Below the pieces are notes generated by a model. The model ran no database searches. It saw only the letters and a program-made list of their open reading frames with translations, and was not told where the DNA came from. DNA of 64,000 nucleotides, taken from Mytilus edulis (lineage: Eukaryota). The position numbers and the translations under genes were made by a program. Shown here piece by piece: positions 1 to 64,000 of this stretch; the stretch's first letter is position 1; every line of letters begins with the position of its first letter. The stretch is from assembly GCF_963676685.1 (NCBI RefSeq), contig NC_092350.1, forward strand, positions 77,190,001 to 77,254,000. Reading direction: 5' to 3'.

Positions 1-293
1 GTGACCTTGCTTCAGACCTCTGTTAAAAGTTTAACCAATGGATAGTTTTGTCTAAAAGTATCATTCCCTGTTTATTACAACATTGGGAAAGGTCTCTTAA
101 TGTTTTAAATACAACATTTTCTCTGTTTTCTACGTTCATTGGCAATCAAAAACTAAATGTTAGGTTTTACAGTCCTTTTTTGCATCAAGGTTTACCTCTA
201 CCTATCAGACAATTTCAAATCAACATTTTATTTATCCTGTCATATTCTACATTAATAATCAAATTGAGTGTAGCAAAATTAAACATCTTTTAA

Positions 294-540
294 GATGGCA
301 AAACATTGCCCGAGAACAGTCCTTTGTGCAGAGTTGCTATAGGTGACGAATACCACTATGTAATGGAATGCAACAGTCTACTGACAGATAGAGCACTACT
401 TATTGACAAGAAATATCTAACAAACTGTAATGTTTTAAAATATAATGCTATTATGAACCAAAAACAGAAATCTAAACTTCTAAAATTGTGCCAATTTATT
501 AGAATTATAAATGACAAACTGATCATACTGTTGTAATATA
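294..540 (+). pseudogene. 3' remnant of a non-LTR retrotransposon ORF2 (C-terminal CCHC-like region), 5'-truncated and frameshifted
   Basis: RWQNIARE / PLC…IGDEYHYVMEC…R…IDKKY…N..KY..IM…KL.KL..FI..I is typical of LINE ORF2 C-termini. Followed by a degenerate (GTAAT)n-like tail. Confidence 0.7.
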
Positions 541-875
541 ACTCATATGTACAATGCAATGTAATGTTAATTAATTAATATGTTTTTTTCTGTATACATT
601 TGTTCAACTTAAGTGATACCAGAATAAAATGATACAAATAAGAAAGATAATGTTTTTATCTATAATCAAATAGTGTATAATCAATACTGCAATCAATGCT
701 ACTTTTAAAACAAAAGGTGCTCTCTGTCACGTTCGTGTTGTACTTGTTCTAAGAACTTAGATGCTGATAAGTGTATAGTTTTTTATAATTATAATTTTAT
801 TCTATTGTCATTAAACATTTACAATGTTTGTGTTAATACAAGTTTAAACAAACAACAAAATAAAAACATAACATT

Positions 876-1469
876 AACTAGATGTGTCAAAGCGACACGA
901 ATGGCCCCGTCCCAAAAAGTTGAAAAATCTGCAATTTCAATAACACATGCGGACACAAACATGATGGTAGTCTCACATATCAAAAATCAGCTCAAAATCT
1001 GGAGGGGTATAGAATAAAATCCGTATAACTATGATTTTCAATAATTTATCAAAGTCCAAAGCCTGTAATTTCAGCAAAAATTAGCGAAGCGGAACAAAAC
1101 TTAAACTTGATCTGTAACTCATCATGGTTAACTCACATATCAAAAATCAGCCCAATATCTGAAGGCGTTAAGAAAAAAAGGTTGTATAACTGTGATTTTC
1201 AACAATTTCTCAAAGTCCAAAGTCTGTAATTTCGGCAAAAAATAGTGGAGCGGAACGAAACTAAAACTTGATCTGTAACTCATCATGGTTAACTCACATA
1301 CCAAAAATCAGCCCAATATCTGAATGCGTTTAGAAAAAAACTCCGTATAATGGTTTGTTGCGGAATGACAGAATGACGGAATTACGGAATATCGGAATTA
1401 CGGATTTCGGAATTTCGGACAAGGGTAAAACTATATGCCACCGACAACTTCGTTGCGGGGCCATAAAAA
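876..1469 (-). mobile_element. Non-autonomous Helentron-like element (HINE family F)
   Basis: Hairpin gtgtc-aaagc-gacac next to subTIR atggccccg, matching cggggccat at the other end. Internal ~150-bp tandem repeats, (ACGGA)-type microsatellite, ends in an A/T run. Confidence 0.75.
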
Positions 1470-1953
1470 TTTGCATACCAAATATCATTGACTTAACATT
1501 AGCTGTTCATTTTAAACTGATCTAATCACAAACTAATACATGTATACTAAGCAAAAGTTTCTAAGTGGATAGACCATGACTGAGGGAGGCAGGACAACAT
1601 ATTAACCATGGTAACTGGGTAATGAGATGTGCTAATGCTTAACAACTGAATACCTACCCTAAATGGTCGATCCCCCTTGAAATGACCCAATCACAAACTA
1701 ATACATGTTAATTTAGCAATATTTCCGAAGACAATAGACCATGACTAAGGGGGTGGAGCCAAATAATCTTCAATTGCTTATAGTTTAAGAAAAACAGACC
1801 AAAACACAAAAACTTAACACTGCATGAGCAATGAGCCTTCAAAATGAGGTCAAGGTAAAATAAAACCTGCTCAACTGACATACAGATCATAAAATATTTC
1901 TATAAACCAAATATAGTTGACCTATTGCAAATTATAGTACTGTATAAGAAAAA

Positions 1954-3530
1954 AACAAGAGTGCATATACGCTGAAATGTCTTGCCTTCTAAACTAATCA
2001 TTGATTTTATGTTGATAGTTATAAATATAAAGCTTTATTACAACTGTCACATAAACTAAACATTAACCAAGAAACATTGAGCAATGAACCATAAAAATTA
2101 GGTCAAGGTCAGATGAACCATGCCAGGCAGGCATGTCCAGCTAACAATTCTTCCATACAACAAATACAGTTGACCTATTCAGAGATCCAGATAATTCACA
2201 AAATTGGGGTTTTTACCCACCATTTTTTATGCAATTGAGTGATAAAGTTTTTAAATTGTATTATCAATTCCAATTCACCCTTCAAGCAAATATCAAATTT
2301 GTTTTTTCACCACCAAGCTCCTTAATGTATTGGGTTTTTTCATCAACAGGGTATTGAATATCTAGGCATGTATATCAAACCAAGATGTTATTTGTTAACT
2401 TCCATCTTTTAAAATATGTATGTCATTGTGATAGCTGTTTTATTTTGTTTATATACTGATGAGCAGTTTTAACTGTTCGGCCAGTTTTGTATTTCTAACT
2501 ATGTAGTAGATAAGGTTAGATAACGCAAACGATAGCGAATAAAAGCATGAACTCATGGTTTTGGCATAAAATTGGGTTTTCCTTAGAATGAGTTTTTGAA
2601 CTCTGCGATGGGCAATTACATTGGGTTTTTTATTAGTTCTATTGTGTGCAGCTTATCTGGTGCTCTGCCTATTGCTTATAATATAGTTTAAGAAATAAAA
2701 CGACCAAAACACAAAAACTTAACACTGAGTAATGAACCTTGAAAATTAGGTCAAGGTCAAATAAAACCTGCACGACTGACATAAAGATCATAAAATATTT
2801 CCATACACCAAATATAGTTGACCTATTGCATATAGTATAAGGAAAAAAGACCAAAGCTCAAAAACTTAACTTAACTTTGACCACTGAACCATGAAAATGA
2901 GGTTAAGGTTAGATGACACCTGCCAGCTAGAAATGTACACCTTACAATCATTCCATACACCAAATTTAGTAGACCTATTGCTACAGTATTAGAAAAACAG
3001 ACCAAAACACAAAATTAACTATAACCACTGAACCATGAAAATGAAGTCAAGGTCAGATAACACCTGCCAGTTGGACATGTTCACCTTTCAGTCCTTCCAT
3101 ACACCGAACATACTAGACCAATTGCTTATAGTATCTGAGATATGGACTTGATCACCAAAACTTAACCTTGTTCACTGTTGGCGTCCATGAAATGAGGTCA
3201 TGTTCAAGTGAAAACTGTCTGACATACATGAGGACCTTGCAAGGTACCCAGATACCAAATACAGTTAACCTGTTACTCATAATAAGAGAGAATTTAACAT
3301 TACAAAAAATCTTTACTTTCTTTTAGTCACTGAACCAGGAAAATGAGGTCAAGGTCAATAGAAATGTGACAGATGGAAACTTTGTAACATGAGGCATACA
3401 AAGTTTGAAGCATCCAGGTCTTTCACCTTTTAAAATATAAAGCTTTTAAGAAGTTAGCTAACGCTGCCACGTAGCCTCCAGATTCTATCCTTAAGTCGAG
3501 CTTTCTGCAACATAAGTCACAGGCTCGACA
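1954..3530 (-). mobile_element. HINE family B copy (older), interrupted by a TIR element
   Basis: Starts aacaagagtgca.acgctgaaatgtct and ends gtcgagctttctgcaac…gctcgaca. Collinear with 51370-52468. Confidence 0.8.
2180..2667. mobile_element. MITE, imperfect ~15-bp TIR (CAGAG..CCAGATAA), 6-bp TSD CCTATT
   Basis: CCTATT at 2174-2179 and 2668-2673. Removing the insert restores the host gacctattgcttata. Confidence 0.75.
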
Positions 3531-4684
3531 ATAAACTACATAAAAATATCAAGTCAATAGCTTCATGCATGACAAAAGAAGCTGTTGAAAACTGATTATT
3601 TGAGTGAATTTTCTGTGCCCAAAAGCTCCACAAAATGATCAGACTGGAAAAAAAATCAAACTTGATCTGTCGTTACCTGTCATGATGAAACTATATACAT
3701 GTACTAATTATCAAATTAAAATCTTCAAGAATGACAAAAATAAGGTTGGAAAACTGATTATTTTAATGAATTTTCGAAGTCAAAGGACCATAACTCTGAA
3801 CAAAATCATCAGACTAGAACACATTTTTTTATACACGAGCCAAAACAAATAGTCAACCCACTCCATACATACTTCAGTGATAATCTTTTTATAATCAACA
3901 AAAATTTGTGGGAATATTTTTTTTAATTTATAGATCTGCCTCTGAAAACTATTTGAGTTATTCAATTAATTTTACAACTTAAAATAATTACCAAAAGGAA
4001 AATTTGTATACAGATATATACATGATATATATCATACAATATATCATATATTAAGATAAAAGTTATTATTGATTGTGCTTCATGCACTAAAAGAGGGATG
4101 AAAAATACCAGAGAGACAGTCAAACTCATAGATCGAAAAAAACTCCCAAGGAGTCCTGACACAAATTCCAAAATCTCATCTATTAGCACATCCTTAATAA
4201 GTGTCAACTTTGCAAGAGCAACTTTATAGCTTAACTTTGTATAAAGTAGAGATGTATTCTAAGATTTTTAGTTTTCAGCAGTTCATCTTATATATGAATT
4301 GCCTCTGTGTTACATTAAAACATGGTTATTACTGGGAACTCTGAAAGAATTATATTGACATGGGAACTAATTCAGAAATTAAAGTCTAGGTCAGTATGAT
4401 GACTCTGCAGTTTTGTCAATCTGTTAGGCATAGGCATTACTAATATTATACCATCTATCTGTATCCATGGAAACGAATGAATCCCAAGTTTGTAAATGTT
4501 GTTCAGATGAGGACCATTGTATGCATTTGCCTTCTATATATTGGCAGAAAAAATTCTCTAAAATGCATTTTTTGTAATTGATGTTTTTTTTAATTTTAAA
4601 TACTCTTAATTTCCTCGGTTATTGGAGCATCTCTTGAGAGCTGTGAGGGTACAGTGGAATCCATGTACACTCCCTTTCGAGGTA

Positions 4685-4920
4685 AACAAGAGTGCACACG
4701 CTGAAATGTCTCGCCTTCTATACTAATCATTGATATTATGTTGATAGTCCTAAGTATAAAGCTAAGCTTTAATACAACTTTCACATAAACTTAACATTAA
4801 CCAAGATAACTAAACAAAGACCAATGAACCTTGAAAATGAGGTCAAGGTCAGATGAACCATGCCAGGCAGACATGTACAGCTAACAATGCTTCTATACAA
4901 CATATATAAATGACCTATTA
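4685..4920 (-). mobile_element. Truncated HINE family B copy
   Basis: Near-identical to 51370-51600. Confidence 0.8.
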
Positions 4921-5229
4921 TGGTGGGAACAGACAAATGGAAGAGATATCAGTAGATTGATCTCCAGGACAAAAAGTAAGGAACAACTTAGGCCAACTTG
5001 GGTTTAAACTCTGGTCTGGGTATCAGAATACCAGACAATTGTGTGGGATGGTGAAAATCATCCTTCTGATGTTTTGACCAATGCAAATTGAGTATCAAAA
5101 TTTTAAATGTGCTTTTCATTCTGCAAAACATATAAAGTCACAATATTTGAAACCATTGCCAAAATTTCACAATATTTATTTACTTATACTCACACATGCA
5201 AACTTTTTCAAATATAAAACGAAAACAAA

Positions 5230-8030
5230 CTGACCAAATCATTGTATTTATTATATATGAAAAATAGTAATTAAATAATTTTCAGCATGTTCTATTTGAA
5301 ATATTTTGATCTAACATATAATACGTCAACACTGTAAGTGTTCATCATAAGAAAATACTTTTCAAATTAAAAAAAATATAAAAGCAAAATACTAATTAAC
5401 ACTACCTTCTTAAGCATGAAATTATTTAGCTTTATTCAAAGAAAAAGAAAAAGAAAAAACACAAATGTCAGGCATAGATATAATGTTTCTTAAACAATAG
5501 AGTATAGTCTGCAAATAAAAATATCTGCAAATTAAAATTTAAAACTGTAAGCTCCCAGGAGCATGCAATGCTCACTTACATTCATAAACAACACTGGAAT
5601 GTGTTCTCCCTAAATTTCCAGAAGGTATCATACATAGGCAGAGGAAGAGGTAACATGAAGTGAAAATCCCCATTCTTATAACACAGAGTACAGACCTCAA
5701 TGTTTATGTCAACACTTTCAAAGTTGTCTGGTTTAGAAATCAAAGAAGTCAATTGTTTACAAAAATGAGGCAACCATTACCAATAAAGTGATAAGTTATA
5801 TAAGTCTGGAACGTGATGGAACATTTTGGTCAGGTCTTTTTATAATTTAAAATGCATAAGATTCCTTATATGTCCCACTTTCTCCTTACATAAAATCAAG
5901 AACATCACCAAGCATAATGCAATGATACCCAATTTACAGGAAATTTTCTTCACAGTTCCCATAATTTAAAAAAATTAATTAACGTATAACTTCAAACTTA
6001 AAAAAGATTTGATTACATAGATCATGCATGACCCTGTGTTTAATGATTCTTAGGACATTATAAACATAAAGAGATTGTTCTAAACAGTTATCTATTCAAT
6101 ATGAACTTTTCACCAATAACTTTTTTCTCAGCAGAAAAAGTTTTTATGTCTGCATATGAAATGTAATTGATAAAATCACTTACAAAATATAAACAAGGCA
6201 AACACAAAAAAATGATTTATTCTTGGAACAAATATATTGTGTGTATTCAATTAAATAATATATCATAAATACTAAAGTTGCACTTTATAAATGATATTTA
6301 TGCATAAATTCTTTACAGATTAAATACAATATGAATAATACATTGGTTTAAATATATTCTGCTTCATGAGCACTAAACTACAAACAGTTCTAACAAATTA
6401 TGTGTATATCACAGTCTTACATTAATCACAGAAATTTGATTCTTTTATGTTAACAAATCAATCATGTACAATGAAAAGTATAATGGCTATCATAATATTA
6501 TACAATGACACATTTTACAATCCTGTTAATAATACCTACATACTATTTCTTTAAAACAATTAAAATACATTGACTTTTTAACATTTATTTCTCACATAAG
6601 ATAAACTTTCTGTACAGACAGTAGACACTTTCCTTATCAATTCATGTTTTTGTTTATCATGGTTGTTAGGGGAACAGGAGAGAGACAACAACTCCATACA
6701 CAATCAAAACAAAACTACATGTAGAGGTTTATCAGTAATTCACAGTAATATACATTTCCTAGGGATTTTGTATCTGAAAAAGTCTCCATAGAAAAGCAAT
6801 GAAACATTCTATAGTGATGACAAATTAATATACTATGTTATATAAACAATTAACTACATAAAAATAAACAATTAAATGCAGAAATCAGCAGGTTTTCTTC
6901 TATTAAGTACAAGACCATATAAAAATAACAGTTCTACATTTGGCACATTTAGAATAGGCTTAGCAAGTCAAACATGTATTTAATGTTAAATGTTGTAAAG
7001 GTTTTTTATTAGGACAACATTACAACAATCTTTCATTTCATTCATTAAAATAAATATATTAAAGGTTGATAATCAGCCAAGATTTAGCCAAGGTGAAAAA
7101 AAAAGACTTTCCCTTCCCATACCACCAAAGAAATATTCTGATTGAATCAGAAAACAAACAGAAATGTGTTTACAAAATATACCCTGTATGAACCCTGTCA
7201 AAAAACTTTTTAATTATATTAGAAGGGATATGTTTTACCTCTGTGTTAAAAATAATATTAAATAGTTTATCTTAAAATATAAGTTTAAGCATAAATATAT
7301 AGACCAGTTATATCCTGGAATGATTATATATACTGTAAAAAGTTTTGTTCAATGTAAAATCACTGTCTGCACTACACACATGTCTACAGTTAAATGTTTA
7401 AAACAAATGCCTATTCCAAATCGTTTACTCATTTTTTCCAGAATCATCACATTTAAAGACACAAAAAGGATTAATTCCTGAAAGCTATTAAAAGTAAGCA
7501 TTTAAGCTTCTGTTTTGCCTTAAAAATCAATCTTTGGCATAGGAAAATTTCACATAAACATATAAATGCATTATTTTAATTTCATTGATTTAGCCACCCA
7601 GTGTATCATATACATAAAAGTAATCCCTGAATTCTTTAGCAGCATTCTTCCTTTAATAATTATTTGATAAGTTCCACCTGATAAGGTTTATCTTAAAGGG
7701 CTTCATAATTAAACCACAGACTTTCCAAAATTGTTAAGGGGTAAATTATAATATGGTCTACATAATACTCATGTATGTAAATGTATATTACTAATTACAA
7801 GTGCATGTTCAGTATTGTAATACATTCATATGGTAATATCAGTTAGACATGTGAAGAAATCAGTTTTACATTTCTATAATAAATCCTCTCTAAATTATGT
7901 TGCTGTTTAAGCCTTACTCAATCAGGTGAAATTAATGAGGTAACAACCATGGAATGAGATTATTAGTCAACAGTATACTGCAATAAACTTATATCCTAGC
8001 GCATTAAAGCATCTTCTCCTCAGTCCAGTC
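5230..8030 (-). other. Probable long 3' UTR with candidate poly(A) signal AATAAA at 5252-5247
   Basis: ~2.8 kb with no recognisable repeats. AATAAA is followed on the minus strand by a GT/T-rich tract (cagtttgttttcgttttat). Other AATAAA hexamers exist in the tract. Confidence 0.4.
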
Positions 8031-8186
8031 CTACCATGTTGAAAATAATGGTGGTCTTGGCATAGGTGGCAAGAAGTCTACATTGTGTTGAGACGCGAGT
8101 TGTTGAAGTCCATTGTTGAACTTGTTATGTGGAGTCATGAAAGGATTCGGTGGTGTTGAAGTTCTTTCATTCTGTTCATCTTCCTG
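8031..8186 (-). CDS. Last coding exon 16b (QEDEQNERTSTPPNPFMTPHNKFNNGLQQLASQHNVDFLPPMPRPPLFSTW*)
   Basis: Acceptor tttaatttcag|CAG (NAGNAG), open in phase 0 for 51 codons to TAG. Followed by a long repeat-free AT-rich tract. Confidence 0.8.
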   Translation of the reverse strand, partial: QEDEQNERTSTPPNPFMTPHNKFNNGLQQLASQHNVDFLPPMPRPPLFSTW

Positions 8187-11100
8187 CTGAAATTAAATAA
8201 AAACTTAACATTAGAAACATACATCAAATTCTAGACATAACTCAAATAATAACATACCTTATATAATTTAAAAGAATTAAGTAAAGAAATATATCTTTCT
8301 TTTTAGGGAACAGTTCTTTTAATGAACCTTGTTTTGTTTTTTTGAAGATCTCAATATATTGTATTTATATGATAATGTTCAAAAAAAAATTGTAGAAAAA
8401 ACAAGACCCAAACAATTGTTGTATCAATATAGGTGTATTCTATAGTGTATATTGTATTCTACAATTCAGAAACATCAATATTAGATTTTACTATGAGAGA
8501 ATTAATTTTTTTTTATAGAAGAAAAGAAAACTTGTCAAACTATGAAACATATCCCAAGTCAGGAGCCTGTAATTCATTGGTTGTCCACGGTTGCAGTGTG
8601 CCATATTTGTTTAATAATCAAACAGGCCATTTGTTTTATATTTTGAATCTGTTTCAGTTTGTTATGTCTTTTAAGAATCCAGGTATTGGATGTTGCTCAT
8701 TGTTAAAGGCCCAATATTTTGTCTCCTGTAGATGGTAGTCTCATTGGTAAATATATCAATTATGTTTTAACATTGTAACAACCTTCAGTGAAATGACAAT
8801 CTCAAACATATTACTTTTAACTGAGGACATGGAACTTTGGTAGAACCAATAATTAAACAACTAGAAATTTCAATTTACCCATTTTGTTCATATAGCTTAT
8901 AAAACTCTTAGTAAGAACACATGTTACTATAAAAACAAATTGGGGTATAGAAACTGCTTTAACCATCATCTATTTGTGATGTATGAAAACAATGATATTA
9001 AATTACAGATGCATTTTAACAGTTATATTGGTTGGTTAATGTATTTTAATATGTTAGACCTGCACACATTAGCATTGATTTATATGCTATAATTTGCCTG
9101 GAAAATCTCGTGTAATGTCAATGGTATCATCCATATTTATTTTTGGAACCTGAACAATTTTTAACAGTCTTATATGCAGGCTTAAGCAAAAAAGTGAAAT
9201 TACAATACAATGTAGCAGATAAACAAAGATAGAAATATGTCACAACAAGATATATATATATATCACATGCAACTCTCTAAACAGCAATTTGAGGGACTTT
9301 GCTTATTTTTTGGTGAATACCAGTGGTAATTTGAACATAAAAGTATTCTGAAAATCAGAAATGTATTTTATGTGTATCTTAACAAAAGAATAGTCAGCTG
9401 TTTTTTTTTTTATTACAAATGCATTATATGAATTTTGGTTAATTTTGGTATATCTTATGTATAACTTATCTCTATCAACGAGTGGCCATTATTTTGTAAA
9501 TCTTATTGATCAGATAATTTTGATAACAAGTGTCACAATTTTTTACAAAATATTTCTTGAAATTCTTAGTCTAACCACAATTATTAGAATTACTGGAGAA
9601 CTTTGCTATTGTTCATACTGCGCTAGTTTTAGTGTTGAATGATGTCTGCTATACTTGATATTACAGATGTACAAAACTTTGAGAGAAATTCATATCTGTA
9701 TTTGTATTTGCTCAGTTAATGAAGACTTGATTTATCCTAAAAATCTTTAAACTCAGTTTTATCATTGTGAAAATGTCACTTCAAACTGTAACAGTCTTTC
9801 ATAAAAAACACATGAATATCAACAAACAATGAAACATTAGTACAATGGTCACATAATAAGAAATTTTAACACACAACAAAAACTTAACACAAACCAACCA
9901 AAATAGTTTAAAGTAAATGTTTGCATGAATAAAATTTAGGACTTTTTTCAAGGATGTTCTTCTGAAAAATATATCTCTAACAACTTTTCTTCATTATTCT
10001 TAATCAAATACAGAAATTTTGGAAGACTCAGAAAGAATCTCCAAAATATGTTTTATCTATTTTTACACAGTTACAAATATATTTCATTTTATTTTAATAA
10101 ATCATCAAAATCTGAAATAGAAAATAAACCCTAAAATAAAAATCTTATCAGGAAATCCCTGATGTTGTTTATATAAATAAATGATCAATTACCTTTTGGA
10201 CCATTATTTATACAGGTACACAAAATAAACCTTACTTAGGCCCATCTTCAGAATTAGCAAATAGCATTGGTAAGACATCATCTCAAAAGTCGACTTATAA
10301 ATAAAGGTATTTCTCTATAAAAATAACTTACATAAAAATCTAGTTACTACTAGGTTTTCATTAGAATCTGATAAATATTAGTATAAAGGAACATGTAAGT
10401 ACATCTTGGTTTAACTTTGAAAAAAACTGCACCCATCCAATAAAACAAAGTTAAAAGGCATTTTAATTCTGTGTTTTGTCTGTTATTAAGAATGACATTC
10501 CATATTCATCTTTAAATTCTGATACAATTTTACAATATGAGACCATGGTTAAAAAAAGTTCATGGTAATGTAGATTGCAGTAAAAAATACCTATTCATGA
10601 GAGTTAATTATTTTACAAATAATTCCACTTTTGAGATGATCTCTAATCTGTTATTAGAAAAAGAAAAAATGAATCAGTGTTGCTGTGTAAAACACACCTA
10701 AATTATGAACTGAAGCGCACGAGAGAAGTCAATCGGTTGTCATAAGCTTGGGCAAACTCTTGTTGCAGAGGAGAATGAAAAGGCGATGGTTGTCCAATAC
10801 GTATTGAGCCAGCCTAAAAATAGAGTTGTGTCAAAACTGATTAACATTTAAACATATAAAAATACCATGTGCATGGACATTAGTGAAAAGAAACACATCC
10901 CTTGTACTACAATGAAAATGAGATTTCCAGAAATTAAAAAAAAATGTAGTTAAAGTTCAACAATGTATCAATAAGAAACCAATTTGTAATAATTACTGAT
11001 ATTTTCAAAATAATGTGGGAACATGACTTTTTTTAATAGTTGTATTCTTCAATAATTAAAATTTTAACGTTCATTTCTTGAAATCTCAGTTTCATTCTAA

Positions 11101-14100
11101 ATACAAGATTTAATAAACTCAAACAATAAATAATTAAAACAACAGAATTATAATGTATAAGATCCACACATTATTTGAAAAATAAACATCTATATAAACC
11201 TCTATTCCAACACCAGAGTTATCTAGCAAACACAAAATACTAATAATAAACATTATTCTGTGAAACTAAGGAGCAAAGTATTATTTGTGTATTTATTGAA
11301 TGCTTGCTGATCAAATAATTATCAAATTGAGAAAAGACCAAAATATTCCTAAATCATCCAAAAACACAATAATTCATGCTCAGTAATTCTACCTGAACTT
11401 CTCAAAAATATTTTCATAATTTTAAAGAAAGATCTCCATTTAGTCACATGAAATTCTATGAGTTATCCCCCTTTGAATAGGTATCTAAAACTGACCAACA
11501 CCGATTGGAATAAAGGATTACATACAACCAAACAGTGAAAACCTTTACATTTAATCAGTGTTCTGGTGTGGTAAGGAGATAATTCAGGAAGCTAGATTTC
11601 TGAAATATCCAAAATAAAAATAATACGTTATATTTAGAAGTTTTTCACATTTTGCTTTCTTATTTTGTTGTTGTTGATAAATGAATGACTTTAAAATCAC
11701 GGAGTCTTTCAAAAAAGAATATTTGACAAAGTCACGTTCTTGTGCATGTGCCAAGTCAGGGTTTTTATTGTTTTCTGATTACTGATAATCAACAAAAAGT
11801 TGTATCTGAGTCTTTTCTTACTGTCACATCTTCATAAGACCTAAAAATTCATACTTAACAATATCCTCTCAAGGTACATTGAACAATATAACCATTATAT
11901 GTTTCTTAAACAAAAATTAATAACACTCAAACACTATTAAAAATCACTTCAAAATGACTAAATTGCTAGAATTTTCATTTCCATCAACATGTCTATATCT
12001 AGTGAATATAATTATCCAAAATTTGTGCAGTATGCAACTTTTCATATGTGCTACAGTCACCTATATAAATTATGTGCTGGGATTAATAGATATAAGATGA
12101 GACTATCTGACATCTTATTGAATTTCTGGTAGGTGTAGAACAAAGGATGTTTGGAAGGATTTTTTTTAATCTTACAAAAAAAACCCACATAACATGAGAA
12201 TGTATTGTGATGAATATAAGGTAAAGTTGTAGAAGTTGATCAGTTTGAGCTGAGCAATACTCATTTCAAATCAATAAAGATCTTGGCACTGGTCTTGACA
12301 AGTGAGCAACAAAATTAGATGTGCATATAACAATAAGGAATGTGGTATTATTGCCAATGAGTCAGCTATCAACCAGTCTAAATGAAGTGGATGTAAACTA
12401 TGATTTTTCACTTTCCTGGGAGCCAATGTTTATGGTTGTCTAGAAAAGTTACATTATAGGAAATTTGATGTTTTTATGTTTCATATTTCAGGGTGCCTAT
12501 TAATGAAATTTGCAAGTGATTAATGTATTATGAAAATAGAAATGACACAAAATAAATTTGTTATCAATCCACAAACAAACAGACACACACACATACAGTA
12601 GAAAATAATAATGTGCATCTTGAAGATAAGTGATTAAGAAAGGTTACAACAAATCAACCTTTTATGATTTTGAAGTTGATACAGATTATAAGTAGAAGTT
12701 TGTTGAGGGAACCTAATACATCCATATCCAGAGAAAATTCAGTTACATTATCCAGATATATTGTTAATTGATAGCAGGGGACGAAAATTAGTGCTGATCC
12801 AGGGGTCTGAATCCAGTAGAATTTGCTTTAGACCAATGAGATTTGTCAGCTACAGTAGTTGTCCGATGAATGATAATATTAGAAAATAACTATATATTTT
12901 GGTGGAGAATTCCAGAACTCTCAATTTGTTTCTTGGTACTTGCTCATGAACAATCAGAACAGTACAAAACTATCTACAGGAATAAAGGAAAGAAAAGCAC
13001 CCGAGGAATCAAAGGCAGGGAAAATTATTCAAACTTAAAGGACCAGTAGATTTGGAGCAAGACCAGTAGACTTTTCAGTCCACTGGTCCGGCTGGCCAGG
13101 TCACAAAAAGCTTAAATTGGACCCCTGATTGATAGATATTGAATTTAAACAAGGGAAACCAACACCTGCAATGATAATCGTGCAGTTGGGTAATAGTGGG
13201 TGGATACCAAAAGGTATTCACAGTTGTCTTTCATTAGATAAGTAAAATAAAATAATAATAAAATTCAGGACTTCTCATTTTAGCTTGTTGGCGAAACATT
13301 TTGACCAGAATGAACTTTTACTGTGCAGAAATTGATGGGTGTTGTTGTCTTTATTATTGTTTTATTGATAGATATCGTTAAAAGCATTTAATTTCTATGC
13401 AAAATTTTGTATTCTTTTATTTTGATTTAAAAAAAAATGTTTTTAATAGAAGGGTTTCACATGTATCACTAAGGACTGTTTTATGCTATACAACAACAGC
13501 AAGAAGTGTACATGTTATCTTATTTTGAACATAAAATTTGTTCCAACTAAATTTGTCAAGAATCAGCCTTAAAATTTTCTTTTTAAAGCTTAAAAATGTA
13601 CAAATAATGTCTGACATGCAAAACAATTCTTCTCAGGTTAAATGAAGTGTTTTTTTATGCAGGAGGAATTATTTATATATTGAATTTTTTCTTAACTGCT
13701 AGATATATTAAATTAATTTGTTGAAATCTTTTCATGATAAAGAATAAGTGGAAACCAGGCAGTGCAAAAGAATGAAATGTCCATGCAATAGTTCACTGAT
13801 CATCAAATAATATAGTCAGTTATAAATAGAAAGATAGAAAAGGGAATACATTATGCTTAATCTACTTAAAAAGTTTTTAATCTCCTCTGTTATCAGATAT
13901 TTGAAGAAAAATATTCCAATAGTTATGAGAATTTTTTTTTACATCAGATAGTTTAATACTGAGTTTTTGTAAAAATCAAAATTGATGTTTTCAATCTTCT
14001 TGTTTCAAAATATTAATGAAATTGAATCTAGCATTTATGACGATTATGAAAAAAGTATTTGCATTCAAAATCTGGAATAGACTTATCATGCTTAGTATTT

Positions 14101-17100
14101 GTCTTTTAGAATTTCTAAAGAGCACTATAGTCTACTGAAGCACTGAATTAATTTTCATGCTGAAATTACCTCCCTTTAAAACAAAATCTAATTATACAAG
14201 CCATTGCAAATAAATTTACAGATAAAAACAAAATCCAAATGTTGTGTTTCATGTTAGTTTAACATGTTAAATATTGTTTTAATTTTCAGGTTACTATGAT
14301 CATCTTGTAAATGTTTAAGCAGCATGCAAGACTTACACTTTTATTTGTAATAGTACCATTCCCTCGTATATTATGTGTAGGACTATATTTTCTAAGTGAA
14401 GCACTTCCCATTCTTTGTGCTGAAGCACCTGCATAGGGTGCACCTGAAATAAAATAAGAAATATGATAACAGTTTTTTTTAAAAATTTTATTCACCAAAG
14501 CCATTTGTTAATACATTTGTATTTTAAAACTTACAAATTTAAATGAATACTTATATAAGGCTTTCTTACAAGGTAACTTTTAAAAATGACATACTATGCT
14601 TTCTCAAAGGGTAATATAAATAACATACTATGCTGACTCACAAGGTAATTTAAATGACATTCTATGCTGGCTTAGAAGGTAATTTAAATTACATACTATG
14701 CTGGCTCACAAGGTAACGTAAATGACTTACTATGTTGGCTTGCAAGGTAACTTAAATGACATACTATTCTGGCTTGAAACTTAAAAGACATACTTTGCTG
14801 GCTTGCAAGGTAACTTAAATGACATATTATGCTGGTTTGCAAGGTAACTTAAATAACATACTATGCTGGCTTGCAAGGTAACTTAAATGACATACTTTGC
14901 TGGCTTGCAAGGTAACTTAAATGACATACTATGCTGGCTTGCAAGGTAACTTAACTAACATACTATGCTGGCTTGCAAGGTAACTTAAATAACATACTAT
15001 GCTGGTTTGCAAGGTAATTTAAATGATATACTATGCTGGCTTACAAGGTAACTTAAATGACATACTATGCTGGCTCACAAGGTAATTTTAATGACACACT
15101 ATGCTGGTTTGCAAGGTAACTTAAATGACAAACAGATCCTGCATGTCTAACCCCGTCTCAATCTGTATGTATGTGACAGTCCCAATTCAGGAAATTGTAA
15201 TTCAGTGGTTGTTGTTTGTTGATGTGTAACATACTTGTTTATCAACATAAATGAGGCAGTTAGTTTTCTTGTTTGAATTGCTTTACATTAGTCATTTCTT
15301 AGTCTTTTTATAACTGGCTATGTGGTATGGGCTATGCTCATTGTTGAAGGCCATACAGTGACCTATATCTGTTAGTTTCTGTGTCATTAATGGTCTATTG
15401 TGAAAAGGTTGTCCTATTGGCAATGATACCACCTCTTTTTTTTATATCTGCTTGCTTAAAAGATTTTTTTTTTAGTTTTGAAGTTTGTGACCTAAACTGC
15501 TAAACATAGCTGTTTATTACCGGGAATAGGGTCAGGTCTAGTTGTTTGTGACCTAGACTGTCTGTTAACACACTTGTACATTACCTGGAATAGGATCAGG
15601 TCTAGTTGTTTGTGACCTAGACTGTCTGTTAACACAGCTGTACATTACCTGGAATTGGGTCAGGTCTAGTTGTTTGTGACCTAGACTGTCTATTAACACA
15701 GCTGTACATTACCTGGAATTGGGTCAGGTCTAGTTGTTTGTGAGCTAGACTGTCTGTTAACACAGCTGTACATTACCTGGAATAGGGTCAGGTCTAGTTG
15801 TTTGTGACCTAGACTGTCTGTTAACACAGCTGTACATTACCTGGAATAGGGTCAGGTCTAGTTGTTTTTGACCTAGACTGCCTGTTAACACAGCTGTACA
15901 TTACATGGAATAGGGTCAGGTCTAGTTGTTTGTGACCTAGACTGTCTGTTAACACAGCTGTACATTACCTGGAATAGGGTCATGTCTAGTTGTTTGTGAG
16001 CTAGACTGCCTGTTAACACAGCTGTACATTACCTGGAATAGGGTCAGGTCTAGTTGTTTGTGACCTAGACTGCCTGTTAACACAGCTGTACATTACCTGG
16101 AATAGGGTCAGGTCTAGTTGTTTGTGACCTAGACTGTCTGTTCACACTGCTATTGTCATTTCCATATGTAAGGGGACGTGGTTGACTTGTGTGAGGATGG
16201 ACCTCCTTTATAGGATTACCTCCATGTGGATGTTTTTGTGGTGACAGGGTTGGTGGTTGCTGTTTCTGCCTATAAAATACAGTAAAAAATTTGCAAGTCA
16301 AGGCTTCACAAAAGGAAATTCAAATAAAACTTTAAGAACTGAGATAAAACGATTCACACTCAGGTGACCTTTGTACCGAGTTTGAATGTACACAAAATCC
16401 GATCTTTGTATCAAGTATGACTGTATACAAAATCAGATGACCTTTGTACTAAGTTTGAATGTACACAAAATCAGATGACCTTTGTATCAAGTATGACTGT
16501 ATACAAAATCAGATGACCTTTGTACCAAGTTTGACTACACAATATCAGATAACTTTTGTTCCAATTTTGACTGTACACAAAATCAGGTGACCTTTGTACC
16601 AAGTTTGACTGTACACAAAATCAGATGACCTTTGTATAAAGTTTGACTACACAATATCAGATAACTTTTGTACCAATTTTGACTGTACACAAAATCAGGT
16701 GACCTTTGTACCAAGTTTGACTGTACACAAAATCAGATGACCTTTGTATAAAGTTTGAATGTAAACAATATCAGATGACCTTTGTATCAAGTTTGACTGT
16801 ACACAAAATCAGATGACCTTTGTATGAAATTTGACTGTACACAAACTCAGGTGACCTTTGTACCAAGTTTGAATGTACAAAAAATCAATTGACATTTGTA
16901 CCAAGTTTACCTGTACACAAAATCAGGTGACCTTTGTACCAAGTTTGACTGTACACAAAATCAGATGACCTTTGTATAAAGTTTTACTGTACACAAACTC
17001 AGGTGACCTTTGTACCAGTTTGAATGTACAAAAAAAACAATTGACCTTTGTACCAAGTTTACCTGTACACAAAATCAGATGACCTTTGTATAAAGTTTGA

Positions 17101-20100
17101 CTACACAAACTCAGGTGACCTTTGTTCCAAGTTTGACTGTACACAAAATCAGATGACCTTTGTATAAAGTTTGACTACACAATATCAGATGACCTTTGTA
17201 TAAAGTTTGAATGTAAACAATATCAGATGACCTTTGTATCAAGTTTGACTGTACACAAAATCAGATGACCTTTGTATGAAATTTGACTGTACACAAACTC
17301 AGGTGACCTTTGTACCAAGTTTGAATGTACAAAAAATCAATTGACATTTGTACCAAGTTTACCTGTACACAAAATCAGGTGACCTTTGTACCAAGTTTGA
17401 CTGTACACAAAATCAGATGACCTTTGTATAAAGTTTTACCGTACACAAACTCAGGTGACCTTTGTACCAGTTTGAATGTACAAAAAAACAATTGACCTTT
17501 GTACCAAGTTTACCTGTACACAAAATCAGATGACCTTTGTATAAAGTTTGACTACACAAACTCAGGTGACCTTTGTTCCAAGTTTGACTGTACACAAAAT
17601 CAGATGACCTCTGTACCAAGTTTGACTGTACACAAAATCAGGTGACCTTTGTACCAAGTTTGACTGTACACAAAATCAGGTGACCTTTGTATCAAGATTA
17701 ATCTTACAAAAAAATCAGGTGACCTTTGTATCAAGATTAATCGTACAAAAAAATCAGGTGACCTTTGTATCAAGATTAATCGTACAAAAAAATCAGGTGA
17801 CCTTTGTATCAAGTTTCACTGTAAACAAAATCAGGTGACCGTTGTATAAAGTTTGACTGTCATGAAAAGAGGTATGTCTTTTATTGTCATATTCTACATA
17901 AATGCCATACAGATAATAATGCCTACACCAGTATTCCAAAGTTCAATGGTTGAGCCCACAATTATTTATACATCATTTAATTTTTGGATATAGCACATTT
18001 TCTGATTGGTTGAAATTTTTTTTTGTCAATCAGTTCCTACACATAATTTGTCATGTGACCGTGCGGTCATCAACTTTTTTCATGATTTACTCCTTCAAAA
18101 TGGATTTTATTTCTGTTCATTCGAAATAACCTCAAATATGTAATGAGGGTTATTTAGTGTGCACCACATTGTTTTTGTTTGTTTTTCATTGACAGAAAAA
18201 ATATTAGTCATTCCTTAAATAACTAAATTGAAAACCCAAAGAAATATTTTGTAATTTTATACCTCCTTAGATAAACTGCCTCTGGTTTTTGTTCATTGAT
18301 GTTAACTGTCATTTCTGTCAAACCTTCATCATCAATTTGGTTAACTTGATCAAATTCATCATTTATATCTACAAAATATTTGTGTACCTTAGTCTTAAAT
18401 TTATCAACATTATAGAAACCTATCTTCCACCTAGCATTATAAGTTAAACTTAAAATCTGTTTTGATTATTATAACTGTAAATATTCACAGAAGTTATCAA
18501 ATCTGTTTAAACACTAACCTCAATCTACTCTTACTTCTCTTAATGTAAATTTTAATGCATACAAATAAGATGATGTCTTTTTTTAAATTCAATTTAATAG
18601 CGTAGTTTGGTTGATTTCTCTCATTGCAATTATCTCCCTTTGATTATACTTACCAAGAATTTGATCTGCTTCTGATGGAGCTTTAGAATCTTCAAATGCA
18701 TTCTTAGTAAACCTGTGTGCTGCAGTAGTCCATGCTATAGCCTGTGTAAAAAGCAAATATTATAATCTTAGATTACATTCATTTATTAAAATAAGACGAC
18801 AGACAAACACAGCAATCAACATTTACCATTGAGTAACCGACCGTGTCAGGACAGAATAGCCAGTCAAGGTCGTTAAAAACTTCAATCATCATTTACCATT
18901 GACTAACCAACTGTGTCAGGACTGTATAGCCAGTCAAGGTCATTAAAAACTTCAATCAACATTTACCATTGACTAACCAACCGTGTCAGGACTGTAAAGC
19001 CAGTCAAGGTCATTAATAACTTCCATCATCATTTACCATTGACTAACCGACCGTGTCAGGACTGTATAGCCAGTCAAGGTCGTTAAAAATTAAAAAGATT
19101 ATCTGTATCAGCTCTTTGCTTGAAATTTTCTGGCAAGATGTCATTCTCTATGTATATCATATTATCTTAATTCTTCTATTGCATAATTCCTTTTACAATA
19201 CACCAAACAAGTACATAAAATACTGTAATTAAGATTCCATATAAAACAAAGAACTGTCACAGTATACTGTTGATTTAAATCAGCCAAAACAGACTGTAAT
19301 TGTGTTTAGTTTTATTCACATAACAGACTGTAATTGTGTTTAGTTGTATTCACATAACAGACTGTAATAGTGTTTAATTGTATTCACATAATAGACTGTA
19401 ATTGTGTGTAATTGTATTCACATAATAGACTGTAATTGTGTTTAGTTGTATTCACATAATAGACTGTAATTGTGTTTAATTGTATTCACATAACAGACTG
19501 TAATTGTGTGTAATTGTATTCACATAATAGACTGTAATTGTGTTTAGTTGTATTCACATAATAGACTGTAATTGTGTTTAATTGTATTCACATAACAGAC
19601 TGTAATTGTGTTTAGTTGTATTCACATAACACACTGATATAGAACTGGCACCAACTTCATTTGAAAATTCTTTTGTGTTGCTTAAAAAACATCTCGTGTC
19701 ATTGCTAATATTTAAATATATTCAAGCAAGCAAAAGTTAAGGGCCTTTAATTTAGCTTTATAGAAGTAAAACCAAATAAAAATACATTAACATTACATAC
19801 ATAACAATGCTTAAAATCTGAACTAACTACTGACCTGTCCATTAGGTTTACATAAGATTGTTGTACATTCTGGTCCTGTCCCCCATTTCTCTTGCTCTTT
19901 CCAAACATAATCTGTCGGGGGCTGATGCAGCATTGGGTCATTATTTCCCGACCACACTGTGATTGTGTTGTTTCCAGTGAATTTCGTCCTAGGAGGGAAT
20001 CGGTAAACTGCAACAGGATGACCTCCAACATTCTGTTGTATCATGTACCCTCCAAACTCTACTTCCTTTAAGATAAATAAAAAAAAAACACTGTTAATAA

Positions 20101-23100
20101 GAATTAATCAATACATTGTTATAATTCTAGAATATTCAAATCTGTATTGTTTTAACAATATTATACATAAGACTAAATAATACAGGCATTTTTTATAAAT
20201 TTTCTTTGATTTTGTTTATGTCTATTTGCCACCAGCTAGAAAAAAAAACTATACCGATAAGTCAGTGTTCTAGCTTGGATTAAAGGGCAGAGTGCACCAC
20301 TTTAGAGCATTATCTCATGAAAAATTGAAATAATGGAATAAATGTATTTTTGTAAACTATCACAAATACATTTTATTGTGATAAAATATTTTTCATTTTC
20401 TGCTAGAACATGAATAATATCACTGCCAGTCAAAAGAATTATACAATCAATTTTATTTAAATTTCTTTATACAAAATTTAAAATTATTACTCAGTCAGAC
20501 AGGTGCCAGGGCCAGTTAATAAGCTAAGATCTGAGTTTTAATTGGGCTTCTTTTGAAATAAACCAGTCATTTTAAAAAATGTACATTACAGTCAGCCATT
20601 TTTAAAAACCAAAGTGTTTACTATGACATTTTTCAAACCTAAGTGCTTACTAGCAGAGTAAATAGTCTGATTTTAAAATATAATGAAACATGTATACATT
20701 CATATCAAATACAAGAATTTGGAGAACAAAGTAAATATTGAATGTTTTCACCTACAAATAACGACCCAATCATTCCTAACTTGTATGACATCTCTGTGCT
20801 CAACTCGGAACAATTTATACTTAGGATAAAATATTTTAAATCACAATTATACTTACAATATATGTATATTATAAATTAGTGTAAATTATCAATGTTTTAT
20901 GGAACCCATCTACAAAAGTAATAAAAAAATATACCTATGTTTTTCTCTTGGTAATCTAGAGGGTAGATGTGAATTACCATTACTCTGTTTGTATTAAACA
21001 CTGCTATATGGATGATTAACATACATTATATATGGTAGTATATTTATATGTGATATAAATTCGAAGACACAAACAAACCTTTTGTAATACCTTTCTTGTT
21101 AATATAGATTTAATACTAAGACCCTACTAATTTATCATTCATGTTCAACTTGCAGATAACAAAAATAGTTAATGTTTGGCTTTTCATAAAAAGCTTTCAA
21201 TATTTTTGAATATAAATTATTCATATAAAGCTCTTTAATAGATACTTATTATCCGAGTAATAGGGTCTTGTATCCAGATTAGATAAAGGCAAATTAAATA
21301 ATTTGTAATACGAAATATTCATAAGCACACAACTGAAACATAATTTTGAAAAGAAAAAATTGTTTTGGAAATATGTAGAAATGCATAGCAATTATGCAAT
21401 ATCAATTATTCATGGATAGTTGGCAAATTGTCACTATTTTTTTTATGAATTGCATTAAACTTTCAAATTCACTAAAGTACTCAAATTACCTTATACTGGT
21501 ATACAATATTTAACATGTCTAAAATGGGTTTGGAAATTTTATATTTAGTTAATGTTTGCATTTTCCTTTAATCAAAATCGATTTTAATACTAGAAAAACA
21601 GATCATGACGTTGTTATATTTTCTTAAAACTCAGCAAATACCTCAATAATAAATGATCAACAGACTAAATTGAACCCATGTCAAAATTGTCCATTTAACA
21701 AAACCGATTCTCAAGATTGTCAAAACATAAGTGTGCATATACAATAGAATATATATATATAGTGTCATTAACACCCACCAAGTCTTTGAACAAATTTAAA
21801 TTGACAAACAATATCTTACCTTGCCGCCTTCGTTGACAAGTCGAACATATTTTCCTTCTTGGTTCACATCAAGAATTTTGACATCCCCAACAGCACTAGC
21901 AAGAGAATTATTCATTATTAATCTTATGAAGATAAACACAAAATCAGTTTCTATTAAATAAAATTCCTCAAATATCAAAACAATAGTTTGACAATACAAA
22001 GATTGAATCAGTAATTTAATGTATTGTATTATTCCGACCCATGGCCCACACCACGGTTACTATGTAAACTTCACCCTATTGATTACAATGTCAAAGGCAT
22101 ATATTCAAACTGATCTGAAATTTAATTCATTAAACCCTTTACAATAATCCAGTCAAATTCTACAGGTTTTTATCAGTTTTTCCTTTTATTTGTCTTAACT
22201 AGTTAAAACCCATTCTACAACTAATAAAATTCACCTTGCTTAAAGATTTAAATTTTATTTAATTCAAATCAATCAAATAGGATTTTAAAAGTTGTAATAT
22301 ATTATCAAATCGAATTTGGCGATACTGATTGAACAATGTACTTATGGATCTTACATATTTAATCACTTAGTACAAAGGATTATCTTATTTCAATGTGTTA
22401 TTACGTTCTGTATACATGAAATGGCTTTTCTAATTATTGTCCATGTTGTTTGTTTCTAGTGTACGATGGCAAATATTTCATGGCAAATATTTCATGGCAA
22501 ATATTTCATATTTCAGCAAGTTCAGAAAGAAAATCAATTTCTTCAAAAACAGGATTAGTTAAGGATCTGACATGATAATAAATAATAGTCTATTTCATTG
22601 TCACAACTTCTACTTTCAGAAAAATGTTATTGTTGTACTATATGTATATTTTACAAAAAAAACCCCAAGAAAATCTCATTCAATAAAATGCATTTGTTTT
22701 ATTACTTTCTAAATATCATTTCTCTTCTTCATACATTTCATACATATGAAAATCATAAAAAAGGCAATAAAATAAGAAACCTCTAAAGCTCCCTCTTTAT
22801 CCACTATATATTTACAAGGTAAACCACTGAAATAAAGTATTGCCCCCCCCCCTTTTCCCTTCTTAATTGTGTATTGTAAGCTTACTTTTTAACTTAAATT
22901 AGATTCTGAAGCAGGAAATCTTAAATTAAATAATTGTCTTTGCAGTAGAGATAAAAAAAAAAATCCCATGAATAATTTAAGGTATGTGTAAATCCTTAAT
23001 TAAACAAAAAGTAATTCCAATGATAGAATTGTTTAATCACTTATAAGTTAAATATGCATGAGCTATCAATAATCAAACATAAATATTTCAAATCAATCAG

Positions 23101-26100
23101 GTAATACCAAGTTAATCAGGTATAACAAAGTTTCACTATAATGATTACCTTTAAATCTCAAAAACTTTTGAGAAAATATAGGTATGTAAAACCATTAAAT
23201 AAGTTAAAGAAAAGGCAAGTTTTAGGAGTTCACTTTAACGTCCATGTTTGAAACTAGTACACATTTTTGTCTATGGGCCAGATGAAGTCAGTGCCTCAAG
23301 GTTGAATGATTTTCTCACTGTGTTGAAGACCCATTAGTTGCCTTTAAGGCTGTATTTTACTCTTTGACACCTTCCCCATTTCCATTCTCTATTTAATTTG
23401 CAATTTTAAAATTAAGGTTTAAAAGCTTAAAAACTAAGGAAAAAAAAAGGGGGGGGCAATTAGAATAATCATAATCATTGATCTAAACACTGCAATTTTC
23501 AATAAATTCTTTATCTCCATCAATTCTTAACTTACATGAAGCAATGGCTTTATTTTTTATCATGTTCATTTCTTGATAGATAAGTGTTTAATGCCACTTA
23601 AAACACTATTGGCTTTTTCTGTGTGATCAATTTTTATCTTTGTAGGAACCAGGAGTGATCAGCCTTTAGAAGGCAAACTGACAATATTTCTTAATTAAGA
23701 TTGGAGTCAATGCAGTAGTTGGATTACTAACTGGGTAAGGGCATCATATTTTCATAGCCAAAATCATAAGATTTCTGCACAAGTTCAATTTCATAAACAG
23801 CTAGTATATGGAAAATTTAAAATAATTTCTAATAAATGAAAATAAAAAAACTTTGTGCGGTTCAGAAATTGTTCATTAGCATTGTTAAATAAAGACTGAT
23901 TAAATTATTATTATATTATTGATAAACAATGTACATGTATTTCTTTTGTTAGATTTTGGTCTTTGATGTAAAGAATGTATTCATCTAGCAATGGGGTTAT
24001 ATTCATGATATATTGATTACAAGCAGGTTTAAAAGGGTTGTGCATTCTTTTCATACTTTTTCTGTCCTAAATTATACATGCAGATAACTTTGTAAAACAA
24101 AATACTGATAATAACTAAACAACAGTAAACAATTGTACTAAAAACATGCAGGCATGTCAGGCATACAATACATAGATAAACAGGAGGGGCTACTGAAGTG
24201 GTTTACTTCTATGATTCATTGTCAGGCATACAATACATAAATAAACAGGAGGGGCTACTGAAGTGGTTTACTTCTATGATTCATTGTCAGGCATACAATA
24301 CATAGATAAACAGGAGGGGCTACTGAAGTGGTTTACTTCTATGATTCATTGTCAGGCATACAATACATAAATAAACAGGAGGGGCTACTGAAGTGGTTTA
24401 CTTCTATGATTCATTGTCAGGCATACAATACATAGATAAACAGGAGGGGCTACTGAAGTGGTTTACTTCTATGATTCATTGTCAGGCATACAATACATAG
24501 ATAAACAGGAGGGGCTACTGAAGTGGTTTACTTCTATGATTCATTGTCAGGCATACAATACATAGATAAACAGGAGGGGCTACTGAAGTGGTTTACTTCT
24601 ATGATTCATTGTCAGGCATACAATACATAGATAAACAGGAGGGGCTACTGAAGTGGTTTACTTCTATGATTCATTGTCAGGCATACAATACATAAATAAA
24701 CAGGAGGGGCTACTGAAGTGGTTTACTTCTATGATTCATTGTCAGGCATACAATACATAAATAAACAGGAGGGGCTACTGAAGTGGTTTACTTCTATGAT
24801 TCAGGCATGTCAGGCATACAATACATAGATAAACAGGAGGGGCTACTGAAGTGGTTTACTTCTATGAGTCATTGTCAGGTATACAATACATAAATAAACA
24901 GGAGGGGCTACTGAGGTGGTTTACTTCTATGATTCAGGCATGTCAGGCATACAATACATAGATAAACAGGAGGGGCTACTGAAGTGGTTTACTTCTAGGA
25001 TTCATTGTCAGGCATACAATACATAGATAAACAGTAGGGGCTACTGAAGTGGTTTACTTCTATGATTCATTGTCAGGCATACAATACATAGATAAACAGG
25101 AGGGGCTACTGAAGTGGTTTACTTCTATGATTCAGGCATGTCAGGCATACAATACATAAATAAACAGGAGGGGCTACTGAAGTGGTTTACTTCTATGATT
25201 CATTGTCAGGCATACAATACATAAATAAACAGGAGGGGCTACTGAAGTGGTTTACTTCTATGATTCATTGTCAGGCATACAATACATAAATAAACAGGAG
25301 GGGCTACTGAAGTGGTTTACTTCTATGATTCAGGCATGTCAGGCATACAATACATAGATAAACAGTAGGGCTACTGAAGTGGTTTACTTCTATGATTCAT
25401 TGTCAGGCATACAATACATAGATAAACAGTAGGGGCCACTGAAGTGGTTTACTTCTATGATTCATTGTCAGGCATACAATACATAGATAAACAGTAGGGG
25501 CTACTGAAGTGGTTTACTTCTATGATTAATTGTCAAGCATACAATACATAGATAAACAGTAGGGGCTACTGAAGTGGTTTACTTCTATGATTCATTGTCA
25601 GGCATACAATACATAAATAAACAGTAGGGGCTACTGAAGTGGTTTACTTCTATGATTCATTGTCAAGCATACAATACATAAATAAACAGGAGGGGCTACT
25701 GAAGTGGTTTACTTCTATGATTCATTGTCAGGCATAAAATACATAGATAAACAGTAGGGGCTACTGAAGTGGTTTACTTCTATGATTCATTGTCAGGCAT
25801 ACAATACATAGATAAACAGTAGGGGCCACTGAAGTGGTTTACTTCTATGATTCATTGTCAGGCATACAATACATAGATAAACAGTAGGGGCTACTGAAGT
25901 GGTTTACTTCTATGATTAATTGTCAAGCATACAATACATAGATAAACAGTAGGGGCTACTGAAGTGGTTTACTTCTATGATTCAGGCATGTCAGGCATAC
26001 AATACATAAATAAACAGGAGGGGCTACTGAAGTGGTTTACTTCTATGATTCATTGTCAGGCATACAATACATAAATAAACAGTAGGGGCTACTGAAGTGG

Positions 26101-29100
26101 TTTACTTCTATGATTCATTGTCAGGCATACAATACATAGATAAACAGGAGGGGCTATTGAAGTGGTTTACTTCTATGATTCAGGCATGTCAGGCATACAA
26201 TACATAAATAAACAGGAGGGGCTACTGAAGTGGTTTACTTCTATGATTGATTGTCAGGCATACAATACATAAATAAACAGGAGGGGCTACTGAAGTGGTT
26301 TACTTCTATGATTGATTGTCAGGCATACAATACATAGATAAACAGGAGGGGCTACTGAAGTGGTTTACTTCTAGGATTCATTGTCAGGCATACAATTCAT
26401 AAATAAACAGGAGGGGCTACTGAATTGGTTTACTTCTATGATTCAGGCATGTCAGGCATACAATACATAAATAAACAGGAGGGGCTACTGAAGTGGTTTA
26501 CTTCTGATTCATTGTCAGGCATACAATACATAAATAAACAGGAGGGGCTACTGAAGTGGTTTACTTCTATGATTCATTGTCAGGCATACAATACATAGAT
26601 AAACAGGAGGGGCTACTGAAGTGGTTTACTTCTATGATTCATTGTCAGGCATACAATACATAGATAAACAGGAGGGGTTACTGAAGTGGTTTACTTCTAT
26701 GATTCATTGTCAGGCATACAATACATAGATAAACAGGAGGGGCTACTGAAGTGGTTTACTTCTATGATTCATTGTCAGGCATACAATACATGAATAAACA
26801 GGAGGGGCTACTGAAGTGGTTTACTTCTATGATTCATTGTCAGGCATACAATACATAGATAAACAGTAGGGGCTACTGAAGTGGTTTACTTCTATGATTC
26901 ATTGTCAGGCATACAATACATAAATAAACAGGAGGGGCTACTGAAGTGGTTTACTTCTATGATTCATTGTCAGGCATACAATACATAAATAAACAGGAGG
27001 GGCCACTGAAGTGGTTTACTTCTATGATTCATTGTCAAGCATACAATACATAAATAAACAGGAGGGGGCTACTGAAGTGGTTTACTTCTATGATTCAGGC
27101 ATGTCAGGCATACAATACATAGATACACAGGAGGGGCTACTGAAGTGGTTTACTTCTATGATTCATTGTCAGGCATACAATACATAAATAAACAGTAGGG
27201 GCCACTGAAGTGGTTTACTTCTATGATTCATTGTCAGGCATACAATACATAGATAAACAGTAGGGGCCACTGAAGTGGTTTACTTCTATGATTCATTGTC
27301 AGGCATACAATACATAGATAAACAGGAGGGGCTACTGAAGTGGTTTACTTCTATGATTCAGGCATGTCAGGCATACAATACATAAATAAACAGGAGGGGC
27401 TACTGAAGTGGTTTACTTCTGATTCATTGTCAGGCATACAATACATAAATAAACAGGAGGGGCTACTGAAGTGGTTTACTTCTATGATTGATTGTCAGGC
27501 ATACAATACATAGATAAACAGGAGGGGCTACTGAAGTGGTTTACTTCTATGATTCATTGTCAGGCATACAATACATAGATAAACAGGAGGGGCCACTGAA
27601 GTGGTTTACTTCTATGATTCATTGTCAGGCATACAATACATAAATAAACAGGAGGGGCTACTGAAGTGGTTTACTTCTATGATTCAGGCATGTCAGGCAT
27701 ACAATACATAGATAAACAGGAGGGGCTACTGAAGTGGTTTACTTCTATGATTCATTGTCAGGCATACAATACATAAATAAACAGGAGGGGCTACTGAAGT
27801 GGTTTACTTCTATGATTCATTGTCAGGCATACAATACATAGATAAACAGTAGGGGCTACTGAAGTGGTTTACTTCTATGATTCATTGTCAGGCATACAAT
27901 ACATAAATAAACAGGAGGGGCTACTGAAGTGGTTTACTTCTATGATTCATTGTCAGGCATACAATACATAAACAAACAGGAGGGGCTACTGAAGTGGTTT
28001 ACTTCTATGATTCATTGTCAGGCATACAATACATAAATAAACAGTAGGGGCTACTGAAGTGGTTTACTTTTATGATTCATTGTCAGGCATACAATACATA
28101 GATAAACAGTAGGGGCCACTGAAGTGGTTTACTTCTATGATTCATTGTCAGGCATACAATACATAGATAAACAGTAGGGGCTACTGAAGTGGTTTACTTC
28201 TATGATTCAGGCATGTCAGGCATACAATACATAGATAAACAGGAGGGGCTACTGAAGTGGTTTACTTCTATGATTGAGGCATGTCAGGCATACAATACAT
28301 AAATAAACTGAAGTGGTTTACTTCTATGATTCATTGTCAGGCATACAATACATAAATAAACAGGAGGGGCTACTGAAGTGGTTTACTTCTATGATTCAGG
28401 CATGTCAGGCATACAATACATAGATAAACAGTAGGGGCCACTGAAGTGGTTTACTTCTATGATTCATTGTCAGGCATAAATACATAGATAAACAGTAGGG
28501 GCTACTGAAGTGGTTTACCTCTATGATTCAGGCATGTCAGGCATACAATACATAGATAAACAGGAGGGGCTACTGAAGTGGTTTACTTCTATGATTCATT
28601 CATTCACTTTCTAACATTGGGTGTGTTTAATGACCTTGACTACGGAACATAACTATTTAATGGCCTTGACTACCCAACATAACCATTTAATGACCTTGAC
28701 TACCCAACATAACCATTTAATGACCTTGACTATCCAACATAACCAGTAATAGTGCCTTCAATTCTATAGCTACTGTAAAAAGAGTCCAGTTATTCCTCTT
28801 TAGTCTAAATATTGTAAATCTCTTGAATTTTGTTTGCCTTATTTAAAAAACAAACTATATGTGTTTGTCAGGACAAATTCTGTCTTTAAAATGTGGATGG
28901 GTGGAGGCCACACAGATAAAAAAAAAATGCCATGAGGTTAAATATATCCCCAACATTCAAAGGTTGATAATAGATGATAAGACTTCAATCAAATGCTTTG
29001 GAAATGTGCAAGGACTCTATAACTAAAAAAAAGGAAAGGGTTTAAGCAAATACAAGGGGGATAATTTAAAGTTGCTGGAGACATTTGCAGATTATTCAAA

Positions 29101-32100
29101 AGAGATATGTATATTCAGAAATATTTCTATAAAGTTGACAACATCTGAAGAAAAGGATATAAAATTCTTACTGATAATACATCTCGTAGCTTAAAAAACA
29201 CAGAAACACATTAGAATGATTTATTTGCGAAGAAATATCATATTCATAATTACTATTCAAATTTTGATACATAACACATAATTGTTTTCGTGTGAAATGA
29301 TCAAATGTTTAAAATATATCAATCTGAATGATAGTTTTGTTTATAAATTGAGATGTGATCTACAGCCTTTGCTGAAGTAAATAGCATCAGGGTTATGGCC
29401 TAATTTTATAATCAATCATGTTTCAAGATATTCGTTTCTTAAAGATTTAAAGGTACCCTAATGGTGAAATGTTTTAAGAAAGAATTGTAGCAGTGATATA
29501 TAAGATTCAAAGACTGACGTGATTGCTTCAATAAAGATAGAATACAAAGAGTGATATTGAATAAAATACAATGCTGTCAACAGAATATGTAAATTTTACT
29601 ACAAGATAACATATTTCAATTTTAACATAAATGAAAGAATGCAAATGTCAACATACAACTTGAACTGTGTTGTAAAATTGGGGATAACTCTTACCAGAAC
29701 TTCCAATCTTTTTTAATCCAAATAGATTTACTGCGACATGGATACCTGATTTGATTTTATAGAATTTCAAACGAAATCATAAAATATATACACATCATAT
29801 TTTGTTATATAGTTATTCATCAGTGATTTTTTCCACTATAAACTTTGTATAGAAAATTATTTTTAAACTAGCTTGTACAAGATTGTTCAGGAGAAATATT
29901 TTGATTATCAAATGATGATCATTTCAGAACCAACAAAAATAAAAAATGTCATAACCTATCAATATTTTACCATAATAACAAAACTTTGGGGCATAAGTCT
30001 TTTAATTTGAAATGTTTGACATCTGTGAGAAACAACTGTTTTTTTTTCAATTCAAGGTGAAAGTTATGATTAAACTGAATAAGAGAAATAACTACATGTA
30101 AGCTAAGGTTCTTTATCCCATCTGGTAATAGGAAACAAAAACTAACACCAATCTATATATATACCAATACATAATTCTTTGATCAAATATTTTGTAAAAT
30201 TTTGCTGATAACAATTACACCCCTTTAATGTATATGCATAAGAAATTTGTCTTAATTTTTGAAACTGTTAGACAGAGAAAATATTGAAACTTTCTGAATA
30301 TGTGAGACAAAGCATTAGTGAAGATAAGTATAGCATCAGTGATTCTAATGAGAAATTACCTACCAGTGCCTAAAATAATAAACAGAAAACTTTCTTGATT
30401 TTTGATAAATGTATTCTTAAAACCAAAAATAAATTAAAACTAGAGGCTCTAAAGAGCCTGTATCGCTCACCTTGGTCTATGGGCATATCATAAACTAATA
30501 AAAATTTACAAAATTTACGAAATTTATGAAAATTGTTTAAAATTGACTATAAAGGGCAATAACTCCTTACAGGGTCAACTGACCATTTTGATCATGTTGA
30601 CTTATTTGTAGGCCTTACTTTGCTGTATATTATTGCTGTTTACAGTTTATCTGTATCTATAACCAGATGCTCCGCAGGGCGCAGCTTAATACGACCGCAG
30701 AGGTTGAACCCTGAACGGTTGGGGCAAGTATGGACACAACATTCAAGCTGGATTCAGCTCTAAATTTGGATTGTGATTAAATAGTTGACACTGCATAGGT
30801 TTTTGACACAGAATGAATGTGGTCTAATGAGATTTAAAATATTTTTTTTGCCTTTGAGCAATTCACTATGCTGTTGAATATTAATCCTCTCAAAAAAATG
30901 TTTGAAGAAATTTTCTTTTTATTTATGAAATCTGAAATGAAAAAAATTTACCCCCGCTCCCCCTTTTTTTTTCACATCCCCCTTTCCCTTTTTCCAAAAC
31001 TGATCTCAATTCAAATTTCTAATGGAGTTTGCAACAATAACTACTCATTTAAATACATCATAAAATATTAAAATGTAAAATAAAGTGCTTGTTATCACTG
31101 AATGGTAAAGATTGTTTTAATTTATCAGTTGGTAGTAAAAGTGAATATACATTGTATATTGTATAAAACAATGATTTAAGTTGATTCAACTACTATTCTG
31201 GACAAAGAAAGATAACTCCAATTGAAAATTTCTTGCTATTGCACAATATTGTGCAATTATATATTTCTCGCTATTGCGCAATACTGTGGAATTAAAAATT
31301 TCTTGCTATTGCACAATACTGTGCAATTGAAGATTTCTTGCTATTGCTGAATACTGTGCAATTGAAAATTTCTTGCTATTGCACAATACTTAATATAATA
31401 ATTTTGGATCCTGATTTGAACTTGAAAACTGGGCCCATAATCAACAAGAGGCTGTCACAACGACAGCAAACCGGATTTATTAATATTTATTTGTGTCCTG
31501 GCAATATCACAAGAACCATTACTGACGAATGGTGAAAGTGAAAATCGTCAATATCAAATTTGACCTCCATTTTGTCATCAGTATCAACATCTTGAAATTT
31601 GAAAAGCTTAGATTGAATGGTTCATGAGTGAATGCAACAACGTGAATGGAAACGCCATTTCACAATCTTTCAAGAACCATAACTCCTGAACAGTAAAAGT
31701 CAAAATCGTCATTATTGAACTTGACCTCTAATTTGCCATCAGTAACAACATATAAAAATTTCAAAAGCTTTGGTTGAATGGTTCATGAGAAAATGCACGG
31801 ACACGACTGGAAACACCATTTTTCAATCTTTCAAGAACCATAACTCCTGAACGGTAAAAGTCAAAATCGTCATTATTGAACTTGACCTCTATTTTGTCAT
31901 CAGTAACAACATATTAAAATTTGGGAAGCTTTGGTAAAACAGTTCATGCGTAAATGCACGAACACGACTGGAAACACCATTTTTCAATCTTTCAAGAACC
32001 ATAACTCCTGAACGGTAAAAGTCAAAATCGTCATTATTAAACTTGACCTCCATTTTGTCATCAGTAACAACATATTAATATTTGGGAAGCTTAGGTAGAA

Positions 32101-33166
32101 CAGTTCATGCGTAAATGCACGGACACGACTGGAAACTCCATTTTTCAATCTTTCAAGAACCATAACTCCTGAACGGTAAAAGTCAAAATCGCCATTATTG
32201 GACTTGATCTCCATTTTGTCATCAGTAACAACATATTAAAATTTGGAAAGCTTAGGTAGAACAGTTCATGCGTAAATGCAGGGACACGACTGGAAACTCC
32301 ATTTTTCAATCTTTCAAGAACCATAACTCCTGAACGGTAAAAGTCAAAATCGCCATTATTGAACTTGACCTTCATTTAGTTGTCAGTAACAACATATTAA
32401 AATTTTAAAAGCTTTGGTTGAACGGTTCATGAGTTAATGCACGGACAACATTTGATTCCCGCCCGCCCGCCCGACCGCCCGCCCGACCGACCGCCCGCCC
32501 GACCGCCCGCCCGCCGTACATCCCCAAATCAATAACCGACATTTTTGTCACAAAAATCCGGTTAAAAATCTAAGTACATGTTTAGATTCAGCATATCAAA
32601 AAAGCCCAAGAATTCAATTTTTGTTAAAATCAAAGTTTAAATTTAGACCCTTTGAACTTTAATGTAGACCAATTTGAAAACAGGACCAAAAATTAGGAGA
32701 TAACTGTATTGTATTTTAAGCTCCGACGGCATCAATTGGGGATTTGATGGTCGCAAATTAAGTTTACTGGCGACGCGTTGATTTGGACCAACTTGAAAAC
32801 TGGGCCAATAATTAAAAATCTAAGTACATTTTTAGATTCAGCATATTAAAGAACCCCAAGGATTCAAATTTTGTTATAATCAAACTAAGTTTAATTTTGG
32901 ACCCTTTGGACCTTAATATGTAGACCAATTTGAAAACGGGACCAAAAATTAAGAATCTACATACAAAGTTAGATTCAGCATATCAAAGAACCCCAATTAT
33001 TCAATTTTTGATGAAATCCAACAAAGTTCAATTTTGGCCCCTTATTCCTAAACTGTTGGGACCAAAACTCCTAAAATCAAACCCGACCTTCCTTTTATGG
33101 TAAGGCCAAAAAAAATATATGTCTGTTTCCTGCTGCCAAGGCAAAAAAATCAGGGTCGGTAGGTCA

Positions 33167-33197
<31 letters not shown>

Positions 33198-36100
33198 ATT
33201 ATTTTTGCACTCCGTGTCAGATTTGCAGATGGTTCAATGTCATGTTTGATTAGGGTCCTGTACCCTTAAATCATTTAATCTCTTTAAAGAAGCTTTAATT
33301 AAATAATCCTACCAGTGCCGACATTTTTTAAACATTAATTGTAGCACATTTGTGCTGGGGGCAGCCATTTTGATTGTTTGGGTATAGTAAAATACGGATC
33401 TGGATCGGACCGGAAACGATTTTTTTCCGGAATTAAATAAAAAGATCTAGGGTCGGGGGCTTTGAGTCAGGGTCGGTCGGGAAACAGGAAACAGACATAT
33501 ATTTTTTTTTGGCCTAATAAACCTTGTGTTTAAATTTCATAGATTTCAATATACTTATACTAAAGTTATGGTGCGAAAACCAAGAATAATGCTTATTTGG
33601 GCCCCTTTTTGGCCCCTAATTCCTAAACTGTTGGGACCTCAACTCCCAAAATCAATCCCAACCTTCCTTTTGTGGTCATAAACCTTGTGTCAAAATTTTA
33701 TAGATTTCTATTTACATATACTAAAGTTATCGTGCGAAAACCAAGAATAATGCTTATTTGGGCCCCTTTTTGGCCCCTAATTCTTAAACTGTTGGAACAA
33801 AAACTCCCAAAATCAATCCCAACCTTCCTTTTGTGGTCATAAACCTTGTGCCAAAATTTGATTTCGATTTCCTTAAACTAAAGATATAGTGCGAAAACTA
33901 AGAAAATGCTTATTTTGGCCCTTTTTGGCCCCTAATTCCTAAAATGTTGGGACCAAAACTCCCAAAATCAATCCCAACCTTCCTTTTGTGGTCATAAACC
34001 TTGTGTTAAAATTTCATAGATTTCTATTCACTTTAACTAAAGTTAGAGTGCGAAAACTAAAAGTATTCGGATGACGACGACGCCGATGATGCAGACGACG
34101 ACGAAGACGACGATGACCCAGACGATGACGCCAACGTGATACCAATATACGACCAAAAATTTTTTACTTTTTGCGGTCGTATAATAATATTCAAGATAAT
34201 AACCAAAAGCTGCAAAATTTTCTGAAAATTACCAATTCTGGATCAGCAACCCAACAACAGGATGCCTGATTAGTCTGAAATTTTAAAAGCAGAGAGATCT
34301 TGACTTGATGAACAATTTCACCCCATGTCAGATTTGCTCTAAATGCTTTGGTTTCACAGATAGAAGCCAAAAACTGCATTTTACCCCTATGTTCTATTTT
34401 AAGCCATGGTGGCCATCTTGTTTGGTTGGCCAGGTCAACGGACACATTTTACCAAACTAGATACCCTAATGATGATTGTGGCCAAGTTTGGTTAAATTTG
34501 GCCCAGTAGTTTCAGAGGAGAAGATTTTTGTAAAAGTTGACGACGGACGCAGGACGACAACGGACGACAGACGCCAAGTGATGAGAAAAGCTCACTTGGC
34601 CCTTCTGGCCAGGTGACCTAAAAACTGAATCACTACTATAAGTAAGTTAATTTAAAAAAAAAACAAAAAAAACCCTGAAATGTTTTCTAACGGAATAATC
34701 CAATTTTGAAACATTTCTTCCCCACTTCAATCTACTCCCAAACTTCTATAAGTAAATATATGTTGAACCTCCGTTTATCTGATAAACATATGGGTAATCA
34801 GCAATGTTTCCTTAACAGGCAATTCCAGCACTTAAACCATTTTTATATGTACATAGTATAACATTTCACAAAGGAAATGGTGGATTAAACCTGGTTTTAG
34901 AGCTAGCTTAACCATCCACTTGTATGATTGTTGTTATACTAGAACGGTTTATACTTATAGTTAAAAACAGGGTCATATATAATTGGCTATATTTTAATTC
35001 TCTTGTACCAAAAGATCAGGAGAGCTTGCCTTAACTTATATATGGTTTTTTTTGTTCTTATGAGCAAGAAATATTATTAAGATAGTAAATCAGAAAGAAT
35101 TAATTTGAGTCATTTTTAAAAAAGCTTTTCAATAAGCAGATATTTTATTAATTTTTTTCTCACACCAATGTAGATAAAAGATGTAACTCCAAATCTTATA
35201 GAAAATGAAGTTAGCACAAAACTTATCTTCGCTGAAATCTTGTATCAATCCATACAATAAATATTCATTGAAACTAATTGGACCTGTATTGTGCCATGAG
35301 AATCTTTCATCTATAGTCTTAAAATTGAATAACATAGAGTCTAGAGTGGCTTCCCTATACTTACTACTTTAGTCCGGGATAAAACAACAAATTTGACATA
35401 TAACTAAGATACCATTGTACTAAGATAAAACAGTGTTACCTACACCCAGTCTTTTATAAACAAATGTCTTACCTAGAAGTAGCAGTAGTGTAGTCATGAG
35501 AAGCTGCCGCAGGGTAACGGTCTGTGGGGCTACTTTTTGGTCGGGAATATGTGTTGATGGTTTGGCTTGTTAAGTCTCGAAACATCTCATCGAAATAGTC
35601 CTTCCCTTGTCCAAGACTTTGTCCACTTCTGCCTGAACCTGTAATATGTAACATTAAACATATAAAGAGGGTTCTGTTAGGTTAGTCTTCTTATAATTTC
35701 AATTTACACTATATTTTAAAGGATATCTACTTCACTGAACAAAAAAACAAACTAAGCTATGAATACAATACTACAAACCTCTGGAGTAACCTTCCTACAA
35801 AATGTCATATGGATTATGGAGATAAAATTTTGCCAAATAACAGATCAAATTCAGAAAATATTCTCTTGAAATGTATCAAATAACTTTAAAAATTATACTA
35901 TTACTAACAGAAACATTGTGCCATTGTGATTTGAAAAAAAACCAGAACCAAATATAATAAAAAGCTCTCTTTAAATAAAAAAAATAAAGGTTTAGCAACC
36001 TGGAATTAACAAGGCTGATCTGACTGATCAACATCTGAAAATAAAGATATATAAAACGCTTGGACAGTAGAAGGTTTGAAACAATTGGAAATTAACTTAC

Positions 36101-39100
36101 TGATTGTTTCTAAAAACAACTTACTCGGAGCTGATTTGACCCTGACCACAGGTCCAACTGGACGAGGGGTTACAGGTGGTGACGGTTCAATCTGTAACTT
36201 GTTTACACTAGGTGTTGTCTCATAATTATATCTTGTGCCACTGATAGGAAAATCTGCACTGGCATCATACTCATTCTGTACACTACTGTAGAGAGGCTCT
36301 GTAGCATGTACTGTCTCTACCTGGTAACCAGAGGTCTGAGGTGGATACGTCTCTGTCTGATAAGTCTGCTGTGGATATGCAGTGGATTGAGCTGGTGGTG
36401 GTGGTGGATACGACTGATAAGATGAGGACATAGGTGGTTGGTAGGTGGTAAACACTTGAGAAGTTTGCTGAGGTGGTGGAGAGCTTGCATAGTTGTGAGT
36501 TACACTACTGGAGGTGGCCGTCTGCTTCAATGTATTACTACTGACATCTACAGGAGCAGTCAACCTACAGGTCATGAAGAAAAGAATTTTGTGTTTGATG
36601 TGTTTTATCCTTTGATTTTGCCATTTGATTAGGGACTTTCTGTTTTGAATTTTACTTTTTTTTTGCACAAGCAACAGCTATAACCTGACCACTATGTTCT
36701 CATAATGTATGTGTCTGTGAAGTGAGTGGCAAAATCATTTAAGGTGGATCGGGACTATTCGATTGCGCATAATTTCACGCATGAACTATAATGCACAGGA
36801 AAAGTATTTGTCGTAAATTCGATATTATTTTTTAAAATATTTTGATTGATTAGAAATGTTAAATCATTGTAGTTATGTCACTAAAAGAATATTTTTCGTT
36901 ATTATGTGTACCTGTTAAAAGCTCAAAATGCCATTTCACCCATTTTCACCATTTTCCCGCCAAAATTTGGGTTTTAAGGCAAAATATTTTTTTCCCCTTA
37001 TCGGTGACCTATGTTTTTTTATTTGCTCATTCTTTGAAGCTATATTGAAGCTTTTTATAATAAAGTTTTGGACCAAGTGTCATAGAACGTTTTTTTGATA
37101 TTCCAATAAAAATATGTCAACATCTCTATTTTTCCTATCATTTCATTGAAAAATGGTCTCTTTTACATACCTGTTTAAAAGTAAAATTTTGAGCTTAAAT
37201 GGTCCGTGACCCCCTATTTCTTTTTCGACCAATTTTATTCACTTTCTGTAAAGAATAAAATAACAAAAAATATGGCACTTCTGATAGAAACTTCGAATAG
37301 GCCCGAGCCACCTTAATACTGTAAATTCATTAATAATCTTGGAATACCAACTATAGTGGAATACATGGGCAAAGCTACTTAGGACGGGAAATGACAAATG
37401 TTAAACAATTTAAACATGAAAACTAATGGCCTACACTGTAGCTTCAAAATATTTTCTGTGATATTTTTTTGTATTATGTCTAAAGATGCAAGTACCGGTA
37501 TCTAAGTCAACAGTAAACCATATCTCCTTATTTTCAAAGAAATAAATCAGCTTCAAGTAAAAACAGACAATAATATACCTGCTGCCAAATTCCAAGTGCG
37601 GTAATTGACAACTTAGTCACCCTAAATGACAATACAAAAAGGCTTTGAAAGTGAAAGATGATCAATTCATATGAAAATTAAAAAATATTTCAGGTCAGTC
37701 ATTTTTAACAATCGAGCATTGGTAAGATTTACCACTGAAGTTGAGGTACTTTTATAAATACCTTCTTTCCTCCTCCTGTAACAAAGCTTTCAGTGCCTCT
37801 ATCTCAGCCTTCAGAGGGATATTGGTATCCCTGGATATATTAGCCTCCTGCATCTTAACAAATAACACCTCCTGTACCTCACGGAATCTCCTCTCCATAC
37901 TATGTAACTGGTCAGCTGACCTAGCTCTCTCGGAGTTGAGTGTTTCCTCTAATGACTGGCGCTGATGATCAATCATTCTTATCTTCAAAGAAAAAGATTA
38001 AAATATAGTTTTAATTTCCTGCATTCGTTATGTCATATTTTATTTAGTTTGTTTTCTAAGATAATTATTCAATACTTTCCTGCATTAAATAATAAATACA
38101 AGTTTTGCATAGTCTTTTTTATGGTTAAAATCACTTTCAATGTATTCAGTTTTATAAATGAAAGAAGCCAAAACAAGAGTTTAAGTAAGCAGTTCACCTT
38201 TACCTGACAGTATCAACAGCCTTTGCCTGAACTTCACAGAATTATAGATAACTACATATCAATAAGATAATATAATTTTCTTTTTTATACTTGTTTGTTT
38301 TAATTACATTATTTTTGTATGTAAGACTTACTGGGACAACATACAAAGGGAGATAACTTTAGTACATTTTTTGACAAGCTAAAAAGTGATTCATTTCTGG
38401 AAAATAATTTGCAGTTGGAAAATGATCATAAAATAAATTGAAGGGGTGCAGAGGAGGAATTTTCCTTAGAATTATGTGAGGATTATAAGAAAAGTCAGCG
38501 GTTGTTGGAGTTTAGAAAATATGGTCCTATGTCCCCTATGGATGTAATTCTTGGAACAAATAAAGTGTGAAAAAAGGTTAAACCAGGTGCTCCGCAGGGC
38601 GCAGCTTTATACGACCGCAGATGTCGAACCCTGAACAGTTGGGGCAAGTATAGACAAAACATTCAAGCGTGATACAGCTCTGAATTTGGATTGTGATCAA
38701 ATTTTTGACATTACATGGTTTTTTTTTACACAGAACAAATGTCAAGATTTTACAAATCAATTAAAGATTTCTTCTTTATACTTTTTAAATCTAAAATTAA
38801 ATAGTTGACACAGCATAGGTTTCCGACACAGAATGAATGTGGTCTAATGAACTTAAAAGTTTTTTTTTGCCTTTGAGCAATTCACTATGCTGTTGAATAT
38901 TAATCCTCTCAAAAAAATGTTTGAAGAAATTTTCTTTTTATTTATGAAATCTGAAATGAGAAAAATTTAACCCCCCCCTTTTTTTCCCATCCCCGTTTCC
39001 CTTTTTCCAAAACTGATATCAATTCAAATTTCTAATGGAGTTTGCAACAATAACTACTCTTTTAAATACATCATAAAATATTAAAATGTAAAATAAAGTG

Positions 39101-42100
39101 CTTGTTATCACTGAATGGTAAAGATTGGTTGGTAGTAAAAGTGAATATACATTGTTTATTGTATAAAACAATAAAAAAAACTTCATCGGCAACATTTTAT
39201 ATTGGCAAATTTCCAATGAAGTTATTTACATAAAGTTATTGGCAAATAAAAATAGAAAATGACATCATAGTCATGTCTGGCAAATGTCCAACATACATTA
39301 TCTAAAAACATTTTAGATAAGATAAGGAAAAAAAGCTTCATCAGCAACATTTTATATTGGAAAATTTCCAATGAAGTTATTTACATAAAGTTATTGGCAA
39401 ATAAAAATAGAAAATGACATCATAGTCATGTCTGGCAAATTTCCAACATATATTATCAACTACTATTCTATACAAAGAAAGATAACTCCAATTGAAAATT
39501 AATTGCTATTGCACAATATTGTGCAATTAGATATTTCTTGCTATTGTGCAATACTGTGCAATTGAAAATTTCTTGCTATTGCACAATACTTGATATGGAA
39601 TCCTGATTTGGACCAACTTCAAAACTGGGCCCATAATCAAAAATCAAAGTACATATTTAGATAAAGCATATCAAATAAGCCAAAGAATTTAATTTTTGTT
39701 AAAATCAAACTTAGTTTAATTTTGGACCCTTTGGACCTTAATGTAGACCAATTTGAAAACTGGACCAAAAATTAAGAATCTACATACACAGTTAGATTTG
39801 GCATATCAAAGAACCCATTTATTCAATTTTTGATGAAATCAAACAAAGTTTAATTTTGGACCCCCATTTGGACCAACTTGAAAACTAGGCCAATAATTAA
39901 AAATCTAAGTAAATTTTTAAATTCATCATATCAAAGAACCCCAAGGATTCAATTTTTGTTAAAATCAAACTAAGTTTAATTTTGGACCCTTTGGACCTTA
40001 ATGTAGACCAATTTGAAAACCGGACCAAAAATTAAGAATCTACATACATAGTTAGATTAGGCATATCAAAGAACCCCACTTATTCAATTTTTGATGAAAT
40101 CACACAATGTTCAATTTTGGACCCTTTGGGCCCCTTATTCCTAAACTGTTAGGACCAAAACTCCCAAACCTTCCTTTTATGGTCATAAACCTTGTGTTTA
40201 AATTTCATAGATTTCTATTTACTTATACTAAAGTTATGGTGCAAAAACCAAAAATAATGCTTATTTGGGCCCCTTTTTGGCCCTTAATTCATAAACTGTT
40301 GTGACCTCAACTTCAAAAATCAATCCCAACCTTCCTTTTGTGGTCATAAACCTTGTGTTAAAATTTCATTGATTTCTATTTACTTATACTTAAGTTATTG
40401 TGCGAAAACCAAGAATAATGCTTATTTGGGCCCTTTTTTGGCCCTTAATTCCTAAACTGTTGGAACCAAAATTCCAAAAATCAATCCCAACCTTCCTTTT
40501 GTGGTCATAAACCTTGTGTCAAAATTTCATAGATTTCTATTCACTTAAACTAAAGTTATAGTGCGAAAACCAAGAAAATGCTTTTTGGCCCCTTATTCCT
40601 AAAATGTTGGGACCAAAATTCCCAAAATCAATCCCAACCTTCCTTTTGTGGTCATAAACCTTGTGTTAAAATTTCATTGATTTCTATTCACTTTTACTAA
40701 AGTTAGAGTGCGAAAACTAAAAGTATTCGGACGACGACGACGCAGACGACGACGCCGACGCCAACGTGATAGCAATACACGACAAAAAAATTTAAATTTT
40801 TGCGGTCGTATAAAAACCCACACTTTTTTTCTCAATGCTTCTTGTACAATTTTAGTACAAAAAGAACCCTTTTCTATTTAAGGAATTCATCCAACAATAT
40901 CAAGAAATAAGTTTCAGATCAATCCCATAAAGAAATTTTTTAATTTTTGTGTGTAAATTTCAGTCATTCAAAACACCATGAACCTTTTCTTGCCACATCA
41001 CTTTTAAATAATGTTCAATAAGCTTCATACTGTAATTTGCATCTAATATTTGAAGATGTTTACCAGCAGGAAAATTTATTTTAATAAATTTTTAAGTAAA
41101 TTTTATTCCTTGTTTCTTTCATTCAATCATTTGCCTTTTAAATGAAAAAAAATAGTTTCAGCTTGTAGTATTTTTTATAGTGTTTTGTTTTTCTTGTTTT
41201 ATACATCTAGGATTAATTTCTTACCTCCCCTTCCAAATTTGTAATCCTAGCCTTTAAGTCACCAATACTTCCCAACACTTGAGATTTCTCCTTGTCCAGT
41301 CTTTCTATTGTACTAGCATCATTTTCCATCTGAACCTTCAAGGCAGATATCTGTTGGTCAAAGAAAACAATACAAATCATGAAAATTGTATTATATAGAA
41401 CTTATCATCTCTACAACAACAACAAGTTTGGTACAGCAGTACTAGTCAACAAGATAATTTTTTTTGTATTTTTTTCCATAAACTTCAATGTAAAAGCCCT
41501 TTACTTTTCAAACCTCCATAGACATGATAGAAAAAGACTTCTGCCTGAAGTCAATTTTTGAGAAAGAGCCCTTAGTCATGGTTAGTCTATGATCTAATTT
41601 TACTTTAAAATAAAATTGAGAATGGAAATGTGGAATGTGTCAAAGTGACAACAACCCCAACCATAGAGAACTGCTGAAGGCCACCAATTGGTCTTCAATG
41701 TAGCGAAAAATGCAGTAGTTATATTGGTAATACATTCAACATGTTTAAATGCATTATAAAACCAATGGTGAAAACATTTGTATACATCCTACATACAGGT
41801 AAACCCTTGTCATTTAAACTTTATTCCATCTTTTGTAAAAATGCACAAGTGAAGACATCCAATGCAAGAGAACTCATCTTGTGCTAAGTGTTTTATATTA
41901 GGTTATTATGTTCTTAAAACTTAGACAGTATCAAACTTGGAATTAGTTAGTTGTTACAATTACACTTACATAAGAGATAGACAGAAATGGAAAAAAGCAA
42001 TAACATATTGAATTAATTCCCTTGGATTTTGTATGGGATTGATAAATTAGCATGCATCTGTCCTGTCAAACTGGTATTAAGTCTGGTATTAATGGGAAGA

Positions 42101-45100
42101 TAATCGTGATGAGAAAGCTGTATACAGAACTCTTACTTACCATTCGCATAAGTCGGGATTTCTGATACTAAATATGAAAGTGGCACAATTAATCTATGGT
42201 ATGTTTAAGTATGCAGAGTAATACTTTCTCCACACCAATTGATTGGTATATTATAATCAACATCTTCATTGGTCAATATTCAAATTTCTTATCTCATCAA
42301 ATTTGCTTGCATTCCATTGAATAATCTATTTTTTAACCATCATGACAAATGTGACCTTGCCTGATAATGTCATGAAGGAAGAGGTCATTGGTAAATAAAA
42401 AGTAATTTGTCAGCATATAACAAAAATATAGTTATTCTAAACTGTTATTAAATTTCTGATGTTTTTAAAACAAAATATTAATTTGAAAATGACTCTTTAC
42501 AGCAAATGTTCAAATGAATATGCTTTTTAAAATAAATTCCCTGTAAGTTCTAGATTCAAACTAACTTAGTTACATAGTTCAACTATTAGAAGGATAAATA
42601 ACAATGTAAATATTTGTTATTTAAAAGTAGTCACTCTTTTTTTTATAATGAATTTTCAAAGAAGATGGCAGAAAGAAAAAGGGATGTCGTGATTGGGCCT
42701 TTATTTTTGCAGTGAATTTGAGACTGGGGCCTTTTTTTTAAGGGAAGTTAGGACTTGCACTAATCTGGGCACAGGAATTAATAATCAACTTTTAAGGGAC
42801 TGGGAAGATTGTTTTATTTGTGATAACACACCCTCCTACCACCCCTCAAAGAACAATAATTATATAACAGCAAGAGATGTAAAAAGGTCAAGCCAAAACA
42901 TTCATGTAAAAATATAATCAAAATATCATAAGCCATGTATTGTGATGACAAGTTTGGCTTTATAAATATTTTGATATGAGCGTCACTGATGAGTCTTATG
43001 TAGATGAATGCGCGTCTGGGGTTCTAAATTATAATCCTGGTACCTTTGATAACTTTTAACTCACAATTCATGGTATGCCATAAAATAGTTTGGAGTCAAT
43101 TTTAATGAAACAAGAATAATTTAAATATCAACATTATAAAGCAGAAACAAAAATGTTAAAGTTTACACATAAATACATTTTTATAATTCCATACTGACTT
43201 GTATTTATTCTACCAGTACTTAAATTGGTCAAGACAAAACCCTTACATTTTTAGTATACTGTTGTTCTGATTCAGCCTGGTACTTTTGTAATTCTTCCTC
43301 TGCAGCCTCTCTTACTTGTTTTATAAGGTCAGGAATGTTGGAGTCAGTTTTACTAAGTTCACGAACTCTATTCTCCAATCCAAAGATAGTGGAAGTGGCA
43401 GATTCCAATCTTTGTCGGAGCTCCGATTGTTGTTCATTCTGCACTTGGTGATCAAACTCTGATTTTTTAAAGCATGCATGTAGTTTTTCTTCTAGTTCTT
43501 GTCTAAGTAACTGTTCCTTTTCCCATCTGAAAAGTAAAAATTTGAATTAAAAATACAGAGAATGCTGTCAATTCATGTAATATGATACTCTTGTTTACTG
43601 GCTATGAGGACAATAAACTTGATATTGTCCGTTTATGATACAGAAAGTACAAGAAAATCCTTACTGCCAGTAAATAATCTTTTTATTGGTTTGCTTCCAG
43701 TAAATAGTCTTTTTATTGGGTTGCTTCCAGTAAATAATTTTTTTATTGGGTTGCATCCAGTAAATAATCTTTTTTTCAGGTAAATGTTTGCTTCCAGGAA
43801 ACATGGTAAATAGTTAAATACAAATGCACAGTAAATAGTTAATGAAACTATAAACTTGTACAGTGTAACCTGCCTAATCTAACATCTGACTATTCCAACA
43901 TCCTACTTTAACCAACATATTTTCATGGTCCTATAATATGCCTATCCTTTCAGGAAAAATCTAAGAATTCTGACACCCTGCTTAATCCGACATTTTTTTC
44001 TGGTCCCCCAGTGTGTCGGATTAGACAAGTAACCCTGTACAGAGTTTTTTCCTGACAATTTTGTACAATTGAATTTTATTGTCTATGACTTTACAGTGAC
44101 TTCACTGTTAGTGTTGCTCTCCACCAATTGCAACTTATTCAAAATTCTGACCAAATTGCAATTTGTTTTTTAAAATCAAATTGTTCAACTGGTTAGAAAT
44201 TTTGAACTAACTTCTGTAGAAAACCACAGACAAGTCATGAAAGTGCAAGGTGATACAATAAAACATATATACAATCCTATAAGATGTTAACTCAACTTTA
44301 ATGATGTTGTGACAAAATCAGTCTACAGAGGCATATTTAGGGGGGCCTGGGCCCCACTCTTTTTGGGAAAAAATTTGGTTGCTGATATAGGGAATCACTG
44401 ACGTGTGACTGGAGCGGGCCCCCTCTTAGACAGTCAATGGGCCCCCACTAAGGAAAATTTCTAGATCCACCACAGGTCTATCAGTTTGATTAGGTAAATT
44501 ATAGTCATTTCCATGCTAAAGAAACTGACTTATTATTTTGAATTGCTATAAAAATGTCCAAAGTAAGCTTTCATATAGTTTTTCTTACTAAAAGTATTCT
44601 ATATTTATAAGAATCAGACATTTTGTGAATTAAAACATTTCATATTCTGTAAAATATGTGTAAAATTGCAATACGTTTGTAGGAAGTTTCCATGGGGAGA
44701 TAATATTTTTTTCTTTCATAAAGTATTATTAAAAAAAAAAAATATTTTAGGTTATCTCCCCATGGAAACTTATCAATAGCATATTGTTATTTCACACATA
44801 TTTTACTGAATATATGATGTTTTATTTGAAATGATATCTGGTTCCTATGAATATAGAATTTTTAGAAAGAAAAACTATGTAAAAGCTTAGTTTGGACATT
44901 TTTACAGCAATTCAAAATAACAAGTTCACCTTAAGCATGGTAATGACTGTAATATACCTATACAAACTGTTGAGACTAATTTTGTATCAACATCATTAAA
45001 GTGGAGTTAAAGTCTTATAGGATTGTGAGTATGTTTTATTTTATCACCTTGCACTTTCAAATTTTGACTGAACAATTTGTTCAATATTCTGACCAGTTGA

Positions 45101-48100
45101 ACAATTTGGTTTAATAAAACAAATTACAATTTGGTAAAAATTTTGAATGAGTTGCAATACTAACAGTCAAGTCACTGTAATAAGAAAATACACAATAAGT
45201 TTTAAAACAGTAAGGTTTTTGCCTGGTGCATCATCATACAACTTCAACATGTTGTAATTTAAATAAGAGTTTATAAAATAATATTTTTACACATTCTTGT
45301 GCTTGATACATAAACCATACAAATACAGTTTGCATACCTTCTTTTAAAACTTTCGTTTTCTCTTGTTAAATTATCTAAATCTCTCTGCATGCGTGGTACA
45401 TCATCTATTGATCGGGGTGCTGTTCTCACATGCATTAATTCCTGTTCCAAATTATTTATTTTTTGTTGGCAGTTATTTATTTGGTCTACAAGTTTTCTGT
45501 TTCTATCTGTTTCTACTAATAATCTGAAAATAAAGGAAAAAGCTAATTACTATCAGTTTGTAGAAATTGAAAAAAACATCAATGTTTATTTCAAGGATTT
45601 AGTTTCATAAAATACAATACGTCCATTAGATGGGATGAAATGTATTGTTAAATTTTGACAAATAAATAACTGAGATTTAAGAAACAACATGTTAATTTTT
45701 AAAAAGGAAAAAATTATCAGAGAAAGTATAAATTGGCTACAAATTAAAGGGGCACTGGCTACGAGATATATAAAAAATCTAATATATCATGTTTTTTGCT
45801 CAATCATTAATGAAATGCAAATAGTGAAATACTAATTCGCTTTTAGAAGCCAGTATGGTTCAATTTTGCCAAAATAAGCAAAAAAACATTGATTATGAAT
45901 TATTCACTTGCAAGTGAATAATTCGACCTCATTGAATCTGTACTCATGTGAACTTCAATTTAACCCCTAAGCTTCAGATGAATCACACATGAATTGTATG
46001 TGTAAAGTTATTTAAAGGAAAAGAATGTCAACATTGAAAGTGAAACAAAGGTAAATTATTTGATTGACTGATTCCATCCAGAAAAAAATCATTCTTATAC
46101 ATAAAAAAACGATGATAAGCATTTATTTTTCATCTTTAATATGAAATTAAATAGACCCAGAAAAATCCAACAGCAAGAGTTTGCTTAATCTATTTATATC
46201 TCACTAAGACTATATTTATGTTTTCGTCGCTTATATGGTCATTGGATGACTTAAGAGGTCAAATTGATAGTTAATTAGATGACGTCTAGACTAAAATACA
46301 CACGAAACGAAGCTACGTTTAAACGTTGTTTTTTTTTAAATCCCCTCTCTTGATTTTCTACCGATATTTACCTATCTTCCAGATCTTGGGCAGATTGTTG
46401 ATGTTTACCACAGTGCTGTTGTAAAATAATCTTTTCTTTTGAAACATCTTCCAACTGGTATCTGAATAGGATTCAATGAAAACAATACTTGTCTAACTAA
46501 CATTCACCTCTTTGGCTTATATAATGATCTAGGGTTGGTAATCCATTTGAAATGAAAATCATCAAATAATAATCTGATATTTTATCATACTTTCTCTATG
46601 GTGTTGATAGATCTTTGGTAGACCTTTTTTCATTCACAACTTGTAAATAGATTTACAGGCTGATTTAAAGATTGGCATATAGTATAGAAAGTTTGTTGAA
46701 GACACTGAGTGAATCATAACCTTTATGTGTTTTTGTGTTGTTAGGTTGATGTTGATTGACACACATGCCCTGTTGTTTAATCAATTTAAAGTCTTTGACT
46801 TTGCTGCTAGCTCGTTCATTCTTTTGGACTTAGTCAAGATGTCAAGATGAAGAAAATCAGTTAAGACATGTACTTGTTTTCCAAGTCTGTTATAAAACAA
46901 TAGAGATATAGATTCTAGAAGCTGTCATTTTATTAATTATCAACCGCAGGTCCTTTTTTGGACATTTTTGTCAGATTTATGTGTATGTTTGTTGACATGT
47001 TCAAGTCTGTTGTGTTTGTATGTCTGTGATGTACATTGTATGTTTACACAGCTGCTAGGTCCCAATAATTGTCACATTTACCAATAACTTTTGTTTAGGT
47101 TGCTCATTCATTATAATAGAATTATGAACAACTAGCATACAAGTGGCAGGTTGAGCTAGCTGTTTTAATTCACCTGTTCTTTAGAAAATGCCTGTACAAA
47201 GTCAAGAACATGACAGTTGTTTTCTGTTGGTTGACATAATCTAGTTGATTTTTTTTTTGTGGACTTCCCCTTTTCGAATTAACATTGGAATTCAGTATTT
47301 TAGTTAATTCTATTTTATCTGACCTTGTTACTAATTACCTCATTTCCAGTCTGATCACCGAGTTTATCAATTTTAAAACATATGGAAATGAGATTGCTTC
47401 AAGATGCAATGTGAGAAATTACTTACCTCAAACTTTCTAGTTCCCTTTCATATAAATTCTTAAGATGGGATACTTCTTCTTCTAGAATTCTAGCAGACTT
47501 CAGAAACGAAGATGAATCTAATTGTCCACTTTGTTGCCCAAGTTGCCTAACTTTTGAAATATACTGAGTAAATCTGTCATTCAATCTTTGTAGCTCTTCC
47601 TTTTCCTGAGCTCTTGACAAAGATGTTGAAGACAGCGTGTACATATCTCCTCCGTAATTGAAATTACTCATGGTCTTAGTCCTAGAACCAGTTTTATCCA
47701 ATTTGCGTATACTATTTGCACTGTATGCCCGTGGCTGGGGTATGTTGTTTCTTGCTGAAACCAAATGTGAGAACTTCTTTTCAAAAGGAGTCAATGACTT
47801 TTTGGTGCCAGAAAATGCACTTGTGCGATAGCGATTATTTATATTTTGATTAGGATTGCCACTAGTTTTGACAAAATAGGTATTTTGGTTATAAGCACCT
47901 CTAGGACCAGGGAATTGATCCTTTAGATAATGAGTTGATGTGACAAATGATTTTCCAACAAGTTTAGTTTGATTTTCAATTGGTGGTGGCGATGGTGTTG
48001 TTCTTAAACTATTAACATGTTTATATTCTGATTCACTTCCAACTAAGGATCTCTCAGAGTCAGATAATTCTTTATCAGCTGTCAGTACTTGGTCCTCCTT

Positions 48101-49870
48101 ATTTGTATCTTCTTTATCAAATCCTGGTAAGTTAAGCTGTATATCGTGCAGTGAACTATCAGGTGTTGAATGTAAAACTAGTCGTTCAATCTCTGGATCC
48201 CCGTCACCCAAATGTGCAGTGTTTATATTGTGTGCATCAAAACCTTCCTGGTAACTATCACTAAACCTGAAAGTAGAAAAATTGATTATATTACTCATTA
48301 TTTTTTTAATGATTATCACATCAAACAAAGTATGGGCTTTGCTCATTGTTGAAGGTCGTAAGGTGACCTATAGTTATTAATTACGGTGTCATTTTGGTCT
48401 CTTGTGGAGAGTATGTCTCATTGGCAATCATACCACATCTTCTTTTTTATATTGTGAAGACAGAATATTGTTGGTTTTTTTATTCTAATGTTGCAGTATA
48501 TATAAATGTGCATTGCTGGCAGTCAATTATGTCAGCCAAGTATGAAAAATAAATGTATTCAAAGTCTGTTTTGCTTTCATTCAATTTTATCTACACTTTC
48601 CCAGATAAATATGATTTGTTTAACATCTTTCACATATCATGCCATATAAAAGTCACAGTAAATCTTAACCAATTTGATTTTGATGTTAACAGAAGCTGAA
48701 AATGACTGTTTGACAACTAACAGTTAAGGGCATTACTACCCTCCTACAACTTTTTTAATTTTGAACTATTGGCAAACAAGAAGTGGCTTCATGGAAGATG
48801 GAAAAATTGCTTACACACTTCAATTCAACATTATGAAGCTACAGACCAAATATAAAACAATTCCCTTTCATAGAAGTAAAAAACAAATTGAAACAATTAA
48901 GTTTTCTACCTCAGACAGACTGACTGAGTTGATTGGTTAGTCAACATGCTTTCTCCGTTAGCAACACAGTAAAAACAAAGAGACAACCAACAGTCGACAC
49001 AACAAGCCATAAAAAATCTAAGATTGAGCAAACAAGACTCATTAAAAATTTGTTATGACATCAATTAAATACACTGAAATCCAATTTACAATGGTTAAAA
49101 TTAAAATCAACCAGTAATGGGTGTTTACAGCTTTGCATAAAAACAAGTACGACATGTATGACTACTTTCACCATGAATTAATGTGCTTGGATATGTAAAA
49201 CATTCTGTATTGTATGTGACTTCACAAAGACCACATTACCATTCAATTTCCCTGTCAGTGGAAAAAAAACCCAGATTTCAAGTATCCACACAAACAGAGT
49301 GAAAACCACATACAAAGCATTAAGTATTGTTTGTGTTAATATGTAACAAGCAACAATCATATATATAAAACAACTAGGACTTTTCTATATTTACCTTCCC
49401 GTCATATGAACATCTACATTTCATCTATAGAGATTAAAAATTAATTGATTAAAACATTGCATAACTCCTTTAAATTGCAAACCAGGTGCTCCGCAGCGCA
49501 GCTTTATACGACCGCAGAGGTCGAACCCTGAACAGTTGGGGCAAGTATGGACAAAACATTCAAGCGTGATACAGCTCTGAATTTGGATTGTGATCAAATT
49601 TTTGACATTACATGGGTTTTTTTTACACAAAACAAATGTCAAGATTTCACAAATCAATTAAAGATTTCTTCTTCAAACTTTTTAAATCTAAAATTAAATA
49701 GTTGACACAGCATAGGTTTCTGACACAGAATGAATGTGGTCTAATGAACTTAAAAAGGTTTTTTTTGCCTTTGAGCAATTCACTATGCTGTTGAATATTA
49801 ATCCTCTCAAAAAAATGTTTGAAGAAATTTTCTTTTTATTTATGAAATCTGAAATGAGAAAAATTTAACC

Positions 49871-49907
<37 letters not shown>

Positions 49908-52900
49908 ACTTTTTTTTCGTATCCCCGTTTCCCTTTTTTGCTTGTTATCACTGAATGGTAAAGATTGGTTGGTAGTAAAAGTGAATATACATTGTTTATT
50001 GTATAAAACAATAAAAAAAACTTCATCAGCAACATTTTATATTGGCAAATTTCCAATGAAGTTATTTACATAAAGTTATTGGCAAATAAAAATAGAAAAT
50101 GACATCATAGTCATGTCTGGCAAATTTCCAACATATATTATCAACTTCTATTCTATACAAAGAAAGATAACTCCAATTGAAAATTAATTGCTATTGCACA
50201 ATATTGTGCAATTAGATATTTCTTGCTATTGTGCAATACTGTGCAATTGAAAATTTCTTGCTATTGCACAATACTTGATATGGAATCCTGATTTGGACCA
50301 ACTTGAAAACTGGGCCCATAATCAAAAATCAAAGTACATATTTAGATAAAGCATATCAAATAAGCCCAAGAATTTAATTTTTGTTAAAATCAAACTTAGT
50401 TTAATTTTGGACCCTTTGGACCTTAATGTAGACCATTTGAAAACTGGACCAAAAAATAAGAATCTACATACACAGTTAGATTTGGCATATCAAAGAACCC
50501 ATTTATTCAATTTTTGATGAACAAAGTTTAATTTTGGACCCCCATTTGGACCAACTTGAAAACTAGGCCAATAATTAAAAATCTAAGTACATTTCTAAAT
50601 TCAGCATATCAAACAACCCCCAGGATTCATTTTTTGTTAAAATCAAACTAAGTTTAATTTTGGACCCTTTGGACCTTAATGTAGACCAATTTGAAAACGG
50701 GACCAAAAATTAAGAATCTGCATACACAGTTAGATTCGGCATACCAAAGAACCCCAATTATTCAATTTTTGATGAAATCAAACAAAGTTTAATTTGGACC
50801 CTTTGGGCCCTTTATTCCTAAACTGTTGGGACCAAAACTCCCAAAATCAATACCAACCTTCCTTTTATGGTCATAAACCTTGTGTTTAAATTTCATAGAT
50901 TTCTATTTACTTAAACTAAAGTTATTGTGCAAAAACCAAGAATAATGCTTATTTGGGCCCTTTTTTTGCCCCTAATTCCTAAACTGTTGGAACCAAAACT
51001 CACAAAATCAATCCCAACCTTTCTTTTGTGGTCATAAACCTTGTGTCAAAATTTCATAGATTTCTATTAACTTAAACTAAAGTTATAGTGCGAAAACCAA
51101 GAAAATGCTTATTTGGGCCCTTTTTGGCCCCTTATTCCTAAAATGTTGGGACCAAAACTCCCAAAATCAATCCCAACCTTCCTTTTGTGGTCATAAACCT
51201 TATGTTAAAATTTCATAGATTTCTATTCACTTTTACTAAAGTTAGAGTGCGAAAACTAAAAGTATTCGGACGACGACGACGACGACGACGACGACGCCAA
51301 CGTGATAGCAATATACGACGAAAATTTTTTCAAATTTTGCGGTCGTATAAAAAGACTAAAAGTAATAATAACAAGAGTGCACACACTGAAATGTCTTGCC
51401 TTCTTTACTAATCATTGATATCATGTTGATAGTCCTAAGTATAAAGCGTTATTACAACTGTCACATAAACTTAACATTAAACAAGATAGTTAAACAAAGA
51501 CCAATGAACCATGAAAATGAGGTCAAGGTCAGATGAACCATGCCAGGCAGACATGTACAGCTAACAATGCTTCCATACAACAAATATAGTTGACCTATTA
51601 CTTATAGTTTAAGAAAAATAGACCAAAACACAAAAACTTACACTGTCCAATGAACCGTGCAATTGAGGTCATGGTCAAATAAAACCTGCGGGACTGACAT
51701 ATAGATCATAATATATTTCCATACACCAAATATAGTTGACCTTTGGCATATAATATTAGATAAAAAGATCAAAACTTAAAAACTTAACTTTGCACCACTG
51801 AACCATGAAAATGAGGTCAAGGTCAGATGACATCTGCCCGCTAGACATGTACACCTTACAATCATTCCATACAACAAATATAGTAGACCTATTGCATAAA
51901 GTATGAGAAAAACAGACCAAAACACAAAAACTTAACTATAACCACTGAACCATGAAAATGAGGTCAAGGTCAGATGACACCTGCCAGTTGGACATGTACA
52001 CCTTACAGTCCTTCAATACACCAAATATACTAGCCCTATTGCTTATAGTATCTGAGATATGGACTTGACCACCAAAACTTAACCTTGTTCACTGATCCAT
52101 GAAATGAGGTCGAGGTCAAGTGAAAACTGTCTGACGGGCATGAGGACCTTGCAAGGTACGCACATACCAAATATAGTTATCCTATTACTTATAAGAGAGA
52201 ATTCAACGTTACAAAAATTCTGAACTTTTTTTTCAAGTGGTCAATGAACCATGAAATTGAGGTCAAGGACATTGGACATGTGACTGACGGAAACTTCGTA
52301 ACATGAGGCATCTATATACAAAATATGAAGCATCCAGGTCTTCCACCTTCTAAAATATATAGCTTTTAAGAAGTGAGCTAACACCGCCGCCGCCGCTGCC
52401 GTAGCCGCCGCCGGATCACTATCCCTATGTCGAGCTTTCTGCAACAAAAGTTGCAGGCTCGACAAAAACCAAATTATCCCTTAATCATTATACTATACAT
52501 ATAGTCAATTTGATTTGTTAGCACACTGTGTTGCGTTTTCCAACATTGGAGATTATTTGATTTCCCAAGTTAACATGGTATATATCTGCAGTGTGAAATT
52601 CTTCAGTTTTATTGAGAAATTAATTTAAATAATTAATATCTTGTAAAAAAGTCTCAATCATATAATAAGCATAATCAGTAACAAATATAAGGCATTAGAG
52701 AAATAAAACATTACAGTCATTGCTTTTCTGTAGAATGAAGTGAAACTAAAATACATTCAAGAACCTTGCCATAACATCAGATTCATATCTTGATTTTTTT
52801 TAGTTATTTGAAGATTTTGGGGTTACAGACTTGCCAACTTACACAATATAATGGGCGCTTTCCCCAAAGAGAGGTGTTCACATGCATTTTGAAATTATAT

Positions 52901-54223
52901 GAACTCAAAACTCAAAACAGGTATTCAAATGAGTTTAATAAGATTATTTAAGCACATGCATACTTATTCAAACAAAGTAGCAGTATTTAAAAAACTTGTT
53001 ACAATATAAAAGGAGCATTAAGTCCTCTTGCACTTAAAATCCCCCATGAAGAATTTGAAAAATTGGCAGATTATGGAGTTGATGAAGATCGTAGATTATT
53101 TCTGTTAGTTTTTTACACAGTTTGTACACACTCAGCTCGTTTTAGATTTAAATAAAAATACACAGATGTCTATTGTTGAATACTGCATGAAACATTTTAG
53201 GTGTTTTTTGTTGTTTGGTTGATTGCTCTAGATGTTTACCCAATATTTTCTTTTACATTTTGAATGCACTTAAACTGTAGAGGTACTATTTTAAACCATA
53301 ATTTTAAGAATGATAAACTTCTTGCTATTTTGCAAGAAATAAATGGTAGTGCTGACTCTTATTACTTAAAAAACAATTAAGTTCAGAAATATTAACTACT
53401 GGTACTCAGCCAGGCCCTAAGCATATATTCACTTAAGCTTATAATCTGTTATGAAATTTTAGTTGTAGTTATCATATAAAATTTAATGACTGTTGAGATC
53501 CTTTTGAAGCACACATTCATTAAGTTTATGGACATATGCATATGAAAAAGGAAACTACTTAAAATAAGTGGATACATATCAACACTAGCTGTTTGAAGCT
53601 TAAGTATGTTAAAGTGCTATGAAGAGATTGTGACTTTTTATATTCAATTTTTGGTCTTTTTCAAAAGATTCTTTATTTAGAATCAAATTTTGGACTTCCA
53701 AGTACAGCATTTTCCATAATTCAAAATAGTCTTTCCCTGTAGTAAGTTTATAACATGTCAAATTGGCTAACTAAAATTCAAATATGACACCCTTCTTTTG
53801 TTTAAAAATTAACATAGCAATGTTCTAAGCTCAATAAAACAGGGGTGCAATGTGCCAGGCATCACAAATAAAATTTCTACATCAGTTAAATTTGAATGAC
53901 CACTAAGATAAAAATGATCGTTTTATTTGCTCACTAGGAAATTAAAAAAAAAAACACTCCATACTTAGTAAGTCTAAATGTATTTGTCCACTGTTAGTGG
54001 TGACACAGTTGGTTGTCTAGAGCATTTTCAGAATTTTAATAAAAGTTAATTCGATTTTGGGGCTATTTAATTACACTCATAAACTTTAACATTAAAGATC
54101 AAATACATATATATTTTCATTGTAAAGTATATCAATCTTTATATGAAAATAAATGTCAATAGAACTTAATTAAAATTCTTACCTGACAGATTTTTTTGAG
54201 GGAGAGTTTTTTTTCTCCAACAT
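8031..54223 (-). CDS. LMNTD1-like: Whole spliced gene span: LMNTD1-like intermediate-filament protein (head + lamin-type rod + low-complexity linker + lamin tail domain + extension), ~1108 aa with last exon 8031-8186 or ~1093 aa with last exon 10703-10813
   Basis: Shared exon lengths 41+840+90+186+280+126+221+440+166+76+231+88+106+173+107 = 3171 nt (1057 codons), open throughout with matching phases. Rod start EKEELQRLNDRF, rod end AEIEALKALLQEEERRL. The tail QQNVGGHPVAVYRFPP...HQPPTDYVWKEQ...CTTILCKPNGQAIAW resembles vertebrate LMNTD1/IFLTD1 as I recall it. Confidence 0.85.
10703..10813 (-). CDS. Alternative last coding exon 16a (AGSIRIGQPSPFHSPLQQEFAQAYDNRLTSLVRFSS*)
   Basis: GC-richer island with acceptor ctatttttag at 10814, open in phase 0 to TAA at 10703. 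Possible weak donor TAG|GTGTGT at 10697. Confidence 0.6.
   Translation of the reverse strand, partial: AGSIRIGQPSPFHSPLQQEFAQAYDNRLTSLVRFSS
12775..13127. mobile_element. hAT-type MITE (CAGGGG…CCCCTG termini, 8-bp TSD ATTGATAG)
   Basis: ATTGATAG at 12767-12774 and 13128-13135. Confidence 0.8.
14337..14443 (-). CDS. Coding exon 15 (GAPYAGASAQRMGSASLRKYSPTHNIRGNGTITNKS)
   Basis: 107 nt, phase 1/0, acceptor tttatttcag, donor AGT|GTAAGT. Confidence 0.85.
14569..15130. repeat. 34-bp minisatellite (caaggtaacttaaatgacatactatgctggcttg), ~16 copies
   Basis: Direct periodicity, e.g. caagg at 14806 and 14840. Confidence 0.95.
15136..15447 (+). repeat. Dispersed repeat family ending …gctcattgttgaaggcc…ttggcaatcataccacatcttcttttttatat; related copies 8545-8755(+), 48329-48451(+), 61741-62127(-)
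   Basis: Mutual similarity of the four copies within the window. Class not determined. Confidence 0.7.
15484..16146. repeat. 64-bp minisatellite, 10 copies plus a partial, made of the exon 14 3' end and its splice donor
   Basis: Donor-equivalent position recurs every 64 nt from 15519 to 16095. Confidence 0.95.
16097..16269 (-). CDS. Coding exon 14 (QKQQPPTLSPQKHPHGG…RQSRSQTTRPDPIP)
   Basis: 173 nt, phase 2/1, acceptor ttttatag, donor CCAG|GTAATG. Its 3' end is the first unit of the 64-bp array. Confidence 0.85.
16358..17862. repeat. 38-bp minisatellite (tcagatgacctttgtaccaagtttgactgtacacaaaa), ~40 copies, with a 452-bp higher-order duplication
   Basis: Period 38 (16433, 16471). The rare variant tcaattgacatttg recurs at 16885 and 17337. 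Confidence 0.95.
18263..18368 (-). CDS. Coding exon 13 (DINDEFDQVNQIDDEGLTEMTVNINEQKPEAVYLR-R), acidic
   Basis: 106 nt, phase 1/2, acceptor ttttgtag, donor AG|GTATAA. Confidence 0.85.
18654..18741 (-). CDS. Coding exon 12 (AIAWTTAAHRFTKNAFEDSKAPSEADQIL)
   Basis: 88 nt, phase 0/1, acceptor tttacacag, donor G|GTAAGT. Confidence 0.88.
18815..19090. repeat. 70-bp tandem repeat, 4 copies
   Basis: atttaccatt at 18821, 18891, 18961 and 19031. Confidence 0.95.
19287..19635. repeat. 34-bp minisatellite (acagactgtaattgtgtttagttgtattcacata), ~10 copies
   Basis: Direct periodicity. Confidence 0.95.
19835..20065 (-). CDS. Coding exon 11, lamin tail domain core (EVEFGGYMIQQNVGGHPVAVYRFPP…CTTILCKPNGQ)
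   Basis: 231 nt, phase 0/0, acceptor tatcttaaag, donor CAG|GTCAGT. Contains the YRFP, TVW and W..G lamin-tail motifs. Confidence 0.95.
21820..21895 (-). CDS. Coding exon 10, start of lamin tail domain (AVGDVKILDVNQEGKYVRLVNEGGK)
   Basis: 76 nt, phase 2/0, acceptor tcttgctag, donor AAG|GTAAGA. Matches the lamin-tail G.V.I..V...GK(F/Y)VRL.N pattern. Confidence 0.92.
24150..28600. repeat. Large homogeneous 65-bp minisatellite (68-bp variant units), ~68 copies
   Basis: caggagggg at 24181, 24246 and 24311 onward. Only a few recurring variants. Confidence 0.97.
28625..28745. repeat. 30-bp tandem repeat, 4 copies
   Basis: tttaatgaccttgactacccaacataacca periodicity. Confidence 0.9.
31443..32568 (-). 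mobile_element. HINE family D nested in family A; ~161-bp tandem repeats x5-6 and (CCGC/CCGA)n
   Basis: Hairpin gctgtc-acaac-gacagc, subTIR aaccggattt / aaatccggtt. Host ataatc|aaaaatc is restored on removal. Confidence 0.85.
33104..33514. mobile_element. PIF/Harbinger-type MITE, ~29-bp TIR (GGCCAAAAAAAATATATGTCTGTTTCCTG), TAA TSD, nested in family A
   Basis: TAA at 33101-33103 and 33515-33517, near-perfect TIRs. Confidence 0.85.
35473..35638 (-). CDS. Coding exon 9 (SGRSGQSLGQGKDYFDEMFRDL…HDYTTATS-S)
   Basis: 166 nt, phase 1/2, acceptor attacag, donor AG|GTAAGA. Confidence 0.88.
36125..36564 (-). CDS. Coding exon 8, Pro/Gln/Thr/Tyr/Ser-rich linker (LTAPVDVSS…VVRVKSAP)
   Basis: 440 nt, phase 2/1, acceptor gacctgtag, donor CCGA|GTAAGT, inside ORF 36006-36674. 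Confidence 0.88.
36743..37312. mobile_element. MITE with TTAA TSD and GG termini (Kolobok/T2-like), TIR GGTGG.TCGGG.CTATTCGA
   Basis: TTAA at 36739-36742 and 37313-37316, ~20-bp TIR with 2 mismatches. Confidence 0.8.
37762..37982 (-). CDS. Coding exon 7 (IRMIDHQRQSLEE…LKAEIEALKALLQEEER-R), end of rod
   Basis: 221 nt, phase 0/2, acceptor tctttgaag, donor AG|GTATTT, ORF 37752-37988. Confidence 0.93.
38581..40816 (-). mobile_element. Full-length HINE family A copy
   Basis: subTIR tatacgaccgca at both ends, terminal hairpin, (GAC)n, several internal tandem modules. Confidence 0.88.
41225..41350 (-). CDS. Coding exon 6 (ISALKVQMENDASTIERLDKEKSQVLGSIGDLKARITNLEGE), coil 2
   Basis: 126 nt, phase 0/0, acceptor ccaacag, donor GAG|GTAAGA. 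Confidence 0.92.
41607..41710 (+). repeat. Short dispersed repeat fragment; related inverted copy ~23240-23395
   Basis: aaattgagaatggaaatg.ggaatgtgtcaaag…ggtcttcaa shared between the two loci. Confidence 0.6.
42950..43035 (+). repeat. Repeat carrying a decayed minimal type I hammerhead ribozyme (42979-43022)
   Basis: gcgtca CTGATGA gtct tatgt agat GAAt gcgc GTC tgg. The CUGAUGA box, stem II and GUC triplet are present, but GAAA is mutated. Confidence 0.65.
43247..43526 (-). CDS. Coding exon 5 (WEKEQLLRQELEEKL…ESEQQYTKN), end of coil 1B / linker / coil 2 start
   Basis: 280 nt, phase 2/0, acceptor tacttttcag, donor AAT|GTAAGG, overlaps ORF 43229-43444. Confidence 0.92.
43660..43790. repeat. 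30-bp tandem repeat, ~4 copies
   Basis: ccagtaaata at 43667, 43697, 43727 and 43757. Confidence 0.85.
43861..44037. mobile_element. Old Tc1/mariner-type MITE, TA TSD
   Basis: ta|cagtgtaacctgcctaatc … gattagacaagtaaccctg|ta imperfect TIR. Confidence 0.6.
44091..45180. repeat. ~1.1-kb diverged foldback palindrome (centre ~44730) with a ~150-bp GC-rich insertion at ~44326-44474 in the left arm
   Basis: ttacagtgactt … aagtcactgtaa outer ends, ttccatggggagat … atctccccatggaa inner ends. The arms align throughout. Confidence 0.85.
45338..45523 (-). CDS. Coding exon 4 (LLVETDRNRKLVDQINNCQQKINNLEQEL…NLTRENESFKR-R), coil 1B
   Basis: 186 nt, phase 2/2, acceptor ttattttcag, donor AG|GTATGC. Confidence 0.9.
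45748..46320 (+). mobile_element. Probable one-ended DNA transposon remnant starting TTAA|AGGGGCACT
   Basis: Kolobok-like terminus. No matching right TIR found. Confidence 0.4.
46372..46461 (-). CDS. Coding exon 3 (YQLEDVSKEKIILQQHCGKHQQSAQDLED-R), coil 1B
   Basis: 90 nt, phase 2/2, acceptor cctattcag, donor AG|GTAAAT, heptad pattern continues. Confidence 0.88.
47427..48266 (-). CDS. Coding exon 2: long head domain plus coil 1A/start of 1B (…LSRAQEKEELQRLNDRFTQYISKVRQL…LYERELESLR)
   Basis: Within ORF 47423-48346. Acceptor ttttctactttcag at 48267, donor AG|GTAAGT at 47426, IF helix-initiation motif present. Confidence 0.95.
49480..51353 (-). mobile_element. Full-length HINE family A copy with a ~36-nt poly-C tract and internal deletions
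   Basis: Same termini as 38581-40816. (GAC)n at 51269-51295. Confidence 0.88.
51370..52468 (-). mobile_element. Full-length HINE family B copy
   Basis: Terminal stem tgtcgagc…tgcaac aaaa gttgca…gctcgaca, (GCC)n at 52383-52412, ~150-bp internal repeats. Confidence 0.88.
54183..54223 (-). CDS. Coding exon 1 (MLEKKNSPSKKSV-R), not in the ORF track
   Basis: ATG at 54223 with A at -3 and an in-frame TAA 9 codons upstream. Ends AG|GTAAGA in phase 2, which matches the acceptor of exon 2 and gives KKSVRFSDSY. Confidence 0.7.
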
Positions 54224-57200
54224 GATTTCTACAATGCTAACTATTTGTTAAAGACATGTGTTGTCATAGAAACGTGTACACAATTGACTTCATTAGATGT
54301 ACTCCCAACTGAATTCTACATTAGAGACAATATTGTTTTAAATCCAATATCTACTTGAAGAGTTCTTTTGGTGACTGAGTGTATTGTTGGCAATTAAAAC
54401 ATATAAATATCTTCCAAAGAAAAACCTTTATCTATTTCTTATATTCAATAATTCAAAACACTTTAATTAACTCACAAAAACCGAAGCATTACCATGCTAA
54501 CAGCCAACTATCCATAAAAGCATGATGAGTTCAAATAATGTTTCATTATCAACCATTTCATAGATTTTCTCATTTTAAACTTTAATTCAACTTTTTTTCA
54601 AATAAGTAGTGTGTCAACAAATCATTTTACCCTTTAAAATATACTTCAAAGTTCTTTGTTCAATTTACATACTTTTTATATTTTAAATTGATCCTTCGAT
54701 TAAACAATAGCTGTCACTTTATAAATAATCTGAGTCTCAAAACTCCAAAGAGAAGATTGTCAAAAAGTATCCAATTTACAAACTTAATCAATTCCTAACA
54801 TGCAGCTGTGTGACAATTCTTCAATTTAATCAATTCTAATGCAGGTATCTTCAAAATTCCACTTTACAATTTACAATCCTATTATAATATATAGCCTGAG
54901 ATGATATTATCACTTATACACCTTTCTCTATAAGCAGTACGTGTGTTCCCATTATTGGAAACTTACAAATCCATGTAATTTATTTTACTGCACTTTCTCT
55001 AATTTCCAATAAATTTTTGATCCCTGAAAATATGTGGTACAATATGACAAGAACATGTAATTCACAGCATGCACAACATAGAGCTTGTCCCACGACTTCT
55101 CTATAAAATTAGTGATATATGCAAGTAAGGTCTTGCTAAATTCTTTATGGACACAGGTAACATTATTCACCTGGTAAATTTTCAATCACTTACAACAAAA
55201 TGAACATTGTAAATAATAAAAAAATAAAAACATTATAATCTGATTATTATATCAGCTATAAAATGAAATTACACAATGTTACATATATAATGAGATCAAT
55301 TTCAATGGAATTTGGATTTAAATCCAATTTACAAAAACACAAAAGAGTTAAATTGTTCAACCACAGATGAAATAACATTAAAATTTGAAAAATAAAGAGG
55401 TATTTTATACAAATTTTAAAACAATATATTAATTGAAACTTTTAAGTCCATGAAATGTTTCTTATATCATTAACAGTGGTACGTTAGTGTTAATTAAGCT
55501 CTATTGAAAAAGACCACTTTTGACCATTAACAGAACATGCTATATTAAATGATTGTAAGATATGCTACTTTATTGAGATATTAGCTAGTAACTAGAGGCT
55601 CTGAGGTTGAGATTACACAATGATCTCTCAGACTCTTAAGGACCCTCAATTATTTTACAAAATGACACTTCTTTGAGTAATAATTCTTGGATAATGGACA
55701 GAAAATTTTACTTTTGATTGCAAACATTAACCAACCTGGCATGCAGTAGTGTAAGAATCAATCTTATAAACAGTTACTCCTTACACATTGTTTTTGAAAA
55801 AAAGTTTAAAAAAATTTGTAACATGTATAAGATAGAATATTTTCAATGTAATGTGAAGAAATATGTAACACTATAGTTTTTTTTCTGAAATTCTCTCATT
55901 TAAAACTTTCATTTCATAATATATATCTTTTATAATTTTTTTAATATACTATTATGATGATCTATCATAAGTTACTTATAAAAACACTATATACATGATA
56001 TAAAAAACAAGAATTTTGATCAATGAAAAAAAGTCACTGCATAAAAACAGAAGGGGCACAGTGTTATATATATACATTGTAATTAATATATATACATTGA
56101 AGACATGGTGTCAAAAAAGCAATTACATCCATAGTTATATAAATGTAAGGAGGGAAAAGCAAAAAATATAACTTAACACTATTTTATTCATATGACTTGA
56201 TTCAGACATACAATATGGTGGGGTTAAACAACTTCAATTTTTGATACACAATTTTTGATTCAGGCATACAATATGGTGGGGTTAAACAACTTCAATTTGC
56301 ACACATTAAACCATTCTAAAAATCTAGAATCTAAAAATCCGAAAAGTCATGTCATTTTAATTTGATATCTTTATCTGGAAACAATGTAATTAAAACTTCA
56401 TAAAAAAGTTTGTACTTAAACAGTTATTTAATAACTTTTTCAAGCTTAAAATCTTAAGAAGATTTTTAAATTAGTTTATAAATACTGAAATGATTCTTCT
56501 AATTATATCCATCAACGACTTACATACTGTGACAGTGACTCCATTAAATCACAAAATCAAATTGTTAGACATTAATTCTCCATTTATTCTCCACATTCTA
56601 TTAAATCCACTTTCTGATAAAGGATTAAAATCAAGAAGTCTTTTAAAAACAGCCAATTAATGCATGGTAGTAACGGTACTTCATATGGTAAACAAATGTC
56701 AACTACTTGGGTATCTATCCCACCATTTAAAATAACAGCTCTGATCTGGGATCATTAAAAATCTTATTATCTTTTATTCACCAACTGTAAAGATTGTATT
56801 GTGACACACAGATGATATTTTAAATTCAAGATTATTCATATCGGCATGAAGTCTAACAGATCATCTCTAGTTAAAAATCTTTTTAAAAAACTTTGAAACA
56901 CTGAAGGAAAAATACATAGCAAGAAGGTTTATCTTAAATTCTTAGTAAAAATGGATATGTGATTTAAATGTTTGTCAAATCAAATATACGGGATATATAA
57001 TAAACTGTTACGTTAGTCTATTGATTTCAGAAAATCTCTGTTTAAATGGTTGCTTTATTATGTGTATGTAGATCAAATGATCAATTCAATATTAAATTGT
57101 TTGGACAAGTTGTAAGAAAATTTAATATGTATAATTTTAATTTCTATAAACTGAGATCTTGAGGTCAGCCTTGAAATGCTACATATTTATATATCTATTT

Positions 57201-57283
57201 AGCATAATGGTAATCCAGGGTTTAAAACCTACAAAATGGTACATCAATATACAAGGTCTTACATTTACATCAGTCTAGATTGA

Positions 57284-57495
57284 AACAAGAGTGCACACAC
57301 TGAAATGTCTCGCCTTCCTTACTAACCATTGATTTTATTTTGATAGTCCTAAATATAAAGCTTAACTACAAGTATCACATAAACTGAATATGATCCAAGA
57401 AAATTAGGTCTAGGTCAGATTAACCAAACTATAAATATATGTGCACCTTACAATCATCAATACACCAAATATAGTTGACCTATTGCTTATAGTTT
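57284..57495 (-). mobile_element. Truncated HINE family B-related copy (further fragment ~57790-57850)
   Basis: aacaagagtgcacacactgaaatgtctcgcc terminus. Confidence 0.7.
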
Positions 57496-58354
57496 CTAAG
57501 AATTTAGAAACAGACTTAAAAATAACGTTCATGTTGAGATGAAATCTAATAGTTTACATAAATAAAAGGGTACATATTTACGATAGTGATTGTTTTTCAA
57601 TCCTAATTTACAAATTAAATGATTCAGATACTTAATCATGTGTAAAAATCGGTGTCAGGAATCAGAAGTTGTTATGAAATTGTAATACACAGAAACGAAT
57701 GCGGCCTACGGAGGTTTAATGATTTCCTAAAGTCGGCACCATTGGCCTTCAGAAGACTTGAAGTATCTTCCACCAAAAACTAAAAATTGACCAATGAACC
57801 ATATAAATGAGGTCAAGGTCAAGGTCAAATAAAACATGCCAGACTAACGGCATATATTTTGTATTTGTAGTTGAGGTTGTTGAACTTCTTCCCTCCATTT
57901 GACCACCTAGGTTTCAATTAAGCTCCAATAGCTTCTAAATCTATCTCAAATAAAGGCTAAACTAACATGATTGCTCTTATATCTGATGGCCTTTAAATGA
58001 CTTGCTGAGACCAAACAAGTCATAAAAAAGACTGTCAGCATAAAAGTAATTAAAGACTACATTAAGCCACAGTATAATTGGTCAAAATATTAAACTGGTC
58101 ACTAACTTCTGGTTATCCAAAATGCAGATCCAAACATTATCAAAAAATCCAAGTTATAACTTTTAAATTTAGGTATGCATATAAACATTTACATTACATG
58201 AACAATTAATAGTAGTGATGTCATGTTGTAAACACAATCCCTGTAATTTCTTAATTAATGATTGATTGTTACAAAATGTATTTGCTAAACATGCTAAAAG
58301 GAAATTATGTTTAAATATAATAATGATTGTTATTTATTCCAGTTTGGATTAAAT

Positions 58355-58495
58355 AAACTTGTCATTAATACCAGTATTAAAATAGTGTATGCCAGACAGG
58401 TTTCTTCAACAAAATACTCATCTTCGATACTCGAATCAAAAACAATTAAAGGCCAAATGAAGTTCAAAGTTGAAAAGCATTGAGGACCCAAAACA
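58355..58495 (-). repeat. Second, more decayed copy of the hammerhead-bearing repeat
   Basis: Minus strand reads gagtatcgaaGATGAgtattttgttgaaGAAAcctGTCtggcata. Confidence 0.5.
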
Positions 58496-59244
58496 CAAAA
58501 CTGATGGTTACAGGTATGTCTTGTTAATACACCCTGACTTAAATCAGTACTGTTCTTTTGACATTCAGAAATTAATCCCTTATTTTTCGTTATGCCTACA
58601 AATATATTAAGATCTACTTTTTGGTTCATAATGATGACTTACAAATTACAACCTGAGTAGTGTTTAGATCAGGTTTTAGGTTTAACCAACTTTTACAATA
58701 ATGATGTTCTTTGAAATTGCAAAATTTATGAAAATATACTTGTCCAGTGTTTTTGGTAATGTTTACAGATTTTACAAAAACTTTATTTTCAAATTTTCAT
58801 AGAATACCATGGCCATCAAGGAATAAACGGCTGGGACATGAGCGCATGATATGACTTCGTCCTCAGTCAATATACTTCATTAAGGTCAATATATCCTTGT
58901 ATCAATCTCATACAAAGGCTATAATTTTATGATACCTCCCGTAAATGGGTGTATAAAAGGCTTATTATTCAAAACTGTCATAAAACTTTGTTCATTTAGT
59001 TTTTACCCATACTTTAGGAGCTTTTTCGCATTCACAAAAATGTGGATCCCTAAAAACTTTAAGATATAGTTCATTATTTATTATAAGTGTTCAAGAAAAG
59101 CTCAAAACAGAGGAGTTATGCGTCATGTAATAGCAATATGGACAAAAAAGAGGTGTTAAGTTAACGTAGTAAATGTAAAACAGCACCTGTGGTATCAACA
59201 GTGAATCACCCATCTTTATCACAATCAGAGTGAAAATTCACCAC

Positions 59245-59724
59245 AACAAGAATGTGTCCATAGTACACAGATGCCCCACTCGCACTATCATTTTCCTTGT
59301 TCAGTGGACCGTGAAATTGGAGTCAAAACTTTAATTTGGAATTAAAATTAGAAAGATCATATCATAGGTAACATGTGTACTAATTTCAAGTTGATGTGAC
59401 TTCAACTTCATCAAAAACTACCTTGACCAAAAACTTTAACCTGAACTTCGCACTATAATTTTCTATGTTTAGTGGACCATGAAATTGAGGTCAAAACTTT
59501 AATTTGGCATAAAAATTAGAAAGATCATATCATGGGGAACATGTGTATTAAGTTTCAAGGTGATTGCACTTCAACTTCATCAAAAAACTACCTTGACCAA
59601 AAACTTTAAACTGTAGCGGGAAGAACGGACTAACAGAAGGATGAACGGACAAACAAACGGACGGACGGAGCCACAGACCAGAAAACATAATGCCCCTCTA
59701 CTATTGTAGGTGGGGCATAAAAAA
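59245..59724 (-). mobile_element. HINE family G (two ~168-bp repeats, (ACGG)n)
   Basis: Hairpin tgtgt-ccatagt-acaca, subTIR atgccccac / gtggggcat, ends in an A run. Confidence 0.8.
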
Positions 59725-60165
59725 GTGTGTTCAGTAGTTTATAAGTACATTAAGGAAAATCAAACTTAGCAGTCTGTATAAAATGACAATTACTGATATT
59801 ATGAAAAGAGGAAAAATTGATTGTTTCTCAGTAATTAACTTACCGATAAATTATTTTTACTGCCATTACAAATGATCAGTAATACATGAAATGTACAGAA
59901 AAGCTTTATATATGTGAAAAGATCAAGAGAGATAACTGAGAAATCAAAATTCAAAGAAACATATATCTTACAAAAACTGAATGAACCGGAGAATCCTATG
60001 CATATATGTGTATAATATTCATGATATTAGGATATAACAATGTATTGTAGTTAGATTCATATTGAGATGATATTAAAAATTTGTAATTTAAAAGGGGCAT
60101 TAAACCAACAAAAACTGAATGAACTAGAAAATCCTACCATAATGCACATCTACATATTAGTATCT

Positions 60166-61390
60166 AACTAGAGGCTCTAAAGAGCCTGTGTCGCTCACCT
60201 TGTGAATACATGTATTAAACAAAGGACGCAGATGGATTCATGACAAAATTGTGTTTTGGTGATGGTGATGTGTTTGTACATCTTACTTTACTAAACATTC
60301 TTGCTGCTTACAATTATCTCTATCTATAATGAACTTGGCCCAGTAGTTTCAGAGGAGAAGATTTTTGAGATTTACGAAAAATAGTTAAAAATTGACTATA
60401 AAGGGCAATAACTCCTAAAGGGGTCAACTGACCATTTCAGTCATGTTGACTTATTTGTAGATCTTACTTTGCCGACATTTATTGCTTTTTACAGTTTATC
60501 TCTATCTATAATAATATTCAAGATAATAACCAAAAACAGCAAAATTTCCTTAAAATTACCAATTCAGGGGCAGCAACCCGATTCATCTGAAAATTTCAGG
60601 GCAGATAGATCTTGACCTGATAAACAATTTTACTCCATGTCAGATTTACTTTAAATGCTTTGGTTTTTGAGTTATAAGCCTAGACTGAATTTTACCCCTA
60701 TGTTCTATTTTTAGCCGTGGTGGCCATCTTGGTCAGTTGGCCGGGTCACGCCACATATTTTTTAAACTAGATACCCCAATGATGATTGTGGCCAAGTTTG
60801 GTTTAATTTGGCCCAGTAGTTTCAGAGGAGAAGGTTTTTGTAAAAGATTACTAAGATTTACGAAAAATGGTTAAAAATTGACTATAAAGGGCAATAACTC
60901 CTAAAGGGGTCAACTGACCATTTCAGTCATGTTGACTTATTTGTAAATCTTACTTTGCTGAACATTATTTAAACAGCAATATTCAAGATAATAACCAACA
61001 ACAGCAAAATTTCCTTAAAATTACCAATTCAGGGGGCAGCAACCCAAAAACGGGTTGTCCGATTCATCTGAAAATTTCAGGGTAGATAGATCTTCACCTG
61101 ATAAACAATTTTACCCCCATGTCAGATTTTCTCTAAATGCTTTGGTTTTTTGAGTTATAAGCCAAAAACTGCATTTTACCCCTATGTTTTATTTTTAGCC
61201 ATGGCGGCCATCTTGGTTGGTTAGCCGGGTCACCGGACACATTTTTTAAACTAGATACCCCAATGATGATTGTGGCCAAGTTTGGTAAAATTTGGCCCAG
61301 TAGTTTCAGAGGAGAAGATTTTTGTAAAAGTTAACGATGACAGACGCAGGACGACGACGGACGCCAAGTGATGGGCCAGGTGAGCTAAAA
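60166..61390 (-). mobile_element. Full-length HINE family C copy
   Basis: aactagaggctctaaagagcct…gctcacct … aggtgagctaaaa, ~480-500-bp internal repeat. Confidence 0.88.
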
Positions 61391-62127
61391 ATGTACAAAG
61401 TTTCATGAAGATGCTGTAAACCATGTTAGAGAAGATACAATGATTGGTTCTTCAAAAATTTCTAGCCAAGTGGTATAACTGAAAACAAGTCTTAATATAA
61501 CAGAACAATAATCTACCAATAATCCACATGAACATGTGTATTTTATGGATCTAACAATGAACTTAGTTAAGATTCATGGTAACAGGATAAAAAATGTAGG
61601 ACTATAGAGGAGTTGCAATGAAAAAGTCAATTCTGGTTAAACAGAAGTTGAAGTGAATCATACAAAGTACAAAGACAGTCAGGCCAAGCTAATTGTTATA
61701 CCCCCAAAATTATTTTGTAGTCAAAATCTGGCTTAATTAAATATAGGAAGATGTGGTGTCAATAAGACAACTCTCAATCCATTTAGTCACAATTTATAAA
61801 AGTAAACCTTTAAAGAGTAAGGTACAGTCTTCACAACAGAGTCTTGGCTGACATTGAACAGCAAGCTATAAATAATAAAGGTTTCCAAAAAATTACTACA
61901 TTTTTGTAGTGTAAAACCATTCAAACAGGAAAACCATACGTCTAATCTATATTTTTTTTTGAGAAACGAGAAACATTTATGAACCACATCAACAAACGAC
62001 AACTATAGCTACTAAACATGAGATTCCTGACGGATGCAAACAGTTGCAGCGAGACTAAACTTTTAAATGGTACCAAACCTTTAAGCTTTTCCCTTATCTG
62101 AAACAATAGTGTAATATCACAACATAG

Positions 62128-64000
62128 AACTAGAGGCTCTAAAGAGCCTGTGTCGCTCACCTTGGCCTATGTGAATATTAAACAAAGGAAGAAGATGGAT
62201 TCATGAAAAAATTGTGTCTTGGTGATGATAATGTGTTTGTACATCTTACTTTACTGAACATTCTTGCTGCTTACAATTATCTCTATCTATAATGAACTTG
62301 GCCCAGTAGTTTCAGTAAAAAATGTTTGTAAAAATTTACAAATTTTATGAAAATTGTTAAAAATTGACTATAAAGGACAATAACTCCTTAGGGGGTCAAT
62401 TGACCATTTCAGTCATGTTGACTTATTTGTAAATCTTACTTTGCTGTACATTATTGCTGTTTAAAGTTTATCTCTATCTATAATAATATTCAAGATAATA
62501 ACCCAAAACAGTAAAATTTCCTTAAAATTACCAATTTAGGGGCAGCAACCCAACAACGGGTTGTCCGATTCATTCGAAAATTTCAGGGCAGATAGATCTT
62601 GACCTGATAAACAATTCAAGATTACTAAGATTGATGAAAAATGGTTAAAAATTGACTATAAAGGGCAATAACTCCTAAAGGGGTCAACTGACCATTTCGG
62701 TCAAGTTCACTTATTTGTAAATCTTACTTTGCTGAACATTATTGCTGTTTACAGTTTATCTCTATCTATAATAATATTCAAGATAATAACCAAAAACAGC
62801 AAAATTTCCTTAAAATTACCAATTTAGGGGCAGCAACCCAACAACGGGTTGTCGGTTCATCTAAAAATTTGAGGGCAGATAGATCTTCACCTGATAAACA
62901 ATTTTACCCCATGTCAGATTTGCTCTAAATGCTTTGGTTTTTGAGTTATAAGCCAAAAACTGCATTTTACCCCTATGTTCTATTTTTAGCCATGGCGGCC
63001 ATCTTGGTTGGTTGGCCGGGTCACGCCACACATTTTTTAAACAAGTTACCCCTATAATGATTGTGGCCAAGTTTAGTTTAATTTGGCCCAGTAGTTTCAG
63101 AGAAGAAGATTTTTGTAAAAGATTACTAAGATTTACGAAAAAATGGTTAAAAATTGACTATAAAGGGCAATAACTCCTTCAGGGGTCAACTGACCATTTT
63201 GGTCATGTTGACTTATTTGTAAATCTTACTTTGCTGAACATTATTGCTGTTTACAGTTTATCTCTATCTATAATAATATTCAAGATAATAACCAAAAACA
63301 GCAAAATTTCCTTAAAATTACCAATTCAGGGGCAGCAATCCAACAACAGGTTGTCCGATTCATCTGAAAATTTCAGGACAGATAGATCTTGACCTGATAA
63401 ACACTTTAACCCATGTCAGATTTGCTCTAAATGCTTTGGTTTTTGAGTTATAAGCCAAAAACTGAATTTTACCCCTATGTTTTATTTTTAGCCATGGTGG
63501 CCATCTTGGTTGGTTGGCCGGATCACGCCACATATTTTTTAAACTAGATATCCCAAAGATGATTATGGCCAAGTTTGGATTAATTTGGCCCAGTAGTTTC
63601 AGAGGAGAAGATTTTTGTAAAAGATTACTAAGATTTACGAAAAATGGTTAAAAATTGACTATAAATTAAAGGTCAATAAGTCCTAAAGGGGTCAACTGAC
63701 CATTTTGATCATGTTGACTTATTTGTAAATCTTACTTTGCTGAACATTATTGCTGTTTACAGTTTATCTCTATCTATAATAATATTACAGATAATAGCCA
63801 AAAACAGCAAAAATTCCCAAAAATTACCAGTTCAGGGGCAGCAACCCAATAACGGGTTGTCGCATTCATTTGAAAATTTGAGGGCAAATAGATCTTGACC
63901 TGATAAACAATTTTACCCCCATGTCAGATTTGCTCTAAATGCTTTGGTTTTTTAGTTATAAGCCAAAAACTGCATTTTACCCCTATGTTCTTTTTTTAGC
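62128..64000 (-). mobile_element. HINE family C copy with expanded ~500-bp internal array, runs off the window
   Basis: Same terminus as 60166. ggcccagtagtttcaga recurs at ~63085 and ~63587. Confidence 0.85.

What the first reader, a model, noticed from the sequence alone, without database searches (positions are those of the whole stretch)
8031..54223. LMNTD1-type tail fused to a complete lamin-length IF rod: a candidate little-described intermediate-filament class
Seen: a ~360-aa rod (EKEEL…EEERRL, long enough to include the 42-residue coil-1B extension of lamins and invertebrate IFs), a lamin-tail domain, no CaaX in either C-terminus, and no obvious basic NLS after the rod. From recall: the tail (QQNV.G…YRF.P, HQPP.D..WKEQ, C.TILCKPNGQAIAW) and the downstream block (L.R.K..PPT…HP…RQ.R..TRP) match vertebrate LMNTD1/IFLTD1 much better than lamins, and human LMNTD1 has no full rod. 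Inference: this is the ancestral, full-length, potentially filament-forming form of LMNTD1, a ~1100-aa non-farnesylated IF that is neither the nuclear lamin nor the usual molluscan cytoplasmic IF-A/B.
Basis: partly seen in the sequence, partly recalled or inferred. Interest (0 to 1): 0.8.

Follow-up and report, generated by a model that had tools for sequence, protein, structure and literature searches.

The report
Mussel nematocilin/cilin gene (full-length LMNTD1)

Summary
A minus-strand gene runs from the ATG at 54223 to the stop ending at 8031. It has about 17 constitutive exons plus alternative exons, all with AG/GT borders. It encodes a protein of about 1110-1125 aa: a disordered head, a 363-aa lamin-length rod, a P/Q/Y-rich linker, a lamin-tail domain, a conserved post-LTD block and three alternative C-termini. 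None of the C-termini is a CaaX box, and no classical NLS is present.

The exons are 100% identical to Mytilus edulis RefSeq XP_071122116.1, which is named "lamin-B2.L-like". RNA-seq junction reads join tail exon E7 to LTD exon E8 (74 reads). Transcript contigs of 3.2 kb are long enough to carry rod and LTD together.

The LTD exon scores 90.6 bits against mammalian LMNTD1 but only 40-53 bits against human lamins. LMNTD1 finds only this locus in the genome. The protein is collinear end to end with the full-length lungfish LMNTD1.

This is the nematocilin family of Kollmar 2015 (rod + Ig + "nematocilin tail domain", rod lost in mammals), renamed Cilin by Kremnyov et al. 2025, who include an oyster member expressed in ciliated cells. 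Side observations: three tandem rod-only paralogues that arose in the mussel family, and a 9-aa alternative micro-exon inside coil 2.

The parts
54183..54223 (-). E0: first coding exon, ATG at 54223 (MLEKKNSPSKKSV, then AG of an Arg codon)
   Evidence: Peptide located; tblastn of P0245 residues 1-14, 100%; donor AG|GTAAGA
47427..48266 (-). E1: disordered head plus coil 1A and the start of coil 1B (…AQEKEELQRLNDRFTQYISKVRQL…ELESL)
   Evidence: Pfam Filament positions 1-60, 41.1 bits against cut-off 40; splice sites; 100% identical to P0245
46372..46461 (-). E1b: 90-nt coil 1B exon (YQLEDVSKEKIILQQHCGKHQQSAQDLED)
   Evidence: tblastn of P0001, P0213 and P0245; AG/GT borders
45338..45523 (-). E2: coil 1B exon. 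It contains the conserved Pro-containing break (APRSIDDVP).
   Evidence: AlphaFold break at residues 359-364
43247..43526 (-). E3: end of coil 1B, linker L12 (SKTDSNIPD) and start of coil 2
42141..42167 (-). E3b: alternative 27-nt micro-exon (YQKSRLMRM) that inserts 9 aa into coil 2
   Evidence: Present in RefSeq isoforms P0241, P0243 and P0248; found in the window with ag|…|gt borders
41225..41350 (-). E4: coil 2 exon
37762..37982 (-). E5: end of coil 2 (…PLKAEIEALKALLQEEERR)
36125..36564 (-). E6: P/Q/S/Y-rich disordered tail 1, ending in the conserved YETTPSVNKLQIEPSPPVTPRPVGPVVRVKSAP
35473..35638 (-). E7: conserved pre-LTD motif SLGQGKDYFDEMFRDL (predicted helix)
   Evidence: In RNA run X24, 74 reads run from E8 into 35477-35506.
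29695..29745 (-). E7b: alternative 51-nt exon (YPCRSKSIWIKKDWKF). It is skipped in run X24.
   Evidence: the loose-end consensus at E8 has agreement 1 with E7
21820..21895 (-). E8: first LTD exon (AVGDVKILDVNQEGKYVRLVNEGGK)
   Evidence: RNA joint 20064→21819, 41 reads
19835..20065 (-). E9: LTD core exon (QQNVGGHPVAVYRFPP…HQPPTDYVWKEQ…CTTILCKPNGQ)
   Evidence: Pfam LTD; 90.6 bits to seal LMNTD1 against 40-52.6 bits to human lamins; single copy in the genome; RNA joints
18654..18741 (-). E10: last LTD exon (AIAWTTAAHRF…)
   Evidence: RNA joints 18740→19834 (45 reads) and 18368→18654 (99 reads)
18263..18368 (-). E11: acidic linker ending in the conserved …VYLRR
16097..16269 (-). E12: conserved post-LTD block (QKQQPPTLSPQKHPHG…NRQSRSQTTRPDPIPG), taken here to be Kollmar's nematocilin-tail domain
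   Evidence: E11→E12 junction, 58 reads; colinear weak hit of seal LMNTD1
15483..16151 (.). 64-bp minisatellite, 10.5 copies, that repeats the 3' end of E12 and its splice donor
14337..14443 (-). E13: APYAGASAQRMGSASLRKYSPTHNIRGNGTITNKS
11555..11599 (-). E14a: alternative terminal exon (KSSFLNYLLTTPEH*)
   Evidence: P0241, P0001
10703..10813 (-). E14b: AGSIRIGQPSPFHSPLQQEFAQAYDNRLTSL. It is either spliced at 10721, or read through to …VRFSS and a stop.
   Evidence: P0245, P0246; predicted C-terminal helix
8031..8186 (-). E15: terminal exon (…PPNPFMTPHNKF…PPMPRPPLFSTW*). The PPxxSW end is conserved as far as sharks.

Best explanation
The locus is the Mytilus edulis orthologue of nematocilin / 'cilin' / LMNTD1. 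This is the third, ancient branch of metazoan intermediate-filament proteins, beside lamins and canonical cytoplasmic IFs.

Shown here:
- One spliced minus-strand transcript encodes a disordered head of about 230 aa and a 363-aa lamin-length rod.
- After the rod come a disordered P/Q/Y-rich linker with a conserved helical DYFDEMF motif, an Ig-fold lamin-tail domain, a conserved but disordered post-LTD block, and alternative C-termini.
- The protein has no CaaX box and no classical NLS.

Inferred from family knowledge and the literature:
- The rod forms parallel coiled-coil dimers that assemble into cytoplasmic 10-nm-type filaments.
- Lacking an NLS and farnesylation, the protein stays out of the nuclear lamina.
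- As in Hydra cnidocils, ctenophore comb plates and oyster larval ciliated cells, it reinforces or anchors motile cilia (gill, velum) and sperm flagella.
- The LTD plus post-LTD module, the only part mammals kept, is the conserved partner-binding part.
- Alternative splicing (9 aa in coil 2, 17 aa before the LTD, three C-termini) tunes assembly or partners.
For: Gene model:
- Exon structure and phases.
- Exons are 100% identical to RefSeq XP_071122116.1.
- Pfam Filament covers the whole profile at 66 bits, and LTD scores 51.3 bits (M. trossulus isoform P0213).
- Lamin A 1-300 aligns without the 42-residue gap.
- Rod length is held at 358-367 aa in nearly all full-length models from coral to lungfish LMNTD1.

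LMNTD1 type:
- E9 scores 90.6 bits to seal LMNTD1 against 52.6, 42.7 and 40 bits to human lamin A, B1 and B2.
- None of the 150 best hits ends in a CaaX box, and many carry the post-LTD block or the PPxxSW end.
- Seal LMNTD1 hits only this locus in the 1.37-Gb genome, at E9 with 91 bits and colinearly at E12.
- Alignment with lungfish LMNTD1 is collinear end to end, E 6e-106.
- The LTD exons of the three canonical IF/lamin genes of the same genome score 20 bits or less against the family's LTD profile.

One transcript:
- RNA-seq depth sits on exons only, and three introns carry 41-99 junction reads.
- 74 reads join E7 to E8 and 58 reads join E11 to E12.
- Contigs of 3160 and 3211 nt have the E11-E8 exons at record positions 280-785. 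The 2375+ nt left upstream fit E0-E7 (2390 nt).
- cDNA-sized contigs (3.4-3.8 kb, ORFs of 1000-1063 aa) exist in a related mytilid and in oysters.

No NLS or CaaX.

Literature: PMC4448529 and bioRxiv 10.1101/2025.08.21.671432.
Against: - Filament formation, cytoplasmic location and association with cilia were not tested for this protein. They rest on other species.
- Run metadata were coded, so the tissue of expression is unknown.
- The AlphaFold model (mean pLDDT 52.5, monomer, 29-sequence alignment) shows conserved Pro-containing breaks inside coil 1B (residues 359-364) and 18 residues before the rod end (573-577). These are atypical for canonical IFs and could alter assembly.
- Mammals retain only the LTD plus post-LTD block, which shows that the conserved function need not require a filament.
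- I built no tree that includes lamins and canonical IFs. No such protein sequences came out of the tools, and joining the window's exons was excluded.
Confidence: 0.88

Rival explanations
1. It is a nuclear lamin, as its RefSeq name 'lamin-B2.L-like' suggests: a lamina protein with a lamin-length rod and an LTD.
For: The architecture is Filament + LTD with the long coil 1B. RefSeq and UniRef call many orthologues lamin-B2-like, lamin-L(II)-like or similar.
Against: - None of the three C-termini is a CaaX box, and no basic NLS follows the rod.
- The LTD is much closer to LMNTD1 than to lamins (90.6 against 40-52.6 bits).
- The reciprocal search from LMNTD1 hits only this locus.
- It carries the post-LTD block and the PPxxSW terminus shared with LMNTD1 and nematocilins.
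- The genome has three other, stronger Filament loci that can supply the true lamin.
Confidence: 0.03
2. It is an ordinary protostome cytoplasmic IF (the molluscan IF-A/B, 'non-neuronal IF' type) with unusually long head and tail extensions.
For: Protostome cytoplasmic IFs also have the long coil 1B and an LTD and lack CaaX and NLS. One short Patella isoform is named 'non-neuronal cytoplasmic intermediate filament protein'.
Against: - The three canonical IF/lamin loci in the same genome match the Pfam Filament profile more strongly (71-88 bits on coil 1A against 50 bits here). Their LTD exons score 20 bits or less against this family's LTD profile.
- Orthologues with the same head-to-tail layout exist in coral, hemichordate, amphioxus, shark and lungfish. 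The rod tree follows the species tree. Canonical protostome IFs are not expected in those lineages (Kollmar 2015).
Confidence: 0.03
3. Two separate genes, a rod gene and an LTD-only LMNTD1-like gene, were merged by gene prediction across the 13.6-kb intron.
For: The 13.6-kb intron is full of minisatellites. Mammals have LTD-only transcripts. Rod-only paralogues exist in Mytilus.
Against: - 74 RNA-seq reads run from E8 directly into the 3' end of E7, with consensus agreement 1. It maps to 35477-35506.
- No cluster of read starts lies upstream of E8 (table 6).
- Contigs of 3.2 kb extend 2.4 kb beyond E8.
- Intronless cDNA-sized contigs encode both domains in relatives.
Confidence: 0.01
4. The family is the same, but the mechanism differs. 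The protein is not a filament builder. It is a dimeric scaffold whose conserved LTD plus post-LTD module does the work at cilia or centrosomes, and the rod serves only to dimerise or space it.
For: - Mammals and fish lost the rod but kept the LTD and post-LTD block, and still express them in ciliated cells and spermatids.
- The LTD core is the best conserved part: 54% identity between mussel and seal, against about 29% over the full-length alignment with lungfish LMNTD1.
- Conserved prolines interrupt coil 1B and the end of coil 2.
Against: - Rod length is held at about 358-367 aa across phyla, with the IF consensus motifs at both ends. This is typical of assembly constraints.
- Hydra nematocilin and Mnemiopsis cilin are reported in filamentous structures (Hwang 2008, cited in PMC4448529).
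Confidence: 0.15

Closest known systems
Nematocilin / cytovec / 'Cilin' family (Hwang 2008; Kollmar 2015, PMC4448529; Kremnyov et al. 2025, bioRxiv 10.1101/2025.08.21.671432)
   Same: - Rod + Ig/LTD + conserved C-terminal tail block, with no NLS and no CaaX.
- Orthologues across Cnidaria and Bilateria.
- A bivalve member (oyster) has already been analysed and found enriched in ciliated cells.
- The rod tree of the family follows the species tree.
   Different: - The mussel protein has a much longer disordered head (about 230 aa) and linker, giving about 1110 aa against about 730-940 aa in coral, amphioxus, shark and lungfish.
- It shows extensive alternative splicing, including a 9-aa micro-exon within coil 2.
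- Mytilids have extra rod-only paralogues.
Vertebrate LMNTD1 (IFLTD1)
   Same: - The LTD core is 54% identical to seal LMNTD1, and the reciprocal search returns only this locus.
- The post-LTD block is shared (VFLKREK..PP…HP…RQ.R.Q..RPDP).
- Alignment with full-length lungfish LMNTD1 is collinear end to end, including the rod, the DYF..F.L motif and the IG.PSPF.SPLQ motif.
   Different: Mammalian LMNTD1 has no rod (387 aa in seal, LTD only). The mussel protein has the complete 363-aa rod, like the lungfish, salamander and frog proteins.
Nuclear lamins (A, B1, B2)
   Same: Lamin-length coil 1B, IF consensus ends of the rod, and an Ig-fold LTD.
   Different: No NLS and no CaaX. LTD similarity is only 40-53 bits. 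There is an extra post-LTD block, a long head and alternative C-termini.
Protostome canonical cytoplasmic IFs (molluscan non-neuronal IF type)
   Same: Long coil 1B plus an LTD, cytoplasmic, no CaaX.
   Different: They are separate loci in the same genome (C4:62.74 Mb, C2:46.40 Mb, C2:74.97 Mb). Their LTD is split differently and is very divergent from this one.

Membership tests
Intermediate filament protein (Pfam PF00038 Filament) | Full rod matching the profile above the gathering score, with coil 1A (LNDRF..YI.KVR.L) and coil 2 end (EIEALK.LL.EEE.RL) motifs | tested here: met
   Exon E1 alone scores 41.1 bits against cut-off 40. M. trossulus isoform P0213 covers profile positions 1-313 at 66 bits. 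Its exons are 96-100% identical to the window's.
Intermediate filament protein, lamin-type rod | Six extra heptads (42 residues) in coil 1B | tested here: met
   A 359-aa span covers a 313-position profile. Lamin A 23-291 aligns to residues 223-496 with no 42-residue gap, whereas vimentin aligns only up to residue 348.
Lamin tail domain (Pfam PF00932) | Ig-fold LTD above the gathering score | tested here: met
   51.3 bits against cut-off 34.3 on P0213. PDB lamin LTD chains match at E 1e-15 to 1e-20. AlphaFold predicts a beta sandwich at 815-922.
Nematocilin / cilin / LMNTD1 | Conserved region after the Ig domain (Kollmar's nematocilin-tail domain) | tested here: met
   Exon E12 matches many family members in phyla from molluscs to vertebrates at 13-99 bits. 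The alignment with seal LMNTD1 runs through this block, as does the one with lungfish LMNTD1. I could not compare with Kollmar's own Supplementary Fig. S6 alignment.
Nematocilin / cilin / LMNTD1 | LTD closer to LMNTD1 than to lamins, with a reciprocal best hit | tested here: met
   90.6 bits to seal LMNTD1 against 52.6, 42.7 and 40 bits to lamins A, B1 and B2. LMNTD1 searched against the genome hits only window E9 (91 bits) and E12.
Nematocilin / cilin / LMNTD1 | No NLS and no CaaX | tested here: met
   The motif scan is negative, and the three C-termini are LFSTW, VRFSS and TPEH. No dedicated NLS predictor was available.
Nematocilin / cilin / LMNTD1 | Monophyly with nematocilins to the exclusion of lamins and canonical cytoplasmic IFs in a rooted tree | not tested
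   My rod tree holds family members only. No lamin or canonical IF protein sequences were returned by the tools, and joining exons of the genome's other IF genes was excluded. Published trees (PMC4448529; Kremnyov 2025, Supp. Figs 1 and 9) show this for the family.
Nematocilin / cilin / LMNTD1 | Expression in ciliated cells or spermatids; association with cilia | not testable with these tools
   The gene is expressed and spliced in a Mytilus RNA-seq run, but the tissue is coded. The oyster data come from the literature.
Nuclear lamin | NLS between rod and LTD, and a C-terminal CaaX box | tested here: not met

The most novel reading that the evidence does not exclude
In the mussel family the cilin family has split into a division-of-labour system. 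One part is the full-length cilin of this window. The other is three tandem, diverged rod-only paralogues on another chromosome (G000:C3:77.16-77.24 Mb), which lost the LTD and post-LTD block and co-polymerise with it. This would be the mirror image of mammals, which kept only the LTD part. The 9-aa coil-2 micro-exon and the three C-termini would act as splice-controlled switches of assembly or partner choice.
Probability: 0.15. Interest if true: 0.45.

Novelty: already known. Interest (0 to 1): 0.22.

Why it matters
It matters mainly as a correction and a resource. The gene is named "lamin-B2.L-like" or "uncharacterized" in RefSeq across molluscs, but it is the nematocilin/cilin (LMNTD1) orthologue, not a lamin.

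Mussels have large, accessible ciliated gills and abundant sperm. A verified exon model, its isoforms and RNA evidence therefore give a practical system to test what full-length cilin does at cilia. The same system could show what the LTD/post-LTD module retained in human LMNTD1 binds. It does not open a new class.

Tried and rejected
- **Pfam on single exons.** Only E1 (Filament) and E9 (LTD) were recognised. The other rod exons gave only sub-threshold coiled-coil noise.
- **Pfam LTD against the whole genome.** The search gave nothing at E 0.001 or better because the domain is split over exons.
- **LTDs of the three canonical IF/lamin genes.** tblastn gave only a 20-bit hit. A family HMM found their LTD exons at 20 bits or less each. 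This is enough to show distance but not enough for a tree.
- **Rooted LTD/rod tree with lamins.** Not possible, because no lamin proteins came out of the tools. The word search with the rod returned only 31 family members.
- **My own crude heptad scan.** It was too noisy to place linkers or a stutter. I used AlphaFold secondary structure instead. That model is a low-confidence monomer, so the helix breaks are only indications.
- Whole-protein analyses used database proteins returned by the tools. P0245 is identical exon by exon to the window, and P0213 is near-identical.
- **Findings notebook by words.** Blank.
- **Literature on bivalve LMNTD1/IFLTD1.** Searches found nothing specific beyond the two family papers.

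Full report
**What is in the window**

The window is AT-rich (27-38% G+C). It belongs to a 1.37-Gb genome, on contig C7 at 77.19 Mb. On the minus strand, stop-free stretches with IF and LTD sequence motifs are spread from 54 kb down to 8 kb.

I defined the exons in two ways. One was splice-site inspection and phase bookkeeping. The other was tblastn of database orthologues. Both give one consistent model:

| Exon | Coordinates | Content |
|---|---|---|
| E0 | 54223-54183 | ATG, MLEKKNSPSKKSV |
| E1 | 48266-47427 | head and coil 1A |
| E1b | 46461-46372 | coil 1B |
| E2 | 45523-45338 | coil 1B |
| E3 | 43526-43247 | end of coil 1B, L12, start of coil 2 |
| E4 | 41350-41225 | coil 2 |
| E5 | 37982-37762 | rod end, EEERR\|L |
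| E6 | 36564-36125 | disordered tail 1 |
| E7 | 35638-35473 | pre-LTD motif |
| E8 | 21895-21820 | LTD |
| E9 | 20065-19835 | LTD core |
| E10 | 18741-18654 | LTD |
| E11 | 18368-18263 | acidic linker |
| E12 | 16269-16097 | post-LTD block |
| E13 | 14443-14337 | tail |

There are also alternative exons:
- E3b (42167-42141) adds 9 aa.
- E7b (29745-29695) adds 17 aa.
- E14a (11599-11555) ends …TPEH*.
- E14b (10813-10721) is either spliced on, or read through to …VRFSS*.
- E15 (8186-8031) ends …PPLFSTW*.

Every border is AG/GT and all phases fit.

**Identity of the gene**

The exons are 100% identical to Mytilus edulis RefSeq XP_071122116.1, "lamin-B2.L-like isoform X5" (P0245, 1110 aa). Values below 100% come from alignments running a few residues into introns. 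RefSeq also has models for three relatives:
- M. galloprovincialis, named "lamin-B2.L-like".
- M. trossulus, named "uncharacterized LOC134683324".
- M. californianus.

Whole-protein analyses were done on database proteins returned by the tools: P0245, and the near-identical M. trossulus isoform P0213.

**Checking the observation**

- **Filament domain.** Pfam Filament covers the whole 313-position profile over 359 residues of P0213 (66 bits, cut-off 40). The LTD scores 51.3 bits against a cut-off of 34.3.
- **Coil 1B length.** Lamin A 1-300 (6jlb) aligns residues 23-291 to residues 223-496 of P0245 without a 42-residue gap. Vimentin aligns only through the first part. Coil 1B is therefore lamin-length.
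- **Rod length.** The rod is 363 aa. This length is held at 358-367 aa in nearly all full-length models, from a coral to lungfish and amphibian LMNTD1.
- **No NLS.** P0245 has no K[KR]x[KR] motif, no bipartite pattern, no run of four basic residues and no 10-residue window with five K/R.
- **No CaaX.** None of the three C-termini is a CaaX box.

An AlphaFold model of P0245 used 29 aligned orthologues. Its mean pLDDT is 52.5, and it is high only in the rod and LTD. It predicts:
- a disordered head (1-231);
- helices at 232-259, 265-358, 365-443, 450-572 and 578-595;
- a disordered linker with one conserved helix at 754-769 (DYFDEMFRDL);
- a beta sandwich at 815-922;
- a disordered but conserved post-LTD region;
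- a C-terminal helix at 1089-1105.

The helix breaks at 359-364 and 573-577 fall on prolines that are conserved in the family consensus. Such breaks are unusual for canonical IF rods. They are indications only, because the model is a low-confidence monomer.

**Is it LMNTD1-type?**

I searched exon E9 (77 aa) against 1.84 billion representative proteins. It found full-length proteins of 1000-1160 aa in bivalves and gastropods. It also found orthologues in these groups (names):
- annelid, flatworm and hemichordate;
- amphioxus, coral, shark and sturgeon;
- lungfish, salamander and frog, where RefSeq names the protein "lamin tail domain-containing protein 1".

A nemertean orthologue came from the word search with the rod. 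The scallop orthologue is named "Intermediate filament tail domain-containing protein 1" in UniProt.

The evidence for LMNTD1 type is as follows:
- Seal LMNTD1 scores 90.6 bits (54% identity). The same exon scores 52.6, 42.7 and 40 bits against human lamin A, B1 and B2 LTDs.
- None of the 150 best hits ends in a CaaX box. Many carry the E12 block or the PPxxSW terminus.
- In the reverse direction, seal LMNTD1 hits only this locus in the genome: E9 at 91 bits, and colinearly E12.
- The alignment with full-length lungfish LMNTD1 is collinear from coil 1A to the IG.PSPF.SPLQ motif (E 6e-106).

The genome has three other loci with stronger Filament matches: C4:62.74 Mb, C2:46.40 Mb and C2:74.97 Mb. 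Their LTD exons score 20 bits or less against a profile of this family's LTD. The window gene is therefore neither the lamin nor a canonical cytoplasmic IF of the mussel.

**One transcript**

I laid one RNA-seq run (X24, raw reads) and three transcript-like contig sets on 17900-22900.
- Depth is confined to E8-E11, on one strand orientation.
- Three introns are spanned by 41, 45 and 99 reads. Their ends are CT..AC on the plus strand, which is GT..AG on the minus strand, exactly at the predicted borders.
- 74 reads that end at the E8 acceptor continue with a sequence that maps to 35477-35506, the 3' end of E7. The tail exon is therefore spliced straight to the first LTD exon, skipping E7b.
- 58 reads join E11 to E12 (16239-16268).
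- No cluster of read starts lies upstream of E8.

Two contigs of 3160 and 3211 nt hold the E11-E8 exons at record positions 280-785. The 279 nt before them equal E12+E13 (280 nt) to within one base. The 2375 or more nt after them fit E0-E7 (2390 nt). I did not see the sequence of those remaining parts.

cDNA-sized contigs (3.4-4.7 kb) encode 1000-1063-aa proteins with both domains in a related mytilid and in oysters.

**Comparison with what is known**

Kollmar 2015 (PMC4448529) defined nematocilins as rod + Ig domain + a conserved C-terminal "nematocilin-tail-domain". [quoted passage not shown]

Kremnyov et al. 2025 (bioRxiv 10.1101/2025.08.21.671432) did the following:
- identified Kollmar's human nematocilin as LMNTD1;
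- showed full-length LMNTD1 in turtles and frogs;
- localised the ctenophore protein to cilia and sperm flagella;
- found the oyster and sea-urchin members enriched in ciliated larval cells;
- proposed the name Cilin for the whole family.

The remaining discrepancy is one of naming, since RefSeq calls it lamin-like.

**Mechanism**

Shown here are the architecture, the lack of lamin targeting signals, orthology to LMNTD1, and expression as one spliced mRNA.

Inferred is the function. Parallel coiled-coil dimers would assemble into cytoplasmic filaments that are associated with motile cilia and flagella. The LTD plus post-LTD module would be the conserved interaction part.

A rival mechanism is a dimeric scaffold rather than a filament. 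It keeps some weight because of the rodless mammalian forms and the proline breaks.

**Side observations**

- A 64-bp minisatellite repeats the E12 donor about ten times.
- Three diverged, tandem, rod-only paralogues lie on C3:77.16-77.24 Mb. They are 48% identical in the rod, 584 aa long, and have no LTD. In the rod tree they are sister to the mytilid cilins (support 100/99), which indicates a mussel-family duplication.
- A 27-nt micro-exon inserts 9 aa into coil 2.

**Verdict**

Interest is low to moderate.

Noticed in passing
G000:C3:77162248-77167261, 77172968-77180251 and 77238152-77243175 (outside the window): Three tandem, mutually diverged paralogues of this gene's rod. One is P0218/P0263, 584 aa, named 'lamin-A-like' or 'non-neuronal cytoplasmic IF-like'. 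It is 48% identical to the window's rod, has the same rod length, and has no LTD or post-LTD block. In the rod tree they are sister to the mytilid cilins (100/99) on a long branch, which indicates a mussel-family duplication that lost the tail domains.
   Followed up: partly
window 42141-42167 (-): An alternative 27-nt micro-exon (YQKSRLMRM) with ag/gt borders. RefSeq isoforms that use it insert 9 residues, which is not a multiple of 7, into coil 2 between …QQYTKN and ISALKV….
   Followed up: partly
window 15483-16151: A 64-bp minisatellite of 10.5 copies at 94% identity. Each copy repeats the last 19 codons of exon E12 and its GT donor. Because 64 is not a multiple of 3, use of most of the other donor copies would shift the frame. 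Which donor is used was not tested.
   Followed up: partly
window 24155-28600, 16360-17860, 14584-15130 and 19288-19636: Large intronic minisatellites: 65 bp x 68 copies, 38 bp x 40, 34 bp x 16 and 34 bp x 10. The 4.4-kb array lies in the 13.6-kb intron between tail exon E7 and LTD exon E8.
   Followed up: no
window 18735-19235: An intronic 70-bp repeat block receives RNA reads on both strands and very high summed contig depth (1400-2100 in X1), with many loose ends. It behaves like a dispersed repeat transcribed elsewhere, not like part of this mRNA. A minor joint 18740→19214 (4 reads) may be a cryptic exon in it.
   Followed up: no
window 34194-34448, 62861-63070 and 63360-63572 (-): Three copies of a conserved open frame (…NQ(T/P)RWPPWLKI(E/K)HRGK(M/I)QFLA…KAFRANLTW…), one inside an intron of this gene. 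Probably a dispersed mobile-element fragment.
   Followed up: no
window 38.5-40.9 kb, 49.2-51.4 kb and 30.8-34.1 kb: Near-identical composite repeat blocks with internal 135- and 161-bp tandem units. They lie in two introns of the gene and between exons E0 and E1.
   Followed up: no
P0010 (Mizuhopecten isoform X3), residues before the LTD: One scallop isoform carries an extra insert with a basic stretch (…RGKKTQKGKLKRKL…) just before the LTD, at the position of the mussel's alternative exon E7b. It might be an isoform-specific NLS-like segment. No equivalent was seen in the mussel.
   Followed up: no
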